Origin: Nitrosomonadales bacterium | GTDB taxonomy: Bacteria > Pseudomonadota > Gammaproteobacteria > Burkholderiales > SG8-41 | Reading direction: 5' to 3' | NCBI GenBank assembly: GCA_043777275.1 | Contig: JAYVQD010000473.1 | Span: 1-49,576, forward strand | Length of the DNA stretch: 49,576 nt | The notes under the pieces: generated by a model | What the model saw: only the letters and a program-made list of their open reading frames with translations | What the model was told of the DNA's origin: nothing | Database searches by the model: none | Made by a program: the position numbers and the translations under genes | Part shown: piece by piece, positions 1 to 49,576 of the stretch | Position numbering within the stretch: position 1 is the stretch's first letter | Layout: every line of letters starts with the position of its first letter

Positions 1-713
1 TGTTCATACGCAACGTCGCGGGCTTCACGCACGGGCCGGAGGGTGCTGACAAGGGCAGCATCGGCCAGAGTTTCCTCGTTGTGCTGGCGGAAGACGAAGA
101 CACGGTGGCCGAGCTGGGTTGGCAGCCGTACAGCGTGGATCGCGGTTTCACGTCGGGGGACAACGTAGTCACCGTGCAAAGCGTGGTGGCGATCAGCGCC
201 CCCGCGTATTCGCAAAGCGAGCACGCCGAGGAACACGCGGCGCTCTTGGCGGATGTGATCGGCGAGCGCGCCTGCGGCTACTGGACAGCGATCGGCATGT
301 GTTACGCCAACTGGCATCCGCTGATCATTCTGGGGCCGTCTATCGCAGCGGTGTTTGCCAAAGATGGCTGGAGTAAAGACGACATCCGCCAATATTTTTG
401 CGATCACGTGAAGATCAAGGCATCGACTGCCGAGCGTTACGCCTACGGCGCGGGGCTGACCGGATTTCGCATCAACAACGCGGTGAAAGAAGGACTGCTG
501 CCCAAGACCTACCACGAGTCGGATGATCCTGATCGTCTGGTGCCGGTGTTTCAGCGGCCCGAGTGGCTGAGCATCGTGGTGGCGGGCGACGCGGGCCGCA
601 ATCAGTCGCGCGGCTATGTGTGCAACCACGTGCAGGGCGTGCCGACCAGCCGCAAGGTGGTGTTGCCGAAGCACTGGGATGCGTTGCTGGAAGCATCGCG
701 CCCGATTTTGTGA
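1..713 (+). CDS. C-terminal part of a conserved hypothetical protein (5' end lies outside the window)
   Basis: The frame of ORF 81..713 stays open back to base 3 (FIRNVAGFTHGPEGADKGS...), so the gene starts upstream of the window. Third positions are G/C-rich and a hairpin terminator follows. I recognised no family by eye. Confidence 0.5.
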   Translation, partial: FIRNVAGFTHGPEGADKGSIGQSFLVVLAEDEDTVAELGWQPYSVDRGFTSGDNVVTVQSVVAISAPAYSQSEHAEEHAALLADVIGERACGYWTAIGMCYANWHPLIILGPSIAAVFAKDGWSKDDIRQYFCDHVKIKASTAERYAYGAGLTGFRINNAVKEGLLPKTYHESDDPDRLVPVFQRPEWLSIVVAGDAGRNQSRGYVCNHVQGVPTSRKVVLPKHWDALLEASRPIL

Positions 714-724
714 GAAACGCGGAC

Positions 725-755
725 AAAAAATGCGGCTTTTCGGCCGCATTTTTTA
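725..755. terminator. Bidirectional rho-independent terminator between convergent genes
   Basis: Stem ATGCGGC (730-736) pairs with GCCGCAT (743-749). It is flanked by an A-run upstream and a T-run downstream. Confidence 0.7.
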
Positions 756-777
756 TTCAATAAAAACAAATACTTAC
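753..777 (-). repeat. AT-rich motif copy a (GTAAGTATTTGTTTTTATTGAATAA on the minus strand)
   Basis: Exact 25-mer, identical to the copies at 11002..11026 and 31666..31690. It lies 5 nt 3' of the stop codon of the 782..1555 gene, in sense orientation. Confidence 0.9.
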
Positions 778-781
778 ATCG

Positions 782-1555
782 TTATTCCCACAGCCGCTCC
801 GGCAGCGGCAAACCGGCGAGGTCTTCCGGTTTCATGCGTCCGTTGGGTTCAATACCAAAGCGCTCCAGTACGGCGGTGAGTTGGCGTACGTGTTGCGCGG
901 AGTGCCAGGTGGAGCGTTCGAGCAATTGCGACATCGGCTGCACGCCGTAGTACGTGTTGACCTTCACCGTGCAGGATTTATCCGCGAGCGATTCCCACCA
1001 CTGTTGCAGATGTTCGATGGCGCTGTCGCCATACTTCGCGATCTCGGCGCCGGTCATGTAGCCGCCTTCGGTCGGCGGCACATTGGCGAGTTGCACGGCG
1101 TAATCCGCGCCGTCGCGCGCGCATTCGAGAAACGCCTCACCGATGCGGAACACGTGAAAACTCAGAAAGCGTATCGTGCGCTCGCGGTTGTCGATCACAT
1201 TGCCGGTGATTTTGTCATCGGGCATCTGGCGGATCAGGCGTTGCGCCGCGCGCAGGATGGTGGTCCAGCGCTGGATGAGTTCCGCCGGCGGCAACGGCGT
1301 GTGACCGGTGCCCTGCAAACCCACAAACTTGGCGACGTCTTCGAGGTTTTGCCCGAATACGTAGGCTTTGCCGCGGGCGACCACGGGTACATTGCGCACG
1401 CCATACGACAATAATTTTTCACGTCCACCGGCGTCGTTCAGTACATCGATGACGTCGAAATCGATATTTTTTTTCGAAAGAAACTCTTTCGTTTTGAGGC
1501 AGCTACTTCATCCCGGTTGGGTGAAGAGCACGAACTTGTCTACGACTGCGTTCAT
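782..1555 (-). CDS. Candidate selenoprotein: glutaredoxin/NrdH-like domain (U-S-S-C redox motif) fused to a DinB/YfiT-like domain
   Basis: ATG at 1555 has GGAGG 6 nt upstream. The reading MNAVVDKFVLFTQPG-[TGA 1510..1508]-SSCLKTKEFLSKKNIDFDVIDVLNDAGGREKLLSYGVRNVPVV continues in frame, with no other stop, into the 209-aa ORF 782..1411. The TGA sits at the first Cys position of a Grx-type CxxC. If the TGA is a true stop, only 782..1411 (TTG start) would be the gene. Confidence 0.55.
1475..1491 (-). promoter_or_regulatory. SECIS-like hairpin downstream of the in-frame UGA
   Basis: On the mRNA strand this is CGAAAGA-GUU-UCUUUCG, a perfect 7-bp stem with a 3-nt loop. It starts 16 nt after the UGA at 1510..1508. 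Confidence 0.4.
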
Positions 1556-1630
1556 GGCAAACCTCCAGTTGGAAAACTCATTGAGATTACTCCCGCCGTG
1601 TAAAAACGGTCAAGTTTGTTTACGACCGGC

Positions 1631-2770
1631 TTACGAACAGGATTCCTGCCGCAGGCGTATCGCTTCCGCGGCGGCGGCGGATTGCGCGATTGATTCGATG
1701 ATACCGCCGCCCAGACACACGTTGCTTTCGTAGACCACCACCGATTGACCGGGCGTAACTGCCCACTGCGGCTCGGCGAATTCAACGGCGCAGCTTTGCT
1801 GCGTGGCCGAGGCAATGACGCACGGCGCGTCTTTCTGGCGATAGCGCGTTTTCGCGCCGTAGACCCAGCCGCAATGCGGTGTTGTTCCACTAATCCAGCT
1901 CAGATTCACCGCGGTCAGCCGGTCGGAAAACAGCGAGGCATGATCGTGTCCCTGCACCACGATCAGGCGGTTGTTCGGCATATCTTTCTCGGCGACATAC
2001 CACGCATCGCCGTCGCCGTTGCGTGTGCCGCCGATGCCCAAACCCTGGCGCTGACCCAGCGTATAAAACATCAAGCCGCTGTGCTTGCCCACCCGCACGC
2101 CATCAGGCGTACAGATGTCGCCGGGATTCGCGGGAATATAACGATTCAAAAACTCACGGAACGGGCGTTCGCCGACAAAGCAGATGCCGGTTGAATCTTT
2201 TTTGTCGTGCGTCGCCAGCCCTTCGCGGCGCGCGATGTCGCGCACGGCGATCTTGGTGAGATGACCCAGCGGGCACAGCGTTTTCGACAACTGCTGCTGA
2301 TTAAGGCGATACAGAAAATAACTTTGATCCTTGCTGCCGTCGTCGGCGCGCAGCAGTTGAAACAGCCCGTCACGCTCGCGCACTTGTGCATAGTGGCCGG
2401 TGGCGATGCAGTCGGCGCCCATCGCCATCGCGTGATCGAGAAACGCCTTGAATTTGATTTCGGCGTTGCACATCACGTCGGGGTTGGGCGTGCGCCCGGC
2501 TTTGTATTCGGCGAGAAACTCGTTGAACACGCGCTCTTTGTACTCGGCGGAAAAATTCACCTGCTCGATGTCGATGCCGATCTTATCGGCGACGGAAACC
2601 GCATCGATCAAATCCTGGCGCGACGAGCAATAATCATCCGTGTCGTCGTCTTCCCAGTTTTTCATGAACAGGGCGGTGACATCGTAGCCCTGTTGTTTTA
2701 ACAGTAGCGCGGCGACCGAGGAATCCACGCCCCCGGACAGGCCGACGACGACTCTTTTTTGGGCGCTCAT
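1631..2770 (-). CDS. mnmA: tRNA 2-thiouridine(34) synthase
   Basis: N-terminal PP-loop [19 protein letters not shown], and full-length resemblance to MnmA/TrmU (379 aa). Confidence 0.95.
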
Positions 2771-2842
2771 GAGGTGGCTGCTATGGCGTGATTCGGTTGC
2801 ATGCCGCTATTCTACCGCCTGTGCGCGGCTGCAAATAAAAAA

Positions 2843-2864
2843 GGCAGGGTCTCGCGACCCTGCC
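2843..2864 (-). terminator. Rho-independent terminator of the small secreted-protein gene
   Basis: GGCAGGGTC-TCGC-GACCCTGCC hairpin, followed on the minus strand by a TTTTTTATTT run. It lies 21 nt 3' of the stop at 2885. Confidence 0.7.
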
Positions 2865-2884
2865 TCTCCAGCGAAAATACGCGA

Positions 2885-3091
2885 TTACTTCTTGTCGTCT
2901 TTCTTGTCTTCTTTTTTGGCTTCGACTTTGGCGGCTTTGTCGTCTTTCTTGGCTTCGACTTTGGCGGCTTTGTCGTCTTTCTTGGCTTCGACCTTGGCGG
3001 CTTTGTCGTCTTTCTTGTCTTGCGCGATGACCGGGGTCATGGTTGCGGCAGCAAACACAGCAGCGATCAGGGTTGCAAACAGCTTGTTCAT
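2885..3091 (-). CDS. Small secreted Lys/Asp/Ala-rich repeat protein (68 aa)
   Basis: Signal-peptide-like MNKLFATLIAAVFAAATMTPVIAQ is followed by 3 x DKAAKVEAKKD. GAGGA lies about 7 nt upstream of the ATG, and a terminator lies downstream. Confidence 0.6.
   Translation of the reverse strand: MNKLFATLIAAVFAAATMTPVIAQDKKDDKAAKVEAKKDDKAAKVEAKKDDKAAKVEAKKEDKKDDKK
2918..3016. repeat. Tandem 33-bp repeat x3 inside the small secreted-protein gene
   Basis: GGCTTCGACTTTGGCGGCTTTGTCGTCTTTCTT occurs at 2918, 2951 and 2984. The third copy has one mismatch. Confidence 0.95.
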
Positions 3092-3236
3092 TGTTTCTTC
3101 CTCTTCGGTAGTTGGTGAATGGTCGCTTGCGCAACCGACCGCATTATTTTTCGGTCAATGCCACTAACGAGCGAGCTTGCGGGCGGTTGACCTGCTGGAA
3201 ACTGATGTCGAGCTGCGTGCGGAGGCGTTAAAAAAA

Positions 3237-3259
3237 TCATAATAAAAACATATACTTAC
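3237..3259 (-). repeat. AT-rich motif copy b (GTAAGTATATGTTTTTATTATGA on the minus strand)
   Basis: There is one mismatch to the core in the 19 nt 3241..3259. The TAA inside G-TAA-G is the rluE stop codon (3258..3256). Confidence 0.75.
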
Positions 3260-3810
3260 GGATGAATTTTCCATAGTCCCGATTTGAGTCCATCGAGACT
3301 CCAGTCGCCGATGCGGTAGCGGATCAGCCGCAATGTGGGATGGCCGACAGCCGCCGTCATGCGCCGCACCTGGCGATTTTTTCCCTCGTGGATAGTGAGT
3401 TGCATCCATGCCGTGGGAATGTTTTTGCGAAAGCGCACGGGTGGCACGCGCGACCACAGCCATGCCGGTTCATTGACGCGGCACGCTTCGGCAGGCCGCG
3501 TGAGGCCATCGTTCAGCGTGATGCCTGCGCGTAGCTGCGCAAGCGCGGCTTCGTCCGGTTCTCCTTCAACCTGCACGTAGTATGTCTTCGGAAGTTTGTG
3601 CCGCGGATCGGTAATGCGATGTTGTTCGCGCCCGTCGTCCGTCAACACCAGTAACCCTTCGCTATCGGCATCGAGGCGTCCGGCAGCGTAAACATTCGGC
3701 TGCGGGATGAAATCCTTGAGCGTGCGTTTGCCTTCAGCCGCGCGAAACTGGCACAGCACGCCGTAGGGTTTGTTGAACAGCAGCAATTGCGTCATGGCCG
3801 GGGTGTGCAA
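3256..3810 (-). CDS. rluE: 23S rRNA pseudouridine synthase, RluE type
   Basis: [29 protein letters not shown] (catalytic Asp motif) and [26 protein letters not shown] match RluE closely. An alternative start is the ATG at 3795. Confidence 0.9.
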
Positions 3811-3865
3811 ACAACAACGCCCGCTTGCGCGGGCGTTGATTGCGTGGCTAACTCAATAGCAAAAA

Positions 3866-5245
3866 TTACTGGCTGCCCCACGGCTTGATCGCAGCCTTGA
3901 GTTGGTTGTAGCCGTCGATGTAACGCGGACGCTTGCCCGACGAGTAAATCTTGTCGAAGGTGGCGAGTTGCGCGTCGAGCCAGGCGGCCAGTTCGGTGTT
4001 GCCCGGGTTCGCCGCTTTGTAGGCCTCGTTAATCAGCACGAAGTGAATGCGCGGATCGTACGGATCCTTGGTGCCGCCGACGGTTTCGTCGCCATTCAGC
4101 AAACGCATCAGCATGGCGTCGGCAGAGCCGAGCGTTTGCTCGTAAATCGGCGCGCCTTCCATGCGATACATCACACTGGTCATGTCCTTGCCGTTGGTCA
4201 TGGTGAAGCCCATGTCTTTCCACACCTGCTTCATGTCCTTGCCGGTTTTGGCGTGATCGAGCACCAGTTGTCCCCACGCGCGCAGCACGTCGGGCGCGTC
4301 GGCCATGAGGTCGGTCAAACGGTCGCCATCGAGGTCAGTTGCGTAAACGATGCAGCCGCGCTGATTCATCATGTCGTGCAGCAACAGGCCAAAGTTGGTG
4401 TCGGAGATGTGCTCGTAGACATCGCCGCCCCAGTTTTCCATGCCGGCCTTGAAGTCTTTCGGCAGCAGCGCGGCGATGGCATCAACGTTTTCTTTGTGTT
4501 CTTCGTAAGCGTCCACCGCGTACTGGCGCTTTAACTTGAATTTCGTGCCTTGCAGCAGCCAGCGCATGATGCCGGCGTTGACCGCGTCTTCCTTGGCTTG
4601 CGTGGGCTTGGTGGCGATACGGCCGATCTGGCCGGTGTCATGCACCAGTTTCAGGAACAGGCGCGCGGCGTAGGCCATGCGTACGCCGGGGGTGTTCATT
4701 TCGGAATGGATGTTGCCGGTGGCTTTTTCGACTACGAATTTCTTGTTGTCCTGCGAATAGGGCAGGCCGGGCATGAAGCGCACGTTGGTGATCGAGCCAT
4801 ACGGACGCACATTGCAATACACGCCGGACGCGGTGCGCAGCGGCGCATTGGCGGATTTGCCCGCGACCACCACTTTTTTGCCGCCGTCATTCACCATGAA
4901 GTCGCCCGCAGTGGACCACTTGAGGCAGGTGTAATCCATCTTGCCGAACCACTCCAGCGACTTTAACTTGGTGTCGTGACGGAACTGCGCCATCATCGGT
5001 ACGCCGAGGAACGGCAGGCCCAGCACATCCAGCGCCATCAGCGTGCCGTTCAGGGCAAAGGTGTCGGTCAACGCATGCGCCACCGGCTGCACGCCGCCCG
5101 CATTGTTGCCGCCTTCCCAGATCACCGCATCGCTGATGCTGCGCGGCTGCGTTTTGGAGCGCTTGTATATGCTGTCGAGCAGCTTGAACAAATCGCCGTC
5201 CTGTTCTTCTTTGGCGATTTTGAAAAGGTCGAGTTTTGCGGTCAT
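3866..5245 (-). CDS. Conserved hypothetical soluble protein (459 aa), family not recognised
   Basis: Start MTAKLDLFKIAKEEQ at 5245 has GGAGA upstream. Coding bias is strong throughout. The track's 553-aa version adds 94 residues of low-complexity, non-coding-looking sequence. Confidence 0.6.
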   Translation of the reverse strand: MTAKLDLFKIAKEEQDGDLFKLLDSIYKRSKTQPRSISDAVIWEGGNNAGGVQPVAHALTDTFALNGTLMALDVLGLPFLGVPMMAQFRHDTKLKSLEWFGKMDYTCLKWSTAGDFMVNDGGKKVVVAGKSANAPLRTASGVYCNVRPYGSITNVRFMPGLPYSQDNKKFVVEKATGNIHSEMNTPGVRMAYAARLFLKLVHDTGQIGRIATKPTQAKEDAVNAGIMRWLLQGTKFKLKRQYAVDAYEEHKENVDAIAALLPKDFKAGMENWGGDVYEHISDTNFGLLLHDMMNQRGCIVYATDLDGDRLTDLMADAPDVLRAWGQLVLDHAKTGKDMKQVWKDMGFTMTNGKDMTSVMYRMEGAPIYEQTLGSADAMLMRLLNGDETVGGTKDPYDPRIHFVLINEAYKAANPGNTELAAWLDAQLATFDKIYSSGKRPRYIDGYNQLKAAIKPWGSQ

Positions 5246-5401
5246 GGTGCTGGGTCTCCGGTGAAATAATTTGAAGAGGGTCTGATAACACTGTGATCGG
5301 TGGGTTGCGGCGATCGGCAGGAGCGTCCCGAAGGGTCGTTGAGGCAGGATCGTGACATTCGCCGCCTGCCGCGCTTTCCGTTGGTGCGTGGCGGCATTAT
5401 C

Positions 5402-5427
5402 GCATTTATTGGTTTTTACATAAATGC
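5402..5427. promoter_or_regulatory. Inverted repeat GCATTTAT-N10-ATAAATGC in the divergent intergenic region
   Basis: The 8-bp arms lie at 5402..5409 and 5420..5427, about 160-180 nt upstream of the 459-aa gene start. This is a possible operator. Confidence 0.3.
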
Positions 5428-5676
5428 CCTGGCGTACTGTTCGTATTGTGGTTGAAACGATGGGCGCAACCTGATATGCGTAACCAGGGTCGTAAACGGG
5501 TTTTGCGCGGGCAGTGCGACATATCACAAGGGAAAATGCGTCCAGGAATTCACAAACTCACTTCGCTTTGTGAGGCATAGTTCACGGCGAGTCGTGAGGC
5601 GATCCGTATATATTGTATGCTAGCGATTCAAACTTTTGAAACCAAGCTGCAGCCGGCAACTGATGAGTAACCAAAA

Positions 5677-6006
5677 ATGATTGAACCGCACCTGCGGCGT
5701 TCCATGCGTATACCTGTTGCCTATAAGGGCGTCATCAGCGACGGCCAGCGAACGCTCAAGTGTCTGATTCAAGACGTGAGTGACAGCGGCATGCTGATTG
5801 TCGCCAGTGAGCCATTCAAGATAGGGCAAATTCTCGATCTGAAATGCGATATCGAGCCGGGACGATACCTGGAGTGCAAAATCGAGGTTCGCTTTTGTGA
5901 CGATACCGGCATGGGTATCAGGATCGTTGAAATCAGCGCCCAAAGCGCAGGTGGATTTCAACACTGCGTGGATGATGATTTTTCAATACTTCCAGAAAAA
6001 TCCTGA
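5677..6006 (+). CDS. PilZ-domain protein (c-di-GMP receptor type)
   Basis: N-terminal RRSMR (RxxxR) and DVSDSG (D/NxSxxG) motifs at the spacing typical of PilZ. Length 109 aa. Confidence 0.7.
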   Translation: MIEPHLRRSMRIPVAYKGVISDGQRTLKCLIQDVSDSGMLIVASEPFKIGQILDLKCDIEPGRYLECKIEVRFCDDTGMGIRIVEISAQSAGGFQHCVDDDFSILPEKS

Positions 6007-6113
6007 ACGCAAACCACGGCAAAACCACCTTGCCCGTACCGGCGCGAGGCTAACGGCTTGTTATAGCACTGGTTGGGCAGCGGCCGCCCGGACCGCTCCA
6101 TTGCAGGACGGCG

Positions 6114-6317
6114 CTACGCCGCCTGAATGTTCGATGCTTGCTTGCCTTTGGGGCCTTGTGTCACTTCAAACGAGACTTTCTGGCCTTCCTTGAGCGTCTT
6201 GAATCGGCCCATCTGGATCGCCGAGAAATGGGCGAAGAGATATTCGCTCTTGTCGTCCGGCGTGATAAATCCGTAGCCTTTGGAGTCGTTAAACCACTTC
6301 ACCGTGCCGGATGCCAT
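6114..6317 (-). CDS. Cold-shock protein, CspA family (67 aa)
   Basis: [22 protein letters not shown]...FAHFSAI carries the RNP1/RNP2 motifs. The start is at 6317, and the track ORF is N-terminally over-extended. Confidence 0.9.
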
Positions 6318-6643
6318 GCGTTTTCCTTCCTGAGTATCACGGGGGAGATTGCCTCCTCCGATTGCTTTCGCTTGAGTGTCAAGAATCGCAATCAGCGCAA
6401 CCGCACCGCTTCCGCGCCAATTGCTGGCTGCCAAACATTCGCTCGCGCAAACGCTTCAGTACGTTTTCAAGCGGGAATTAAAGCATACACCAAAACGCAC
6501 AGTTGCAACGAATCGGCCCCTGACGGACATTTGTCGCTGGAGCACTTGAATTTTTCGCTATAACGTCCAAAATACAAGATAACGCGCGGATTTAGAGTTT
6601 TCTCAACCGTTGTACCCGGCGCATTTTTGAGTTATGTTGAACC

Positions 6644-6952
6644 ATGGCAGGCAAACAACGCGATGACACAGTACTGGAGGCGCAGCGGGTCAAAACCAAA
6701 CCGCCGCCGATGTTCAAGGTGATGATCCTGAACGACGACTACACGCCCATGGATTTCGTGGTGATCGTGTTGCAGAAATTTTTTTCGCTGGGCCGTGAAA
6801 AGGCGATGCAAATCATGCTCAAGGTGCATCGCGAGGGCATGGGCGTGTGTGGTGTTTATTCCAAGGATGTTGCTGCGACCAAGGTGGATCAGGTGCGATC
6901 GTACGCCAAACAGCACCAACATCCGTTACAGTGCATGATGGAAGAGAATTGA
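6644..6952 (+). CDS. clpS: ATP-dependent Clp protease adaptor ClpS
   Basis: [27 protein letters not shown] is the typical ClpS core. The gene sits directly upstream of clpA. Confidence 0.95.
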
Positions 6953-6995
6953 TTCAACCCCGCAACCGTAGTACAGACGCCAATAAAGGACGCCA

Positions 6996-9260
<2,265 letters not shown>

Positions 9261-9287
9261 ATAGCCGTTAGCACGGAAGTCGCAGTG

Positions 9288-9316
9288 AAAAACCCCGGAA
9301 CTTCCGGGGTTTTTCA
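9288..9316 (+). terminator. Rho-independent terminator after clpA
   Basis: CCCCGGA-ACT-TCCGGGG hairpin followed by TTTTTC. Confidence 0.7.
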
Positions 9317-9399
9317 TTGAGCGCTAGTGTTTTTTGGCGGCATGCATCTGTCGCTACATTGCGATATTATTCGGCAACAATTTTAATCAGGAGGTGGTC

Positions 9400-9720
9400 A
9401 TGAACCATTCATGGATAGGCGCCCGGTGCGCAGCCGTTATGATCGCGGGCGCGGCAATTCCCGCGCAGGCACAAGACCCCAATCCGCATGCCGCGCGCGC
9501 ACTGGCCGCCACTTGTTTTACCTGTCATGGCACGGAAGGCCGCAGCGTTGGTGGCGTGCCACCGAGCATTGCCGGACAAAGCAAGGCAGCAATGCTGCAG
9601 CAACTGCTGGATTTCAAGGCGGGCAAGCGACCGGCGACTATCATGCATCAGCATGCCAAGGGCTACACCGATGCGCAGCTTGAGCAGATCGCCGGCTACT
9701 TTGCCGCGGTTAAACCTTGA
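9400..9720 (+). CDS. fccA: Monoheme c-type cytochrome, probable sulfide dehydrogenase cytochrome subunit
   Basis: GGAGG lies upstream of the ATG at 9400. There is a signal peptide ending AQAQ and a single CFTCH heme motif. It is immediately followed by the flavoprotein subunit gene. Confidence 0.75.
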   Translation: MNHSWIGARCAAVMIAGAAIPAQAQDPNPHAARALAATCFTCHGTEGRSVGGVPPSIAGQSKAAMLQQLLDFKAGKRPATIMHQHAKGYTDAQLEQIAGYFAAVKP

Positions 9721-9736
9721 AAAGCAGGAGACAGCC

Positions 9737-11005
9737 ATGACCATTTCCAGACGTGAATTCATGCAGTGGACGGCAACCGTGGGTGCAGCAACGCTGACAG
9801 GGTGTGCAACCACCGGCGGCGGCAGTGCAGGGCGAGTCGTCGTCATCGGCGGCGGCATCGGCGGTGGCACGGCGGCGAAATACATAAAGATGTGGTCGCC
9901 GGACATTGACGTGACGGTGGTCGAACGCGAAGCGGATTTCATCTCGTGCCCGATCAGCAATCTGGTGCTCGCGGGCAATGCGACGATGGCGCAAATTACC
10001 ACGGGCTATTCGGGGCTTGCGAATCGCGGCATCAACGTCGTGCGTGACAGCGCGGTGGCCGTTGATCCGGTGGCAAAAACCGTGCGCCTGGCGGGCGGCA
10101 CCACCCTCCGTTACGACCGCTTGATCGTCTCGCCCGGCGTTGACTTCATGTACGAAAGTATTCCCGGTCTTAACAATGCGGCGGCGCAAAGCCAGGTGTT
10201 GCACGCGTGGAAGGCCGGGCCGCAAACGCTGGCGCTGAAGAAGCAACTCGAATCGATGCGCGACGGCGGCGTGTTTGTGATGCATATCCCGCTGGCGCCT
10301 TTCCGCTGCCCGCCGGGGCCGTATGAGCGCATCTGTCAGGTGGCGGATTACTTCCAGCGGGCAAAAGCAAAATCCAAAATCATCGTGCTCGATTCGAATC
10401 CTGATCTGGTGTCCAAAGCGGGCCTGTTCCGCAGCGCGTGGAACGGTCTTTACAAAGGCATGATCGATTACCGGCCCAACAGCGAAATCGCCGATGTCGA
10501 TGTGAAGGGCATGACCATCAAGTTGCAGTTCGGTGATGTCAGGGGTGATGTGCTCAACGTGGTGCCGCCACATCGCGCGGGCGACATCGCGCTCCAGGCG
10601 GGCTTGATTACCGCGAACAATCGCTGGTGCGGCATTGACTGGCTGACGTGTGAGTCGGTTAAAGTGCCCGGCGTGCATGTGTTGGGTGATGCGACACTAT
10701 CCGCGACCGCGATGCCCAAGTCGGCGAGCATGGCGAACCAGCACGCAAAAGTGTGCGCGGCGGCAGTGATCGCGCAGATCAAGGGACAGCCCGTGAATGC
10801 GCAGCCGATGATGATGAACACGTGCTACAGCTTCGTCGATGCCAAAAATGTAATCCATGTCGCTTCGGTGCATCAGTACAGCGCGGCGGACAAATCCATG
10901 ATGGTGGTGAAGGGCGCGGGTGGTTTGTCCGACAAAGCGAGCGAACTTGAAGGCCAGTACGCATGGGGTTGGGCGAGGAATATCTGGGCGGATTCTCTAT
11001 CGTAA
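9737..11005 (+). CDS. fccB: Flavocytochrome c sulfide dehydrogenase flavoprotein subunit (Tat-exported)
   Basis: Twin-arginine leader MTISRREFMQW, FAD fold VVVIGGGIGGGTAAKY, and overall FccB/SoxF-like sequence. The track ORF (9488) is over-extended across fccA. Confidence 0.85.
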   Translation: MTISRREFMQWTATVGAATLTGCATTGGGSAGRVVVIGGGIGGGTAAKYIKMWSPDIDVTVVEREADFISCPISNLVLAGNATMAQITTGYSGLANRGINVVRDSAVAVDPVAKTVRLAGGTTLRYDRLIVSPGVDFMYESIPGLNNAAAQSQVLHAWKAGPQTLALKKQLESMRDGGVFVMHIPLAPFRCPPGPYERICQVADYFQRAKAKSKIIVLDSNPDLVSKAGLFRSAWNGLYKGMIDYRPNSEIADVDVKGMTIKLQFGDVRGDVLNVVPPHRAGDIALQAGLITANNRWCGIDWLTCESVKVPGVHVLGDATLSATAMPKSASMANQHAKVCAAAVIAQIKGQPVNAQPMMMNTCYSFVDAKNVIHVASVHQYSAADKSMMVVKGAGGLSDKASELEGQYAWGWARNIWADSLS

Positions 11006-11026
11006 GTATTTGTTTTTATTGAATAA
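11002..11026 (+). repeat. AT-rich motif copy (GTAAGTATTTGTTTTTATTGAATAA)
   Basis: Exact 25-mer. Its internal TAA (11003..11005) is the fccB stop codon. Confidence 0.9.
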
Positions 11027-11030
11027 ATTA

Positions 11031-11066
11031 AATGGCGCTGACTACTGGTCAGCGCCATTTTTTTAG
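11031..11066. terminator. Bidirectional terminator between fccB and the DUF2784 gene
   Basis: AATGGCGCTGAC-TACTG-GTCAGCGCCATT hairpin followed by TTTTTT, with an A-rich tract on the other side. Confidence 0.8.
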
Positions 11067-11455
11067 TGTGGTTTGTGGCGTCGTGGCGGGACAAACCAGA
11101 ACGTTGCCGCAACCACCAGCGCGAACGCCACATACATCACCGTGAACACCCATTCAGGAAGCTGGAAGAACATCAGTTGATGCACCCAGCGCGCGATGAA
11201 ACTTTTGTCGCTGACTGCGCCGCCGGCTGTGCTACGCAAGGCGTCCTCCCATTCAGTGAGTGGACACACGATGCCGAGCAGTGCTTCGCTGGCGACGAAA
11301 ACGATTGCGGCCAGATGCGCCGCGCGAAACCAGAAATTGCGCACCCACTGCCAGCTTGCTGCGTAACCGATCCAGATCAGTGCGAGTCCGCCCACCACAA
11401 ACAGCACGAATGCGAAGTGAACGATAAGAATAATATCAGCGGCGAACGTATGCAT
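11063..11455 (-). CDS. DUF2784-like small membrane protein (130 aa)
   Basis: Four hydrophobic segments and a CPLTEWE motif typical of DUF2784. It lies 30 nt downstream of the patatin gene on the same strand. Confidence 0.65.
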   Translation of the reverse strand: MHTFAADIILIVHFAFVLFVVGGLALIWIGYAASWQWVRNFWFRAAHLAAIVFVASEALLGIVCPLTEWEDALRSTAGGAVSDKSFIARWVHQLMFFQLPEWVFTVMYVAFALVVAATFWFVPPRRHKPH

Positions 11456-11485
11456 TGATTAGTGGCCGCACAGTGTCAGCCAGTG

Positions 11486-14407
11486 TCAGGTGGCCTCTGC
11501 GCACAACACCTTAACGATGTTGGGATGATGCTTCACCCAGGCCGACGCGGAAAGGTAGCCGAGTTTGCGATAACTTTCGAACTGCGCTTCGTCGAACCAC
11601 TGATCGGAGGTGGGGTCCTGCGGGAATTTGGGGTTGATGCGCGCGTAGGAGTCAATCTCCGCCGGCTCACTGTCGGTGAGTACCGGCTTGAGATACACCA
11701 GAATGCCCGGCGTTGCGTTTTTGTTATCGGGATCATAATGAATTTTACCAATGGCAAATTGCCGTTGGGCCCGGCCATTGGGGCCTGCGCGCAACGGCGC
11801 CACATCAATCTCGATTTCGACGTTGAAATCCACGTAGCAGCGGCGAATCGCGTTGGCGAGATCGGCGAATTCCCACCTCGGATCCGCCCCGGCGTCGGTC
11901 ACCACAATGACGCGGCAGCGCCGCCGTATCAACTCGTAAATCGCCAGATTCTCAAAATGCCCGCCGTCGCTCAGGTAGACGAAATCCGAATCGAGACTTG
12001 ACGATCCGGTGACCTCCTGCAAAAGATAAAACAGATTCGGCTTGGGATCCCGCCGATGCCACGCGCGCCCGCACGGATTGCCCACCCACGCACCCAGACG
12101 AAAATTCGCCACCGCGAGCAGGAACGCCGTTGCCCGCGAGCCATAAAATCCCATCTTGGGGCTGGCTGCGGCGCAAGACACCGCCATCGCGCGTCCGAGG
12201 CTGATGCCGCCTGGCTCGTCTGCGGCGGCATAGGCGCTGGTACGCCGGAACGCTTCACCGCGCGCACCAGGTCCTGCGGCATAGCCACAGTAATTGGGTG
12301 TGAAAACGAAGGATACCGCCTTGCGGCCCGCGCCAATCTGCCCGGACAAATCTTCGACGTTGAGCGCTGCATTGATAATCGGGTAGGGCCGATGGTCCAG
12401 TTGGGCCATCGGCAAATCGTCGCCCGCCATATCCGCAAAAAATCCGATCTTGCGCCGGTGAGCCGAGCGCACTCGCAGGTAGCAGCGCGTGATGCGTTCC
12501 TGATAAGCGTGATGCAGTGAAAATAAATTAACTTTGAGCTGACTGCCCAGATACAGCAATGCAAGCGCCAATGCCGCCGCAATGGCGAGCGACATCAGCA
12601 GATAGTCTCCCCACTGCGTCGGCCAAATATCCTCGATTGCCCACGGATTGGGCCATGCGAAGTTTGTGCTTAGCGGGAAGAAGGAATACCAGATCAAGGC
12701 CTCACTGTTGGTGAGCCTTCCGCCATGGTCACTGAGTGCGCCACAGCACCACACTGAAAAGCGGGATATCGCGTCCGGGATTCCCATGGATTTGCTCACG
12801 CCGTAAAGCTGCACGAACCATTCCCTGAATAGCCATGAAGCGCCGAGCAACAGGCCGATCATGAAAATGTAAGGGGCACTTTGCGCCAGGAGTCGGCGCA
12901 GCCGTTCCGCTATCGCGCTTTGCGCCGTGCCGGCGCGTGCCGCGAACACGCCGCCTACAGTACCGGCGAGCCAGGACGGAAGCGCTACGTGTGTGGAGAT
13001 CAACGCTTCGAACACGCTCGGGCCGTTGATCGCCAAACCGAAAAATACCAGCCACGCCAGAATCGCGAGGTTGAAACCCCCGCCCATACGGCTCCACCAT
13101 GCGTGCTCTTCGGCGCTGAGCGAACGGCCGCGCAGCCCGATCCACACGGTTTGCGCAATCAAACATTGAATGACAATCAGTGGCGTACCCAGCCACACCA
13201 GCATCCACGGATTGCCGAGTTGGTACGAATTTTCGAGCAACGGGACGGTGGATGTCAGCATGGCGGCGAGCAGGAGACTGCTCGCCACGAGTGCGCCAAG
13301 CCGCACCGGTGAACTGCCCTGGACGCCCGCGACCGCGCTGCGCGCAAAGTAAATGGTGAGGGGAATCAGCACGAACAGTGCCAGGCCATAGGTCGTGGCC
13401 TCGGCCCAGGTGTGGCCGCTTCCGGTGAGCGCGAATATGGCGGCGACGGTGCTTGCCAGCAACATGAACACCACACAAAACAAACGCGGGTCAACGATTA
13501 GAATATAACCGAATACCGTGACCGCGACCGCGATTTGCGTAGTGCCCAGCCCCACGGCCGTATCCGCAGCAGTCCAAAGCGCGAGACACACCAGCGCATT
13601 GCACACCAACATGGTCAGTGGCAACACTATCACATAATAATGCGTATTTTGCGCGTCAACTTTAGACAATGGCCAGCACGCGCCCGAACCTCGTGCCGCA
13701 TTTAACGCGCGCCCCGAAATCAGTGCGAGCAAGCCTATTCCCACGACAGCGCCCGCGATGCTCCACAACGGGTTCGGTTGTAACGACCACATGCCGACGC
13801 CGCCCCAGACCAACGCCTGCACCACCGCCATGGCCAGAAACAGCGCCAACAGGATGGTGATCAGGTTGAGCAGCAGGTTGCGCACAAAGGTGGAAACGAA
13901 GCTGGAAATGTCGAGATTGAGTGTCTTGAAACTGGGGAATACCGAACTGGACCAGTCGCGCACGAAGCGCACAGCATCGTCTTCTTTTGTTTTGTTTGCG
14001 ATGCGCGCCGCGACACGCTCCGTGGCAGTGGAATCGCCTTCCGCTTGATTGCGTTCCTCACGAATTTGCGCCGCGAGCCAGCCACCGGTGAAACCGCCGC
14101 CGGAGACCGTGGACAGATAGTCGAACTTCGTCAGCAGTCCATGCTCCGCCAGCGCTTGTGCAACACCCAGTGCGTAGCTGCCGCTACGTGTGCCGCCACC
14201 GGAAAACGCCAGAGCGGTCAAGGATGCTTCGGTCGCGCGTTGCGCGCTGGACGGGGGCGTAGCGTTCGTAGAGGCCGCAGGCGCCGCGCAGGGCGAACCC
14301 CGCAGCAAAGCAATTTCTTCGGACAACACTTGATCGAAGGCAACGCAAGGAGCATCGTCGGGCAGCCGGCCGAGTAGCTTGTCCCAAAGTTTACGTATGA
14401 ATCCCAT
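11486..14407 (-). CDS. Patatin-like phospholipase whose catalytic domain is split by a large polytopic membrane insertion (973 aa)
   Basis: Oxyanion motif SGGGTRS at about aa 69-75 and nucleophile elbow STVSGGG with Ser at about aa 102 (14104..14102). About a dozen hydrophobic helices span roughly aa 160-640. The catalytic Asp motif SDGGHFENL has Asp at about aa 814 (11968..11966). Confidence 0.8.
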   Translation of the reverse strand: MGFIRKLWDKLLGRLPDDAPCVAFDQVLSEEIALLRGSPCAAPAASTNATPPSSAQRATEASLTALAFSGGGTRSGSYALGVAQALAEHGLLTKFDYLSTVSGGGFTGGWLAAQIREERNQAEGDSTATERVAARIANKTKEDDAVRFVRDWSSSVFPSFKTLNLDISSFVSTFVRNLLLNLITILLALFLAMAVVQALVWGGVGMWSLQPNPLWSIAGAVVGIGLLALISGRALNAARGSGACWPLSKVDAQNTHYYVIVLPLTMLVCNALVCLALWTAADTAVGLGTTQIAVAVTVFGYILIVDPRLFCVVFMLLASTVAAIFALTGSGHTWAEATTYGLALFVLIPLTIYFARSAVAGVQGSSPVRLGALVASSLLLAAMLTSTVPLLENSYQLGNPWMLVWLGTPLIVIQCLIAQTVWIGLRGRSLSAEEHAWWSRMGGGFNLAILAWLVFFGLAINGPSVFEALISTHVALPSWLAGTVGGVFAARAGTAQSAIAERLRRLLAQSAPYIFMIGLLLGASWLFREWFVQLYGVSKSMGIPDAISRFSVWCCGALSDHGGRLTNSEALIWYSFFPLSTNFAWPNPWAIEDIWPTQWGDYLLMSLAIAAALALALLYLGSQLKVNLFSLHHAYQERITRCYLRVRSAHRRKIGFFADMAGDDLPMAQLDHRPYPIINAALNVEDLSGQIGAGRKAVSFVFTPNYCGYAAGPGARGEAFRRTSAYAAADEPGGISLGRAMAVSCAAASPKMGFYGSRATAFLLAVANFRLGAWVGNPCGRAWHRRDPKPNLFYLLQEVTGSSSLDSDFVYLSDGGHFENLAIYELIRRRCRVIVVTDAGADPRWEFADLANAIRRCYVDFNVEIEIDVAPLRAGPNGRAQRQFAIGKIHYDPDNKNATPGILVYLKPVLTDSEPAEIDSYARINPKFPQDPTSDQWFDEAQFESYRKLGYLSASAWVKHHPNIVKVLCAEAT

Positions 14408-14419
14408 AATCGCCCCTGG

Positions 14420-16225
14420 TCAATGTCCTCGCGCGAGCGTCGCGCGGATGCACTCGCGCAAGTCTTCGGGTAACACGGGTTTGAGCAGAAATTCAAAGTT
14501 GTCCGCGCGCGCTAGATTGCTGAGATCGGGCGTAATGCTTCCGGTGACCAGTATCGCGCGTATTTCCGGATCGAGTTCCTGGCGTAATCGCTGTGCAACC
14601 TGGATACCGTTTTCGCCGTCGCCGAGCCGGTAATCCACGATCAGCAGGTCGGGCATGCGTTCAGTCTGGTATACCGCTTCGAGCACGTCGTCGCCGGTGG
14701 CGGAGCCGATGACCTCGGCACCCCAGCCCGACAGCAGCGCCTTCATGCCGTCGACAATCGATTCTTCGTCATCGATAACGACAATCAGCTTGCCCGAAAG
14801 GTCGGTGGGTGAGGACAGTGCCGCGCGCACGCTGGGCGCGTTCGGCGCTTGCAGTTCACCCAGCGGCACGTCGAAGCTGAACACGGAACCCTGACCTGCC
14901 GCCGATTCGAGATGCATGGTATATCCGAGCAATTCGCACATGCGCTGGACGATGGACAAACCCAATCCCAAGCCCTTTTTACTGGTGCGGCCAGGGTTGC
15001 CGACCTGAAAGAACTCATCGAAGATGCGCTGCTGATGTTCGAGCGGAATGCCGATACCCGTGTCGCGCACCGCTATGCGCAACCGATCGTCGGTGCGTGC
15101 CAGCGTTAGGACAATCTTGCCGGCGGGCGTGTAGCGGATGGCGTTGCTGATCAGATTGCGCAGGATACGTTCCAGCAGCACTGCGTCGCTATGGATAATG
15201 TGTGCTTCAGTGCTCACCTCCAGTTGGAGCCCCTTGGCAGCGGTTTCCACAGTGAATTCCGCGCGCAGTCGCGCGAGCAACTCCTGGATCGCGAAACCGC
15301 CGAGTTTTGGCTTGATGACGCCTGAATCCAGTTTCGAGATGTCGAGCAGCTCATTGAACAAGGCTTCGAGCGAATGAACTGAGGCATTGATACTGCCCAC
15401 GATGCTCGCCACTTCAGGGTAACGGACTTTTTCGGCCAGCGCGGCGGCAAACAACCCCATGGCGTGCAGCGGCTGGCGCAGATCATGGCTGGCGGCGGCA
15501 AAGAATTGCGTTTTTGCACGGTTCGCCTGTTCGGCCTCAACGCGCGCCGCTTCGAGATCCGCATTCTGCTCAACCAGCTTGTCGGCGAGGATTTCTTTCT
15601 CGAGCCGGTTGCGTAACGATTCTGCCAGCATTTGATGGTAGTTGCGGCCAAACGCCACGTAACCTATGGTTACCATGCTCATGATGACGCTGATGGTGAT
15701 ATGCACCACGTCGCCTTCCATGAGATTGCGCACGATAAAGGGCAGCAGCGCCGGCAGCACAAAGGCGTAGAACGCAGGCATGTGAGCGCCGAGCATCGGA
15801 CCGCCTGCTGCGGCAGCGCCGAATACCACTATCGCCAGCAGTGCCTGATACGCGTCATGCCCCGATACAAAGAACACGAACGCCGTCGAGCCCCATAAGG
15901 CGCCCGATATGAATGCGCCACCCGTCCAGATGAGCGCCGCCCGGTCAACATTCGCGTTAACGAAACCCTTGTTGAGATCGTGGAAGTAGAGGAGTAGTCG
16001 CGACAATTGAATGAGGAAGATGCAGGCAAGCCACGCGGCGATAGTTCCCCATGGCCGTTCGCCGATGAGGGCTGTAGACAGCACGCATGCGCCTGCCACG
16101 TTGCCGGCAATGGATCGCGGCAATTGCTGATAGAGCATACGAACCTGTTCCGCGCGAATCAGCTCATCAAGCTTCGTTCTTACGCGCGGGTTCAAAATCG
16201 TTCCTAATATTTGCGCTTTGCTCAT
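14420..16225 (-). CDS. Hybrid sensor histidine kinase / response regulator with N-terminal multi-TM sensor
   Basis: H-box FFAAASHDLRQPLH, an HATPase region (DTGIGIP, GLGLGLSIV) and a C-terminal receiver (LIVVIDDEE...LLIVDYRL). The N-terminal 200 aa are hydrophobic. Confidence 0.9.
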   Translation of the reverse strand: MSKAQILGTILNPRVRTKLDELIRAEQVRMLYQQLPRSIAGNVAGACVLSTALIGERPWGTIAAWLACIFLIQLSRLLLYFHDLNKGFVNANVDRAALIWTGGAFISGALWGSTAFVFFVSGHDAYQALLAIVVFGAAAAGGPMLGAHMPAFYAFVLPALLPFIVRNLMEGDVVHITISVIMSMVTIGYVAFGRNYHQMLAESLRNRLEKEILADKLVEQNADLEAARVEAEQANRAKTQFFAAASHDLRQPLHAMGLFAAALAEKVRYPEVASIVGSINASVHSLEALFNELLDISKLDSGVIKPKLGGFAIQELLARLRAEFTVETAAKGLQLEVSTEAHIIHSDAVLLERILRNLISNAIRYTPAGKIVLTLARTDDRLRIAVRDTGIGIPLEHQQRIFDEFFQVGNPGRTSKKGLGLGLSIVQRMCELLGYTMHLESAAGQGSVFSFDVPLGELQAPNAPSVRAALSSPTDLSGKLIVVIDDEESIVDGMKALLSGWGAEVIGSATGDDVLEAVYQTERMPDLLIVDYRLGDGENGIQVAQRLRQELDPEIRAILVTGSITPDLSNLARADNFEFLLKPVLPEDLRECIRATLARGH

Positions 16226-16416
16226 GCGGGAATTTGCTCCGGGTTGGCGTCCGATGCATGGGTCGTTGCTGTGGCGATCGGCCAGACTGTGGGTGTGGCT
16301 ACTTTCCGTTGGCGTACGTTGACGAGGATGGCGCCGGCCTGCGGCTGCATCGACAAGCAGTGTTTGCGGCCACGACGATGATAGTCCACGAAGACGGAAA
16401 TGATCCCGGCTCTCAT
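16222..16416 (-). CDS. Possible small protein (64 aa) translationally coupled to the kinase gene
   Basis: Its TGA overlaps the kinase ATG (ATGA at 16225..16222). Third positions are G/C-rich and AGGGGG lies just upstream of the ATG. I recognised no family. Confidence 0.3.
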   Translation of the reverse strand: MRAGIISVFVDYHRRGRKHCLSMQPQAGAILVNVRQRKVATPTVWPIATATTHASDANPEQIPA

Positions 16417-16467
16417 GCGCCCCCTATCTGCGGCTGATTCCTGCCGCCGCTGTTTAAGTCGCCCGCT

Positions 16468-17166
16468 TCACGGGGCCGACAGCTTCAATCCCAGTTTACC
16501 GACGGCGATCACGGCCTGCGTGCGATTGTTGACGTTGAGTGAACGCAGAATCCCGCTGATGTGAGTTTTAATCGTGCCTTCCGCGAGGTTCAACGCCCGG
16601 CAGATGAGTTTGTTAGGTTTACCCTGCACCAGCAGTGACAACACCTGCCCCTGGCGTTCGGTCAGCCCCAAGTCGCGGTAGGTGACCTCGGGTTGCGCGA
16701 CGCCCGGATCCGCCGGCGGATGCGGGTGTGCTGCTGTCGACTGGCGCAGCACGTCAGCGGGCAGATACACGCCACCGGCCAGCACCAGGCGCAATGCACC
16801 CAGCAACACGTCATTCGACGACGTTTTGGGAATGAATCCCATGGCGCCGTCGTCCAGTGCGCGCATCACACTTGCCGCATCGTCCGTGGCCGACAGCACC
16901 ACCACGGGCATGCCGGCGTGCTGTTCGCGCAACTGGTGCAGCACTTCAAAACCGTTGGCGTCCGGCAGGGACAGATCAAGCAGCACCAGGTTCAAGTCAG
17001 GGTTTTCCGACGCCGCGATCAGGGTTTCCTGCGCATTGGCGGCAGTCAGTAAATCCAATTCAGGATCGAGCACCTTGAGCACCTGGCGCAACGCGTCACG
17101 GATTAGTGGATGGTCATCAACCGCAAGTATCTTCACCGGCCCCTCACTTTGGTAGTGGATAGACAT
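16468..17166 (-). CDS. NarL/LuxR-family response regulator
   Basis: Receiver domain (ILAVDDHPLIRDAL, VLLDLSLPD) plus a C-terminal LuxR HTH (LTERQGQVLSLLVQGKPNKLICRALNLAEGTIKTHISGILRSLNVNNR). Confidence 0.9.
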   Translation of the reverse strand: MSIHYQSEGPVKILAVDDHPLIRDALRQVLKVLDPELDLLTAANAQETLIAASENPDLNLVLLDLSLPDANGFEVLHQLREQHAGMPVVVLSATDDAASVMRALDDGAMGFIPKTSSNDVLLGALRLVLAGGVYLPADVLRQSTAAHPHPPADPGVAQPEVTYRDLGLTERQGQVLSLLVQGKPNKLICRALNLAEGTIKTHISGILRSLNVNNRTQAVIAVGKLGLKLSAP

Positions 17167-17235
17167 CCCGGAGCAACCCCTAGGCCCTTAGTCGCAGTCC
17201 AGTGTATTACAAATACGTTATAGATTGTAATTACC

Positions 17236-17260
17236 ATAACTATTTGTTTTTAAAAAGAAT
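17236..17260 (+). repeat. AT-rich motif copy c (ATAACTATTTGTTTTTAAAAAGAAT)
   Basis: The 16-nt core TAACTATTTGTTTTTA is shared with the other copies. It lies in the divergent promoter region between the response regulator gene and the small-ORF cluster. Confidence 0.7.
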
Positions 17261-17274
17261 AATTATTGGTTGAG

Positions 17275-17290
17275 TGTGACGTTTGTCACA
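17275..17290. promoter_or_regulatory. CRP/Vfr-type binding site TGTGA-N6-TCACA
   Basis: TGTGACGTTTGTCACA has perfect consensus half-sites. It is centred about 130 nt upstream of the ATG at 17412 and about 115 nt upstream of the response regulator start. Confidence 0.45.
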
Positions 17291-17411
17291 ATGCGCTAAT
17301 CCTTTTGGCTGATACCGCAGCCCCTGCTTTTTCCCCACAATAGCCCCACAGAAGATCAACCGGATTTCTTTCGCAACCGCAACCGAGGCACTACGGCATA
17401 AGGAGACAGCC

Positions 17412-17549
17412 ATGACTAGCCAAAAAACGCGCTACGACCTATTTGACTCGCCGCATCGGTCGCAGCGCGGTGTGTTTTTCAAGGTGCAGGCCATCGCCGA
17501 ATATTCCGATGCGCGGCTGCGACGGTTGCTTTTCGCGCGGCACTCATAA
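17412..17549 (+). CDS. Possible 45-codon small ORF / leader peptide
   Basis: AGGAGA lies 5 nt upstream of the ATG. Translation is MTSQKTRYDLFDSPHRSQRGVFFKVQAIAEYSDARLRRLLFARHS. It falls below the ORF-track length cut-off and shows no recognisable family. Confidence 0.3.
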   Translation: MTSQKTRYDLFDSPHRSQRGVFFKVQAIAEYSDARLRRLLFARHS

Positions 17550-17604
17550 TCCTTTTATTTCCCTTCATTTTCCTCTTAGTCCGGCGTTTGCAACGGAGGT
17601 CACC

Positions 17605-17793
17605 ATGCTAACCGAACACGAAAAAGAGCAACTGATGCACGACTATCAACGTGAGCCCGCGTCGGTTGCCGGCCTATTGCTGACCTGCGCCGGGGGCTTA
17701 CTGATGGTGTGGGTCCTGGCACTGGTCGGGCTCGACATAATCGGGTTATCCAATGCGCCGACGACGACGCAAGCAGCGAACACGGCCCGCTGA
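17605..17793 (+). CDS. Small single-TM protein (62 aa), paralogue 1
   Basis: GGAGG lies 5 nt upstream of the ATG. Translation is MLTEHEKEQLMHDYQREPASVAGLLLTCAGGLLMVWVLALVGL..., and it aligns with the next gene product. Confidence 0.5.
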   Translation: MLTEHEKEQLMHDYQREPASVAGLLLTCAGGLLMVWVLALVGLDIIGLSNAPTTTQAANTAR

Positions 17794-17803
17794 AATCCCT
17801 GTG

Positions 17804-18115
17804 ATGAACCCCGATCAAAAACAAACACTGATGGATGTCGTGCGCGAAGAATCGATGCGCGTCGCCGGCGCCCTGCTTAAAAGCGCCGTGGGGCTGCTGT
17901 TCATGCTAGGGTTGGTGGGGATCGGCTCGATAACCGGTTTACGCGAAAACACCGTTGCGCCAGTGGCGGTCATTTCGCCAGTAGCGGTAATAGCAGCCGG
18001 TGATGCCGCGAAGGTTGTTCGGATGGTGAGGGACGAATCCGTGGTGCTGGCGCGGTTCGATAGAGTGCTTAACAAACACGTGATGCCGGTCGGCGTCGAA
18101 CCCTCGAACCGATAG
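17804..18115 (+). CDS. Small single-TM protein (103 aa), paralogue 2
   Basis: MNPDQKQTLMDVVREESMRVAGALLKSAVGLLFMLGLVGIG... shares the pattern Q.LM....RE....VAG.LL..A.GLL with the preceding ORF. It starts 11 nt after that ORF's stop. Confidence 0.5.
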   Translation: MNPDQKQTLMDVVREESMRVAGALLKSAVGLLFMLGLVGIGSITGLRENTVAPVAVISPVAVIAAGDAAKVVRMVRDESVVLARFDRVLNKHVMPVGVEPSNR

Positions 18116-18149
18116 AACGTTTTTGGGCCGGTGTCCGGCGCGCGCCGGA

Positions 18150-19010
18150 TCAGGCGGCGCCGGTCGCCACAGGCCGCTTGCGGTCGCTCACCCACTCACT
18201 CCACGAGCCGGGATACAGGCGCGAGCCCCCAAGGCCCGCGACTTCCATCGCCAGCAGATTGTGGCAGGCGGTGACACCAGAGCCGCACTGATGCACGACA
18301 CTGGCGGGTGCGTGCGCATGGATTACCGACGCGAATTCGCTTTTCAGTGTGGCCGCTGACTTAAAGCGGCCGTCTTCCGCGAGATTGTTTTTGAAGAATC
18401 GATTGATCGCGCCCGGGATATGCCCGGCCACCGGATCCAGTGTTTCGTTTTCGCCGCGGAAACGGTCGGGGCTGCGCGCATCAACCACACATACTTTTTG
18501 GCCGCTTAAGTTGCTGACGATCAACGCGGTGTCAGCCGCCGATTGCGGACTCGGATTGGGATTGTAGGTTGTGGGTTTGATGACGGGCAGTTCGGCGGTG
18601 ACGCGATGCCCGGCTTTAATCCACGCATCAAAACCGCCATCCAGCACCGCGGCCTGGGTGTGCCCGACCCAACGCAGCATCCACCACAGGCGCGAGGCGT
18701 AGACGCCACCCGCGCTATCGTAGGCGATGATTTGTTTGCTGTTGTCGATGCCGAGCGCGGCGAGCCGTAGCGTGAAGGTAATCGGATGCGGCAGCGGATG
18801 GCGGCCATTGATGCCGGTCTTGGGGCCGGACAGGTCTTCGTCGAGATGCAAAAAACGCGCGCCGGGGAGGTGCGATTGCGCGTAGGCACGGCGCCCGGCT
18901 TCGTAGTTTGCGAGATCATGACGGCAGTCGCACACGATCACGTTCGCGTCATTCAGATGCGCGGCAAGATCGGAAGCGGATATCAGCGTGGAAAATACCA
19001 TCGGGCTCAT
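18150..19010 (-). CDS. sseA: Tandem-rhodanese sulfurtransferase (3-mercaptopyruvate/thiosulfate sulfurtransferase type)
   Basis: Two rhodanese domains with active-site loop HQCGSGVTACH and PGSWSEW. The start is at 19010 (MSPMVFSTLIS), and the track ORF is over-extended. Confidence 0.85.
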   Translation of the reverse strand: MSPMVFSTLISASDLAAHLNDANVIVCDCRHDLANYEAGRRAYAQSHLPGARFLHLDEDLSGPKTGINGRHPLPHPITFTLRLAALGIDNSKQIIAYDSAGGVYASRLWWMLRWVGHTQAAVLDGGFDAWIKAGHRVTAELPVIKPTTYNPNPSPQSAADTALIVSNLSGQKVCVVDARSPDRFRGENETLDPVAGHIPGAINRFFKNNLAEDGRFKSAATLKSEFASVIHAHAPASVVHQCGSGVTACHNLLAMEVAGLGGSRLYPGSWSEWVSDRKRPVATGAA

Positions 19011-19126
19011 CGGATGCCTGGCTGCAAGGTGGCGCGGGTTGCAAAGGTAATCGAAAAAAAATCCGTTGCAAAGTGCTGCACGTGAAAAGGGCGGTAAGGC
19101 AACCACCCTAATTACCTTATCCGCCC

Positions 19127-19151
19127 GTAACTATTTGTTTTTATTGAGTAA
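19127..19151 (+). repeat. AT-rich motif copy d (GTAACTATTTGTTTTTATTGAGTAA)
   Basis: It abuts the stop codon (19152..19154) of the Rieske oxygenase gene in antisense orientation, and lies about 117 nt upstream of the sseA start. Confidence 0.85.
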
Positions 19152-20288
19152 TTATTTTTTCTGCAAACCTGCCCGCCGTGATGTCAGGTGGGGATCGATT
19201 TCGCGCCGCAAAAATTCATGGAAGTGCTGCATGCCGTCTTCCATCGGCGATTGATACGGGCCGGCATCGCTTACGCCCTGCTGGTAGAGCGCTTTGCGGC
19301 CTACCGTCATGCGGTTGATGATTTCGCGGTCTTCAATCGCGGTTTCACGATACGCGGCTTGTTCGGCTTCGATGAACTCGCGCTCGAACAGCACGATGTC
19401 CTCGGGGTAGTAAAACTCCACGACGTTAGTACAGGCTTCGGGCCCGCGCGGAATAATGTGGCTCACCACCAGTACATGCGGATACCACTCGACCATCAGC
19501 GCCGGAAAATACGTCAGCCAGATTGCGCCGTGCGCCGGTGTTTTGCCTGCGCTGTGGCGATTGACCTGATCGTGCCAGCGCCGATAAACGTCACTGCCGG
19601 GTTTGGTGAGGCCGCGTTTGACGCCGCAGGTTTGCACGCTGTGCCAGGCGCCGAATTCCCATTGGAGATCAGCGACATCGACAAATCCCGCAAGGCCGGG
19701 ATGAAACGGCTCGACGTGATAATCCTCGAGGTAGACCTCGATAAAGGTTTTCCAGTTGCAGGCGTATTCTTCGGTCTCCAGGCGATCGAACATGAAGCCC
19801 GAGAAATCAAGATTTTTTTCCGCGCCGAGTGACGCGAGATCACGCGCGATGTCGCGCTGGCCGGCGAACAGCAGCCCGTTCCAGTTTTGCAGCGGCGTTT
19901 GCGCGAGATCAAGACAGGGGTTTTGCGGGAAGTGCGGCGCACCGAGCAACTTGCCGTCAAGCCCGTAGGTCCAGCGGTGCAGCGGACACACAATGTTTTT
20001 CGCGTTGCCGCGGCCTTGCAGCATGATCGCCTGACGATGGCGGCAGATGTTGTTCAGCAGCGCGACGCCCTCGGCGCCATGCACCAGCGCGCGGGCGTTA
20101 TCGGCCCACGACAGCGCGTGGTAGTCGCCTGCGTTGGGGGTGAGTAATTCGTGGCCGCTGTAGGTCGGGCCGGCGTCGAACAGCAGACGCTTTTCGAGTT
20201 CATGAATTCGTGGATCGAAATACCAATCCACCGGAAGCTGCGAAGTGGTGGTTTTGCGTAAGGCGAGGGTGCTGGAGAGGTCTGACAT
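19152..20288 (-). CDS. Rieske [2Fe-2S] non-heme iron oxygenase, alpha-subunit-like
   Basis: Rieske motif CRHRQAIM...CPLHRWTY and a C-terminal catalytic domain with EVYLEDYHVEPFHPG (His ligands). Length 378 aa. Confidence 0.85.
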   Translation of the reverse strand: MSDLSSTLALRKTTTSQLPVDWYFDPRIHELEKRLLFDAGPTYSGHELLTPNAGDYHALSWADNARALVHGAEGVALLNNICRHRQAIMLQGRGNAKNIVCPLHRWTYGLDGKLLGAPHFPQNPCLDLAQTPLQNWNGLLFAGQRDIARDLASLGAEKNLDFSGFMFDRLETEEYACNWKTFIEVYLEDYHVEPFHPGLAGFVDVADLQWEFGAWHSVQTCGVKRGLTKPGSDVYRRWHDQVNRHSAGKTPAHGAIWLTYFPALMVEWYPHVLVVSHIIPRGPEACTNVVEFYYPEDIVLFEREFIEAEQAAYRETAIEDREIINRMTVGRKALYQQGVSDAGPYQSPMEDGMQHFHEFLRREIDPHLTSRRAGLQKK

Positions 20289-20369
20289 GCCGTGAGTTTG
20301 CGAGAAAGGTCGATGAGTCAGCTATCGGTAGGTATGCCGTAAGGGACTGATTTTTAAGACTTTTATGGT

Positions 20370-20393
20370 TAAAAGAGGGGACTATTCTTCCCC
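20370..20393 (-). terminator. Rho-independent terminator closing the seven-gene arsS-arsM cluster
   Basis: On the minus strand, a GGGGA-AGAATAG-TCCCC hairpin is followed by TCTTTTAA. It lies about 45 nt 3' of the DUF3047 stop. Confidence 0.5.
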
Positions 20394-20437
20394 AAGTCTT
20401 TGTAAAAAGCAACGCCCAATCGCTTTACTTCGCCCCG

Positions 20438-21205
20438 TTACTTTGTAACCTTATGTTTATAAAAAGAAATATCCCCGTAGTGCGCTATAACCGATTCGCC
20501 GGTGTTGTCGGTATCGGTGGCGATGGCGACGGCTAAGACGGGTGGCGCATCCTCGCCGAATGCCGCCTTGAAATCCGCTGCCACATCGCGCTCCACTGCC
20601 AGCCATTGATTAACGCGGGAGGCGCCGCTTTCGACGACGATCATGCGCACGCGATCGGTATAGCGGCTGGCGACAATAGTGCCAGCGGGCGCTTTGCCGT
20701 CCCACACATAGCACAGCGTTGCGGTGGGAATGTTCGGATCGTACAGCGCGCGCGCCAGGCGAATTTTGCTGCGCTCGACGAAGGATAATTTTTCCAGCGG
20801 ATAGTCGAACATCACGTACACGCGCGCCGGATAGTCGTCGCCTTCTTTTAAACGGATGTCGCTGGCTTTTAGAATGTTGGCGATTTTCCAGCGCCATTTG
20901 AGGATGGGGAATTCAGCGGGGTTCACTTTCATGTTGCGGCTGAGTCCCGACGCGGCTGCCGTGGATTCGGCACGCAGCACGGTGGTGCCGCCATCGTCCA
21001 CCAGCGTATAGCGCGTGGGGTTTTTCGCGCTGGATACGCCCAGCGGCTTCCAGGTTTGCGGCAGGGCGGCGCCCGCTTGCAGCGCGGAGAAGGCCGCCAC
21101 GACAACCACGACCGTCGCGGTGTCAGATTGCGACAGCGCAGCCGCTGCCATGCCCGTGGCCGCGAGCGCACAGAGAAACCGGTTACGCCAGCGTTTTATT
21201 TTCAT
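20438..21205 (-). CDS. DUF3047-like secreted protein
   Basis: Start MKIKRWRNRFLCALAATGMAAAA (signal peptide) at 21205. The conserved body (FPILKWRWKI, DDYPARVYVMFD, LCYVWD) is typical of DUF3047. It overlaps the upstream gene's end by 23 nt. Confidence 0.7.
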   Translation of the reverse strand: MKIKRWRNRFLCALAATGMAAAALSQSDTATVVVVVAAFSALQAGAALPQTWKPLGVSSAKNPTRYTLVDDGGTTVLRAESTAAASGLSRNMKVNPAEFPILKWRWKIANILKASDIRLKEGDDYPARVYVMFDYPLEKLSFVERSKIRLARALYDPNIPTATLCYVWDGKAPAGTIVASRYTDRVRMIVVESGASRVNQWLAVERDVAADFKAAFGEDAPPVLAVAIATDTDNTGESVIAHYGDISFYKHKVTK

Positions 21206-21842
21206 TGAGAATGATGTGTTCCGACCAGCGCCGGTAGTCTTCGGGGCGGTCAATGTCCCATAGCGTTTCCAGTTCGTGCCAGCGCCAACCCAGTGTGTGC
21301 AGCCGCGCGCGCGTGGCGGCGAGCACGCTGTCGCCGCCCCACGCCATGCCGTCGAACACGCGCGCGTCGCATTGCGTCAGACCGATCAGCGCATAGCCGC
21401 CGTCTTCGGCGGGGATCAGCACCGCGTCGTTGCCTTGCGTCAATGCACTTTGCGCCTCGCGCAGATGTTGCACGGTCAGCACTGGACAATCGGCGCCGAT
21501 GAGAATCACGCGCGCGTGGCGTGCCAGCCCGTCCTCGAACGCGTGACACATGCGTGCGCCCAGATCGCGGCCTTGCTGCGGCGCCAGCGCCACGCCGTAG
21601 CGGCGGCCGCAGTCACGCAAAAACGCATCGTTGGTATCGGGCGCGCAGTGCAGTTCAACAGGGCCGAGCCCGGCATCGGTGGCGGTGACCAGCGCGCGAT
21701 GCAGCAACTGGCCGTGCAGCGCCGCCGCGCCCTCGGCGCCGAGTGCGGGTATCAAGCGCGTCTTCACCGCGCCCGCGCGCGGCGCTTTGGCGAAGACGAT
21801 GGTCAGCGCGTCACAGCTTGTGGATGACATGGTGTACGACAT
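21183..21842 (-). CDS. DUF2064 / TIGR04282-type transferase ('transferase 1, rSAM/selenodomain-associated')
   Basis: LTIVFAKAPRAGAVKTRL, VILIGADCP and IPAEDGGYALIG motifs of the CofC-like nucleotidyltransferase fold. Confidence 0.8.
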   Translation of the reverse strand: MSYTMSSTSCDALTIVFAKAPRAGAVKTRLIPALGAEGAAALHGQLLHRALVTATDAGLGPVELHCAPDTNDAFLRDCGRRYGVALAPQQGRDLGARMCHAFEDGLARHARVILIGADCPVLTVQHLREAQSALTQGNDAVLIPAEDGGYALIGLTQCDARVFDGMAWGGDSVLAATRARLHTLGWRWHELETLWDIDRPEDYRRWSEHIILNENKTLA

Positions 21843-22506
21843 AGCGCTCGGCCAGTGTATTCGGGTCTGCGCCCAGCCAGTACTGGAAACGCAGCCGCCA
21901 CATCAAAAAAATCGTGCGCCACACCCCGTGTTTTTCCCAGCGCCGCCCGGACGTGATGATGCGGTGACGCAGCGCCAGCGGCTTGCCGAACGCTTTCAAT
22001 TTTTTGGTGAGCGCCACGTCTTCCATCAGCGCGATTTCCGGATAGCGGCCTGCCGCCTCGAACAGCGAGCGCGTGACGAACAGGCCCTGGTCGCCCGTCG
22101 CAACACCGGTCAAACGTGAGCGCAAATTCATCATCGTGGCGATAACACGCAGCAGCGGATGTGTGCCGGTTACGGTGACATCAAAGCGGCCCCAAGTCTT
22201 GCGCGCGCGATTGAGGCCATCGACGATGATGCCGTCCGCCGCGGGCGGTAGCCGCGAGTCGGCGTGCAAAAACAGCAACAGATCGCCGCGCGCCTGTGCC
22301 GCACCGGCGTTCATCTGAAGCGCGCGGCCACGCGGCGCGCTGATAATCTGATCGGCCAGCGGGCGCGCGATGTCTATCGTGGCATCGGTGCTGCCGCCAT
22401 CCACCACCACGATTTCCACGCCACGCGTGCGCAGCGGCGCCAGCGCCTGCAGCGATTCGGCGAACCCTTCAGCTTCGTTCAGGCAGGGGATGATGACCGA
22501 TAGCAC
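21811..22506 (-). CDS. Family-2 glycosyltransferase, TIGR04283 type ('transferase 2, rSAM/selenodomain-associated')
   Basis: MLSVIIPCLNEAE, VVDGGSTD and LFLHADSRLP are GT2 signature segments. It overlaps the TIGR04282 gene. Confidence 0.85.
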   Translation of the reverse strand: MLSVIIPCLNEAEGFAESLQALAPLRTRGVEIVVVDGGSTDATIDIARPLADQIISAPRGRALQMNAGAAQARGDLLLFLHADSRLPPAADGIIVDGLNRARKTWGRFDVTVTGTHPLLRVIATMMNLRSRLTGVATGDQGLFVTRSLFEAAGRYPEIALMEDVALTKKLKAFGKPLALRHRIITSGRRWEKHGVWRTIFLMWRLRFQYWLGADPNTLAERYVVHHVIHKL

Positions 22507-22512
22507 ACGCGG

Positions 22513-23328
22513 TTACTTTTTGGCGTCGTTAAGGCCCCAATCATAATCCAGATGCCTGATCTCGGCCTTGCCATCACGGATGATTTTTTGGTGCTCGGCG
22601 TTGTCGGTGAGCAGGTTCGCGTATTTGGCGAAGAATTGCTCGCGCGACTTGATGCCTTTCAATCCGCTGGTGAAATCCACCGAATACCACTTGAAGATTT
22701 CGGACACTTCCAGAGCGTTGCTGGCGGCGTTGTAACGGTTACGCGTCTTGTCGGACAGGGCGCGCACCACTTGTTCTTCGAGCTGCGCGTCGAGCTTGTC
22801 GGCGACAAAGGCTTCTTCACGCAGCATCGGGCAGCCGATCGAGGCACAGTTCACCGCCATGTGGATGCGCGGGTCGTCGTAGACGCCTTTGGCACGAATG
22901 GTGTCGTGCTCGATGTTGTCGAGCGAAAATTCGCGGCCAAACAGCTTGAAGAATTTATCTTTGAACGGGTTGCCGATCAGCTTGCCGTAATCCCACACCG
23001 ATTTGATGTTGGGGTAACGCAGCAGAATTTTCTCGACCATGTGCGCGTTGTAGGCGTTAAGCAAAAAAGCGAGCTGCTGATTTTTGCTCCAGCTTTTGAA
23101 GTCGGCCTCGCTGACTTTAGAGAGCGTTTCAAGATACGTTTTCAGTGCTGCGCGATCCTTGGCGATTTCCGCGTAGCGCACTTGCGACGCCTTGCCGCTG
23201 TCAATTACCACCGTGTGTTTTTTCAGCAGTCCGCTCCATGCGGCGTGCGAGTGATCGAACTGCGCCCACGCGGAAACGGCTGTGAGCAGCCATAGCGAAA
23301 GTATTGTAACTATTTGTTTTTTAATCAT
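22513..23328 (-). CDS. DUF547 domain protein with signal peptide
   Basis: LLNAYNAHMVEKIL, SLDNIEHDTIR and RIHMAVNCASIGCP are typical DUF547 blocks. N-terminus is MIKKQIVTILSLWLLTAVSAWA. Confidence 0.75.
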   Translation of the reverse strand: MIKKQIVTILSLWLLTAVSAWAQFDHSHAAWSGLLKKHTVVIDSGKASQVRYAEIAKDRAALKTYLETLSKVSEADFKSWSKNQQLAFLLNAYNAHMVEKILLRYPNIKSVWDYGKLIGNPFKDKFFKLFGREFSLDNIEHDTIRAKGVYDDPRIHMAVNCASIGCPMLREEAFVADKLDAQLEEQVVRALSDKTRNRYNAASNALEVSEIFKWYSVDFTSGLKGIKSREQFFAKYANLLTDNAEHQKIIRDGKAEIRHLDYDWGLNDAKK

Positions 23329-23330
23329 TT
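23306..23330 (+). repeat. AT-rich motif copy e (GTAACTATTTGTTTTTTAATCATTT)
   Basis: It overlaps the start codon and first 7 codons (MIKKQIVT) of the DUF547 gene, and lies 14 nt from the stop of the upstream gene. Confidence 0.7.
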
Positions 23331-23343
23331 TATTCTCATCTGC

Positions 23344-25554
23344 TTAGTGATGTTCTGCCGCTGGCGCGGCCTTGGTACCTTGGCCTATCAACCCTAACGC
23401 AGCACCGGCCACCGTGCCGACACTGCCTGCGCCGCGCCGCCAGTGGTTAAACGCTTCGGCAAAACGCAGTTGCTGCTCGGTGGTCTGTGCTTTTTTCCAC
23501 ACCCCTGCCGCGTATTTGTTGGCCTCGCCCAGCGTCGGATAAATATGGATGGTGCCGAGTATCTTGTTCAAGCCAAAACCGTGTTTCATCGCTGCGACGT
23601 ATTCGACCAGCAAGTCGCCGGCGTGTTCCCCAGCGATGGTGACGCCGAGTATTTTGTCGCTGCCCGGCGGTGTAATCACTTTTACCAAGCCATGCGCTTC
23701 GCCATCGGCGATGGCGCGGTCGAGATCGTCGATGCCGTAGGTGTACACCTCGTGCGGAATGTTCTTTTCTTTGGCCTCGGTTTCGTTCAGCCCCACGCGC
23801 GCGACTTCGGGGTCGGTAAACGTACACCACGGTACCACCGAGTAATCGACCTTGAATTTTTTGAAGCTGCCAAACAGCGCATTCACCGCGCAGAACCACG
23901 CCATGTGCGCGGCGGTATGCGTGAATTGGTAGGGCCCGGCCACGTCACCGCAGGCGAAAATATTCGGGTAGAGGGTTTCCAGATACTCGTTGACCTCGAC
24001 CACGCGCGTTGCCGGAATGCCGAGCGCCTCAAGGCCGTAGCCTGTGAGATTGGCGACACGGCCCACCGCACACAGGATTTCGTCGAAAGCGATGCGCGTC
24101 TCGGCGCCGTTGTTTTCGACGACCAGAAACTTCTCGCCGTTTTCAATCACCACTTGCCTGGCCTTGTGATTGACCAGTAAGTTGACGCCTTCGGCCTGAA
24201 AGCGCTTCATCACCAGATCGGAGACGTCCGGGTCTTCGCGAATCAATAGGCGCGGCAGCATTTCCACTTGCGTGACCTGCGAACCAAAGCGCGCAAAACA
24301 TTGCGTCAGCTCGGAACCGATCGGGCCGCCGCCCAGCACCACCAGGCGCTTGGGCAGCTTGCGCAGATTCCACACGTTATCGGAGGTCAGCGGATTCGCT
24401 TCCGCCAGGCCCGGAATCGGCGGGATGAACGGGTGTGCGCCAGCGGCGATGACGATGTTTTTGGTGGTGAAGGTTTTTTCGCCGTCAGCGGTTTTGACTT
24501 TCACTTCCCACGGCGACACGATTTGCGCTTCGCCGTGCACGCATTCCACCCCCAGGCTGGTATAGCGCTCGGCGGAATCATGCGGCTCGATATCCTTCAC
24601 GATGCGTTGCACACGCTCCATCACCTCGGCGAAATCAAATTCCGCGCTGGCCGAGCGGATGCCGAATTCCTGCGAGCGTTTCATGTGCGATAACAACTTC
24701 GCCGAGCGGATCAGCGCTTTCGACGGCACACAGCCGGTGTTCAAACAATCGCCGCCCAATTTGTGTTTTTCAATCAACGTGACCTTGGCTTTGACCGCCG
24801 CCGCGATGTACGAGGTAACCAGGCCCGCCGAGCCGCCGCCGATCACCACCACGTTGCGATCATACGACGCAGGGCGCGGCCATTTTGCGTAGACCTTGCG
24901 CGCCTTCAACGCATCGAGAAATTTTTTCGCGATCAACGGAAAAAGGCCGAGCAGCACGAAGGCGGAAATCAAACCCGCGCCGATTTTGAATTCGCCGAGC
25001 TGGGTGCCGGCGTAGACGAACACCAGGGTGCCTGCCAGCATGCCGATCTGGCTCACCCAGTAGAACGTCACCGCTTTGAGGGTGGTCAACCCCATCACCA
25101 GATTCACCATGAAAAACGGAAACGCCGGTACCAGCCGCAGCGCGAACAGATAAAACGCGCCTTCTTTCACCACGCCGTCGTTGATCGGTTTTAACTTGTC
25201 GCCGAACTTGCCCTGCACCCAATCGCGCAGCAAAAAGCGCGAGGTGATAAACGCCAGCGTCGCGCCGATACTGGAGGCAAACGACACCAGTACCGTGCCC
25301 CACAATAGGCCGAAAATCGCGCCGCCCGCCAGCGTCATGATCGCTGCGCCGGGCAGTGACAGGCCCGTGACCACGACGTAAAGCACAAAATAAATCAGCG
25401 CCGCCTGCGCCCAGTTTGCCTGCACGTACGCGGCGATCTCGGTCTGTTTCGACAGGAAAAACTCTTTGGTCAGGAAGTGGTGACCACCCAGCGCGAAGAA
25501 CGCCGCGATAGACGCAGCGATGAGGATGAAGACCAGCAGCTTGTTGCGGTTCAT
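23344..25554 (-). CDS. Fusion of a TVP38/TMEM64 (DedA-type) membrane domain with a pyridine nucleotide-disulfide oxidoreductase (mercuric reductase / dihydrolipoamide dehydrogenase-like)
   Basis: The N-terminal ~220 aa are hydrophobic and DedA-like (LSLPGAAIMTLAGGAIFG). They are followed by VVVIGGGSAGL, the redox centre GGDCLNTGCVPSK and the dimerisation-domain HIYPTLGE. Confidence 0.85.
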   Translation of the reverse strand: MNRNKLLVFILIAASIAAFFALGGHHFLTKEFFLSKQTEIAAYVQANWAQAALIYFVLYVVVTGLSLPGAAIMTLAGGAIFGLLWGTVLVSFASSIGATLAFITSRFLLRDWVQGKFGDKLKPINDGVVKEGAFYLFALRLVPAFPFFMVNLVMGLTTLKAVTFYWVSQIGMLAGTLVFVYAGTQLGEFKIGAGLISAFVLLGLFPLIAKKFLDALKARKVYAKWPRPASYDRNVVVIGGGSAGLVTSYIAAAVKAKVTLIEKHKLGGDCLNTGCVPSKALIRSAKLLSHMKRSQEFGIRSASAEFDFAEVMERVQRIVKDIEPHDSAERYTSLGVECVHGEAQIVSPWEVKVKTADGEKTFTTKNIVIAAGAHPFIPPIPGLAEANPLTSDNVWNLRKLPKRLVVLGGGPIGSELTQCFARFGSQVTQVEMLPRLLIREDPDVSDLVMKRFQAEGVNLLVNHKARQVVIENGEKFLVVENNGAETRIAFDEILCAVGRVANLTGYGLEALGIPATRVVEVNEYLETLYPNIFACGDVAGPYQFTHTAAHMAWFCAVNALFGSFKKFKVDYSVVPWCTFTDPEVARVGLNETEAKEKNIPHEVYTYGIDDLDRAIADGEAHGLVKVITPPGSDKILGVTIAGEHAGDLLVEYVAAMKHGFGLNKILGTIHIYPTLGEANKYAAGVWKKAQTTEQQLRFAEAFNHWRRGAGSVGTVAGAALGLIGQGTKAAPAAEHH

Positions 25555-25621
25555 GGGTGTTTCCTGGCTAGTTTCATCTGGGTCGTGCCAAACGCGCGCA
25601 ACTTACGGTCGCGGGCCGCAC

Positions 25622-26596
25622 TCAGCAGCAACCGCCGCCGTCATAGAAGTAAGTCGAGCCGGTGATGTGGATGTCCTGCCGTCCGAGTGCCGCCAGAGCG
25701 CCGGCGGTTTTGTCGCACACCGCGAGCGGCTGGTTCTGCGTCAGGCAGTGCCCCTTGTTGTCGTCAAAAGAATCGCCGTCACCAAAGTAGATCGCGGTTT
25801 TTCCTGTGAACACGCACGGGCCGTCGGCAGGCATGGGGTCTTTGATGGCGCAGATTTCGACGCTCTCGACAAAAATCACCTGAGCGGTGGGGTAGTGGCG
25901 CGGCGACAGAATACGGTAGGGCCGCTTGGCGCGCACCTCGATGGTGCCGAAACCGACATCGGTCAGGCGCTTGATATAGGCCGCCAGCGGTATCGCGCCG
26001 GTCAGACACAGCGCGCGCAGGCGATCGTCGTTTTTAAGGTTGGCGGGCATTGGTGTTTCGCACACGGGGTCGGACAGTATCAGGCGGCCGTGGGGCTTTA
26101 ACACGCGGTACATTTCACCGAGGGCGCGCTGCAAATCGTCGTCGTGAAAAATATTGAACAAACAATTTTGCGCTGCGACATCAATGCTGCCGCCGGCAAT
26201 CGGCAGGTTCAGTGCGTCACCTTTGCGCAGATCAATAAAGTTTGATTTGAACCACGGATTTTGCTGTTCGGCCTCGCGCAGATTGTCGCCACAGGCCGCG
26301 ATCATTTCATCGACCACATCCATGCCGATGACGCTGCCGGCATGGCGCGAGAAGTAGGCAAATTGCAGCAGCTCCATACCCCCGCCGACGCCGACATACA
26401 GCACAGTGGGGTTGCCGGCGAGATCGCGCGGATGCACGGTGCTGCCGCAGCCGTAGTTCATGGCCAGCATTTTTTTCGGGATCGCCAGTTCGGGGAGTTG
26501 CCACACCGGTGTGGTGGTGCAACACAGTCCCTCCTGCGGTTTCAATGCGGCTTCTTTGTAGACGTCGCGGGTGGTGGCGTGATAGGAGTCGTCCAT
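25622..26596 (-). CDS. arsM: ArsM-like SAM-dependent (arsenite) methyltransferase
   Basis: Cys pairs (GLCCTT, NYGCGS), SAM motif VLYVGVGGGMEL, and a C-terminal domain ending GGGCC. It sits directly downstream of arsS. Confidence 0.8.
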   Translation of the reverse strand: MDDSYHATTRDVYKEAALKPQEGLCCTTTPVWQLPELAIPKKMLAMNYGCGSTVHPRDLAGNPTVLYVGVGGGMELLQFAYFSRHAGSVIGMDVVDEMIAACGDNLREAEQQNPWFKSNFIDLRKGDALNLPIAGGSIDVAAQNCLFNIFHDDDLQRALGEMYRVLKPHGRLILSDPVCETPMPANLKNDDRLRALCLTGAIPLAAYIKRLTDVGFGTIEVRAKRPYRILSPRHYPTAQVIFVESVEICAIKDPMPADGPCVFTGKTAIYFGDGDSFDDNKGHCLTQNQPLAVCDKTAGALAALGRQDIHITGSTYFYDGGGCC

Positions 26597-26633
26597 GTTT
26601 GTTATGCGCTATTAAAGAGGTTCGTAAATCAGA

Positions 26634-27599
26634 TTAGGCGGCCAGCGCGCCGCCGCAACTGGAGCCCTGGCCCGCAGTGCAGCCGTAGCAATGGTCTTTG
26701 ACCACGATCGGATTGTCCGCGAGTTCCACGCCCATCAATTCGCGCAAGTGCGTGCGCGGTTTATTTTTCCACGCCAGCGGCAGGCCAAGCATCTGATTAA
26801 AGTCGCAATCGTAGACGTAGCCTTTCCAATCCACCGACAGCAGCGACTTGCACATCAGCGAATCCAGGTTTTGCGGCTGATAGGCGTTTTTCAGCAGATC
26901 CATGTAATGCGTGAACTCGCCTTTGGAAATCAGCGTGCTGCCGAAGCGCTGTATCGGCATATTGGTGATGACATAAAGTTCGGTAAATTCAATGCCGAAG
27001 TGTTCGCCTAAATGTTTGCGGTAATCGCTTTGCAGCGGGCCTTGCGCAGGCGGCAGCACCGCCCCTTGCGGGTTGTAGACCAGACTCAACTTGAGCGGCG
27101 ATCCGGCCTTGCCGTAGCCTTTTTCATTCAGCAGTTGCAGTGCGCGGATGCTGGCATCGAACACGCCTTTGCCGCGCTGGCGATCGACGTTTTCTTCGAG
27201 GTAGCAGGGCAATGACGCCACGATTTCAACGGCGTTGCCGTGCAGAAAATCCGCTAAATCTTCTTGTCCCGGCTCATGCAATATCGTGAGGTTGCAGCGA
27301 TCGATCACCTGCACGCCGATGTCGCGCGCGGCTTTGACCAGCAGGCGAAAGTGCGGATTCAATTCCGGCGCGCCGCCGGTCAGATCGAGTGTGGTGATGC
27401 CCGTGGCCTTGAGAAACGCGATGACCTCGAATACGGTCTCGCGGCTCATCGCCTCGGTGCGCGTGGGGCCCGCGTTCACATGACAGTGCAAACAACTTTG
27501 ATTGCACTTGTAGCCGAGATTGACTTGCAGCGTGTCTACGCGGTTGCGGCGTATCGCGGGAAAGTCGCTGACTTCCATACGCGGCAGGGTGGCGTGCAT
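26634..27599 (-). CDS. arsS: Radical SAM/Cys-rich protein ArsS (TIGR04167 type)
   Basis: CNQSCLHCH radical-SAM cluster motif and a C-terminal Cys-rich tail DHCYGCTAGQGSSCGGAL. Length 321 aa. Confidence 0.9.
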   Translation of the reverse strand: MHATLPRMEVSDFPAIRRNRVDTLQVNLGYKCNQSCLHCHVNAGPTRTEAMSRETVFEVIAFLKATGITTLDLTGGAPELNPHFRLLVKAARDIGVQVIDRCNLTILHEPGQEDLADFLHGNAVEIVASLPCYLEENVDRQRGKGVFDASIRALQLLNEKGYGKAGSPLKLSLVYNPQGAVLPPAQGPLQSDYRKHLGEHFGIEFTELYVITNMPIQRFGSTLISKGEFTHYMDLLKNAYQPQNLDSLMCKSLLSVDWKGYVYDCDFNQMLGLPLAWKNKPRTHLRELMGVELADNPIVVKDHCYGCTAGQGSSCGGALAA

Positions 27600-27706
27600 T
27601 TATCAATCTCCAATGAATTTTTTAGCCTGCGGCTGCCGACACACACACATTTGTCGTAGCGGCGTTGCTTACCTTTCACATTTTCGCTTAATTGGCGGTG
27701 TATAAT

Positions 27707-27731
27707 ATAAGTATTTGTTTTTAAACAATAT
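27707..27731 (+). repeat. AT-rich motif copy f (ATAAGTATTTGTTTTTAAACAATAT)
   Basis: It lies between the bufC-like stop (27741) and the arsS start (27599). With its flank (TATAATATAAGTATTTGTTTTTAAAC) it closely matches copy h. Confidence 0.8.
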
Positions 27732-27740
27732 TTCGTGACG

Positions 27741-28574
27741 TTATCGGCGTCGCGTGACGCTCATGCGGTTGAACGCGCCTGCGTGCAACAGCGCGGCCAT
27801 CAGTTGTTGCAAATCGGCGCCGTGTTGTGCCGCCAACGCGTCGCGTGCGGCTTCCGCCAGCGTGCCGCCGTTGGCGCAGCGGTCGAGAAACGCGCAGCCT
27901 GCAGCGTCCAGCGCGACCCACTCGACAGTGCCGCGCGGCCGCGTGAGTAGCGCGCCCTCGCCATCGCCCGCGTGATCGTACTCAATTTGCCGCGCCGGCT
28001 GCCAAGCCTCGTCATTCTTGCGTTCAGCGGCACGATGGTGTGCCCAGATGCTGAATACCGGTGCGTCCGTAAACCATGCCCAACGCGCCGCAGCATGCGG
28101 GTATAGCACGGCGGTGGCGAGTTTGGCCGGCGCGAGATTCGCGATCACGGCGGCGTCGAGCGGGGTTTCGTCGCGTGCGGTGTGCGCCTCGGTCCACAGC
28201 CGGTCCAGGCGCGCGACCCCGGCCACATACGGCAGCGATGCCGCCGGCTGGGCATGCGGCAGATAGCGCGAGAGAAACGCGGCAAATAACTCGCCGTAGT
28301 TAAGCAATGAGGGATCCTCGGGCGGCGATTCACGCACGTAGATCGCGGCGGCGGCGCGAAACCATTCGTCGCCGGTGAGCCGCGCCACTGCGGGATAGTT
28401 CGCCTGCAGCGCGTCGATGCAGCTTTTCATCACGGTATTGCGGTACACCGCGAAGCCGGGTTGCGACGCGAGCGCGGCGACGGTGCCCGATACGGGGGCA
28501 TTGTGGTGGGGCGGCGCCCATAGCGCTTGCGCAAAGGCGGTCTGAAAACCAGCAAGTGTTTTCTGTGTCTGCAT
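27741..28574 (-). CDS. bufC: DUF2063 protein (partner of the DUF692 MNIO enzyme; BufC-like)
   Basis: FAVYRNTVMKSCIDALQANYPAVARLTGDEWF and NYGELFAAFL are typical of the DUF2063 N-terminal domain. It lies 8 nt downstream of the DUF692 gene. Confidence 0.8.
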   Translation of the reverse strand: MQTQKTLAGFQTAFAQALWAPPHHNAPVSGTVAALASQPGFAVYRNTVMKSCIDALQANYPAVARLTGDEWFRAAAAIYVRESPPEDPSLLNYGELFAAFLSRYLPHAQPAASLPYVAGVARLDRLWTEAHTARDETPLDAAVIANLAPAKLATAVLYPHAAARWAWFTDAPVFSIWAHHRAAERKNDEAWQPARQIEYDHAGDGEGALLTRPRGTVEWVALDAAGCAFLDRCANGGTLAEAARDALAAQHGADLQQLMAALLHAGAFNRMSVTRRR

Positions 28575-28582
28575 GGTGTGGT

Positions 28583-29422
28583 TCAGGCAGCTTTCGCGAG
28601 CGGCTCGTTCAGCAACGCGGCTGCGCGGTTGCGTTCGTCGAGCAACGCGTCGAATGCCGGCAGATGCGCGTCGCGTTCGATCAGGGTTGGGCGTGGGCCG
28701 ATACGCCGGATAAGCCGTTCATACAGCGCCCAGACTTCGGCGCTTACCGGTGCATCATGGCTGTCGATCAGCAGGGTGGCGCCGAGATTCGGGTCTTGCG
28801 AATGTCCGGCCAGATGAATTTCCATGATCGCCTGTGCGGGCAATCGATCCAGAGTTTGTGCCGCGTCAAACCCCAGATTGCACGCGCTGACGTAAACGTT
28901 GTTGACGTCGAGCAACAGGCCGCAACCGGTGCGGCGCGTAAGTTCAGTGAGAAAATCGATTTCGTTCCAGTCGTGGCCGTCGATTGCCAGATAATGCGAC
29001 GGGTTTTCGATGGCGATAGGGCGATGGAGCGCCTCTTGCGTGATGCAGATATTATCGGCGATGCGCGCGAGTGCCTGATGCGTGCGCGGAAACGGCAACA
29101 GGTCAGGATGATACGCGCCGTTCCAGAACGACCAGGCCAGGTGTTCCGAAACGAGCGACGGTTCAACGCGGCGCGCAAGCTCAGCGAGCCGCGCCAGATG
29201 CACCGTGTCGGGACGCGCATCGGCAGCCAGTGACAGCGACACGCCATGCAGCGATAGGGCATGGCGCTCGCGTATCGCCTCCAGCCACGCCATGCGCGGC
29301 CCGCCAGCGGCGTAATAATTTTCAGGATGCACCTCGAACCACAGCCCGTGCGCGGAACAGGCCAGCGCCGCATCGTAATGTTGCGGCTTTAGGCCGAGTC
29401 CGGCGGTGAGGGCTGTGGTCAT
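28583..29422 (-). CDS. bufB: DUF692 multinuclear non-heme iron oxidase (MNIO; MbnB/BufB-like)
   Basis: [39 protein letters not shown] and EIHLAGHS are the canonical DUF692 blocks. Confidence 0.9.
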
Positions 29423-29450
29423 GGGAATGAGGCGCTGTTGCGTGCGAGCC

Positions 29451-29762
29451 TTACATCTTGTCTTTCTTATCCATCATCGCCGGCTTGAGCGATCCCATGC
29501 CGTTCGGCGATTTCATCGTGGTGCAGGCGCCCTTGGCGACGTACTTCCAATCCGCCGCTTGATAGTCCACTTTGGACGTGCCGGCACAACTGGTGCCGGG
29601 CCCGGAGGCGCAATCGTTCTTGCCGGCCATCGATATACCGTAGCATCTTTCCTTTTCGCCTTTGATCGAGGCACCCTTGTCTTGCGCAAGTGCTGCGCCT
29701 GACGCAAGTGCGGCGAGCGCGGCGAGCGTGACGGCGGTTACAGCCATAGGACGTGAACTCAT
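29451..29762 (-). CDS. bufA: DUF2282 signal-peptide precursor (bufferin BufA1-like RiPP precursor, 103 aa)
   Basis: AGGAG lies upstream of the ATG at 29762. A Sec signal peptide ends ALAQ. The core [43 protein letters not shown] has four spaced Cys. Confidence 0.85.
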
Positions 29763-29838
29763 GATGTTGGCTCCTGTGATGTGATTGAGGGGATCGACCG
29801 GACATGCCTGCATGGCGCACTAACGCGGTCTCAGAGTA

Positions 29839-29866
29839 ATTCGATGCGGTTTGGCGAAAGGTTACA
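29839..29866 (-). promoter_or_regulatory. ECF-type promoter candidate for the bufABC operon (TGTAACC-N16-CGAAT)
   Basis: The minus strand reads CTGTAACCT TTCGCCAAACCGCAT CGAATTA, about 75 nt upstream of the bufA ATG. Confidence 0.4.
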
Positions 29867-29905
29867 GGTCGGGCACAATGGGTAAGAAATATTTCTGGTG
29901 CTGTC

Positions 29906-29933
29906 TGTAACCTGATAGTGCAAATTGACGAAT
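29906..29933 (+). promoter_or_regulatory. ECF-type promoter candidate for the sigma/anti-sigma operon (TGTAACC-N16-CGAAT)
   Basis: The plus strand reads CTGTAACCT GATAGTGCAAATTGA CGAATAA. The architecture is identical to the element on the other strand, 39 nt away. Confidence 0.35.
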
Positions 29934-29949
29934 AAGGAGTGCAGGCCGC

Positions 29950-30501
29950 GTGAGCGCAAGCGCAAGTGAAACCCGGTTACGGCAATTGCTGATGCGTGGG
30001 TTGTCCGGCGAAAACCCCGCCTACCATCAATTTTTGCTGGAACTGAGCGGGCATTTGCGCGCCTTTTTAAGAGGGCGGCTCACGCGCTTGCCGGACGAGG
30101 TGGAGGATATCGTGCAGGAAACGTTGCTCGCCATACACAACCAGCGTCACACCTATGATGCGTCACAGCCGCTGACGGCGTGGGTGTATGCGATTGCCCG
30201 CTACAAGATGGTGGATATGTTGCGGCGTCATGCCGTGCGCGGCGCGCTGCATGATCCGCTGGACGATGAATTGGCGATCTTTGCGGCGTCGGACAACGAA
30301 GCGGGGGACGCGCGCCGTGATCTCGCGCAACTGTTGGCGCAATTGCCGGACGCGCAACGCCTGGCGATTCAAAGCATGAAACTCGACGGGCATTCCGTGG
30401 TGGAGGCTGCGCGGCTGACCGGCATGTCTGAATCCGCCGTTAAAGTGGCGGTGCATCGCGGGCTTAAAAAATTGGCATTGCTGATCAGGAGCGAATCATG
30501 A
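29950..30501 (+). CDS. ECF (sigma-70 family) RNA polymerase sigma factor
   Basis: Region 2 ([36 protein letters not shown]) and region 4 ([40 protein letters not shown]). GTG start, with an alternative ATG at 29992. Confidence 0.9.
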
Positions 30502-31139
30502 AAACCGCTGAACTGATTGGTCTGCTGGCGAACGGCGCGCCAGCCGTAGACGCCGGTGTGGTTCGGCGCCGTTATGTCATGGCGATGGGCTGGGGCGCTT
30601 TCGGCACACTGTTGCTGATGTCGATCTGGTTCGGTGTGCGGCGTGATCTTGCTGCCGCCGCAGTAGTGCCGATGTTCTGGGTGAAGCTGGCGTTTCCGGC
30701 CGTGCTGCTCTCGGGTGCGCTGATGGCCGCCTTGCGCTTGTCGCGTCCGGGTGTGCGTCTGGGACGCGTACCGCTGGTGATGGCGGCACCCGTGCTCGCG
30801 ATGGCGCTGCTGGCGGCGGTGCTGCTGTTGAACGCCGCGCCTGAAAGCCGGAGTTATCTGCTGTTCGGTGTGTCATGGCGGGTGTGCCCGTTCAATATTG
30901 CGGCGCTGTCTGTGCCTGCGTTCGTCGCCGCGTTGTGGGCGATGAAGGGTCTCGCGCCAACGCGTCCGGTGTGGGCCGGCGCTGCTTCGGGGCTGCTCGC
31001 GGGCACGCTCGGCGCACTGGCGTACTCGCTGTACTGTCCGGAAATGGCGGCGCCGTTTATCGCAATCTGGTATTTGCTGGGCATGCTGATTCCCGCCGTG
31101 GCCGGCGGGATGATGGGGCCGGCGGTATTGCGCTGGTAG
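30498..31139 (+). CDS. NrsF/DUF1109-type membrane anti-sigma factor
   Basis: ATGA overlap with the sigma gene. There are six hydrophobic helices, and the N-terminal [13 protein letters not shown] is typical of DUF1109. Confidence 0.8.
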
Positions 31140-31194
31140 TGCGCGGTGCGGCGTGCGCGGTTTGCAGGGGTGTAATTCAAACCAAGGAGATTTT

Positions 31195-31659
31195 ATGATT
31201 AAAGCGAAGCGAGTTTCACAAACGATATTCCAGTGCGTGATGGTGTTCGCCACCGGCGCCGCGATTGCAGCCGACGGGCTGATCGAAGTCAAAAGCGCGT
31301 ATGGCGTTAACGAAACCATCACGCGCTTAGAGGCCGCAGCCAAGGAGCGCAAGCTGATTATTTTTCTGCGTGTCGATCACGCGGCGGGCGCGCAAAAAAT
31401 CGGCAAGACCTTGCGTCCTACCGAGTTGTTGATCTTCGGCAATCCGCAGGGCGGCACGCCGCTGATGGAATGCGCGCAATCGGCGGGCATCGACTTGCCG
31501 CTCAAAGCGCTGGCGTGGGAAGACGCTTCAGGGCAAGTGTGGCTCGGCTATAACGATCCGCTCTATCTGGCCGCGCGTCACGGCGCAAAAGATTGCGCGC
31601 AGGTGGCGCAGGGTTTGCGCAAGGCGCTGGACGGGTTGGCGGGCGCTGCCACAAAGTAA
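31195..31659 (+). CDS. DUF302 domain protein with signal peptide
   Basis: AAGGAGA lies upstream of the ATG at 31195. LLIFGNPQGGTPLM and DLPLKALAWED blocks are typical of DUF302. Confidence 0.8.
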   Translation: MIKAKRVSQTIFQCVMVFATGAAIAADGLIEVKSAYGVNETITRLEAAAKERKLIIFLRVDHAAGAQKIGKTLRPTELLIFGNPQGGTPLMECAQSAGIDLPLKALAWEDASGQVWLGYNDPLYLAARHGAKDCAQVAQGLRKALDGLAGAATK

Positions 31660-31665
31660 ATAATC

Positions 31666-31690
31666 GTAAGTATTTGTTTTTATTGAATAA
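31666..31690 (+). repeat. AT-rich motif copy g (GTAAGTATTTGTTTTTATTGAATAA)
   Basis: Exact 25-mer, 6 nt after the DUF302 stop codon, in sense orientation. Confidence 0.9.
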
Positions 31691-31984
31691 ACTGTAACCA
31701 ACTTACGCCGCGCGCGTTGATGTGCCGCACTGTTGCGACGCCGCTCGGGGGGCGGTGTGCTGGGTGGTATCGCCGGCGCGAATGGTATGCGCGGCCGCCG
31801 CTCACGGCTTGGGCGCTGCGCATCGGGAGGGTGCACACCAGCGCCCCCGGTTTTGTAATCACGAACCTTGCACTTGCGCAACTCGCGCGGACCTCGCCGC
31901 AGACCGCTTCATTGACCGCAAACCTCTGATTGCGGTACCCTTTCGGATTGCCCGCCGTGGGTTCCTGCGGTTTTCTCCCGTCCT

Positions 31985-32212
31985 ATGTCCAAACCCGCCA
32001 AAGCCCCCACATTTGAATCCGCGCTCGCCGAACTCGAAGAGATCGTTTCGGATATGGAGGCGGGTCAACTGCCGCTCGAAAAATCCCTCGCGGCGTATCA
32101 ACGCGGGGCGGAGTTATTGAAATTTTGCCAAACCACGCTGCAGGATGCCCAACAGCAGGTCAAGATACTCGAAGACGGTGTGCTGAAAAACTTCGCTGCG
32201 GGTGGCCAGTAA
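31985..32212 (+). CDS. xseB: Exodeoxyribonuclease VII small subunit
   Basis: FESALAELEEIVSDMEAGQLPLEKSLAAYQRGAELLKFCQ is the typical XseB sequence. Confidence 0.9.
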   Translation: MSKPAKAPTFESALAELEEIVSDMEAGQLPLEKSLAAYQRGAELLKFCQTTLQDAQQQVKILEDGVLKNFAAGGQ

Positions 32213-32230
32213 TGGCTGGGCAGTGACGCC

Positions 32231-33130
32231 GTGACAAATCAACCAGACTTTCAGGCCTGGGCCGCGGCCGGGCAGAGCCGTATCGAGACCGTGCTGCAAA
32301 AATTGCTGCCAGCGCCGGAGATAGCGCCGCAACGCCTGCATCAGGCCATGCGCTACGCGGTGCTGGGCGGCGGCAAGCGCGTGCGTCCTTTGCTCGCCTT
32401 CGCGGCGGGTGAGCTCTCGCAGGCTGATCCCGAACGCGCGGCGCTGGCCGGCGCGGCGGTGGAAATCATCCACGCCTATTCGCTGGTGCATGACGATTTG
32501 CCGTGCATGGACGACGACGTTTTGCGGCGCGGCAAGCCGACCTGCCATGTCGAATTCGACGAGCCGACTGCGCTGTTGGTGGGCGACGCGCTGCAAAGCC
32601 TCGCGTTTCAAGTGATGACGGAATACAAGCTGTGCGATGACGCGAAGACGCAACTGGACATGACCCGCTTGCTGGCGGTGGCCTCGGGCTCGCGCGGCAT
32701 GGCGGGCGGACAGGCGATTGATCTGGAAGCCGTGGGCAAGGTGTTGACGGTGCCGGAACTGGAATTCATGCATGTGCATAAAACCGGCGCTATCATCCGC
32801 GCGGCGGCCTTGCTCGGACTCAAATGCGGCACACCCTTGAGCGCGCAGGCGTATGCGCACGTGGACACCTTTGCCAAGCTGATCGGGCTGGCGTTTCAGG
32901 TGGTGGATGATGTGCTGGATGTGGATGCTTCGAGCGCCACCCTCGGCAAGACGGCGGGTAAAGATGCCGAACAAGGCAAACCCACCTATGTCAGCGCAAT
33001 GGGCCTCACCCGCGCGAAAGCCTTCGCTGAAGCATTGCGTGTGGACGCGATGAAGTCACTGGAAAGTTTTGGCGAGCGCGCGCTGCGCTTGCGGCAATTG
33101 GCCGATTTTATTGTGCTACGAAAGTTTTGA
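32231..33130 (+). CDS. ispA: Farnesyl diphosphate synthase
   Basis: DDxxD motifs ([17 protein letters not shown] and FQVVDDVLD). It sits in the classic xseB-ispA-dxs order. Confidence 0.9.
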
Positions 33131-34968
33131 TGCCCCCGATGTATGAACTGCTGAAAACCATTGATTCTCCGAAGGCCTTGCGTGAATTGGAGCGTAGCCA
33201 GTTGCACCGGCTGGCCAAGGAGTTACGCGAGTTCATGATCGAATCGGTGAGCCAGACCGGCGGGCACTTGTCGTCGAACCTCGGCACGGTCGAGCTCACC
33301 ATCGCATTGCATTACGTATTCAATACGCCGCACGACCGGCTGGTGTGGGACGTGGGACATCAAACGTACGGCCACAAGGTGTTGACCGGGCGGCGCGAAC
33401 GCATGAACACCCTGCGCATGTGGCAGGGGTTGTCGGGTTTTCCGCAGCGCACGGAATCGGAATACGATACGTTCGGCACGGCGCATTCGAGCACCTCGAT
33501 CAGTGCCGCGCTGGGCATGGCGGTGGCGTCCAAGCTCGCGGGCGTGCGGCGTCAGGCGGTGGCGATCATCGGCGACGGCGCGATGACAGCGGGCATGGCG
33601 TTCGAGGCGCTGAACAACGCGGGCGACATGGATGTCGATCTGCTGGTGATCCTGAACGACAACGATATGTCGATTTCGCCGCCGGTGGGCGCGCTGAACA
33701 AGTATCTCGCCAAACTGATGTCGGGCCGTTTTTACTCGAAGGCCAAAGGCCTGGGGCAAAAAGTGCTGGGCGACATTGCGCGCCGTGCCGAAGAGCACGT
33801 TAAAGGCATGGTCACACCCAGCACGATGTTCGAGGAATTCGGCTTTAACTACATCGGCCCGATCGACGGGCACGATCTGGATGCGCTGCTGCCGACGTTG
33901 CACAACATCAAGCAATTGAAAGGCCCGCAGTTCCTGCATGTGGTGACGCGCAAAGGCCAAGGTTACAAACTGGCCGAAGCGGACCCGGTGCTGTATCACG
34001 GCGTCTCCAAGTTCGATTCCACCAATGGTATCGCGGGCGGCAAATCCGGTGGCAAGCCCGCCTACATGCAGGTGTTCGGGGAATGGCTGTGCGCGATGGC
34101 GGCGCACGACAAGCGGCTGGTGGGCATTACCCCGGCGATGCGCGAAGGTTCGGGCATGGTGCAATTTGCCGCGCAATATCCTGACCGCTATTTTGATACC
34201 GGCATTGCGGAGCAGCACGCGGTCACCTTCGCCGCAGGTCTGGCGTGCGAAGGCGCAAAGCCGGTGCTGGCGATTTACTCCACGTTTTTGCAACGCGGCT
34301 TCGATCAACTGATACACGACGTGCAGATACAGAATCTGCCGGTGGTGTTTGCGCTCGATCGCGCGGGCTTGGTCGGCGCCGATGGCGCCACGCATCACGG
34401 CAGTTTTGATTTGTCGTATCTGCGTTGCCTGCCCAACATGACGGTGATGACGCCTTCCGATGAAAACGAGTGCTGGCAGATGTTGAGTACGGCATTCAGC
34501 ATGAACTCGCCGGTGGCGGTGCGTTATCCGCGCGGGGCGGGGCCGGGCGTGGCGATTGAGCGCGATTTCAAGACCCTGCCGGTGGGCAAGGGCGTGCTGC
34601 GGCGGCAGGGTACGACGATTGCGATACTCGCTTTCGGTTCGATGCTGACGCCGGCGCTGGCGGCAGCGGAAGAGTTAAACGCGAGCGTCGCCAATATGCG
34701 CTTTGTCAAACCTCTGGATGCTGAATTGATTCTGTCGCTCGCCGACACGCATGACTTGCTGGTGACGGTGGAAGAAAACGTAGTGATGGGCGGCGCGGGC
34801 AGCGCAGTGCTTGAATTGTTGCAGCAACACCGGCGTAATAACTCGGTGTTGCAATTGGGCTTGCCGGATCGCTTTGTCGATCAGGGGGACCCTGCTTTGC
34901 AGCTTGCGGCTTGCGGTTTGGATAAGGCCGGGCTATTGCAGGCGATTCGTGCCCGCGTTGGGGCGTAA
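33130..34968 (+). CDS. dxs: 1-deoxy-D-xylulose-5-phosphate synthase
   Basis: [50 protein letters not shown] and the transketolase-like C-terminus. The start is ambiguous (TTG 33127, ATG 33130, ATG 33139). Confidence 0.95.
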
Positions 34969-34998
34969 AATAACCGCAATAACACGAGCGGGGCAGCG

Positions 34999-35622
34999 AT
35001 GACGACCAAACGGCAAATGGTGGATGATGACGATACCGAGGGTTATTCCAAGGTGGATAATTACCACCCCGTGACGGTAAAGCGCGTGGCGGACAAATAC
35101 CGCACGATACTGAAAGACCTCGGTGAGAACCCGGATCGCGAGGGTTTGCTCAAAACACCGGAGCGCGTGGCCAAGGCGCTGCATTATCTGACGCACGGCT
35201 ACGATCTCGATCCGGCGGAAATTCTGCGTTCCGCGATGTTCGCCGAGGATTATTCGCAGATGGTCATCGTCAAGGACATCGAAATCTATTCGATGTGCGA
35301 GCACCACCTGTTGCCGTTTTTCGGCAAGGCGCACGTGGCGTATATTCCGAACGGGCGCATCGTCGGGCTGTCGAAGATTCCGCGTGTGGTGGACGCCTTC
35401 GCGCGGCGCCTGCAAGTGCAGGAGCGGCTCACCATGGAAGTGCGCAACTGTCTTGAAGAAACCTTAAAGCCCCTCGGCGTGGCGGTGGTGATCGAGGCCA
35501 AGCACCTGTGCATGGTGATGCGCGGTATTCAGAAACAAAACTCCACCACTACCACCTCGGCGTTTACCGGCGAGTTCAACGTCGATAAAACGCGCTCTGA
35601 ATTCCTGCGCTTGCTCCAGTGA
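34999..35622 (+). CDS. folE: GTP cyclohydrolase I
   Basis: [33 protein letters not shown] and [14 protein letters not shown] are the canonical FolE blocks. Confidence 0.9.
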
Positions 35623-36878
35623 AGACCGGGAACAGCACCAAGGCCATGGAGCAGATTGTGCCCGCCGTGCGCGGCGGCAGTATGGTGATTTTGGTCGATG
35701 ACGAACGCCGCGAGAACGAAGGCGATTTGTTTGTCGCGGCCGAAAAAGCCACACCCGAAGCGATTAATTTCATGGCGCTGCATGGCCGCGGGCTGATCTC
35801 GCTGGCGCTGACCGAAGAGCGCGTGCGGCAGCTCGGGCTGTCGCTGATTACCGACGACACCGGCAATCAAACCAAATTCGGCACCGCCTTCGCCACGCCC
35901 ATTGATGCAAGGGTAGGCGTCGCCTCCGGCATGTCGGCGCAGGATCGCGCGCGCACCATCGCGGTGGCGATTGCGGATAACGCCAAGCCCGCGGATTTGA
36001 TACGCCCCGGCCGCCTGCAAACCTTGCGCGCGGTGGATGGCGGCGTGCTGGCGCGCAGCGGTCACACCGAAGCCGCAGTTGATCTGGCGCGCATGGCGGG
36101 GTTAAAACCGGCCGGTGTGATCTGCGAAATCATGAATGACGACGGCACCATGGCGCGTCTGCCGGAGCTGGAAGCCTTCTCGGCGCGTCACCACATACCC
36201 ATCCTGCGCATTGCCGATCTGGTGGCGTGCCGCGAGAGCGAGCGTGTGATCACCCGCCGCGCCACCACGCGGCTGCCCACCCGTGGCGCAGGTGATTTTG
36301 AGTTCATGGTCTACAGCGACAACCTGGAGACCACGCTGTTTGTGGCGCTGGTCAAAGGCGCCGTGGCCGGAGATAAGCCGGTGCTGGTGCGTTTGCATTC
36401 GCAATGCCTGACCGGCGATGTATTCGGCAGCGAACGCTGTGATTGCGGCGAGCAGCTCGAAGCCGCGATGGAACTGATCGAGCAGGCGGGCGCTGGTGTG
36501 ATCGTTTACATGTTCGACGAAGGTCGCGGCATCGGGCTGCTCAACAAGATACGCGCCTACGCGTTGCAGGATCAGGGGCGCGATACGGTGGAGGCGAATC
36601 ACGCGCTGGGTTTTGCCGCTGACATGCGCGATTACAAAGCCGGTGCGCACGTTTTGATTGATCTGGGTGTGCGCCACGTGCGCCTGATGACCAATAACCC
36701 GGATAAGGTGGCGGCACTGGAGCGTCACGGACTTACCGTCGCGGAGCGCGTCGCGATTGAAGTGCCGCCGCGTGAGGCGAATCGCAATTACATGGAAACC
36801 AAGCGCACAAAGTTCGGGCACCTGCTGTCGTTGACGGGCGCCACGCCACCGCGCTCAACCACGCCGGACAACAAATAA
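35619..36878 (+). CDS. ribBA: Bifunctional 3,4-dihydroxy-2-butanone-4-phosphate synthase / GTP cyclohydrolase II
   Basis: RibB part ([25 protein letters not shown]) and RibA part ([20 protein letters not shown]). The start is GTG 35619 or ATG 35646. Confidence 0.9.
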
Positions 36879-36896
36879 ACCCAATACCAATAATAT

Positions 36897-36921
36897 ATAA
36901 GTATTTGTTTTTAAACGATTT
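36897..36921 (+). repeat. AT-rich motif copy h (ATAAGTATTTGTTTTTAAACGATTT)
   Basis: It lies between the convergent ribBA and protease genes. It abuts the protease stop (36922..36924) and is 19 nt after the ribBA stop. Confidence 0.8.
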
Positions 36922-37587
36922 TTAGTATCGTCGCGTCAGTGTCATGGAGTCGCCATCGCGCCGCATCTCGGTGCGATTGAGAAAGCTCAGGCCGAGCAGA
37001 CCAAATCGCCCCAATTGATTGTTCTCCAGTACCACGCCATCCACGTTGTTCAACGTGATATCGCCAAGACGCACGGTGTCGAGTTTTACTTTGTAGGCGG
37101 CGGTGACGCCATTGGCGGTTTGCATCATGCCGCGTTCGCCCGAGGTGTAGGCGATGCCCGCGCTTTTTGCGTGTGCGCTGCTGATGGTGACCATGGTGGC
37201 GCCGGTGTCCACCATGAACGGCACCGACACCCCATTGACCGTTGCGGTGGTGAAAAAATGCCCGCTGGCGTCTGCGGTAATCGTGGTGCGCTGCGGCCCG
37301 CCGCCGCCTGTCCCAGAGGTGATGCGCTGACCCATTTGCACCGTCTGGCGTTTGCCGTCGATTTCCACCACCGCACTTTCCGCGGCGGTGCTGATCAGGC
37401 GTATTTTTTCGGGGGATAACTCGCCGACTGACAAGGTGCGTGGCCGGCCGCCGTCGATCACCAGCGTGGCCTTGCTGCCGAAAACGCCGATGACCTGCAC
37501 ATCGGCGCCATGGGTAAGAGCGACGCAGCCCGAGACTGCGGTTACAATAATCCGCGCCAGAACACGAAATGTACACAGGGAGCGCAT
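36922..37587 (-). CDS. Retropepsin-like (clan AA) aspartic protease, probable lipoprotein
   Basis: Catalytic FMVDTGAT motif and a lipobox-like AVSGC at the N-terminus. Length 221 aa. Confidence 0.75.
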   Translation of the reverse strand: MRSLCTFRVLARIIVTAVSGCVALTHGADVQVIGVFGSKATLVIDGGRPRTLSVGELSPEKIRLISTAAESAVVEIDGKRQTVQMGQRITSGTGGGGPQRTTITADASGHFFTTATVNGVSVPFMVDTGATMVTISSAHAKSAGIAYTSGERGMMQTANGVTAAYKVKLDTVRLGDITLNNVDGVVLENNQLGRFGLLGLSFLNRTEMRRDGDSMTLTRRY

Positions 37588-38309
37588 GGGTGAATCCCGT
37601 AGCTGTTTTCAGACACTCGATTACCGAAGGCCCAGGTTATTTTGCCACAGTACTGGATCGTCATCGCATCCCGTGGCGGCTCATCAAAACGGACGAGGGC
37701 GAGGCGGTGCCGGTTGATCCGGCGGATTTCAGCGGCCTGGCGTTCATGGGCGGCCCGATGAGCGTGAACGATGATTTACCGTGGATACCGCCGGTGCTGC
37801 AACTGATCGCGACCGCGGTACGCACCGAGGTGCCAGTGATCGGTCATTGCCTCGGCGGGCAGTTGATCTCCAAGGCGCTGGGCGGCGTGGTCACGCGCAA
37901 TCCAGTGAAAGAGATCGGCTGGGGCCGGGTGGACATTTTACCGAGGGATGAGAGCCGCAGCTGGCTCGGCGAGGTGGCATCGTTCGAGTCGTTTCACTGG
38001 CATGGCGAAACATTTTCCATTCCGCCCGGCGCGGTGCGGCTGGCCGCCAGCGCATACTGCCCCAATCAGATATTTGCGCTGGGCAAGCATGTGGGCATGC
38101 AGTGTCATGTGGAAATGACGCCGGCGCTGATCAAAGACTGGTGCCGCGACTGGGATCAGGAAGTGCGCTCGCTGGCGCGGCATACGCCTTCGGTGCAAAC
38201 GCCGGATCAAATGCTGCGGGAAGTTGAGCAAAAGACCGTGCGCCTGCACAGCATCGCGGATCAGATTTACGGGGTGTGGATGCGGGGGCTGCTGAACGGC
38301 AAAGGCTAA
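37569..38309 (+). CDS. Class I glutamine amidotransferase-like protein
   Basis: Nucleophile elbow GHCLGGQL and downstream HWHGE / QCHVE motifs. The true start may be GTG 37590, which removes the 19-nt head-to-head overlap with the protease gene. Confidence 0.75.
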   Translation: MYTGSAWVNPVAVFRHSITEGPGYFATVLDRHRIPWRLIKTDEGEAVPVDPADFSGLAFMGGPMSVNDDLPWIPPVLQLIATAVRTEVPVIGHCLGGQLISKALGGVVTRNPVKEIGWGRVDILPRDESRSWLGEVASFESFHWHGETFSIPPGAVRLAASAYCPNQIFALGKHVGMQCHVEMTPALIKDWCRDWDQEVRSLARHTPSVQTPDQMLREVEQKTVRLHSIADQIYGVWMRGLLNGKG

Positions 38310-38321
38310 ACGCTTCACCGA

Positions 38322-38402
38322 AAAGGCGCAAAGAATCGCCGCAAAGAACACCTGAAAGCCACGCACTTCTTTGCGTTTCCTTTGCGTCTTTGCGCCTTTG
38401 CG
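38322..38402. repeat. Imperfect long hairpin built from CGCAAAG / CTTTGCG units (REP-like; likely terminator between convergent genes)
   Basis: The left arm is AAGGCGCAAAGAATCGCCGCAAAGAA. The right arm is TTCTTTGCGTTTCCTTTGCGTCTTTGCGCCTT. Confidence 0.6.
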
Positions 38403-38445
38403 GTGAGGTTTTGAACTTGAAGTGGCCGTTAATTGCGCCGCGAGA

Positions 38446-38937
38446 TCAGTCGCGGAAGTTTTTGAATTGCAGCGGAAAATCGGTAATCGATTTGCGCATC
38501 AGGGCGATGGCGTCCTGCAGCAGGTCTTTTTTGGCGCCGGTCACGCGTACCACATCGCCCTGAATGCTGCCTTGAACCTTCATCTTGCTGTCTTTGAGGA
38601 GCTTGATGATTTTCTTGCCGAGTTCCTGATCGACGCCTTCGCGCACCTTGACGATGCGCTTGACCTTATTGCCGCCGATGGTTTCGATTTTTTCCAGTTC
38701 CAGGCAACGCACGTCGATGCCGCGCTTGGCGAGGCGGCCGGTGAGCACGTCCATCACCTGACTGAGTTTGAAATCGTCATCGGCGTAGACAACGAGTTCT
38801 TTCTCTTTGTCCTTGATCTCGACGCGGGCATCCGACCCTTTGAAGTCGAAGCGGTTGGTGACTTCCTTGTTGCACTGGTCAACCGCGTTGCGAACTTCCG
38901 GCTGATTGACTTCGGAGGCAATATCGAATGTGGGCAT
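38446..38937 (-). CDS. yajQ: YajQ-family nucleotide (c-di-GMP)-binding protein
   Basis: [34 protein letters not shown] matches the UPF0234/YajQ N-terminus. Length 163 aa. Confidence 0.9.
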
Positions 38938-38950
38938 GACGAACTCCCTG

Positions 38951-39271
38951 CTACTTGAAGTGACACACGTAATCGAGCGTCTCGATAGTCTCGATCTCAA
39001 ACGAGGAATTACCGGGCGCGTCGAACGATTCGCCTGCGCGCACCGTGCGCCAGCCGGGCGCACCTGCCAGTTTGACGTTGCACACCCCGGCGTTGATTTC
39101 CATCACTTCCGGCGCGCCGGTGTTGAAGGTGAGTTTGCTGGGGAAGATCACGCCCACGCTTTTGCGCGTACCGTCGGCAAACAGCACGGTGTGGCTGACG
39201 CACTTGCCGTCGAAGTAGACGTTGGCTTTTTTGACGACGCTGACATTATCAAATTGCACGAACTGTGACAT
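38951..39271 (-). CDS. ppnP: Pyrimidine/purine nucleoside phosphorylase PpnP (DUF1255)
   Basis: [14 protein letters not shown], a cupin-like 106-aa protein typical of PpnP/YaiE. Confidence 0.8.
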
Positions 39272-39282
39272 GGCGTTGCTTC

Positions 39283-40515
39283 CTACTTGTGGTGTTTGTT
39301 CAGCCTGGCGGCGATGCGCAGGCGCAAGGCATTCAGGCGGATGAATCCGGCGGCATCGGCTTGATTGTAGGCGCCGCCGTCATCTTCAAACGTGGAAATA
39401 GCCGGATCGAACAGCGAGTTCGGCGAGGTGCGGCTGACCGTCATCACCGTGCCTTTGTAGAGCTTGACCTTGACCGTGCCATTGACGGCGGCCTGCGATT
39501 GATCGATCAGCGATTGCAGCAACAGCCGCTCGGGGCTGAACCAGTAGCCGTTATAAACCATGCGCGCGTAGCGTGGCATCAGATCGTCTTTTAACGCCAG
39601 CACTTCGCGGTCGAGCGTGATCGATTCCATGGCGCGGTGGGCCTTCAACATGATGGTGCCGCCGGGGGTTTCGTAACAGCCGCGCGATTTCATACCGACA
39701 TAGCGATTTTCGACCAGATCAAGGCGGCCCACGCCGTGTTTGCCGCCGAGTTGATTGAGTTTTTCGAGAATCCTCGCGGGCGTGAGTTTTTTACCGTTGA
39801 TTGCGACAATGTCGCCGCGCTGATAGGTGAGTGATACGACTTCGGGCTTGTTCGGCGCTTTTTCCGGTGACACGGTGATGCGCCACATCGAATCCTCGGG
39901 CTCGTAGGCGGGGTCTTCCAGCACGCCGCCTTCATACGAAATATGCAGCAGGTTGGCGTCCATCGAGTACGGTGCGCCACCGCCTTTTCTTTTTTTGTAA
40001 TCGACGGGGATGCCGTGTTTGTCGGCATACGCCAGCAGTTTTTCGCGTGACAGCAAATCCCATTCGCGCCACGGCGCGATCACTCTGACGTCGGGCATCA
40101 GCGCATAGGCCCCGAGTTCAAATCGCACCTGGTCGTTGCCTTTGCCGGTGGCGCCGTGCGAAATCGCATCGCCCTTGGTCTTGCGCGCGATCTCCACCAG
40201 CCGCTTCGCAATCAACGGACGCGCGATAGACGTGCCGAGCAAATATTCGCCTTCGTACACGGCATTGGCGCGAAACATCGGAAACACAAAGTCGCGGACG
40301 AATTCTTCGCGCAGATCTTCGATGTAAATATTTTCGCGCTTGATGCCCATCTTGATCGCCTTGGCACGCGCGGGGGCGACTTCTTCGCCTTGGCCGATGT
40401 CAGCGGTGAAGGTGACGACTTCGCAGTGGTAGACATCCTGTAGCCACTTCAAAATGACGGAGGTATCGAGGCCGCCGGAATAGGCGAGGACGACTTTATT
40501 AACTTTATCGCTCAT
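39283..40515 (-). CDS. argG: Argininosuccinate synthase
   Basis: [29 protein letters not shown] and [17 protein letters not shown] are the canonical blocks. Confidence 0.95.
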
Positions 40516-40523
40516 TTAAAATA

Positions 40524-40545
40524 CTCAATTAAAACAATTAGTTAC
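40524..40545 (-). repeat. AT-rich motif copy i, degenerate (GTAACTAATTGTTTTAATTGAG on the minus strand)
   Basis: It resembles copy d with about 3 differences. It lies 9 nt upstream of the argG ATG and 42 nt after the argF stop. Confidence 0.5.
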
Positions 40546-40586
40546 GATTATTTCGCAGATGTGCGGAATGTTGGGTGATGCGGAAA

Positions 40587-41531
40587 TCAGATCAGCTTGC
40601 GCGACGGATCGGCTTCTTGTGTGCGCGGCAGCAGCAGAAATTCGAGCAACGCTTTTTGTGCGTGCAGGCGGTTTTCGGCTTCGTCCCAGACAACGCTTTG
40701 CGGGCCGTCGATGACTTCAGCGGTGACTTCTTCGCTGCGATGTGCGGGGAGGCAATGCATGAACAGCGCATCCTTGTTCGCGGCGCGCATCATGTCGGCG
40801 TCGACGCACCAATCGGCGAAGTCGCGCTTGCGTTCTTCGTTTTCGGCTTCCTGGCCCATGCTGGTCCACACGTCGGTGGTGATGAGATCGGCGCCTTTGG
40901 CGGCGTCCATCGGATCGGCGAATTCTTCATAGTGCGCGTCGCCGTAGAGGCCCGCCCGTTCGGCTTCAACTTCATAGCCCGGCGGCGTTGAGACGTGAAC
41001 GTTGAAGTCGAGCACTTCCGCCGCCTGTAACCAGGTGTTGCACACGTTATTGGAGTCGCCGATCCACGCCACGGTTTTGCCTTGAATGCTGCCGCGATGC
41101 TCGATAAACGTGAAAATATCCGCAAGAATCTGGCACGGGTGATACTCGTTGGTCAGTCCGTTGATGACCGGCACGCGCGAGTTCGCCGCAAATTTTTCGA
41201 TGATGGTTTGCTCAAAGGTACGAATCATCACGATATCGACCATGCGCGTGATCACGCGCGCGACGTCCTCGATCGGTTCGCCGCGCGAGAGCTGGGTGTC
41301 GCTCGAGGTCAAATTGATGACCGTGCCGCCCATTTGCAGCATGCCTGCCTCGAATGACACGCGTGTGCGGGTGGAGTGTTTCTCGAAAATCATCGCCAGC
41401 GTGCGGTCGTGCAACGGCAGATGCGGCTCGTAGCGCTTGAATTTATCCTTGATCCAGCGCGCGCGGCCGAACACGTACTCGCACTCCTCGCGCGAGAAAT
41501 CCTTGAATTGAAGATAGTGGCGAATGGTCAT
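40587..41531 (-). CDS. argF: Ornithine carbamoyltransferase
   Basis: STRTR, HPCQ and HCLPA motifs. Length 314 aa. Confidence 0.9.
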   Translation of the reverse strand: MTIRHYLQFKDFSREECEYVFGRARWIKDKFKRYEPHLPLHDRTLAMIFEKHSTRTRVSFEAGMLQMGGTVINLTSSDTQLSRGEPIEDVARVITRMVDIVMIRTFEQTIIEKFAANSRVPVINGLTNEYHPCQILADIFTFIEHRGSIQGKTVAWIGDSNNVCNTWLQAAEVLDFNVHVSTPPGYEVEAERAGLYGDAHYEEFADPMDAAKGADLITTDVWTSMGQEAENEERKRDFADWCVDADMMRAANKDALFMHCLPAHRSEEVTAEVIDGPQSVVWDEAENRLHAQKALLEFLLLPRTQEADPSRKLI

Positions 41532-41587
41532 CGCATGTGCACTGCGGGTGAGGCGTTGTTGTTTGAGGTGCTGCGGTGCTGTGGTGC

Positions 41588-42787
41588 TCAGGCCGCTGCG
41601 GTTGCCGCAGACACCGGTTTCATCAAAAACGAGCGGATCAGCGGCGCGAGTTCGTTGACGAGTTGATCGGCTTCCGCGTGCGAGATAATAAGCGGCGGCA
41701 CCAGACGCACCACGGTATCGGCGGTGACGTTGATCAGCAGCCCCGCGTCCAGCCCGATTTTCACCAACTCGCCGCAGGGGCGATCCAGTTCGATGCCGAT
41801 CAGCAGGCCCTGGCCGCGGATTTCCTTGACGCCCGGTGTTTCGGCCAGCGCGCGCTTCAAGCTCGCGCGGATGTGTTCGCCAATGTCGGTGGCGTTACGG
41901 CAAAGGTTTTCACTTTCGACGATATCCAGCGTGGCAAGGCCCGCTGTGGATGCCAGGATGTTGCCGCCGAAGGTTGAGCCATGACTGCCGGGTTGAAACA
42001 GGGTGGCCGCCGTGCCCTTGGCCACGCACGCGCCGATGGGTACGCCGCCACCCAAACCTTTGGCGAGCGTCATGACATCCGGCGTTACGCTGTAATGCTG
42101 AAAGCCGAACATGGTACCGGTGCGACCGATGCCGGTTTGTACTTCGTCGAGCATCAGCAGCCAGCCGTTGGCATCGCAAATGTCGCGCAAGCCTTGCAGA
42201 TAGCCGCCGCCGCACACGCAAACGCCACCTTCACCCTGCACCAGTTCGGCAAGAATGGCCACTACGTTTTTGTTGGACGCGGCCACGCGCTGCACGGCTT
42301 CGAGGTCGTTGAACGGAACGCGCACAAAGCCGGAGACCAGCGGTTCAAAACCGGCTTGCACTTTACGGCTGCCGGTGGCCGACAACGTCGCCAGCGTGCG
42401 TCCGTGAAAGGATTTTTCGAGCACTACCACCGCCGGGTTTTCGATGTTTTTTTTGTGGCCGTAGTAGCGCGCGATTTTGATCGCGGCTTCGTTGGCCTCG
42501 GCGCCGGAATTGCAGAAAAACACCGTGTCCATGCCCGACAGTTGGGTGATTTTGTCGGCGAGTTTTTCCTGCGCGTCGATCTGATAAATATTCGACGTGT
42601 GAATGAGTTTTCCCACCTGGTCGCGCAGCGCGGCCACCAGTTTCGGGTGACTGTGCCCCACCGCGTTGACCGCCACGCCCGCGAGCGCGTCGAGGTAGCG
42701 CTTGCCGTGCGTGTCCCACAACCACACGCCTTCGCCGCGCTCAAAGGCGACAGGAAGCCGGGCATATGTGTTCATCACGTGCGACAT
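41588..42787 (-). CDS. argD: Acetylornithine aminotransferase
   Basis: Class III aminotransferase with LLMLDEVQTGIGRTG and MTLAKGLGGG (PLP Lys). The start is MSHVMNTYARLP at 42787. Confidence 0.9.
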   Translation of the reverse strand: MSHVMNTYARLPVAFERGEGVWLWDTHGKRYLDALAGVAVNAVGHSHPKLVAALRDQVGKLIHTSNIYQIDAQEKLADKITQLSGMDTVFFCNSGAEANEAAIKIARYYGHKKNIENPAVVVLEKSFHGRTLATLSATGSRKVQAGFEPLVSGFVRVPFNDLEAVQRVAASNKNVVAILAELVQGEGGVCVCGGGYLQGLRDICDANGWLLMLDEVQTGIGRTGTMFGFQHYSVTPDVMTLAKGLGGGVPIGACVAKGTAATLFQPGSHGSTFGGNILASTAGLATLDIVESENLCRNATDIGEHIRASLKRALAETPGVKEIRGQGLLIGIELDRPCGELVKIGLDAGLLINVTADTVVRLVPPLIISHAEADQLVNELAPLIRSFLMKPVSAATAAA

Positions 42788-42845
42788 AATGGTGGCACTC
42801 CCCAAAAAAACAAACGGCCACATTGAATTAGTGAAATGGCCTACT

Positions 42846-42879
42846 GGAAAAGCATACGGCGGCTCAAGTTGCCGCCGTA
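42846..42879 (-). terminator. Candidate terminator about 155 nt downstream of rpsT
   Basis: On the minus strand, a TACGGCGGC-AACTTGA-GCCGCCGTA hairpin is followed by TGCTTTTCC. Confidence 0.45.
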
Positions 42880-43035
42880 GATGACCGAGCTATTTTACCG
42901 CTAAGGTCTTGCAGTGCAAGCGAATTCTTGATGAGGAAGGGGCTTGGCGCAGAACGCCTGCGCGGGATACCGAGAGCTACCCTGCCGATCCGGCCCGGAC
43001 GCCTGACAGCGCGTCCCGAGTCTGCGATTACGGTG

Positions 43036-43299
43036 TTACGCCATCGCCTTAACGGCGGCGGACAGGCGGCTCTTGTGGCGAGCGGCCTTGTTTTTGTGAA
43101 TGATGTTTTTGTCAGCGATGATATCAATGGTGCTGGTCGCACGTTGATAGACCGCTTTGGCGGCGGTTTTGTCGCCCGCTTCAATGGCCTTCGCTACGTC
43201 CTTGATCGCTGTGCGAATCCTGGAGCGCAGGCTGGCGTTATGTTGGCGACGCTTTTCACTTTGCCGCGCTGCTTTGCGGGCGGATGCAATATTGGCCAT
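43036..43299 (-). CDS. rpsT: 30S ribosomal protein S20
   Basis: [26 protein letters not shown] is the typical S20 N-terminus. Length 87 aa. Confidence 0.95.
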
Positions 43300-43488
43300 C
43301 TGTTACACTCCCAGTCGGGAAGAAAAAGAGCGCGATGATACGGATTATTAAGGATTTTTGCAAGAACAACCGGGTTCTTCGGGCGTGCCGCAGGGTAGCG
43401 GGCTCAAGCCCCCCTTTAAGCCTCACAATTCGCGCAAGCCGCGCCAGTCGTGCGAATCGTGATTCGGGCCTTAAGCCATGAATTTGCC

Positions 43489-45027
43489 ATGAATTTACTC
43501 AAAGCCCTGGCCACGATAAGCAGCATGACGCTGCTGTCACGCATCCTCGGTTTCGTGCGCGACGCCCTTATTGCACGTGTTTTTGGCGCGGGGCTGGCTA
43601 CCGACGCCTTTTTTGTGGCGTTCAAAATCCCCAACTTTTTGCGCCGTTTGTTCGCTGAAGGCGCATTTTCGCAGGCATTCGTGCCGATTCTGTCCGGATA
43701 CAAAAGCCGCCGTGGCGAGGACGAGTTGCGTGACCTTGTCAACTACGTTTCCGGCATGTTGACGCTGGCGCTGTTCGTGGTCACGTTAATCGGCGTGCTG
43801 GCGGCGCCCTACATCATCTACGTCAGTGCGCCGGGCTTCGCCAAGGACGCCGGTAAATTCAATCTCACGGTCGATCTGCTGCGCATTACCTTTCCCTACA
43901 TTCTGTTTATTTCGCTGACTGCGCTGGCGGGCGGCATCCTCAATACCTTCAGCCGGTTTGCCGTGCCGGCGTTCACGCCTGTGCTGCTGAACGTGTCGTT
44001 TATCGTGTTTACGCTGTGGCTCACGCCGTATTTCGATCCGCCGGTCAAGGCGCTGGCGTGGGCGGTATTGGCGGGCGGTGTGCTGCAACTCGCGTTTCAA
44101 GCGCCTTTCCTGATGCGTTTGCGCATGCTGCCGCGCTTTAAGCTCAATTTTAAGCATGAGGGCGTGCGGCGCGTGTTGCGGCAGATGGGGCCGGCGTTGT
44201 TCGGCGTGTCGGTGGGCCAGATCAGTTTGTTGCTGAACGTGATTTTCGCTTCGTTCCTGGTGACCGGCAGCGTGTCGTGGCTGTATTACGCGGATCGTTT
44301 GATGGAGTTTCCGGCAGGCATGCTCGGCGTAGCACTCGGCACGATTTTGCTGCCGGGTTTGTCGAAACATTACGCCAACAAATCCACTGAGGAATATTCA
44401 GCGTTGCTCGATTGGGGCATGCGCCTGACGTTTCTGCTGGCGGTGCCGGCGGCGGTGGGGTTGGCCTTGCTGGCGATGCCGCTGATTACCACGCTGTTTA
44501 TGTACGGTGCGTTTTCGGTTGCCGATGCGGCGGCGACGCGCGCGGCGCTGATGGCGTACAGCATCGGTTTGCTGGGCCTGATATTGGTGAAAGTGCTGGC
44601 GCCGGCCTTCTACGCGCGGCAGGATATCCGCACGCCGGTGAAGATTGCGGTGGTTACGCTGGTGATGACGCAACTGATGAATCTCGCGTTTATCGGGCCC
44701 CTGCAACACGCGGGGTTGGCGCTGGCCACGGGCTTGGGCTCGTGTCTGAACGCGGGACTGTTGTATTACCTGTTGCACAAGCGCGGCATACACAGCCCCA
44801 AGCCGGGGTGGTTGGTGTTTTTGCTCAAGCTATTATTCGCGGTGGCGATGATGGCGGCTGCGATCTGGTTTGCGGCAGATACGCCGCAACGCTGGATCGC
44901 TGCCGGCGCGATGGTGCGCGTTGCGTGGTTGATGGGCGTGGTGTCGCTGGGCGCCGTGGTCTATTTTGCGGCGTTGTGGTTGATGGGATTTAGAGTGCGT
45001 GACTTCGCCCGATTCGAGTCGCGGTAA
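43489..45027 (+). CDS. murJ: Lipid II flippase MurJ
   Basis: [33 protein letters not shown] and [12 protein letters not shown] are the MurJ/MviN signature. It is a polytopic membrane protein. Confidence 0.9.
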
Positions 45028-45125
45028 TGTCGCGGCGTAGGGGCGGCGCTGGTGTGGCGTTCGTGCCGTAGAGAGAAAACCCGCTATAATTCAAGCTTTT
45101 ACGTGCTAGCCACACCCTTCACGCG

Positions 45126-46079
45126 ATGCGCATCACGCGCGGCATCCCTGCTGCCGCAACCACTTCCGTTGCACTCACGATAGGCAATTTCGACGGTGTT
45201 CATCTAGGACACCGTGCGATGCTGGATGAGCTCGCGCGCGCCGCGCGGCGGCTGAACGTGCCATCGTGCGTGATGATTTTCGAACCGCAGCCGCGCGAGT
45301 TTTTTGCGCCCGACGTTGCGCCCGCGCGGTTGACGTCGCTGCGTGAAAAACTCGAACTGCTTGAGGCGTCCGGCGTGAACCACGTGCATGTGTGCCGTTT
45401 CAATTATGCGTTCGCGCAAATCACGGCGCAGGATTTTATCGAGCGCGTGCTGGTGCGCGGGCTGGATGTGCGCTGGTTGCAGGTGGGCGACGATTTTCGC
45501 TTTGGCGCGCGTCGCGCGGGTGACTTTGTGATGTTGAAGTCGGAAGCAGCGCGTTTGGGATATGAAGTGCAGGCGTTGCCGAGTGTGATGGTCGAAGGCA
45601 TACGCGTGTCCAGCACCGCGGTGCGCGATGCGCTGGCTGCCGGCGAATTGGTGCGCGCGACGCGCTTGCTGGGCCGCCCGTACAGCATCAGCGGGCGCGT
45701 GGTGCGCGGTGATCAACTGGGCCGCACGCTGGGGTTTCCGACCGCCAATGTGCAGATGAAACACAATCGCGCGCCGCTCGAAGGCATCTTCGCGGTTGAA
45801 GTCCATGGTGCCGGTGGTGCAGGGGATGACGCGGTGCGCGGCGCGGCGAGCCTGGGCGTGCGCCCCACGGTGAAGGCGCAGGGTGCAGCGGTGCTTGAGG
45901 TGTATCTATTTGATTTTAAACAAGAAATTTATGGGCGCCATGTGCGGGTGGATTTCTTGAACAAGTTGCGTGATGAAGCGAAATACGCCGACCTCGACAC
46001 GCTGAAAAAACAGATTGCACGCGATGTAGAGAATGTGCAAAAGTTTTTTGCGGGCAATGTGCAACGCAAAGTGAGTTAA
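45126..46079 (+). CDS. ribF: Bifunctional riboflavin kinase / FAD synthetase
   Basis: IGNFDGVHLGHRAM, GFPTANV and LEVYLFDFKQEIYGRHV motifs. Confidence 0.9.
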   Translation: MRITRGIPAAATTSVALTIGNFDGVHLGHRAMLDELARAARRLNVPSCVMIFEPQPREFFAPDVAPARLTSLREKLELLEASGVNHVHVCRFNYAFAQITAQDFIERVLVRGLDVRWLQVGDDFRFGARRAGDFVMLKSEAARLGYEVQALPSVMVEGIRVSSTAVRDALAAGELVRATRLLGRPYSISGRVVRGDQLGRTLGFPTANVQMKHNRAPLEGIFAVEVHGAGGAGDDAVRGAASLGVRPTVKAQGAAVLEVYLFDFKQEIYGRHVRVDFLNKLRDEAKYADLDTLKKQIARDVENVQKFFAGNVQRKVS

Positions 46080-46108
46080 TGATTTTCGCGGACACGGTTC
46101 GCATTTGA

Positions 46109-48979
46109 ATGAATATGACTGATTACAAACACACACTGAACTTGCCCGACACGCCGTTCCCGATGCGCGGCGACATGGCAAAGCGCGAACCGCTGATGCT
46201 CAAAAACTGGCAGGAGCGCAAGTTCTATGAGCGCATCCGTGCCGCGAGCAAGGGGCGTCCGCGTTTTGTGCTGCATGACGGCCCGCCGTATGCCAACGGC
46301 GACATCCATATCGGCCACGCGGTCAACAAAATCTTGAAGGACATCATCGTCAAATCAAAGTCGCTATCCGGCTTTGACGCGCCCTATGTGCCGGGCTGGG
46401 ATTGTCACGGCATGCCGATTGAAGTGCAGATCGAAAAGAAACACGGCAAGCATTTGCCGACCGCGGAAACGCAAAAGCTGTGCCGCGCCTATGCCGCCGA
46501 ACAAGTCGAACGGCAGAAGCAGGATTTCATTCGTCTCGGCGTGTTGGGCGATTGGGACAATCCGTATCTGACCATGGCGTTCAAGAACGAGGCCAATGAG
46601 ATACGCGCACTCGGCAAGCTGCTGGAAAAGGGCTATGTCTATCGCGGATTGAAGCCGGTGAACTGGTGCTTTGACTGTGGCTCCGCGCTGGCCGAAGCGG
46701 AAGTGGAATACGAGGATCGCAAGGATGTGGCGATCGATGTGGGATTTCCGTTTGCCGAGCCGGAAAAACTCGCGCGTGCGTTTGGCTTGCCCAAGCTGCC
46801 GGACAAACCCGGCTACGCGGTGATCTGGACCACAACGCCGTGGACGCTGCCGGGCAATCAGGCGCTCAACGCGCATCCTGAGATTGATTACAACCTGGTG
46901 GATACCGAGCGCGGGCTGTTGATCCTGGCGGCGGATTTGCAGGCGGCGTGTCTGGCGCGGTTCAAGCTCACGGGTGTGACGCTTGCCACCTGCAAGGGCG
47001 CGGCGCTGGAGCGGGTTAACTTCAAGCACCCGTTTTACGACCGGCTGTCGCCAGTGTACCTGGGTGATTACGTCACACTCGACACCGGCACCGGCATTGT
47101 GCATTCCGCGCCGGCGTACGGCATGGAAGACTTTCAATCGTGCCGCCGCTATGGCATGAAAGACGTGGACATCCAGACGCCGGTGATGGGCGACGGAAAA
47201 TATGTTTCTACGCTGCCGTTGTTTGGCGGCGAGATGATCTGGAAAGCCAACCCCAAAATCGTCGCGCACCTTGACGAAAAAGGTGTGCTGTTCGATCAGG
47301 CGCAGCACCTGCACAGCTACATGCACTGCTGGCGCCACAAGACGCCGGTGATTTTGCGCGCGACGATACAGTGGTTCGCCGGCATGGACGATGCGCCGGG
47401 CTGGAATGAGGTGAAGCCTGCCGAGTCCTTGCGCGCGACCGCGCTGCGCGGCGTTGAAAACACGAAATTTTTCCCCGCCTGGGGACAAGCACGGCTGCAC
47501 GGCATGATCGCCAATCGCCCGGACTGGACACTCTCACGTCAGCGGCAGTGGGGCGTGCCGATGCCGTTTTTCATCCACAAGGAAACCGGCACGCTGCATC
47601 CGCGCACACTGGAACTTTTGGAACAAGTCGCGCTGCGTGTCGAGGAAAGCGGCATCGAAGCATGGCAGGCCGTGCAGCCCGAAGAGCTGCTCGGCGCTGA
47701 TGCCGCGCACTACGAAAAAATCAAAGACACGCTCGACGTGTGGTTCGATTCCGGCTCCACGCATTTCACCGTGCTGCGCAATTCGCACGCGGATGCGTCA
47801 ACGTTCCCGGCGGATTTGTATCTCGAAGGCTCGGATCAACATCGCGGCTGGTTTCATTCGTCGCTACTGGTGAGTTGCATGACCGACGGCCAGCCGCCGT
47901 ATCGCAGCTTGTTGACGCACGGCTTTGTGGTGGATGGCAGCGGCCACAAAATGAGCAAGTCCAAGGGCAACGTCATCGTGCCGCAAAAGGTGATGGACGA
48001 GTTTGGGGCCGATGTTCTGCGACTGTGGGTGGCGGCGACAGACTATTCGAGCGAGCTGTCGATCTCAAAAGAAATTTTAAAGCGCGTGGTAGAGTCGTAC
48101 CGGCGCATTCGCAATACGCTGCGGTTTCTGTTGTCGAATCTGGCGGATTTCGACATCACGCGCGATGCGCTGCCCATCGGCGAATGGCTGGAAATCGACC
48201 GCTACGCGTGGGTGATGACCTGCGATTTGCAAGCCGCGCTGACGCCCTCCGAACCCGGTGTGCGCGATCCGCAATCCCCTGGTCACTACGGTAACTATGA
48301 GTTTCATCAGGTGGCGCAACGCCTGCAATCGTTTTGCTCCGAAGACCTCGGCGGGTTCTATCTCGACATTCTCAAAGACCGGCTCTATACCGCGCCCACT
48401 ACCGGGCGCGCGCGGCGCGCGGCGCAGAACGCGCTGTATCACATCACCCAAGCGCTGACGCGGCTGATGGCGCCGATCCTGTCGTTCACCGCAGAAGAAG
48501 TGTGGGCGACGATACAGAAAGGTGACACCAGCGTGTTTGAACAGACCTGGTACACGCTCGCATTGCCGCAAGATGCCGATGCACTGCGCGAACGCTGGAG
48601 CAAGCTGCGCGCGCTGCGTTCCGATGTGCAAAAAGAACTTGAATCCTTGCGCGCATCCGGGAAAATCGGTTCGTCACTGGCCGGCGAAGTGGATTTGCAT
48701 GCGCAAGGTGAGGCGCATGCGTTGCTGGCCTCGCTGGGTGATGATTTACGCTTTGTGATGATTACGTCGCGCGCGTCGTTGCATGCGGGGGCGGGCGGCA
48801 GCACGCAATCCAGCGGGCTGGCCGGGGTAGGGATCGGCGTTGCCGCGAGTACCTACACCAAATGCGAACGCTGCTGGCACTACCGCGCCGACGTGGGCGC
48901 GAACGCCGAACATCCGCCGCTGTGCGGGCGCTGCGTATCAAACCTGTTTGGTCCCGGCGAGCCGCGCGACCATGCGTAA
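46109..48979 (+). CDS. ileS: Isoleucine--tRNA ligase
   Basis: [25 protein letters not shown] (HIGH), KMSKS and a C-terminal Zn-finger CERCWHY...CGRC. An alternative start is ATG 46115. Confidence 0.95.
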
Positions 48980-49442
48980 GTGGCTCGCGTTGGCTGCGGT
49001 AATTGTGGTGATCGATCAGATCACCAAGTTTGTCATCATGCAGAAATTCGTGTTGCATGAAACGCTGTTCGTCACCTCGTTTTTCAATCTGGTGCGCGTG
49101 CATAACAGCGGCGCGGCGTTCAGTCTGCTGGCTGATGCGGGCGGCTGGCAGCGGGTGTTTTTCATTGTTGTCGCCGTGGTGGCATCGATTTGGGTGGTGT
49201 GGTTGCTGCGGCGTTATCCGCAACAAAAACTGTTTTGTCTGGCGCTGGGGATGATATTGGGCGGCGCCATCGGCAACCTGATTGATCGTGTGTTGTTCGG
49301 CGCAGTGGTCGATTTCGTGCAGGTGCATTACGCCGGGTATTTTTTCCCCGCGTTCAATGTGGCGGATTCAGCGATTACGTGTGGTGCGGGGCTGCTGATC
49401 TGGGACGGCATAAAACCACAAAGACCGCAGGAGAACGGGTAG
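48972..49442 (+). CDS. lspA: Signal peptidase II (lipoprotein signal peptidase)
   Basis: [26 protein letters not shown] and FNVADSAI motifs. The start overlaps the ileS stop. Confidence 0.9.
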
Positions 49443-49519
49443 GGCGGAAGCCGTCCCGCCATTCGCGCGCCGTACGAAAGGCGGGATACACTGCAATGCT
49501 GTTCACTTAAGCCCTTTGC

Positions 49520-49576
49520 CCGTTCGCCCTGAGCCTGTCGAAGGGCATTTGTGGTTCGACAAGCTCACCACGAACG
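49520..49576. repeat. Partial copy of an intergenic repeat at the window edge
   Basis: GCCCTGAGCCTGTCGAAGGGC ... TTCGACAAGCTCACCACGAACG resembles a REP-like element. From memory, its spurious translations read PEPVEG / FDKL..NG in many proteobacterial genomes. It is cut by the window end. Confidence 0.35.

Follow-up and report, generated by a model that had tools for sequence, protein, structure and literature searches.

Short AT-rich dispersed intergenic repeats in a clade of uncultured Betaproteobacteria, with a possible origin from a transposon end

Terminal repeats of the IS66 transposon family are 20-30 bp long, start with GTAAGCG or GTAACCG and are associated with 8-bp duplications (PMC11946415, PMC12888890). 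The repeat described here, an AT-rich, non-palindromic box occurring in the window (the whole 49,576-nt stretch of DNA that was analysed), resembles these ends and the MITEs derived from them in its GTAAG or GTAAC start, in the 20-30 bp size, in the AT-rich 8 nt lying 5' of its tip, which recall the preferred 8-bp target, and in its first 9 nt, identical to the tips of MITEs of the same clade, one of them with an 8-bp target duplication. Unlike IS66-type ends it is solo: no target-site duplication was detectable around the motif copies themselves, no partner inverted repeat or longer parent element was found among the copies compared, and no IS66-type transposase gene was present in the loci examined. 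Moreover, the rest of the motif is AT-rich and differs from GTAAGCG-type repeats, and its head persists at orthologous sites despite long divergence.

Three other systems are comparable. REP/BIME elements, including the IHF-binding RIP/RIB (BIME-1) elements of enterobacteria, are likewise high-copy, short, strictly extragenic and clade-specific, and lie in either orientation at gene 3' ends and in convergent spacers; as for REP-RAYT systems, a protein-binding role and an origin from a transposon end with a domesticated transposase are conceivable. However, REPs are GC-rich palindromic hairpins, whereas the motif is AT-rich, without dyad and non-folding, and the flanks of a Y1-transposase gene in the close relative L145 are ordinary GTAG-type REP-like hairpins and not the motif. 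Uptake sequences (DUS of Neisseriaceae, USS of Pasteurellaceae) share with it an invariant core common to many species of one clade, mostly perfect copies, either orientation without strand bias and a frequent location near terminators, a region favoured by both DUS and USS (PMC3630211, PMC3458573). Correia/NEMIS elements and other small MITEs with IHF sites are also small intergenic insertions with an IHF-like site, able to give their neighbours stop or start signals, but Correia elements are 100-155 bp long with 26-bp inverted ends and a TA duplication, while the motif is single-ended and of about 35 bp.

Anatomy and copies of the repeat

Each copy is made of a sharply bounded, invariant 17-nt head, GTAASTATTTGTTTTTA (G-TAA-S-TATTTGTTTTTA), followed by an AT-rich tail of approximately 15 nt, the repeat unit being about 35-45 bp in size. 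The tails fall into discrete subfamilies (TTGAATAATTTAT, AAACRATWTTT and others). On the other side lie about 8 weakly AT-rich bases (RAWWTWTY), and the information content falls steeply 5' of the first G of the head. Ten copies were counted in the window, with approximately 0.1-0.25 expected by chance. Indeed, the core TATTTGTTTTTA with at most one mismatch was matched 12 times (0.11 expected), and the 16-mer TAASTATTTGTTTTTA with at most three mismatches also 12 times (0.25 expected), with 7 perfect matches and mismatch classes, perfect first, of 7:2:2:1; these counts are 50-100 times those due to chance. A profile HMM trained solely on copies from other genomes (cut-off E≤0.02) returned exactly ten copies in the window, listed below with two adjoining features.

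731-748, unstranded: GC-rich hairpin TGCGGC-TTTTCG-GCCGCA with A6/T6 runs on either side, read directly from the sequence; a bidirectional intrinsic terminator adjoining copy 1, outside the repeat proper
750-779, minus: copy 1 (28.0 bits), exact 25-mer at 753-777; convergent spacer, 5 nt past the stop of a DinB-superfamily gene (782-1411, minus), tail touching the terminator hairpin
3241-3264, minus: copy 2 (10.9 bits), core with one mismatch (TATATG); an rluE-like pseudouridine synthase gene (3256-3810, minus) ends on its TAA
10997-11032, plus: copy 3 (32.7 bits), exact 25-mer at 11002-11026, with fccB (9488-11005, plus) using its TAA as stop codon; convergent spacer, followed by the terminator at 11030-11060
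17231-17253, plus: copy 4 (15.0 bits), head ATAACTATTTGTTTTTA, tail AAAAGAATAA; the sole window copy in a divergent spacer (LuxR-type response regulator/hypothetical gene)
17816-17831, minus: possible decayed relic TCAGTGTTTGTTTTTG with 3 mismatches, at the stop of gene 17815-18195; missed by the HMM and uncertain as a family member
19125-19154, plus: copy 5 (28.1 bits), GTAACTATTTGTTTTTATTGAGTAA, matching the 25-mer with 2 mismatches at 19127-19151; antisense to both neighbours, between the stop of a Rieske oxygenase gene (19152-20288, minus) and a terminator hairpin plus promoter upstream of a rhodanese gene
23295-23321, plus: copy 6 (16.2 bits), core TAACTATTTGTTTTTT; its complement provides the first codons (MIKKQIVT) of a DUF547 gene (22513-23328, minus)
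27700-27732, plus: copy 7 (14.8 bits), ATATAAGTATTTGTTTTTAAACAATATTT, AAAC-tail subfamily (family D3); 17 nt from the stop of a DUF2063 gene, at a synteny breakpoint
31660-31690, plus: copy 8 (28.4 bits), exact 25-mer at 31666-31690; 7 nt past the stop of a DUF302 gene, without a hairpin after it
36888-36913, plus: copy 9 (11.9 bits), AAAC-tail subfamily; occupies the entire 43-nt spacer on which ribBA and an aspartyl-protease gene converge, with no hairpin in the spacer
40516-40555, minus: copy 10 (20.0 bits), degenerate GTAACTAATTGTTTTAATTGAGTA with extended 5' flank AAATAATC (pair I2); between the argF stop and the argG start codon

A further stretch at 45903-45918 was rejected as a member, being intragenic, conserved there in relatives and similar by chance.

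The HMM copies are the same ten that had been proposed in a previous, sequence-only reading of this DNA, whose description was largely borne out. The three identical 25-mers were all located, in sense orientation just 3' of a gene, two of them followed by a hairpin terminator (731-748 and 11030-11060); the gene coordinates agree with its use of the TAA in G-TAA-G as stop codon by the pseudouridine synthase gene and fccB, with the MIKKQIVT codons of DUF547 being read from the opposite strand of the copy at 23307, and with nine of the ten copies lying within about 45 nt of a stop codon. One attribution had to be corrected, as the gene 5' of the 753-777 copy belongs to the DinB superfamily and is not rluE. 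Neither of the alternatives considered in that reading applies: the motif is far above a chance-level frequency for AT-rich DNA, and it occurs at many unrelated loci in 16 species-level genomes, rather than as remnants of one duplicated local segment. The absence of internal dyad symmetry also held, and no RNA structure was found either, neither strand folding beyond its shuffles (z = 0.0 and -0.9) and no Rfam family matching the motif.

Distribution, genomic position and history of the sites

The search in related genomes, suggested by the same reading, located the exact 25-mer in 16 species-level MAGs of uncultured Betaproteobacteria/Burkholderiales (43 loci in all); the motif was missing from more distant syntenic relatives. 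The bacteria bearing it are freshwater forms. Lineages differ in copy density, with one copy every 5 to 26 kb. All copies lie entirely between genes or reach into a gene end by just a few bases, with no member within coding sequence in more than 500 kb of clade DNA and no inverted pairs. Orientation is free: relative to the flanking genes, 58 copies were distributed as 22 antisense co-directional, 18 sense co-directional, 13 convergent and 5 divergent, the divergent, promoter-bearing spacers being thus the least used, and there was no GC-skew bias (26 vs 19). Convergent spacers were enriched (4/6 vs 6/35, Fisher p = 0.02). The neighbours are unrelated housekeeping genes (mnmA, fccB, ribBA, argG, clpA and others).

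Orthologous spacers exist in filled and empty versions among relatives. In the spacer of copy 1, L141 has a hairpin and not the motif; at the copy 3 site the motif is present in L061 and L145, and a hairpin alone in L141, L067, L062 and L065, while L061 carries the motif alone at a site where relatives have a hairpin terminator. The copy 6 site is occupied in the same orientation in L061 and in the opposite one in L067, and L062 has neither the gene nor the motif. Sites are gained and lost, and one has flipped its orientation. In L209, a 43-nt motif-bearing spacer separates folE and ribBA, which overlap (GTGA) with no spacer in the window, L148, L149 and L207; this looks like the insertion of a block between two overlapping genes. 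No insertion polymorphism was seen when very close relatives (1-7% divergence at fourfold sites) were compared, so that any activity would be hypothetical. The sequence common to non-orthologous copies spans only about -20 to +45.

The repeat has been kept for a long time. Copy 2 is retained in L145, L146 and L141, copy 5 in L061, L067, L064 and L141, copy 9 with 1-2 core changes in L148 and L149, and copy 10 in L148, L149, L207 and L208; a decayed copy lies in L208 at the junction orthologous to that of copy 8. Where orthologous sites have been retained, 11 of 112 positions of the 16-nt core are different (~10%), against 35-47% at fourfold-degenerate sites. In the spacers shared with L061, three of four window copies are kept with at most 2 changes each, and it is improbable that these are neutral relics.

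A possible transposon-end origin and its alternatives

The head is shared with the ends of MITEs. The 9-mer GTAASTATT occurs 68 times in 541 kb of clade DNA, corresponding to 64 motif occurrences, one degenerate copy and three tips of MITE terminal repeats (GTAACTATTCAGRTYCGA; ends carrying the head tip, GTAACTATTCAG). The MITE in L040 is 169 bp long, with perfect 14-bp inverted ends and the 8-bp duplication GAATAATT, and lies within the tail of a motif copy; its target duplication is IS66-like, and the 8 weakly AT-rich positions 5' of the head resemble it. The sequence-only reading rightly judged the motif itself too short for a MITE, but overlooked that the motif's head is found as the tip of genuine MITE terminal repeats of the same clade. 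At sequence level, motif and IS66 ends share the GTAA-S start, with the same G/C alternation; beyond GTAAS there is no likeness to the canonical, GC-rich IS66 repeats, and the putative link depends on the 9 nt that the motif has in common with two or three MITE ends from related MAGs.

We tentatively propose that the motif is a clade-specific family of short dispersed intergenic repeats acting at the DNA level, i.e., a recognition site that may derive from a transposon end, having spread by insertion and then been maintained. The head would be the tip of an IS66-type terminal repeat, and a transposase-type insertion would have seeded copies into AT-rich sites at gene 3' ends and in short spacers, where insertions are tolerated and may even provide stop or start codons. 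To our knowledge, no known mechanism would disperse solo terminal repeats in hundreds of copies. Since the head is conserved in the long term, unlike a dead transposon fragment, a second assumption is needed, be it a binding protein, selection or conversion: copies might be retained, through selection or continuing homogenisation, as recognition sites of a DNA-binding protein, possibly the cognate and perhaps domesticated transposase, perhaps assisted by a bending protein (e.g., IHF). Host effects, if any, would be orientation-independent; copies could, for instance, insulate or punctuate adjacent transcription units or serve as architectural sites.

It is unlikely, instead, that the motif is an uptake sequence, GTAASTATTTGTTTTTA with its AT-rich flank being preferentially imported by the competence machinery of the clade, so that copies would stay perfect and pass from species to species through biased uptake and recombination (molecular drive). 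This would account for dispersed copies in both orientations with no transcription or GC-skew bias, for a head identical in 16 species and conserved over a fourfold-site divergence of 0.4-0.47, for perfect copies being commoner than one-off copies (7:2:2:1), for a core plus AT flank layout resembling the Haemophilus USS and for the preference for terminator regions seen in DUS and USS (PMC3630211, PMC3458573). The density of one copy per 5-26 kb, however, is 5-25 times lower than that of known uptake sequences (approximately one per kb), coding-sequence members (>500 kb) and inverted pairs are lacking, and the invariant core of 16-17 nt is longer and holds far more information than known receptors read. 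Moreover, lineages with the same head differ strongly in copy number, no dialects were seen in relatives, the folE/ribBA case resembles a block insertion and not point-mutation drive, and the identity of head and MITE tip is left unexplained. Of the uptake/recognition sequence suggested by the sequence-only reading, a DNA-level recognition site fits best, but the defining features of uptake sequences are not there.

There is likewise only a small chance that the motif is a transposon-independent site for an IHF-type bending protein, selected in spacers for chromosome or transcription-unit architecture, as are the IHF sites of E. coli RIP/BIME-1 elements. The head (TAA-STAT-TTGTTT) agrees with the reverse complement of the IHF consensus, WATCAANNNNTTR, at 8/9 specified positions, with the AT-rich tract on the correct side, yet 24% of motif shuffles also score 8/9. 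An asymmetric element of ~35 bp, a G-or-C-only position compatible with minor-groove read-out, the preference for 3' ends and convergent spacers and the purifying pressure on the head would all fit. Because IHF specificity is conserved across Proteobacteria, however, convergent IHF sites would not be expected to form an invariant 17-mer confined to one clade, with discrete tails and with 'N' positions that do not vary, and MITE-tip identity and insertion-like history would remain without explanation. Of the global or nucleoid regulator site previously suggested, a regulon operator is unlikely (unrelated neighbours; divergent spacers 5/58), and an IHF-like nucleoid-protein site retains some probability.

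An AU-rich RNA element of 3' UTRs or intercistronic regions is very unlikely, whether as a target of RNase E or Hfq, as a terminator module lacking a hairpin or as an S1-dependent enhancer of translation of the gene downstream. Many copies do lie right after stop codons or directly upstream of start codons without Shine-Dalgarno sequence (selA/selB in L145, argF/argG in the window, oxygenase/rhodanese in L141), and the motif is unstructured, as such sites are. Nevertheless, both orientations being equally common, transcripts would bear two unrelated sequences, U-rich and A-rich; the orientation is flipped at one orthologous spacer and generic AU-rich functions need no invariant 17-mer. The 3'-end or intercistronic RNA element of the sequence-only reading finds no support in the antisense and sense counts (22 vs 18 among 58 copies), in the folding results or in Rfam. 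It is extremely unlikely that the motif is a promoter or an operator serving a transcription-factor regulon: the reverse complement bears a -10-like TACRAT in some copies and a few promoter-like matches overlap copies, but such matches are no commoner than in shuffles and have no fixed sigma-70 register, orientation is not biased towards gene starts, the neighbours are unrelated in function, divergent spacers are used least, and copies are often situated between convergent genes or <15 nt from a start codon.

An AT-rich box with an invariant head

A profile HMM, built exclusively from copies found in other genomes, retrieved from the window, a complete 49,576-bp contig (G+C ~58%) of an NCBI MAG, exactly the ten copies of an AT-rich box that had been listed by the sequence-only reading, with nothing else above noise:

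750-779, minus strand: box with the exact 25-mer at 753-777 (minus)
3241-3264, minus strand: box
10997-11032: box with the exact 25-mer at 11002-11026 (plus)
17231-17253: box
19125-19154: box with a two-mismatch version of the 25-mer at 19127
23295-23321: box
27700-27732: box
31660-31690: box with the exact 25-mer at 31666-31690 (plus)
36888-36913: box
40516-40555, minus strand: box

The 12-nt core TATTTGTTTTTA occurred 12 times in the window with at most one mismatch, against 0.11 expected from dinucleotide-preserving shuffles, and the 16-mer TAASTATTTGTTTTTA also 12 times with up to three mismatches (seven perfect, two one-off, two two-off and one three-off), against 0.25 expected, thus ruling out chance or generic AT-rich spacer DNA. 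The three exact 25-mers, GTAAGTATTTGTTTTTATTGAATAA, were found where they had been described, in sense orientation 3' of genes and followed by hairpins in two of the three cases, and a stop codon indeed lies near nine of the ten copies. The finer observations held as well: the TAA of the motif doubles as the stop codon in both the pseudouridine synthase gene and fccB, and the complement of one copy encodes the residues MIKKQIVT of a DUF547 protein. AT-rich patches of at least 24 nt in these GC-rich genomes are almost exclusively motif copies, and the only similar stretch within a gene (45903-45918) is conserved coding sequence.

Alignment of 57 copies from the window and related genomes revealed a sharp 5' boundary, with G at -1 in 93% of the copies followed by an invariant TAA. 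The next position is G (31 copies) or C (26 copies), never A or T, and is followed by the likewise invariant TATTTGTTTTTA. An AT-rich tail then decays over ~15 nt, most commonly as TTGAATAATTTAT, with AAACRATWTTT and AAAAGAATAA as further subfamilies, and the eight positions 5' of the head's G are weakly AT-rich (RAWWTWTY). The conserved motif is ~25-33 nt long, in a single-ended unit of ~35 bp. All-against-all BLAST of 300-bp flanks found no sequence shared among non-orthologous copies beyond ~-20 to +45, and no longer parent element. The motif has no dyad symmetry and no stable fold (MFE -3.6 and -1.5 kcal/mol for the two strands; z = 0.0 and -0.9 versus shuffles), the latter excluding an RNA structure.

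The motif is a short dispersed intergenic repeat, but an unusual one, being AT-rich in a GC-rich genome, single-ended and unstructured; its invariant 17-nt head and its confinement to uncultured lineages are also unusual for this kind. Few non-coding features organise bacterial chromosomes; short dispersed repeats (REP, USS/DUS, MITEs) belong to these, and nearly all known ones are hairpins or uptake signals.

Distribution, placement and turnover

With S and R allowed, 16 species-representative MAGs carried the exact 25-mer, at 43 unrelated loci in all; the motif is therefore no remnant of one local duplication, an outcome that the sequence-only reading had left open. These MAGs come from lakes, among them Swiss and Czech time series, as well as glacier-fed streams, groundwater and soils. 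Their labels read Betaproteobacteria or Burkholderiales bacterium, except for some that are mislabelled as Bordetella. The 25-mer was found in no cultured species, the clade carrying it is uncultured and known from MAGs only, and the closest relatives of the window's ArgG all belong to Betaproteobacteria/Burkholderiales MAGs. To guard against ascertainment bias, relatives were sampled via proteins and not via the motif. The motif was present down to ~74-84% Rieske oxygenase identity (loci L061, L064 and L067) and down to ~87% ArgG identity (L207-L209). L210 had no copy, and neither did any of the remaining 76 metagenome loci, syntenic or related, which make up ~0.7 Mb. Density varies between one per 5 kb (the window, with ten copies in 49.6 kb, and L145) and one per 7-26 kb in other lineages; relatives carry 3-5 copies per 21 kb, and 309 kb of MAG loci gave ~1 per 26 kb beyond the seed. 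In the literature searched, the 12-mer core appeared, in either orientation, only in unrelated papers, and the uptake-sequence and IHF/REP literature provided background only, with no relevant match.

All members are intergenic or clip gene ends, and about a fifth of the spacers of the GC-rich genome are occupied. A copy often fills the whole spacer; copies supply the stop codon of the upstream gene or stand directly against the downstream start codon, in either orientation, in place of the Shine-Dalgarno region. Among 58 copies with two callable neighbours, 22 were co-directional antisense, 18 co-directional sense, 13 convergent and 5 divergent, and in the window four of six convergent spacers contain a copy versus six of 35 other spacers (Fisher p = 0.02). 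A replication-strand bias, for which the sequence-only reading had proposed a check, was not significant: orientation relative to local GC skew split 26:19 (p = 0.37), with no significant KOPS/Chi-type polarity. The flanking genes are unrelated housekeeping genes (mnmA, a rluE-like gene, clpA, fccB, rhodanese, ribBA, argF/argG, selA/selB, dnaB), and this heterogeneity speaks against a regulon. The motif is thus a DNA-level element and not a promoter, operator or RNA motif.

At fourfold-degenerate sites the window diverges by 35-47% from L149, L141 and L061, and at retained orthologous sites tails and flanks have diverged or cannot be aligned. Even so, no more than 11 of 112 positions of the 16-nt core differ at these sites. 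Four window copies lie in spacers that L061 also has, and L061 keeps three of them with at most two changes, a retention far beyond the neutral expectation by binomial estimate. Turnover is equally evident. L141, whose MnmA is 92% identical, has plain hairpin terminators and no copies after fccB and the DinB-like gene, and carries an extra copy at the selA/selB junction. In the fccB spacer L061 has the motif without a hairpin, and L067, L062 and L065 have hairpins only; the copy in the window's ribBA/protease spacer (36879-36921) likewise has no hairpin. The pyr-redox/DUF547 junction carries the motif antisense, as codons, in the window and L061, and in sense upstream of the ATG in L067; L062 has neither the gene nor the motif. 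At L209 (19549-19593) a perfect copy constitutes the 43-nt folE/ribBA spacer, giving FolE a different C-terminus (AAKA) and ribBA a new ATG start, at a junction where the two genes overlap (GTGA) in the window (35619-35622), L148, L149 and L207. Relatives at 1-7% fourfold divergence have all copies in common, single copies drifting by one or two bases. Taken together, maintenance, turnover and the pattern among close relatives lead us to infer that the family would spread by block insertion and then be held near consensus.

Copies or relics were also seen at or near several synteny breaks (17816, 23307, 27708, 31667). The patatin, hybrid histidine kinase and LuxR-type response regulator genes at 11486-17800 form a block, partly present in L061 and lacking in the relatives L067, L062, L065 and L141; where it is lacking, DUF2784 directly adjoins the rhodanese gene.

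Likeness to transposon ends and competing readings

At L040 (CAMBGJ010000424.1) a 169-bp MITE (2149-2317) lies exactly within the tail of a motif copy, with perfect 14-bp TIRs (GTAACTATTCAGGT...ACCTGAATAGTTAC), a perfect 8-bp direct duplication (GAATAATT) and an interior forming a strong GC-rich hairpin (z = -5). A second MITE-like element, at L041 (7358-7520), shares this end, GTAACTATTCAGATTCGA (GTAACTATTCAGATTCGACAGCAAAC), and its partner repeat is imperfect. In both elements the nine terminal bases are those with which the motif head begins. GTAASTATT occurs 68 times in 541 kb of clade DNA, counting both strands (64 in the motif, one in a degenerate copy, three at element tips), and nowhere else in that DNA. 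The interior of the L041 element is a hairpin of GAGGTCA(T/C)A repeats, with a degenerate motif copy ~30 nt downstream. Pieces of the L040 MITE match repeats on Azospirillum, Xanthomonas and Cupriavidus replicons, and in a plasmid database search only its GC-rich interior hairpins, not its ends, were matched.

Terminal repeats of the IS66 family are 20-30 bp long, start with GTAAGCG or GTAACCG and make 8-bp duplications (PMC11946415, PMC12888890). The motif, too, starts with GTAA-S and alternates between G and C at the last of these positions (GTAAG in 31 copies, GTAAC in 26), again with a sharp 5' boundary and a length of ~25-33 nt, and the eight weakly AT-rich bases preceding the head resemble the target duplication of the MITE. 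No target-site duplication was detected around motif copies at any offset, and the motif had no partner inverted repeat, no shared interior and, at the loci examined, no transposase gene; pairs in inverted order enclose ordinary genes. Being single-ended, the motif is not itself a MITE (two TIRs plus target duplication, ~50-500 bp), a class to which the L040 and L041 elements belong; it also differs from REP/BIME elements, which are imperfect palindromes with a stable hairpin. The end of a multicopy IS would be enriched at contig ends, but no more than three of the 43 copies are found 500 nt or less from one, and the sequences distal to them are unrelated.

We tentatively favour, as a possibility somewhat short of an even chance, a recognition site derived from a transposon end, seeded by insertion and then kept. 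The data show how the box is built and distributed, that it works in either orientation, that it is conserved and yet turns over, and that its head is shared with MITE ends; from these we infer an insertion mechanism, a binding protein and a function as follows. Solo boxes resembling terminal repeats would be seeded by transposase-type insertion into AT-rich sites at gene 3' ends and in short spacers, and would be kept as binding sites for a cognate, possibly domesticated, transposase, alone or with a bending protein; any effect on the host would be independent of orientation. If it is such a domesticated end with a cognate protein, the REP/RAYT idea would come to cover a further class of transposases, and the system may amount to a partnership of the REP/RAYT kind that uses transposon ends of the DDE (IS66) type. 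In the near relative L145 (18410-19300; GCA_043773065.1) a 175-aa Y1-transposase-like (RAYT-like) gene adjoins tRNA-Sec; on its flanks are GTAG-type REP-like hairpins (GTAGGCGGGA...TCCCGCCT), not the AT-rich motif.

The main rival, a DNA uptake sequence, is unlikely. It would account for a head that does not vary between species and for the surplus of perfect copies, and is in keeping with the presence of both orientations and the lack of replication-strand bias. DUS and USS are very dense, at ~1 per kb and hundreds to thousands of copies in a genome, and are found both within genes and between them; the density of the motif is too low by this measure, however, coding DNA is free of it, and neither an insertion-like origin nor the MITE link fits. 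On this reading the motif would represent the uptake signal of a third independent bacterial lineage with sequence-specific uptake, the first known outside Neisseriaceae and Pasteurellaceae, kept by biased transformation across at least 16 uncultured freshwater Betaproteobacteria species, a scenario to which we give little credence and which the transposon-end partnership nearly equals in novelty. If it did hold, it would mean that abundant bacteria of fresh water select DNA by sequence during transformation. Either way, the motif is a practical clade marker, and gene callers should consider that start and stop codons in this clade may come from a repeat.

An architectural site of the IHF type appears about as improbable as uptake. 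The IHF consensus is WATCAANNNNTTR, preceded on its 5' side, at a distance of about one helical turn, by a dA/dT tract. The motif is asymmetric, matches this consensus at 8 of 9 positions and has its tract on the side expected, but a match of 8/9 is also reached by 24% of motif shuffles, and such a site would explain neither the clade restriction nor the tail subfamilies.

RNA-level and promoter/operator readings, taken together, are very unlikely at best: sigma-70 promoter-like sites (8 versus 8.7 and 9 versus 6.7 in shuffles) show no common register, no excess and no orientation preference, ruling out a promoter, Rfam gave no match in the window at gathering score, and the motif lacks the hairpin of an intrinsic terminator, those beside copies 1, 3 and 5 being separate and present in motif-free relatives. 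Among known sites, Tus/Ter shares only TAAGTAT with the motif, the Tn7 TnsB sites match at 13/22 and the IS903 repeat is TTGAATAAAT; neither these nor the dif/XerD arm, H-NS nucleation site, ArgR half-box, OmpR/PhoB direct repeats or UP element rose above AT-rich expectation.

Viral matches and other repeats

Viral contigs gave 58 matches to the 17-mer, mostly in AT-rich phages and close to chance by estimate, and 17 matches to the 20-mer in ~7 lineages, one of them beside an ssrA attachment fragment in enterobacterial prophages. Most of these have a base other than G just before TAA, which sets them outside the family. In L044 (1558-1620), L054 and L060, IMG/VR prophages of isolate genomes, the 20-mer TAACTATTTGTTTTTATTGA is ~7 nt from the ssrA 3' attachment fragment, between tandem integrase islands, and in L165, a viral contig of 60% GC, the 17-mer lies immediately next to a tRNA gene, at its 3' end. 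Since match numbers are near chance, this placement may be coincidence; it may otherwise reflect an IHF-type arm site.

In motif-free relatives the same spacers contain long tandem-heptamer hairpins (GGATTCA, ATGGGTA, ATGAATG, TGATTGG and others), as at ~11135-11230 and ~8275-8385 of L062 and just 3' of the oxygenase gene in L063, L066, L068 and L070. The window has one at 38320-38420, composed of CTTTGCG/CGCAAAG units and located within the convergent spacer 38310-38445. Similar heptamer repeats between genes have been reported from Beggiatoaceae (PMC4679880).

Four tandem 33-nt repeats (TTGTCGTCTTTCTTGGCTTCGACTTTGGCGGCT) at 2892-3021 lie in a small ORF between mnmA and the rluE-like gene, which probably encodes a low-complexity, lysine- and aspartate-rich repeat protein; its relatives gave no Pfam match. 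Finally, a conserved promoter-like block (CTTTGCAACGG...TTTCGATTACCTTTGC) precedes the rhodanese gene at 19000-19110 of the window and recurs in L061, L064, L065 and L067, so that this gene would really start ~100 nt farther downstream than its first in-frame start codon.

Follow-up and report, generated by a model that had tools for sequence, protein, structure and literature searches.

The locus considered here poses a simple question: does an in-frame TGA close to the 5' end of a DinB-like gene end translation, or is it read as selenocysteine (Sec)? The gene lies on the minus strand of a 49,576-nt contig from a Nitrosomonadales bacterium, which was analysed whole and is referred to below as the window. 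A preliminary description of this DNA proposed a selenoprotein in which a glutaredoxin-like (Grx) domain is fused to DinB. We conclude that positions 782..1555 very probably hold a genuine Sec-encoding gene, with a predicted selenoprotein of 257 residues as its product (Table 1).

Table 1. Positions of the Grx(Sec)-DinB gene, its parts and other genes discussed, in window coordinates
Feature	Position	Strand	Remarks
Grx(Sec)-DinB gene, complete	782..1555	(-)	257 codons, M1...U16...E257, plus TAA (784..782)
Shine-Dalgarno GGAGG	1562..1566	(-)	ATG (1553..1555) follows after 6 nt
In-frame TGA, codon 16	1508..1510	(-)	Predicted selenocysteine, first position of U-S-S-C
Cys19 codon	1499..1501	(-)	Predicted resolving residue of UxxC; invariant among homologues
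SECIS-like hairpin CGAAAGA-GUU-UCUUUCG	1475..1491	(-)	7 bp, 16 nt past the UGA
Glutaredoxin/NrdH-like thioredoxin-fold domain	1319..1534	(-)	N-terminal, residues ~8-79
DinB/YfiT (STL) four-helix-bundle domain	785..1294	(-)	C-terminal, residues ~88-257
His triad codons	H134 1154..1156; H218 902..904; H222 890..892	(-)	In the DinB domain
mnmA (tRNA 2-thiouridylase)	1631..2770	(-)	Directly 5' of the Grx(Sec)-DinB gene; identified by Pfam
UGSC-family gene, C-terminal 236 codons	3..713	(+)	Convergent; its in-frame TGA is seen in contig L083
rSAM/DUF3641 gene	26634..27599	(-)	Cys form; stop is TAA

The proposed start, an ATG at 1555 placed 6 nt after GGAGG, was confirmed on the minus strand, and translation verified that the TGA is in frame with the DinB-like ORF and is the only internal stop. 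Beyond it the frame is open to the terminal TAA with zero further stops or frameshifts, giving 257 sense codons with the TGA counted among them. Tblastn of related genomes returned full-length matches covering residues 1-257. A generic scan of the window for other ORFs with a single TGA interruption or UGSC motifs yielded none that was convincing.

Relatives were grouped by identity clustering, and the representative search used the segment after the TGA as query. Relatives occur in at least 224 species-level genomes, and the Sec-form comparison set consists of 80 related species-level genomes. A single read-through ORF with a lone in-frame stop usually signals a pseudogene, and Cys-form homologues with TGC do occur; the TGA could thus be a disabling mutation, or a miscalled TGC or TGT, in a Cys-type Grx-DinB gene. 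However, codon 16 is TGA in the window and in 80/80 related, independently assembled loci. The same TGA stands at this position in two lineages that are only ~41% identical, and it lies behind thousands of shortened metagenomic calls. Identities among the TGA-form loci range from 64 to 92%, which excludes one contaminating sequence as the source of them all. Purifying selection acts on both flanks of the TGA in the 80 TGA forms, and the frame is otherwise intact. We consider a pseudogene or a miscalled base extremely improbable.

What stands at this column in other homologues is cysteine. The preliminary description had placed the TGA on the first Cys of a CxxC motif, and the alignment puts Cys there in 33/33 full-length distant homologues (QPG-C-[ST]SC) and in 79/79 Cys-form genes (TGC in 77, TGT in 2). 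The Cys forms are one continuous protein of 250-276 aa that retains the Grx-DinB fusion.

The glutaredoxin/NrdH fold suggested earlier for the N-terminal domain was recovered by several methods. The PF00462 (Glutaredoxin) match spans the TGA (residues 9-60, E=8.5e-13, 48.7 bits against a cutoff of 22.9), and profile searches matched NrdH (1h75, E=4.5e-12) and the dithiol glutaredoxin cGrx1 (7c10, E=1e-16), the nearest solved relative of the module. An AF2 model made for a Cys-form homologue (pLDDT 93.9, pTM 0.90) has an N-terminal domain of β-α-β-α-β-β-α topology, and the fold matches cGrx1 and BC3987 with TM 0.87-0.90. Both U16-S-S-C19 and the cis-Pro motif N55-V56-P57 are conserved. Scores for the NCBIfam selenoprotein and glutaredoxin families fall below cutoff (YruB, 41.3 vs 88.6; NrdH, 37.8 vs 85.8; Uxx_star, 35.4 vs 66); by this measure the predicted protein is a member of no NCBIfam selenoprotein family.

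The C-terminal domain matches DinB_2 over residues 103-226 (E=5e-5) at 24.1 bits, slightly below the gathering cutoff of 24.8, and many homologues bear a precomputed PF12867 match. Foldseek placed it with 1rxq (YfiT), 6iz2 (DR0053), 2p1a and 3gor (probability 1.0, TMt 0.67-0.81). H134, H218 and H222 are invariant or nearly so and align with DinB-family histidines at metal-ligand positions; the C-terminal motif of the domain is GLPLPERLWE. DinB/YfiT proteins are metal-dependent thiol S-transferases whose only fully conserved residues are three histidines (PMC5815605).

If the real gene encoded a short DinB protein, starting at 1411 or at the equivalent of 1444, the upstream 15-codon ORF would be a leader peptide or non-coding. 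This is how the gene is called: every database call has a length of 205-238 aa, a TTG at 1411 is the start given by the mechanical ORF list, and alternative start codons are present 3' of the TGA. The called lengths, however, differ among relatives (205, 209, 220, 223, 227 and 238 aa), so the start calls look like caller artefacts, and the GTG used as a start in relatives is GTA in the window. The short product would start partway through the Grx fold, lacking its first strand and active site, whereas the Grx domain is conserved and HMM-significant across the TGA, and the Cys forms are translated as a single protein. The preliminary description had accepted that unconserved or decayed upstream codons would count against it; instead, the peptide F.LFTQPG 5' of the TGA is 93-100% conserved, with a synonymous entropy of 0.4-1.9 bits. 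Judged by this pattern of conservation, the 15 codons 5' of the TGA are evolving as coding sequence. We find it very hard to credit that the short protein is the true product.

The perfect 7-bp hairpin described earlier is present, separated from the UGA by a 16-nt spacer (1507..1492), and is the dominant predicted fold. The G-U of its loop is at +27/+28 when the U of the UGA is numbered 1, and the hairpin sequence is unique within the window, with 0.12 matches expected by chance. Its folding energy is unexceptional (z=-0.5 vs shuffles); its significance comes from comparative data. The hairpin codons are fixed in the 80 TGA forms as (G/A)CG AAA GAG TTT CTT TCG, against the GC codon bias, and synonymous entropy is 0 at codons +6..+11. 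Each third-position base in the stem is the one that pairs with its amino-acid-constrained partner, and the third position in the loop is G. Cys-form genes encode the same TKEFL peptide as ACC AAG GAR TTC CTC ACC, with which 2-3 of the 7 pairs are possible. Across TGA forms the stem has 7-8 bp and the loop is GUU or GUA. One divergent TGA form (L175) carries a compensatory change of C:G to U:A in the stem, and another locus (L176) has an additional A:U pair. Covariation is sparse, with 2 pairs in 2 sequences, since the encoded amino acids constrain most of the stem partners. Taken from the nucleotide alignments, these patterns indicate that the hairpin is held by selection on synonymous sites in UGA-containing members only, in keeping with the SECIS-like behaviour that had been claimed for it.

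This hairpin is a short, A/U-rich stem closed by a triloop, without a bulged U. In the E. coli fdhF SECIS the loop G-U lies 4 nt nearer the UGA than it does here. An Rfam search of positions 1400..1600 at a permissive threshold gave chance-level matches only and no matching model. Bacterial SECIS elements have been characterized as stem-loops that closely follow the UGA and have a small, G-containing apical loop (PMC1088965), and the element at this locus has the short 3' distance, the small loop with G, and fixation in the TGA forms.

The genes for Sec decoding, which the preliminary description proposed to look for, lie next to the gene in its relatives. At least 47 of the 80 Sec-form loci have selA 3' on the same strand, and at least 34 have selB; both genes exceed the NCBIfam equivalog cutoffs (selA, TIGR00474, 597 bits vs 268; selB, TIGR00475, 430 bits vs 242). 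No sel genes occur in the 80 Cys-form loci; two Cys forms, P0126 and P0144, lie on contigs too short to give a gene context. The window itself stops short of the machinery: selA, selB and selD are absent among the ~45 Pfam-scanned window ORFs, and tRNA and Rfam searches of the window returned no tRNA and no Rfam match. Contig L083, which is 98.6% identical to window positions 1..3021 and reaches 5.6 kb past the left edge, carries selA and selB just beyond the coordinate equivalent to window position 1. ARAGORN found tRNA-Sec after selB in two loci, L084 and L088, and the latter was confirmed by Rfam (RF01852, 74.5 bits vs a cutoff of 47). The expectation of Sec machinery thus held for selA, selB and tRNA-Sec; a SelD probe had no match in the window or the fetched loci.

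The genes of this selenium island are ordered mnmA, often a YibF-like GST, grxU-dinB, a convergent UGSC gene, selA, selB, a TrxB-like reductase gene and tRNA-Sec. The TrxB-like gene, with a CADC motif, sits between selB and selC. Of the 80 Sec-form loci, 73 have mnmA 5' of the gene on its own strand, compared with 0 of the 80 Cys-form loci. The in-frame TGA of the UGSC gene lies beyond window coordinate 1 and is seen in L083; this gene has a hairpin of different appearance, with a 12-nt spacer. A radical SAM gene noted earlier in the window, from a family said to have Sec-containing members, is indeed present (rSAM/DUF3641), but it encodes a Cys form, stops at TAA and is therefore not evidence for Sec decoding, and we rejected it as a sign of Sec use.

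Given this setting, could the UGA be used by a mechanism other than Sec insertion? The hairpin might stimulate near-cognate read-through (as Trp or Cys), or the codon might act as a selenium-responsive stop that tunes selA-selB. Next to the fdhF SECIS of E. coli this hairpin is small and atypical, and the gene is immediately 5' of selA in ~25 loci, which makes regulatory coupling conceivable. However, the UGA falls exactly at the catalytic Cys of CxxC, where only Sec or Cys would be functional. selA, selB and tRNA-Sec adjoin the gene, and the same island holds a second, known selenoprotein family (UGSC) with a TGA of its own. Elsewhere in the window TGA is an ordinary terminator, ending 13 of 34 genes. 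Any regulatory side-effect of the UGA would add to Sec insertion and not replace it. We regard a non-Sec use of the codon as improbable.

How does the predicted selenoprotein compare with known systems? A Sec-containing glutaredoxin (PF00462, UxxC) is recorded as experimentally verified (Kim et al. 2011) in a 2026 selenoprotein inventory. It shares the fold and Pfam family of the Grx module, has Sec first in UxxC with Cys in homologues, and likewise has an in-ORF hairpin after the UGA, its apical loop containing G. Here, by contrast, Grx is the N-terminal module of a 257-aa DinB/YfiT fusion, the motif is U-S-S-C, and the gene is linked to selAB in a Betaproteobacteria/Burkholderiales lineage. 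NrdH-redoxins, which are reduced by thioredoxin reductase, are also similar (TIGR02194, E=1.6e-9; 1h75, 4hs1 and 4fiw), and a TrxB-like reductase gene occurs in the island. Nevertheless, Grx(Sec)-DinB is far under the NrdH family cutoff, lacks an nrdEF context, and differs in its DinB fusion and in having predicted Sec in place of Cys.

Members of the DinB/YfiT (STL) superfamily, which we take to include BstA/YfiT (1rxq), DR0053 (6iz2), mycothiol-dependent maleylpyruvate isomerase and the N-terminal domains of EgtB/OvsA, share the four-helix bundle and the three histidines at the metal-ligand positions. Identity to them is 12-17%, and the protein described here differs in its covalently fused redoxin domain with predicted Sec. 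Glutathione S-transferases and CLIC proteins also pack an N-terminal Trx-fold thiol domain on an all-helical domain and give weak whole-chain Foldseek matches. In Grx-DinB, however, the helical domain is the DinB His-triad bundle and not the GST C-domain, and the RMSD is 11-18 Å; the likeness is therefore one of analogy and not homology.

Clusters of selA, selB and selC with a neighbouring fdhA have been reported from Alpha-, Beta- and Gammaproteobacteria (Zhang et al. 2006). The island resembles them in grouping the Sec machinery with a client selenoprotein gene. It is distinct in that the clients are Grx(Sec)-DinB and UGSC proteins instead of FdhA, that selB and selC have a TrxB-like reductase gene between them, and that a YibF-like GST is often present too.

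Several steps can be proposed for synthesis and function. At UGA16, termination would give way to selenocysteine delivery by SelB-GTP-Sec-tRNA(Sec) attached to the hairpin loop. U16 and C19 could then alternate between the selenol/thiol state and a selenenylsulfide, with re-reduction probably by the TrxB-like reductase, as in NrdH-type redoxins, or by glutathione. The redox domain may provide a built-in nucleophile or reductant for the fused DinB domain, a putative metal-dependent enzyme of the thiol-transferase type. Gene neighbourhood and fold analogy suggest both this coupling of the domains and the choice of reductase; as a specific role, a redox relay from Grx to DinB is a tentative assignment, somewhat doubtful at present.

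A more speculative idea, which we judge unlikely, is that Grx(Sec)-DinB is a dedicated component of selenium metabolism that also keeps the Sec trait, instead of FdhA, in a large soil and groundwater clade of Burkholderiales. Such an enzyme might handle selenium-thiol adducts, or recycle or deliver selenium, working jointly with the YibF-like GST and the TrxB-like reductase to feed SelD/SelA. On this view it would make sense that the Sec form alone stands fixed at the start of selA-selB-trxB'-selC and beside mnmA, with its Cys-form relatives in unrelated operons.

Whatever its role, Grx(Sec)-DinB is almost certainly a previously uncatalogued selenoprotein, common in uncultured Burkholderiales. 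Neither the 2026 inventory, which covers 119 prokaryotic selenoprotein families, nor NCBIfam 20.0 has this architecture, and a literature search for DinB with selenocysteine or glutaredoxin found no description of a Grx-DinB family. The earlier prediction that automated calls lose the redox active site is true of the best 120 of 4,099 database proteins that match at E≤1e-5: all 120 are truncated, with labels such as "DinB family protein", "glutaredoxin domain-containing protein" or "hypothetical". This systematic mis-annotation would be put right by a dedicated HMM that makes an exception for Sec.

FdhA was the sole selenoprotein family reported for Betaproteobacteria in 2006. Grx(Sec)-DinB would add both a family and an architecture, within a sel island apparently built around clients and partners other than FdhA: Grx(Sec)-DinB itself, UGSC proteins, the TrxB-like reductase and the YibF-like GST. 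Among DinB/YfiT thiol transferases it would also be the first member with Sec, and it could offer a handle on what the Grx-DinB family does. The triloop element, minimal at 7 bp and overlapping the conserved KEFLS peptide, is a natural SECIS candidate whose compactness may be useful in engineering.

The Cys-form relatives occur in a different genomic setting. They are located in unrelated MmgE/PrpD organic-acid operons, and some are linked, or even fused, to MmgE/PrpD enzymes.

Re-examination of the sequence agreed in every detail with the preliminary description, from the ATG behind a GGAGG and the TGA within an otherwise open frame to the hairpin beyond it. The mechanical ORF list places the gene start at a TTG (1411). 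With Cys put in place of the stop, a Pfam Glutaredoxin domain spans the TGA (residues 9-60, E=8.5e-13), and a DinB_2 match covers residues 103-226 (E=5e-5; 24.1 bits, marginally under the gathering score of 24.8). An NCBIfam scan of the protein gave only sub-threshold glutaredoxin-like matches (YruB, NrdH, and Uxx-star), so no curated family covers it. Taken alone, the evidence from the window could still describe a pseudogene.

Among 5.8 billion proteins searched, 4,099 were relatives at E≤1e-5. All of the top 120 are 205-238 aa long, and their starts scatter 3' of the CxxC column, in some cases at an ATG directly adjoining it (MRAKEFL...); the varied positions suggest that gene callers were blocked by something upstream. 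With one genome scanned per species, 224 genomes had a relative, and from these we used the 80 best loci, all in Betaproteobacteria/Burkholderiales MAGs. The tblastn alignments cover residues 1-257 in most, and an in-frame stop occurs at the codon-16 column in all 80, always TGA, within F.LFTQPG*SSCL[RK].KEFLS. Across the eight codons 5' of the TGA, F, L, F, T, Q, P, and G are kept at 93-100% and synonymous sites are free to vary (0.4-1.9 bits); thus, the region is translated in this frame. TGA is also an ordinary terminator, ending 13 of 34 confident window genes. Explanations of the stop as a pseudogene, an assembly error, or a codon reassignment are excluded by this ordinary use of TGA together with the conservation of the TGA and its flanking codons in 80 loci.

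The preliminary description looked to homologues for a Cys at the TGA column and a conserved fusion, and both were found. With the segment after the TGA as query, exhaustive HMMER searching gave 813 representatives, many of 247-276 aa with an intact N-terminus. Cys occupies the TGA column in 33 of 33 intact-N-terminus proteins (...WQPG-C-[ST]SCL[RK]TKEFL...); in this set, C19, H218, H222, R214, W217, R224, and Q225 never vary, and H134 almost never does. A profile search added 2,586 matches, mostly of ~257 aa and many from Burkholderiales MAGs, under names such as 'glutaredoxin', 'DinB family protein', and 'NrdH-redoxin'. From both sets of matches, the Grx-DinB fusion is a real, widespread family, and only part of it has the TGA. 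The members with TGA group tightly, sharing at least 64% identity among themselves and no more than 54% with every Cys form. Two much more distant, short-called representatives also have TGA at this column: L175 (MSIQLFYQPG*TSCIKVKEYLSQ) and L176 (...LFLQPG*SSCLRTKEFLSS).

By free energy the hairpin is unexceptional, given its base composition (z=-0.5). In the 80 TGA-form genes, synonymous entropy is zero at codons +6 to +11 and neighbouring codons vary; the six codons are always (G/A)CG AAA GAG TTT CTT TCG, with one TCA exception. They are AT-rich, although the host genomes otherwise favour TTC, CTC/CTG, and AAG. Stem third-position bases (G3, A6, U12, U15, and G18 of the 18-mer) pair with second-position bases fixed by the amino acid, so the observed codon is the sole structure-preserving choice; in the loop the Glu codon is GAG and never GAA, with G in third position. 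At the codon level, the decisive control is the 79 Cys-form genes, which encode the same TKEFL peptide as ACC AAG GAG/GAA TTC CTC ACC, with 2-3 of 7 pairs possible. In L175 the basal C:G has become U:A by a double change (Val GUG and Ser UCA) and the loop reads GUA; the stem of L176 has one extra A:U pair. Formally, 6 pairs are invariant and both partners change in 2; the hairpin register has 92.5% of cells paired, versus 29-70% in slid registers. The loop G-U lies at +27/+28. E. coli fdhF has G23/U24, a spacing roughly one codon shorter. In the UGSC-family gene on the same contigs, 12 nt separate the TGA from a CCCGC-CGUGUU-GCGGG hairpin, likewise ending G-U-U. These patterns indicate that the hairpin probably behaves as a SECIS.

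The window holds no tRNA, no Rfam match, and no selA, selB, or selD. Its radical SAM/DUF3641 gene, to which the preliminary description had pointed because of Sec-containing members of an arsS-type family, is a Cys form that ends ...GQGSSCGGALAA and then TAA. Related loci were probed with E. coli SelA and SelB, and 3 kb flanks were fetched. We identified selA in 47/80 and selB in 34/80 Sec-form loci, always downstream on the same strand, and each in 0/80 Cys-form loci. The selA alignment begins just 135-454 nt past the Grx-DinB stop codon in ~25 loci; several selA-negative loci need a flank >3 kb (in L005 and L089 selA is 3.1 kb away). MnmA (73/80) and a YibF-like GST between mnmA and the Grx-DinB gene (49/80) also neighbour Sec forms, each against 0/80 for Cys forms; TctC occurs beside both (34/80 and 45/80), and MmgE/PrpD beside Cys forms (0/80 and 16/80). 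The sel-gene linkage is specific to Sec forms.

Strain contig L083 is 98.6% identical to window 1..3021, encodes a Grx-DinB product identical to the window's over 220 called residues, and continues for 5.6 kb beyond the window on its left side. This extension includes a convergent UGSC-family gene, which has an in-frame TGA (...AVISAIGA*GACTPAVL...), then selA and selB. In 20-kb neighbourhoods from two other lineages the island is conserved, in the order mnmA, (YibF-like GST), grxU-dinB, convergent TctC and UGSC(TGA), selA, selB, a 301-aa TrxB-like gene, tRNA-Sec, and more TctC and UGSC genes. Rfam gives the tRNA-Sec of L088 a score of 74.5 bits (cutoff 47 bits), and selA and selB score above NCBIfam equivalog cutoffs. 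Of the machinery that the preliminary description named, selA, selB, and tRNA-Sec (selC) are thus present in relatives; no selD turned up in the fetched DNA, related loci and window alike.

The table gives coordinates of the island neighbours. The s2U made by MnmA is the substrate for 2-selenouridine formation, and the placement of mnmA beside Sec genes may be more than chance. The island GST is homologous to E. coli YibF over its full length (37% identity, E=1e-44), and in E. coli K-12 yibF itself adjoins selA-selB; such linkage, conserved in different classes, is a hint that the GST takes part in selenium handling. This GST is missing from the clade of the window. The TrxB-like gene (TIGR01292, 263 bits, below cutoff) has a CADC redox motif and is a candidate dedicated reductase for island selenoproteins. 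Annotators broke the UGSC gene into 109-aa and 470-aa ORFs, and further split UGSC genes recur in relatives' islands, often with TctC.

Coordinates of features in the window and in related loci
Feature	Sequence	Position	Strand	Remarks
Grx(Sec)-DinB gene	window	782..1555	-	ATG 1555..1553, 257 codons, TAA 784..782
GGAGG	window	1566..1562	-	6-nt spacing to ATG
In-frame TGA, codon 16	window	1510..1508	-	no further stop before TAA
Hairpin CGAAAGA-GUU-UCUUUCG	window	1491..1475	-	16 nt past TGA; dominant predicted fold; unique in window
UGSC gene, C-terminal end	window	3..713	+	same gene as L083's convergent UGSC
UGSC-family protein, ~586 aa (PF24696)	L083	3846..5606	-	own in-frame TGA, just outside window
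mnmA (tRNA 2-thiouridylase)	window	1631..2770	-	upstream same-strand neighbour
YibF-like GST	L084	9085..9696	-	between mnmA and Grx(Sec)-DinB gene
yibF, E. coli	L081	6348..6956	-	comparison for island GST
TrxB-like gene, 301 aa	L084	17504..18409	+	between selB and tRNA-Sec
TrxB-like gene	L088	17456..18367	+	between selB and tRNA-Sec
Small ORF	window	2885..3091	-	signal-peptide-like N-terminus, then tandem KKDDKAAKVEA repeats
Large ORF, 553 aa	window	3866..5527	-	no Pfam match; kept beside island in close relatives (8 loci)
Large ORF, 973 aa	window	11486..14407	-	N-terminal patatin domain only
Co-directional block	window	20438..27599	-	DUF3047, DUF2064, family-2 glycosyltransferase, DUF547, and more
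MbnB/TglH/ChrH-family enzyme and DUF2063 partner	window	27741..29422	-	RiPP-modification-type pair
ECF sigma factor and NrsF anti-sigma pair, then DUF302	window	29950..31139	+	divergent from MbnB/TglH/ChrH-family pair

For the closest Cys form, AlphaFold gave a confident model (pLDDT 93.9, pTM 0.90), in which a β-α-β-α-β-β-α thioredoxin fold precedes a helical bundle that includes a small β-hairpin. By Foldseek and profile searches, the N-terminal domain matches the dithiol glutaredoxin cGrx1 (7c10; E=1e-16 by sequence, TM about 0.87), BC3987, and NrdH-redoxins, and the C-terminal domain matches YfiT/BstA (1rxq), DR0053 (6iz2), and other DinB proteins; these searches returned no solved structure with both domains. 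Window residues H134, H218, and H222 align with DinB-family histidines. The BstA counterparts H67, H160, and H164 are putative metal ligands and the sole residues conserved across metal-dependent bacillithiol transferases (PMC5815605).

We predict that SelB-Sec-tRNA(Sec) recognises the hairpin and that Sec is inserted at residue 16, where U16 and C19 would form a selenenylsulfide redox couple. This couple could be recycled by the TrxB-like reductase of the island; NrdH-type redoxins are reduced via thioredoxin reductase. Alternatively, given the YibF-like GST next door, glutathione could recycle the couple. The DinB thiol-transferase-type site may draw a nucleophile or reducing equivalents from the redox domain. 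We are far less sure of the specific biochemical role than of Sec encoding. A functional lead for the whole family comes from Cys-form operons (L092-L094), in which Grx-DinB is first, followed by an aminotransferase or TctC, MmgE/PrpD, and an ADP-forming acyl-CoA ligase, with an NAD-binding dehydrogenase and an acyl-CoA dehydrogenase also present, and from P0208, a natural MmgE/PrpD-Grx-DinB fusion (721 aa). The gene content points to chemistry on organic acids for Cys forms, which may not transfer to the Sec clade.

The proposal of a Sec-containing Grx-DinB is upheld computationally by the conserved UGA, its pairing with Cys in homologues, the constraint on the hairpin, and adjacent selA, selB, and selC; the two-domain fold with its intact His triad is likewise a computational result. 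We consider it very probable that the window gene genuinely encodes Sec. A 2026 review lists 119 prokaryotic selenoprotein families and subfamilies, including Sec-glutaredoxin (PF00462, UxxC) and UGSC proteins, and none with a DinB domain. Full-text searches on DinB with selenocysteine, selenoprotein, or glutaredoxin turned up no description of the family, and NCBIfam 20.0 has no model for it; in GenBank the short products go by 'DinB family protein' or 'glutaredoxin domain-containing protein'. FdhA was still the sole selenoprotein family recorded in Betaproteobacteria in 2006. Grx(Sec)-DinB is a well-supported selenoprotein family that had not been catalogued before, unusual in both its fusion partner and its sel-island context. 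The recoding mechanism and UxxC thioredoxin-fold chemistry are standard, and the finding extends a well-known phenomenon rather than revealing a new one; it puts right thousands of annotations and raises a testable functional question.

Elsewhere in the window, the co-directional block also encodes a VTT-domain/pyridine-nucleotide-disulfide oxidoreductase fusion, a methyltransferase, and the radical SAM/DUF3641 protein. Alignment offsets between the window and L083 shift in the KKDDKAAKVEA repeat region, which suggests copy-number variation between strains.

What the first reader, a model, noticed from the sequence alone, without database searches (positions are those of the whole stretch)
11486..14407. 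Patatin-like lipase whose Ser and Asp catalytic residues are separated by a roughly 500-residue polytopic membrane insertion
The 973-aa product begins like a patatin/cPLA2-type lipase. It has an oxyanion loop SGGGTRS at about aa 69-75 and a nucleophile elbow STVSGGG with Ser at about aa 102. The DGG catalytic-Asp motif (SDGGHFENLAIYEL) does not appear until about aa 814. In canonical patatins the Ser-Asp dyad is about 130-170 residues apart. Here the intervening sequence (about aa 160-640) is a run of roughly a dozen hydrophobic helices. After it the soluble patatin fold resumes (PIINAALNVEDL..., AVSCAAASP...). This reads as a domain-insertion architecture, with a transporter-sized membrane module inside the lipase fold. 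It is not a simple N- or C-terminal anchor. That could couple lipid access or gating to hydrolysis.
Basis: partly seen in the sequence, partly recalled or inferred. Interest (0 to 1): 0.65.

Follow-up and report, generated by a model that had tools for sequence, protein, structure and literature searches.

The report
Membrane-split patatin/cPLA2-type lipase
This gene encodes a probable lipid-cleaving enzyme whose two catalytic halves are separated by twelve membrane-spanning helices, an undescribed layout shared by thousands of bacterial proteins, but I could not directly show that the halves fold back into one active site.

Summary
ORF 11486-14407 (-) encodes 973 aa with SGGGTRS (69-75), the STVSGGG elbow (Ser102) and SDGG (Asp814). 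About 12 predicted TM helices (169-625) lie between Ser and Asp.

The layout is family-wide. All 120 closest homologues keep the three motifs around a hydrophobic block. The C-terminal half alone recovers 11,590 clusters at 50% identity. No unsplit relative was seen.

The topology fits the interpretation. The family's modal TM count is 10 and the query has 12, both even. K+R density is 0.167 on the catalytic side and 0.070 on the other, so both halves are predicted to be cytoplasmic.

The N-half is a significant Patatin match (E 7.8e-10). Evidence that the C-half completes a cPLA2-like fold is indirect. AlphaFold pTM is 0.80. Foldseek's best hits are cPLA2 alpha and delta. hhalign's only C-half alignment pairs Asp814 with cPLA2 Asp549, but weakly (E 0.11-0.27). 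HMMER, Pfam and Foldseek on the isolated C-half found nothing.

No conserved partner gene, defence context or prior description was found. Verdict: a real, widespread, uncharacterised variant of a known enzyme fold. The coupling mechanism remains speculative.

The parts
11486..14407 (-). Complete ORF, 973 aa: a TM-split patatin/cPLA2-type acyl hydrolase.
   Evidence: ORF call. 99%-identical copies occur in 29 sequences from independent assemblies. It was called as a gene in L081.
13904..14236 (-). N-terminal catalytic half (aa 58-168): strand 1, oxyanion loop, helix, strand 2, nucleophile elbow, helices.
   Evidence: PF01734 E 7.8e-10, profile positions 1-69 of 191. pLDDT is mostly above 90 for aa 51-120 and 84-86 for aa 121-150. 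hhalign to cPLA2 gives E 3.5e-5.
14183..14203 (-). Oxyanion/phosphate-binding loop S69-G-G-G-T-R74-S75.
   Evidence: Motif position. S69, G70, G71, G72, R74 and S75 are invariant in 120 sequences. The PSSM block scores best at cPLA2 190-202 (GSGGGFR), with 0 of 500 shuffles reaching it.
14093..14113 (-). Nucleophile elbow S99-T-V-S102-G-G-G; Ser102 is the predicted nucleophile.
   Evidence: Motif position. S99, S102, G103 and G104 are invariant. It aligns with the GxSGS elbow of cPLA2, ExoU and VipD.
12533..13903 (-). Inserted membrane block (aa 169-625). About 12 predicted TM helices at roughly 176-200, 212-232, 257-282, 289-305, 309-329, 339-355, 368-390, 401-424, 442-466, 475-491, 511-533 and 601-622.
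   Evidence: Hydropathy. AlphaFold helices. Positive-inside bias 0.167 against 0.070. No Pfam family matches.
13403..13555 (-). Lineage-specific extra helix pair (about aa 285-335), absent from most homologues.
   Evidence: Alignment occupancy is <=0.3 for aa 291-315. The family's modal TM count is 10 against 12 in the query. pLDDT is below 50 here.
13085..13138 (-). Conserved cytoplasmic loop (aa 424-441); family consensus GLxGRxFxxxxREWWSR.
   Evidence: G424, R428, E436 and R440 are >=90% conserved. The loop is rich in K/R.
12608..12817 (-). Long variable loop (aa 531-600), predicted periplasmic.
   Evidence: Low occupancy and conservation. pLDDT 44-50. It is loop 11, 'out', in the topology model.
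11489..12532 (-). C-terminal catalytic half (aa 626-973): a conserved connector helix followed by an alpha/beta domain carrying Asp814.
   Evidence: It defines a family of 11,590 clusters at 50% identity. pLDDT is mostly above 90. hhalign's best alignment runs aa 804-859 to cPLA2 alpha 539-599.
11948..11971 (-). S813-D814-G-G-H-F-E-N820 motif; Asp814 is the predicted partner of the catalytic dyad and follows strand 809-813.
   Evidence: D814, G815, G816 and N820 are invariant in 120 sequences. Strand assignment. Asp814 pairs with cPLA2 Asp549 in hhalign.
11063..11455 (-). Downstream small membrane protein (DUF2784), 30 bp after the lipase stop; a probable operon partner in this organism only.
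   Evidence: ORF. Pfam PF10861 on the identical gene in L081. It is not conserved next to homologues elsewhere.
14420..16225 (-). Upstream hybrid sensor histidine kinase, ending 12 bp before the lipase start.
   Evidence: ORF. HisKA, HATPase_c and Response_reg on the identical gene in L081.
11030..11060 (.). Strong bidirectional hairpin terminator closing the minus-strand gene string.
   Evidence: 13-14 bp stem with 7 G-C pairs. This is a consensus scan only.

Best explanation
The gene encodes an integral inner-membrane serine/aspartate acyl hydrolase of the patatin/cPLA2 superfamily, probably a phospholipase A or lysophospholipase. One catalytic domain is built from two cytoplasmic segments. 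The N-half (aa 58-168) supplies the GGGxR oxyanion/phosphate loop and the Ser102 nucleophile. The C-half (aa 626-973) supplies the remaining strands and Asp814. Between them lies a block of 12 transmembrane helices (10 in most relatives). The block starts and ends on the cytoplasmic side, so the two halves can pack together. The junctions are long, conserved, confidently modelled helices, not flexible linkers: helix 165-207 runs into TM1, and TM12 leads, after a short break at 624-630, into helix 631-647. I infer from this that the catalytic domain is held rigidly against the cytoplasmic face of the membrane block, that its substrate pocket opens toward the bilayer, and that it hydrolyses acyl esters of lipids in the cytoplasmic leaflet. 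The motifs, family conservation, membrane character, topology parity and N-half homology are shown here. Completion of the fold by the C-half, the Ser-Asp juxtaposition, the substrate and any gating role of the membrane block are inferred.
For: The motifs are present and invariant in 120 homologues. The N-half matches PF01734 at E 7.8e-10, above the gathering score. A patatin N-half has no known function without the Asp-bearing part, and aa 626-973 is the only other soluble region. The two halves always occur together: the C-half is found in 11,590 clusters, and every short hit inspected was a fragment truncated inside the TM block. The modal TM count is 10 and the query has 12, both even. K+R density is 0.167 on the catalytic side and 0.070 on the other. 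The full-length AlphaFold model has pTM 0.80, with pLDDT mostly above 90 in both halves and 86-94 at the connectors. Foldseek's top hits are cPLA2 alpha (1cjy, E 8e-4) and delta (5iz5), with probability 1.0, 378-415 columns, rmsd 7-10 A and TM-score 0.32-0.34 per target. By my arithmetic these values are too high to come from the 110-residue N-half alone, so they imply that the C-half was aligned. hhalign's best and only C-half alignment pairs Asp814 with cPLA2 Asp549 and continues through the RRR/RPQR, IVxxDxG/LIISFDFS and F.DL..A/F.EL..A segments. The FTP block scores best at cPLA2 WVEFSPYEIG, in the same order along both proteins. pLDDT of residues 816-825, just after Asp814, falls from about 88 to 72 when the N-half and TM block are removed, as expected if these residues sit at an interface.
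Against: No sequence method links the C-half to a patatin or cPLA2 protein with significance. HMMER profiles against PDB sequences hit only the N-half. hmmsearch against the cPLA2 alpha C-part gives no hit. Pfam scans of the DGG segment find nothing. PF01735 reaches only E 0.031, and in the one member tabulated the match is N-terminal. The hhalign Asp alignment has E 0.11-0.27. Foldseek on the C-half modelled alone returns only noise (best E 0.05, probability 0.33, no patatin-fold protein in the top 50). That conflicts with my reading unless the prefilter lost cPLA2. Some homologues carry domains that are usually extracytoplasmic (PG_binding_1, ConA-like PF06439) on the side I call cytoplasmic. 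Nothing bears on the substrate.
Confidence: 0.65

Rival explanations
1. The C-terminal region is an unrelated domain and its DGG is fortuitous. Under this reading the protein is a membrane protein with a remnant or regulatory half-patatin segment at the N-terminus and a different C-terminal domain.
For: HMMER, Pfam and Foldseek on the isolated C-half give no patatin or cPLA2 match. The hhalign Asp alignment is not significant by score.
Against: The oxyanion Gly residues, Arg74 and Ser102 are invariant in 120 divergent sequences. That is hard to explain for a non-catalytic remnant. D814-G-G-x-x-x-N is equally invariant and follows a strand, as in patatins. hhalign's only C-half alignment falls exactly on the catalytic Asp of cPLA2 and extends 56 columns. 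The Foldseek TM-scores for cPLA2 exceed what the N-half alone could give. pTM is 0.80 for the whole chain.
Confidence: 0.1
2. The catalytic domain faces the periplasm rather than the cytoplasm and acts on the outer leaflet of the inner membrane or on outer-membrane lipids.
For: Some homologues have an N-terminal PG_binding_1 domain directly before the N-half, and others have a ConA-like PF06439 domain in the loop on the same side. Both domain types are usually extracytoplasmic. A few loci have Amidase_2 neighbours.
Against: No signal peptide or TM segment precedes the 160-290-residue N-terminal region. Loops on the catalytic side have 2.4 times the K+R density of the opposite loops across the family. 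In the query the loops on the catalytic side carry 9 K/R in 69 residues. The five short opposite loops carry none, and the long 70-residue loop carries 3.
Confidence: 0.08
3. The architecture is the same, but the biological role is a self-contained conflict or suicide effector. The lipase is kept inactive in the membrane and is triggered by a sensor module or by envelope damage to destroy the cell's own membrane. It is not a housekeeping lipid-remodelling enzyme.
For: Patatin-like lipases are common abortive-infection effectors, for example CapV (PMC12480259, listed). The family has highly variable accessory domains: PG_binding_1, PF06439, DUF2064 and a C-terminal extension. It has no conserved operon partner. 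Other lipase or hydrolase genes are occasional neighbours, including Tle1-like and Lipase_3. It is present on megaplasmids.
Against: There are no PADLOC hits for the protein and only 6 sporadic hits among 107 neighbours. There are no phage copies. Here it sits between housekeeping-type genes (a two-component system, sulfide dehydrogenase, ClpA) and not in a defence island.
Confidence: 0.2

Closest known systems
Cytosolic phospholipase A2 (group IV; PDB 1cjy alpha, 5iz5/5ixc delta; Pfam PF01735 PLA2_B)
   Same: It shares the GGGxR oxyanion loop with the Arg, a Ser nucleophile about 30 residues later, a Ser/Asp dyad, and a long Ser-Asp separation caused by an inserted module (321 residues with the 'cap' in cPLA2 alpha). 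cPLA2 gives the best Foldseek matches of the full model. The segment around Asp814 aligns to the segment around Asp549.
   Different: cPLA2 is eukaryotic and soluble and is recruited to membranes by a C2 domain, and its insert is a soluble cap/lid. Here the insert is a 10-12-helix membrane block at a different point, about 65 residues after the Ser. There is no C2 domain. PF01735 is not matched above threshold.
Patatin / PNPLA domain proteins (Pfam PF01734, PROSITE PS51635; Pat17, PNPLA2, PNPLA9)
   Same: It shares the three motifs that define the family: a Gly-rich oxyanion loop, a serine elbow and DGA/G (PMC12871566). The Pfam match to the first third of the domain is significant.
   Different: The canonical domain is a contiguous stretch of about 180 residues with the dyad 119-135 residues apart. 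Here the profile match stops at position 69 of 191, and the Asp motif lies 712 residues after the Ser. The elbow is T-x-S-G-G, not G-x-S-x-G.
ExoU and VipD (bacterial patatin-like toxins)
   Same: They are bacterial and show N-half sequence and structure similarity. The Ser-Asp spacing is enlarged to 202-215 residues.
   Different: They are soluble secreted effectors activated by host cofactors. They have no membrane block, and only about 100-140 columns align.
PNPLA6/NTE and PNPLA7, PlpD, and PlaF-type membrane-anchored lipases (comparison from my own knowledge)
   Same: These are lipases that are permanently attached to a membrane.
   Different: The membrane element is a terminal anchor or a separate barrel domain placed before or after an intact catalytic domain. 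It is not a polytopic block inserted inside the catalytic fold.
Mammalian membrane adenylyl cyclases (6TM-C1-6TM-C2) as an architectural analogy (from my own knowledge)
   Same: One cytoplasmic catalytic unit is assembled from two segments separated in sequence by a block of membrane helices.
   Different: C1 and C2 are two homologous domains forming a pseudo-dimer. Here the two segments would be complementary pieces of a single domain. There is no sequence or fold relationship.

Membership tests
Patatin/PNPLA (PF01734, PS51635) | Glycine-rich oxyanion motif (GGxR/K) after the first strand | tested here: met
   S69-G-G-G-T-R74 is present and invariant in 120 homologues. It lies inside the PF01734 hit at E 7.8e-10.
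Patatin/PNPLA (PF01734, PS51635) | GXSXG nucleophile elbow | tested here: inconclusive
   The Ser is invariant and aligns with the nucleophile of cPLA2, ExoU and VipD. The motif reads T-V-S-G-G, however, and the first Gly is Ser/Thr throughout the family.
Patatin/PNPLA (PF01734, PS51635) | DGA/G motif carrying the catalytic Asp at the end of a strand | tested here: met
   D814-G-G is invariant in 120 of 120 sequences and follows strand 809-813. Homology of this Asp to a known catalytic Asp has only weak support (hhalign E 0.11-0.27).
Patatin/PNPLA (PF01734, PS51635) | Contiguous domain of about 180 residues matched end to end by the family profile | tested here: not met
   The Pfam hit covers profile positions 1-69 of 191 only. 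TM-deleted sequences also give only 1-69. The DGG segment alone gives no hit.
Patatin/PNPLA (PF01734, PS51635) | Ser and Asp juxtaposed in one alpha/beta fold | not testable with these tools
   Structure prediction returns pLDDT, pTM and secondary structure but no coordinates or PAE. pTM 0.80 is compatible with juxtaposition but is not proof.
cPLA2 / PLA2_B (PF01735) | Family profile matched above the curated threshold | tested here: not met
   11 of 20 TM-deleted members hit PF01735, with a best E of 0.031. In the one member tabulated the match is at the N-terminal motif (9.7 bits; curated cut-off 23).
cPLA2 / PLA2_B (PF01735) | Structural similarity of the whole catalytic domain | tested here: inconclusive
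   For the full model the top hits are 1cjy and 5iz5 (E 8e-4, probability 1.0, about 415 columns, TM-score per target 0.32-0.34). For the isolated C-half model there is no cPLA2 hit in the top 50.
cPLA2 / PLA2_B (PF01735) | Asp motif D-x-G-x-x-x-N-L followed by a basic segment, a hydrophobic strand and D-x-S/G | tested here: inconclusive
   hhalign aligns aa 804-859 to cPLA2 alpha 539-599, pairing D814 with D549. It is the only C-half hit, but E is 0.11-0.27. In the PSSM scan this site ranks second.
Known anti-phage defence proteins (PADLOC-DB 2.0) | Match to any defence-system model | tested here: not met
   There are no hits at E <= 10 for the protein, and only 6 sporadic hits among 107 neighbour proteins.
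MATE/MOP or other known transporter family (for the membrane block) | Sequence or structural match of the TM block | tested here: not met
   No Pfam family covers aa 169-625. Foldseek MATE hits have E 0.07-1.7, probability <= 0.3, rmsd 27-30 A and TM-score about 0.15. Profile hits to PDB membrane proteins have E >= 0.03 and are driven by hydrophobic composition.

The most novel reading that the evidence does not exclude
This would be a previously undescribed, very widespread class of integral-membrane phospholipase (more than 10,000 clusters at 50% identity). A polytopic membrane module has been inserted into the helical, pocket-lining part of a cPLA2/patatin fold, so the transmembrane helices themselves would form the lipid entry path. 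Substrates would then pass laterally from the bilayer into a soluble-type Ser/Asp active site. Accessory sensor domains fused in different lineages may gate this.
Probability: 0.4. Interest if true: 0.75.

Novelty: new variant of a known kind. Interest (0 to 1): 0.58.

Why it matters
Patatin and cPLA2 lipases are usually soluble enzymes that must be recruited to, or activated at, a membrane. A version permanently built into the membrane, with a 10-12-helix block inside the catalytic fold, would be a different answer to the interfacial-access problem. It would also be an unusual case of a membrane domain inserted into a soluble enzyme domain. The family is large and spread across Acidobacteriota, Pseudomonadota, Bacteroidota, Verrucomicrobiota, Nitrospirota and others. 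Databases label it only 'hypothetical' or 'patatin-like phospholipase family protein'. No curated model covers the membrane block or the C-half. Working out its substrate could reveal a common but unrecognised route of bacterial membrane-lipid turnover, or a self-contained membrane-destroying effector.

Tried and rejected
1. Profile HMM searches of PDB sequences with the full family alignment and the TM-deleted alignment gave only N-half hits to VipD, cPLA2 delta and ExoU at E 0.02-1.

2. An hmmsearch of a C-half HMM against the cPLA2 alpha C-part with filters off gave no alignment.

3. Pfam scans of TM-deleted members and of the 75-residue DGG segment from ten members gave no C-terminal Patatin or PLA2_B match.

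4. Foldseek on the C-half modelled alone returned only noise: RelP, tyrosine phosphatases and pol beta.

5. I looked for natural unsplit relatives among the short hits of the exhaustive C-half search. All ten inspected start inside the TM block or just before the C-half, so they are N-terminally truncated fragments.

6. I built a broader cPLA2 profile. The best 120 hits were almost all tetrapod cPLA2 alpha orthologues, so template diversity stayed low (Neff about 2) and the hhalign result did not change.

7. A search for a conserved operon partner in 80 loci found that no neighbour family occurs in more than 4 loci.

8. A defence-island context is not supported.

9. The TM block is not convincingly similar to MATE transporters.

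10. A test for an internal repeat in the TM block gave an off-diagonal hhalign hit at P about 1e-3. That is too weak to separate from hydrophobic composition bias.

11. The two public runs that hold the sequence are of unknown type and give only fragmentary low-depth contigs, so they give no usable transcription evidence.

12. Four literature searches for a patatin domain interrupted by membrane helices found nothing relevant in the held library. The searches also found nothing.
Full report
**Observation**

The minus-strand ORF at 11486-14407 encodes 973 aa.
- SGGGTRS at 69-75
- STVSGGG at 99-105, with Ser102
- SDGG at 813-816, with Asp814
- PIINAALN at 676
- AVSCAAASP at 742

Hydrophobic segments run from 169 to 626. 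Two details need correcting.

**A family feature, not an accident of one gene**

A search of the 5.8-billion-protein collection returned 1,855 hits among the 8,000 candidates scored. All 120 best hits (890-1,630 aa) carry three things in the same order, with the hydrophobic block between the second and third:
- GGGxR
- a Ser exactly 32 residues later
- DGGxx[D/E]N, 580-900 residues further on

In the 120-sequence alignment G70-G72, R74, S102, D814-G816 and N820 are invariant.

An exhaustive HMMER search with the C-half alone (aa 626-973) found 11,590 clusters at 50% identity with E <= 1e-3, and 5,404 with E <= 1e-30. Pfam does not recognise this region. In nearly all of the best 150 hits the C-half lies beyond residue 500. 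The ten short exceptions I read start inside the membrane block or just before the C-half, so they are N-terminally truncated fragments. I found no natural unsplit relative.

They include Acidobacteriota, Beta-, Gamma- and Alphaproteobacteria, Bacteroidota, Verrucomicrobiota, Nitrospira, Chlorobi and Gemmatimonadota. Sources name these proteins 'hypothetical' or 'patatin-like phospholipase family protein'.

**The membrane block and its topology**

| Measure | Result |
|---|---|
| TM segments between Ser and Asp, query | 12 |
| Same count, family mode | 10 (52 of 120) |
| AlphaFold structure of aa 165-623 | almost entirely helical |
| K+R density, loops on the catalytic side | 0.167 |
| K+R density, opposite loops | 0.070 |

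The difference between 12 and 10 is a helix pair at about aa 285-335. Most homologues lack it (alignment occupancy <= 0.3).

In the query, the loops on the catalytic side carry 9 K/R in 69 residues. The five short opposite loops carry none. No signal peptide or TM segment precedes the N-half. An even helix count together with the positive-inside pattern puts both soluble halves in the cytoplasm. A reassembled domain requires exactly this.

The best-conserved parts of the block are its two ends and the cytoplasmic loop GLxGRxFxxxxREWWSR at 424-441. The ends are:
- TM1, with the RNLLLNL motif, continuous with soluble helix 165-175
- TM12, leading into the SWRVDINLFSxHxFYRNRLxRCYLGAS helix at 627-647

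These connectors are modelled as long helices with pLDDT 86-94. That argues for a rigid, integrated arrangement and against a loose tether.

No Pfam family covers the block. MATE-transporter Foldseek hits are unconvincing, with probability <= 0.3 and rmsd 27-30 A. A self-comparison gives only a weak hint of an internal repeat.

**Do the two halves make one patatin/cPLA2 fold?**

The N-half clearly belongs. PF01734 matches at E 7.8e-10 (39.7 bits against a cut-off of 27.7), covering profile positions 1-69 of 191. hhalign to cPLA2 gives E 3.5e-5.

For the C-half the evidence is mixed. In favour:

1. The invariant D-G-G-x-x-x-N follows a strand.
2. The full-length AlphaFold model has pTM 0.80, with both halves mostly above pLDDT 90. 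By my rough estimate, if the N-half were not confidently placed relative to the rest, pTM would be nearer 0.7.
3. Foldseek's top hits for the full model are cPLA2 alpha and delta.
   - Best E is 8e-4 and probability is 1.0.
   - The alignments span 378-415 columns, with rmsd 7-10 A and TM-score per target 0.32-0.34.
   - Patatin, ExoU and VipD align over only about 100-140 columns.
   - A 110-residue N-half could give at most about 0.18 TM-score per target.
   - Adding membrane helices would give rmsd values like the 27-30 A of the MATE hits.
   - So I infer that the cPLA2 alignment covers the C-half. The tool prints no alignment ranges, so this is an inference.
4. I verified my recalled cPLA2 alpha sequence against 1cjy (605 of 605 identical) and added delta and 120 orthologues.
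   - hhalign's only C-half alignment then runs from aa 804-859 to cPLA2 alpha 539-599.
   - It pairs Asp814 with the catalytic Asp549.
   - It continues through the basic segment, the next strand with its Asp, and the following helix.
5. The FTPxxCG block scores best at cPLA2 WVEFSPYEIG, in the same order along both proteins.
6. Residues 816-825 lose confidence (about 88 to 72) when the C-half is modelled without the rest.

Against:

- The hhalign score is not significant (E 0.11-0.27).
- HMMER and Pfam see nothing in the C-half.
- Foldseek with the isolated C-half model returns only noise.

A prefilter loss could explain that last result. In the full-length search the N-half may have carried cPLA2 through the prefilter. 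I could not test this.

Overall I put the single-fold reading at roughly 85%. The full mechanistic statement, which adds the membrane-facing pocket and the lipid substrate, I put at 0.65.

**Context and function**

Here the gene sits on the minus strand in this order: LuxR-type response regulator, hybrid histidine kinase, this gene, then DUF2784. The last two gaps are 12 and 30 bp, and a strong hairpin follows at 11030-11060. This order is not conserved elsewhere. Among 80 loci no neighbour family occurs in more than 4.

Pfam and PADLOC scans of 107 neighbour proteins show 112 different Pfam families and only sporadic defence hits. The protein itself has no PADLOC or NCBIfam hit. Copies occur on 43 plasmid records, mostly megaplasmids or chromids, and on no phage record.

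Homologues add variable modules:
- an N-terminal PG_binding_1 domain
- a ConA-like PF06439 domain in the loop after TM2
- DUF2064
- a C-terminal extension of about 300 aa

I favour a housekeeping membrane-lipid hydrolase, such as a phospholipase A or lysophospholipase acting on the cytoplasmic leaflet. The alternative is a self-contained suicide effector. The data do not decide between them.

**Comparison and novelty**

The closest known enzymes are group IV cPLA2s. They have the same GGGxR...Ser...Asp logic and a large module inserted between Ser and Asp. Their insert is a soluble cap, however, and membrane binding comes from a separate C2 domain. Membrane-attached patatins such as PNPLA6/7 and PlpD have terminal anchors or barrels (from my own knowledge).

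I found no description of a patatin or cPLA2 domain interrupted by a polytopic membrane block in the held literature. I therefore class this as a new variant of a known kind. It is real, widespread and uncharacterised. The key structural claim is still indirect, and the proposed coupling of the membrane block to catalysis is untested.

Noticed in passing
window 11030-17166 (minus strand): The genes run in this order: LuxR-type response regulator (16468-17166), hybrid histidine kinase (14420-16225), the split lipase, then DUF2784 (11063-11455). The last two gaps are only 12 and 30 bp. Promoter-like sites lie upstream of the regulator, and a strong bidirectional hairpin lies at 11030-11060. This looks like one operon under two-component control. 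The same order occurs in L081.
   Followed up: partly
window 9334-11005 (+): This is a flavocytochrome c sulfide dehydrogenase pair. A small cytochrome c ORF with CxxCH lies at 9334-9720, followed by the flavoprotein. The mechanical ORF start at 9488 is probably over-extended, because the identical gene in L081 is called at 422 aa rather than 505. This suggests a sulfur-oxidising betaproteobacterium.
   Followed up: no
homologues P0003/P0004 (aa 10-65), P0019/P0027 (aa 242-423), P0103 (aa 69-149); consensus of alignment A1: Relatives carry extra modules that the window protein lacks. These are an N-terminal PG_binding_1 domain, a ConA-like PF06439 domain inserted in the loop after TM2, DUF2064, and a C-terminal extension of about 300 aa with the motif HPDNRGWMNLFxHWSW. 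PG_binding_1 and PF06439 are usually extracytoplasmic, yet they sit on the side predicted here to be cytoplasmic. This is unexplained.
   Followed up: partly
window 11486-14407 (aa 154-157, 645-646, 689-690, 745): The window protein is a divergent member of its family. Its nearest cluster outside its own is 35-48% identical. It departs from positions that are >=90% conserved, including N154, Y155, L156, T157, G645, A646, W689, Q690 and G745 (Cys here). It keeps every invariant catalytic residue. It also has an extra helix pair at about aa 285-335.
   Followed up: partly
loci L001-L080, genes flanking the homologue: No partner gene is conserved. However, several loci have another hydrolase next door: alpha/beta-hydrolases in 4 loci, Amidase_2 (peptidoglycan amidase) in 4, the T6SS Tle1-like phospholipase domain in 2 and Lipase_3 in 2.
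   Followed up: partly
window aa 165-630 of the ORF (12518-13915): A self-comparison of the membrane block profile gives an off-diagonal match at P about 1e-3, aligning profile columns 156-375 with 9-259. It may reflect an internal duplication (5+5 helices) or only hydrophobic composition.
   Followed up: partly
window 6996-9260 (+): This 754-aa ORF has two AAA+ Walker A motifs (GVGKT and GVGKTE) and reads as a ClpA-type chaperone. I identified it by eye only.
   Followed up: no

Follow-up and report, generated by a model that had tools for sequence, protein, structure and literature searches.

A pathway to arsenic-containing sugars was proposed decades ago. A betaproteobacterial operon in which arsS and arsM are joined by five other genes raises the question of which proteins could carry such a pathway beyond the ArsS step. 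A literature search found no published biochemistry for the steps after ArsS and, as far as found, such work covers the ArsM and ArsS steps alone, which agrees with the sequence-only reading of this DNA. We analyzed the operon within the window, that is, the whole 49,576-nt stretch of contig JAYVQD010000473.1, and we consider it rather probable that proteobacterial arsenosugar operons of this kind consist of a conserved cytoplasmic core to which a lineage-specific redox and envelope module has been added. The operon offers testable candidates for the later arsenic-sugar steps, namely two predicted sugar-activating or sugar-transferring enzymes and three uncharacterized membrane or exported proteins.

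Organization of the operon

The seven open reading frames are tightly packed on one strand (Table 1), with intergenic distances, from arsS to the DUF3047 gene, of 37, 67, 15, 6, -32 and -23 nt, the last two being the overlaps of the GT2 gene with the DUF2064 gene (32 nt) and of the latter with the DUF3047 gene (23 nt). The cluster is thus as first described, with gaps of -32 to 67 nt, and this spacing argues for a single transcript. The terminator placed earlier at about 20380 stands only in part: a hairpin is present, with a 5-bp stem containing 4 G-C pairs and followed by a weak T tract (TCTTTTAACC), but 13 terminator-like sites were found in the region against 11.8 expected from shuffled sequence, and the site is a weak one.

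Table 1. Features of the ars operon and of the region upstream of it
Feature	Position	Strand	Basis or remark
Terminator-like hairpin	20377..20393	-	45 nt past the DUF3047 stop codon
DUF3047 gene, predicted exported protein	20438..21205	-	PF11249
DUF2064 gene, CofC-like nucleotidyltransferase fold	21183..21842	-	TIGR04282
GT2 glycosyltransferase gene	21811..22506	-	TIGR04283, PF00535
DUF547 gene, predicted exported protein	22513..23328	-	PF04784, signal peptide read from sequence
DedA/VTT + flavoprotein disulfide reductase fusion	23344..25554	-	PF09335, PF07992, PF02852
arsM, arsenite S-adenosylmethionine methyltransferase, arsenosugar-linked subtype	25622..26596	-	NF038099
arsS, radical SAM with C-terminal DUF3641 Cys-rich domain	26634..27599	-	TIGR04167, PF04055, PF12345
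Gap upstream of arsS, 141 nt, to DUF2063 gene	27600..27740	-	no terminator-like site
DUF2063 gene, bufferin-like operon	27741-28574	-	operon runs into arsS
MNIO/DUF692 gene, bufferin-like operon	28583-29422	-	
DUF2282 gene, bufferin-like operon	29451-29813	-	
Sigma-F/NrsF-type ECF promoter motif, TGTAACC-N16-CGAA	29840..29866	-	ahead of bufferin-like operon
Second sigma-F-type motif	29906-29932	+	motif search
ECF sigma gene	29950-30501	+	Pfam Sigma70_r2/r4
NrsF anti-sigma gene	30498-31139	+	Pfam NrsF, 219 bits

Each of the seven proteins exceeds the curated cut-off of the family to which it had been assigned. The set is far beyond chance, and the same families are found again near ArsS in different classes of Pseudomonadota and in low-GC lineages. 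In a comparison of 172 related loci, ArsS-anchored counts were made on 49 well-flanked species-level loci, with ArsM scored within 10 kb, and ArsM-anchored counts on 27 well-flanked metagenome loci with GC contents of 0.29-0.63 and several gene orders. The system revealed by this comparison is modular. About 80-86% of the species-level loci have GT2 and DUF2064 alongside ArsS (GT2 adjoins it in 42 of the 49, and DUF2064 is present in 39), while the 27 ArsM-anchored loci contain ArsS (18), DUF2064 (17), GT2 (17), DUF547 (15) and a PNP/MTAP-family phosphorylase (14). The other cluster genes are co-conserved with ArsS, although not as one fixed set: all seven families occur together at none of the 49 loci, and the accessory members are the fusion, DUF547 and DUF3047. 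At least one close relative has the same arrangement, up to the end of its contig (L171/L172). Rieske and rhodanese genes flank the cluster and show that genes can be held adjacent in this clade by local synteny alone.

Methylation and adenosylation of arsenic

ArsM and ArsS had been recognized as the known entry into arsenosugar synthesis, and this assignment holds. In vitro, ArsS forms 5'-deoxy-5'-dimethylarsinoyl-adenosine from DMAs(III) and SAM (PMC13598754), and the Synechocystis genetics behind the ArsS/ArsM entry is cited in 10.1101/2022.09.23.509062. The ArsS of the window scores 457 bits against TIGR04167 (curated cut-off 300), and its CX3CX2C motif (C32/C36/C39) and tail cysteines C304/C307/C315 are invariant among 12 relatives; the tail reads DHCYGCTAGQGSSCGGALAA, without TGA, and is all-Cys as reported. 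Adenosylation of dimethylarsenite is the expected activity. ArsM reaches 542 bits against NF038099 (AsSugarArsM; curated cut-off 400), and the GCG, NCxxN and CxxGA cysteine motifs of the solved ArsM 5evj have their counterparts in its C50, C145 and C197; its N-terminal stretch carries a C25/C26 pair in place of the single Cys of 5evj. In the family, ArsM is established to methylate As(III) twice, to dimethylarsenite, and ArsS to transfer the 5'-deoxyadenosyl group of SAM onto the arsenic; these would be the first two steps here.

Close relatives differ in what follows arsS, which is ArsM here and, elsewhere, transporters and an unannotated protein. L099 carries a PiT/PHO4 gene (PF01384, 199 bits) plus ArsM, and L090 a PhnD-type phosphate/phosphonate binding protein (TIGR01098, 162 bits) with an ABC permease; these are phosphate-analogue transporters. 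The ArsM-family genes of ArsS clusters belong to at least three subtypes: NF038099-type in L004, L016 and L062, PRK11873-type in L052, and, in L047, L050, L053 and L070, proteins for which the best NCBIfam matches, scoring below the cut-offs, are without exception ArsM models. An ArsM adjoining arsS is the minority state, and 39 of the 49 ArsS loci have none within 10 kb, so that arsenic specificity for all loci is assumed.

These ArsM-less loci could mean that most proteobacterial ArsS-GT2-DUF2064 systems act on another element, selenium for instance, or on a phosphonate-like substrate, and on arsenic only where ArsM is adjacent. The selenoprotein forms of the ArsS family (PMC13188914), the TIGR03169 "N-terminal-to-SelD" oxidoreductase in 12 of the 49 loci, and the resemblance, below cut-off, of the PhnD-like binding protein to a putative selenate-binding family point the same way. 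We nevertheless hold this to be very improbable. A high-scoring ArsM of the arsenosugar type directly follows arsS in the window, several ArsM subtypes have been recruited independently into ArsS clusters, and the published ArsS biochemistry is specific to dimethylarsenite (PMC13598754); arsenate and methylarsonate, being analogues of phosphate and phosphonate, are fitting substrates for the PiT and PhnD-type transporters, and ArsM may lie elsewhere in the genomes with ArsM-less loci.

From arsenoadenosine to arsenoriboside

The phosphorylase of the ArsM-anchored loci is also found in 6 of 80 ArsS loci. In L154 the row reads ArsS, rhodanese, DUF2064, PNP (PRK08202, 339 bits), ArsM, DUF547, GT2, and an MTAP gene (TIGR01694, 276 bits) immediately precedes arsS in L012, L034, L053 and L078. 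The whole window has no PNP/MTAP gene; since this family recurs in other clusters, the set is not complete, contrary to what had been proposed. A phosphorylase beside a radical SAM gene could alternatively serve general 5'-deoxyadenosine or MTA salvage.

The two transferases had been presented as known only under the name "rSAM/selenodomain-associated". This is outdated: NCBIfam release 20 names both TIGR04282 and TIGR04283 "arsenosugar biosynthesis glycosyltransferase", so that all four of the ArsS, ArsM, GT2 and DUF2064 families now bear "arsenosugar biosynthesis" names and the core gene set is already recognized. The names of the two transferase families are annotation inferences. The GT2 protein scores 277 bits against TIGR04283 (curated cut-off 182) and 66 bits against PF00535, with weaker matches to glucosyl-3-phosphoglycerate synthase and polyprenyl-phosphate glycosyltransferases. 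The DUF2064 protein scores 208 bits against TIGR04282 (curated cut-off 134) and 42.7 bits against F420_cofC, under the cut-off of 105. Its family profile matches 3cgx (7e-38), CofC/FbiD 6bwg (1.6e-3) and 2i5e (4.9e-3) in the PDB, and the CofC/FbiD guanylyltransferases are its sole characterized relatives. A K19...G24..K27-T-R-L30 loop (GxxKTRL), D93, D118 and E146-D-G-G-Y150 are invariant. Given the sub-threshold CofC score and the NCBI name, DUF2064 might be no nucleotidyltransferase but a second transferase.

The ribose-1-phosphates yielded by PNP/MTAP enzymes are alpha-configured, GT2 enzymes act with inversion, and arsenosugars occur naturally as beta-ribofuranosides. On this chemistry, a PNP/MTAP-type phosphorylase, which here would need to be a housekeeping enzyme as the window encodes none, would remove adenine to give 5-dimethylarsinoyl-alpha-ribose-1-phosphate. 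The CofC-like DUF2064 protein would activate this compound with an NTP to NDP-arsenoribose, and the inverting GT2 would transfer arsenoribose, as a beta-riboside, to an acceptor, candidates for which are glycerol phosphate, phosphoglycerate and the phosphatidylglycerol head group.

The redox and envelope module

The fusion protein consists of a DedA/VTT membrane domain (residues ~1-225; PF09335, 72.2 bits, cut-off 33.9) and a class I pyridine-nucleotide disulfide oxidoreductase (~230-690; PF07992, 203 bits; PF02852, 99 bits) whose redox CxxxxC is C270/C275. Its nearest solved relative is MerA 5x1y (1e-73). In the alignment Tyr672 matches the Tyr in the PYLTMAE segment of MerA, whereas the Hg-binding C-terminal Cys pair of MerA is lacking and the score against the MerA model (376) is under the cut-off (454). 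Several roles have been proposed for DedA proteins. The tie of the flavoprotein to arsenicals is one of gene neighbourhood alone.

The DUF547 protein (PF04784, 84.5 bits, cut-off 27) starts with the signal-peptide-like sequence MIKKQIVTILSLWLLTAVSAWA/Q and is predicted to be exported in nearly all clusters. Its motif RIHxAxxCASxxCP is near-invariant, and the CxxxxC pair C161/C166 is kept in 37-38 of 38 cluster homologues; its AF2 model (pLDDT 83) found no fold match in the PDB. The DUF3047 protein (PF11249, 252.7 bits, cut-off 27) likewise has a signal-peptide-like N-terminus, MKIKRWRNRFLCALAATGMAAAALS, and its ATG start is backed by a 99%-identical database protein of 255 aa. It is probably a beta-sandwich: the best PDB matches of its AF2 model, of low confidence (pLDDT 63), are jelly-roll proteins with TM scores of 0.4-0.5. 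The signal-peptide-like starts agree with the earlier proposal of two secreted proteins, and with the reductase-DedA fusion these make an envelope-side component plausible.

These three proteins might still be unrelated or general-stress neighbours, with only ArsM, ArsS, GT2 and DUF2064 mattering for a soluble arsenosugar detoxification as in cyanobacteria, in which case nothing new would be encoded. This would suit the four core families, already named for the pathway, and the absence of the fusion from 20 of the 49 ArsS loci, and of DUF547 and DUF3047 from 38; DUF3047 is also missing from every one of the 27 low-GC clusters anchored on ArsM, and the neighbouring Rieske and rhodanese genes are an example of adjacency explicable by clade synteny alone. 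We judge it unlikely, however, as the fusion adjoins ArsS in 29 of the 49 loci (59%), in several classes of Pseudomonadota, with identities of 31-72% and with its position and orientation varying between loci. Moreover, DUF547 is found again in distant low-GC clusters with differing gene orders (15 of 27), DUF547 and DUF3047, each at 11 of the 49 loci (22%), are confined to fusion-bearing loci (11/11 each), and the close spacing argues for one transcript.

In the two-part operon that we favour, the MerA-like reductase would most likely keep the arsenical trivalent and thiol-reactive, as ArsM and ArsS require, or else reduce pentavalent methylarsenicals that have been imported. Transport of the arsenical, or of a lipid-linked product, across the membrane may fall to the DedA part, and outside the cytoplasm DUF547 and DUF3047 would act on arsenic coming in or on the product once exported.

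A narrower version, a sub-case of this explanation and the one first proposed, has a membrane arsenolipid or envelope glycoconjugate as product: GT2 would load arsenoribose on phosphatidylglycerol or polyprenyl phosphate, DedA would flip the lipid-linked product, and outside the cytoplasm the exported DUF547 and DUF3047 would process it or pass it on. The fusion of the reductase to a membrane domain, the predicted export of both proteins, the weak similarity of GT2 to the undecaprenyl-phosphate glycosyltransferase ArnC, the weak matches of the DUF3047 jelly-roll model to carbohydrate-binding or glycoside-hydrolase-like proteins, and the report of arsenosugar phospholipids in Synechocystis (Xue et al. 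2014, cited in PMC12159101) are all consistent with it. It is possible, but doubtful: GT2 has 231 residues and no evident membrane segment, and is as similar to glucosyl-3-phosphoglycerate synthase, whose acceptor is soluble, as to lipid-phosphate transferases; the DUF3047 model is of low confidence, and the low-GC ArsM-anchored clusters have neither DedA nor DUF3047.

Upstream region and regulation

The gap upstream of arsS is partly conserved among close relatives. No clear promoter stands out in it and, as it contains no terminator-like site, read-through from the upstream operon is possible. The sigma-F-type motif ahead of this bufferin-like operon is a possible upstream driver of the ars cluster; the motif has 2 matches in the window against 0.01 expected, and GTAACC-N16-CGAA is the consensus of Caulobacter sigma-F (PMC3511200). 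The second match opens a block (29906..31139, plus strand) divergent from the bufferin/ars direction, in which the ECF sigma and NrsF pair are candidate regulators. Expression is probably linked to a metal-stress ECF sigma factor of the sigma-F/NrsF type rather than to ArsR. Neither ArsR nor any other ars resistance gene was seen near the cluster. In the window the motif does not directly precede arsS; it does so in L085 (6158-6183) and L015 (9942-9967), and in L089, L093 and L099 it precedes bufferin operons leading into arsS.

The arsS-arsM operon

Seven consecutive ORFs on the minus strand, between positions 20438 and 27599 of the window, encode ArsS, ArsM, a DedA/VTT membrane domain joined to a flavoprotein disulfide reductase (the fusion), DUF547, GT2, DUF2064 and DUF3047 proteins. 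Their coordinates reproduce the cluster described in the sequence-only reading, with its spacings of 37, 67, 15, 6, -32 and -23 nt from ArsS to DUF3047. The ATG start of DUF3047, at 21205, is backed by a 99%-identical database protein of 255 residues; an upstream TTG start was also considered, but a database look-up of the corresponding product gave no match and the ATG is favoured. At the terminator placed earlier near 20380 there is indeed a hairpin, but it is weak, and terminator-like sites are not more frequent in this region than expected by chance.

Features of the window and of related loci (L-numbers designate loci compared with the window; X is an unannotated protein of about 330 residues found near arsS in relatives)
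Feature	Locus	Position	Strand	Remark
ArsS	window	26634-27599	-	ORF
ArsM	window	25622-26596	-	ORF
DedA-reductase fusion	window	23344-25554	-	ORF, 736 residues
DUF547	window	22513-23328	-	ORF
GT2	window	21811-22506	-	ORF
DUF2064	window	21183-21842	-	ORF
DUF3047	window	20438-21205	-	ORF, ATG start
Hairpin	window	20377-20393		weak
Bufferin-like RiPP operon (DUF2282/BufA precursor, MNIO/DUF692, DUF2063)	window	27741-29813	-	PF05114, 323 bits for MNIO/DUF692
Sigma-F-type motif	window	29840-29866	-	motif search
Sigma-F-type motif	window	29906-29932	+	motif search
ECF sigma and NrsF anti-sigma genes	window	29950-31139	+	divergent from bufferin operon
DUF302 gene	window	31153-31659	+	
Rieske/Ring_hydroxyl_A oxygenase	window	19152-20288	-	
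Two-domain rhodanese	window	18150-19106	-	
973-residue protein with N-terminal patatin-like domain, hybrid histidine kinase, LuxR-type response regulator	window	11486-17166	-	
ECF sigma gene and 74-residue HxxxCxxC protein (immediately upstream of arsS)	L039	9183-9940		
same	L065	5116-5873		
X	L081	4419-5411		
X	L086	9988-11067		
X	L006	10959-11903		
X	L069	12344-13345		
TIGR03169 oxidoreductase	L076	7404-8525		337 bits
76-residue predicted membrane protein	L013	12362-12592		
same	L049	12399-12629		
same	L052	2884-3111		
202-residue protein	L085	12838-13446		
same	L090	7290-7898		

ArsS and ArsM, the probable first two steps

Family membership was judged by comparing the score of the whole protein with the curated cut-off (NCBIfam) or the gathering score (Pfam), and all the family assignments proposed earlier exceed these thresholds. 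ArsS reaches 457.2 bits with TIGR04167 (cut-off 300), carries the radical SAM motif CX3CX2C as C32-x3-C36-x2-C39, and has a C-terminal DUF3641 domain (PF12345, 183.9 bits). Its tail, CYGCTAGQGSSCGG, is all Cys, as had been read, where some homologues have Sec. ArsM scores 542.1 bits with the arsenosugar-type model NF038099 (cut-off 400). Of the cysteines expected for As(III) binding, C50, C145 and C197 fall on conserved cysteine motifs when the protein is aligned with a solved ArsM (5evj), which has a single Cys in the N-terminal stretch where the window protein has the pair C25/C26; all five residues are invariant among four cluster homologues.

The reaction of dimethylarsenite with SAM to give 5'-deoxy-5'-dimethylarsinoyl-adenosine has been established for Synechocystis ArsS only (PMC13598754). 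In Synechocystis sp. PCC 6803, as far as the pathway of Xue et al. (2017, 2019) is related in later accounts (10.1101/2022.09.23.509062, which summarises the arsM-arsS genetics, and PMC12159101, which also reports the ArsS biochemistry of Cheng et al. 2021), the same two enzyme families are encoded by adjacent, probably co-transcribed genes, ArsM providing the dimethylarsenite that ArsS adenosylates. The window ArsM and ArsS also satisfy the equivalog and exception models that NCBIfam provides for the Synechocystis-type pathway. The two systems differ in that the window host is betaproteobacterium-like (the relatives of its ArsS are Burkholderiales MAGs), that arsS and arsM head a seven-gene operon with five uncharacterised further genes, and that regulation appears to be ECF-sigma-linked. 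Published biochemistry is confined to the ArsM and ArsS steps.

The two transferases had been presented as described only under the label "rSAM/selenodomain-associated". This label is outdated, since NCBIfam release 20 names both TIGR04282 and TIGR04283 "arsenosugar biosynthesis glycosyltransferase" and NF038099 an arsenosugar-type ArsM. The TIGR04167, TIGR04282 and TIGR04283 members are all present in the window, over their cut-offs and adjacent as in the definition of the set, although ArsS is here the Cys and not the Sec form. The named set includes neither a phosphorylase, nor a reductase, nor DUF547 or DUF3047. The additions to it are PNP/MTAP and DUF547, which are cross-phylum, and the fusion and DUF3047, which are lineage-specific. 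Literature searches on TIGR04282/TIGR04283, DUF3047 and DUF547 with arsenic returned annotation mentions only.

Co-occurrence in related loci

Two scans were made. The first, which took a single genome from each species and an alignment of ArsS as query, gave 80 loci (60-76% ArsS identity), most of them labelled Beta- or Gammaproteobacteria, with a few Alpha- and Zetaproteobacteria and one Deinococcota; counts refer to the 49 with at least 3 kb upstream and at least 7 kb downstream of ArsS. Presence was taken from tblastn tables, a home-made GC3-based gene caller having been dropped because it missed many genes. The second scan, of metagenomes, was anchored on NF038099-type ArsM and reached clusters of GC 0.29-0.63 whose ArsS is just 45-50% identical; here, counts refer to the 27 loci flanked by 4 kb or more on both sides.

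Families found near ArsS or ArsM, in number of loci
Family	ArsS-anchored (of 49)	ArsM-anchored (of 27)
ArsS		18
ArsM-family methyltransferase	10	
GT2	42	17
DUF2064	39	17
DUF547	11	15
PNP/MTAP-family phosphorylase		14
DedA-reductase fusion	29	DedA half 1, reductase half 2
DUF3047	11	0
TIGR03169 oxidoreductase	12	
X	12	
ECF sigma factor	11	
Single-domain rhodanese (NF045521)		7
Metallophosphoesterase		5

The other genes of the window are co-conserved with ArsS, GT2 (next to ArsS in its 42 loci) and DUF2064 most often; the seven families are not a fixed set, none of the 49 loci having them all and four having the six other than ArsM. Among the 49, DUF547 and DUF3047 are confined to fusion-bearing loci (11/11 each). 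Identity of the accessory proteins to their window counterparts is 30-72%, and their position and orientation vary, which speaks for a functional link and against an inherited gene order. Gene order differs among the ArsM-anchored clusters as well; L154 (GC 0.33), for instance, encodes in succession ArsS, rhodanese, DUF2064, PNP (PRK08202, 339 bits), ArsM (577 bits), DUF547 and GT2. On the two scans together, the core shared across phyla consists of ArsS, ArsM, a purine-nucleoside/MTA phosphorylase, DUF2064, GT2 and DUF547, to which proteobacteria have added the fusion and DUF3047.

Several other genes accompany these clusters. The TIGR03169 "N-terminal-to-SelD" pyridine nucleotide-disulfide oxidoreductase, found in L076 and 11 other loci, closes many of the proteobacterial ArsS clusters on their downstream side; the window lacks it. 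Some gammaproteobacterial clusters have, after DUF2064, a conserved protein of 76 residues that is predicted to be membrane-bound and has no Pfam match. In the close relatives L085 and L090, a 202-residue protein with no family match lies between DUF547 and GT2, and the L085 cluster additionally contains another GT2 gene and one for a PIN-domain protein.

A proposed route from dimethylarsinoyl-adenosine to arsenosugars

Arsenosugars are the main organic arsenic species of marine food webs and, to our knowledge, the conversion of dimethylarsinoyl-adenosine into a riboside has lacked an explanation ever since the scheme was put forward in the 1980s. ArsM and then ArsS would perform the first two steps, as the biochemistry of their families indicates; the later ones we infer. 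In the third, a PNP/MTAP-type phosphorylase would strip the adenine, leaving 5-dimethylarsinoyl-alpha-ribose-1-phosphate. An adenine-removing enzyme is required by the Edmonds-Francesconi scheme, but tblastn detects no PNP/MTAP homologue anywhere in the window. Such a phosphorylase is present in many related clusters, and MTAP (TIGR01694, 276 bits) is encoded directly upstream of arsS in the proteobacterial loci L012, L034, L053 and L078. The gene set of the window is therefore incomplete. Since, in addition, its core was already named in NCBIfam, the earlier view of a complete and undescribed pathway overstates both completeness and novelty.

In the fourth step, DUF2064 would activate the sugar-1-phosphate to NDP-arsenoribose. 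The protein belongs to TIGR04282 (207.6 bits, cut-off 134). With the CofC model TIGR03552 it scores 42.7 bits (E 4.6e-11), below the cut-off of 105, and is thus a relative of CofC, not a member of the family. A profile search of the PDB matches the CofC/FbiD structures 6bwg and 2i5e. These guanylyltransferases (F420 2-phospho-L-lactate/phosphoenolpyruvate guanylyltransferase), which by sequence are the only characterised relatives, have a GT-A-like nucleotidyltransferase fold and an N-terminal K/R-rich nucleotide-binding loop in common with DUF2064; unlike them, DUF2064 has no F420 context and its proposed substrate is a sugar-1-phosphate. The invariant K...G..KTRL loop and acidic residues of DUF2064 would fit a nucleotidyltransferase making NDP-arsenoribose.

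In the fifth step, GT2 (TIGR04283, 276.7 bits, cut-off 182; PF00535, 65.9 bits) would transfer arsenoribose. GT2 enzymes invert the anomeric configuration, so that an alpha-linked donor would yield a beta-ribofuranoside, the form of natural arsenosugars. Literature searches found no published assay of arsenoribosyl transfer by a TIGR04283 GT2. The enzyme is about equally, and weakly, similar to glucosyl-3-phosphoglycerate synthase and to polyprenyl-phosphate transferases. Its similarity to GpgS, far below the cut-off, recalls the pathways in which GpgS or glucosylglycerol-phosphate synthase is paired with a phosphatase. The metallophosphoesterase found beside some ArsM-anchored clusters would fit a phosphorylated acceptor and a subsequent dephosphorylation; unlike these two-step compatible-solute pathways, the window holds no phosphatase gene.

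The main value of the cluster and its relatives is a short list of testable candidates for each missing step (the PNP/MTAP phosphorylase, the CofC-like activating enzyme and the inverting GT2), together with the link to arsenic metabolism of three families of unknown function, the DedA-fused MerA-like reductase, DUF547 and DUF3047.

The DedA-reductase fusion and the exported proteins

The fusion has its DedA/VTT domain at residues 71-184 (PF09335, 72.2 bits against 33.9) and is also matched by PF07992 and PF02852, its reductase part being a class I flavoprotein disulfide reductase. Its nearest solved relative is MerA (5x1y, 1e-73). As in MerA and the MerA-like reductases that lack C-terminal cysteines (RclA, hypothiocyanous acid reductase), there is a redox CxxxxC pair (C270/C275). 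Tyr672 matches the Tyr in the PYLTMAE segment of MerA, which stands where glutathione reductase and lipoamide dehydrogenase have their catalytic His. However, the fusion scores 375.6 bits with TIGR02053, under the MerA cut-off of 454.45, and is also under the RclA and Har cut-offs; moreover, its C-terminal region has no Cys after residue 560, hence no C-terminal Cys pair for handing over Hg(II). It is therefore MerA-like, but not MerA, from which it differs further by the absence of an NmerA domain and the presence of the N-terminal DedA domain. From its gene context, it might keep or make arsenicals trivalent.

DUF547 (PF04784, 84.5 bits against a gathering score of 27) is predicted to be exported or lipoprotein-anchored in nearly all clusters. 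The earlier proposal of an arsenosugar-type pathway with uncharacterised later steps and an envelope-facing component is right in outline. In the DUF547 motif RIHxAxxCASxxCP, H156 is kept, and C161 and C166 are found in 37 and 38, respectively, of 38 cluster homologues. A PDB fold search with its AF2 model (pLDDT 83) gave no match (best E 1.3), and therefore no function can be transferred. DUF3047 (PF11249, 252.7 bits, gathering score 27) is predicted to be exported and to form a beta-sandwich, from a poor AF2 model (pLDDT 63). Its jelly-roll matches (CFAP20-type, GH12-like, CBMs) are too weak to suggest a chemistry.

A variable slot after arsS

Close relatives, with ArsS 80-96% identical, share the flanks xseB-ispA-dxs and Rieske-rhodanese-DUF2784-FCSD-ClpA, and are polymorphic between arsS and the fusion. 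This slot holds ArsM in the window, L171/L172 and L004; PiT/PHO4 (PF01384, 199 bits) and ArsM in L099; X alone in L086 and L087; a sodium/solute-symporter-like permease and X in L081, L083, L085 and L088; a PhnD-type binding protein, an ABC permease and X in L090; and a PhnD-type binding protein in L089, whose contig ends soon after. Of the three transporter families, two are carriers of phosphate analogues and fit arsenate or methylarsonate, which makes the connection with arsenic stronger.

In 12 of the 49 loci arsS is followed by X, often beside a transporter gene. It has the invariant motifs PGRxCP, GGxYGN, FNGD, RGNVE, GCGCxYP, HGD and SHxC, with four invariant cysteines, and matches nothing in Pfam, NCBIfam or PDB profile searches. 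The order of its motifs had suggested a degenerate calcineurin-type phosphoesterase, an idea dropped when hhalign against a real Metallophos neighbour gave a probability of 3.9%. Mutual exclusion of ArsM and X was likewise discarded: with 10 and 12 occurrences among 49 loci, one shared locus against about 2.4 expected is not statistically meaningful.

A speculative and, in our estimation, rather improbable reading would unite these elements. The slot would be a swappable arsenic supply, filled either by ArsM, for de novo methylation, or by transporters (PiT, PhnD-type ABC or SSS) that, with the Cys-rich X, would scavenge arsenate or environmental methylarsenicals. The fusion would be a membrane reductase for pentavalent (methyl)arsenicals, forming with the exported DUF547 and DUF3047 an envelope pathway for the synthesis or remodelling of arsenosugar lipids, controlled by a metal-stress sigma factor. 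If this were true, the operon would do more than detoxification and the envelope pathway would be previously undescribed.

Upstream region and regulation

The window has exactly two copies of the Caulobacter sigma-F site, GTAACC-N16-CGAA (PMC3511200), where 0.01 would be expected, and both lie in the divergent sigma/bufferin region. The minus-strand motif lies 2.2 kb upstream of arsS, ahead of the bufferin operon; the 141-nt gap between this operon and arsS contains no such motif, and no terminator-like site was found there. Promoter consensus, divergent sigma/anti-sigma genes and operon content are those of the Caulobacter sigma-F/NrsF regulon and bufferin operons (PMC3511200, PMC11626156). 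Ars genes are not reported as members of the Caulobacter-type regulon, whereas in the window the bufferin operon runs into arsS, as it also does, with the motif ahead of it, in L089, L093 and L099. In L085 and L015, the sigma-F motif immediately precedes arsS. An alignment of the regions preceding arsS has a few conserved blocks but no convincing promoter. Between about 7 and 36 kb, the part of the window that was scanned, there is no gene for ArsR or for ars resistance. Regulation of the operon appears to be linked to an ECF sigma factor.

A different ECF sigma gene precedes arsS at a short distance in other lineages. In L039 and L065, the 74-residue protein encoded between the two is zf-HC2-like (Pfam 21.3 bits, just under the cut-off of 22.2), which suggests a thiol- or zinc-sensing anti-sigma switch in these lineages. 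The comparison of loci also suggests that heterotrophic proteobacteria, besides cyanobacteria and algae, may make arsenosugars, as a metal-stress response.

The bufferin-like operon of the window has no DoxX gene, unlike those of Caulobacter and L089/L099. DUF692, DUF2063 or DUF2282 genes lie at most 10 kb from ArsS in L010, L032, L037, L046, L059, L089, L093 and L099, which belong to several unrelated lineages and show differing orientations; this suggests that bufferin-type metallophore operons are recurrently tied to ArsS clusters.

Downstream neighbours

The Rieske oxygenase and two-domain rhodanese genes next to the cluster were considered as possible members of it. They are adjacent in the closest relatives only and are therefore treated as local synteny. 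The rhodanese of distant low-GC ars clusters is another one, single-domain (NF045521, "rhoda_near_glyco"). Farther downstream, the patatin-like, kinase and response regulator genes sit between the rhodanese and DUF2784 genes and look like a lineage insertion, since rhodanese and DUF2784 are adjacent in L081 and L087.
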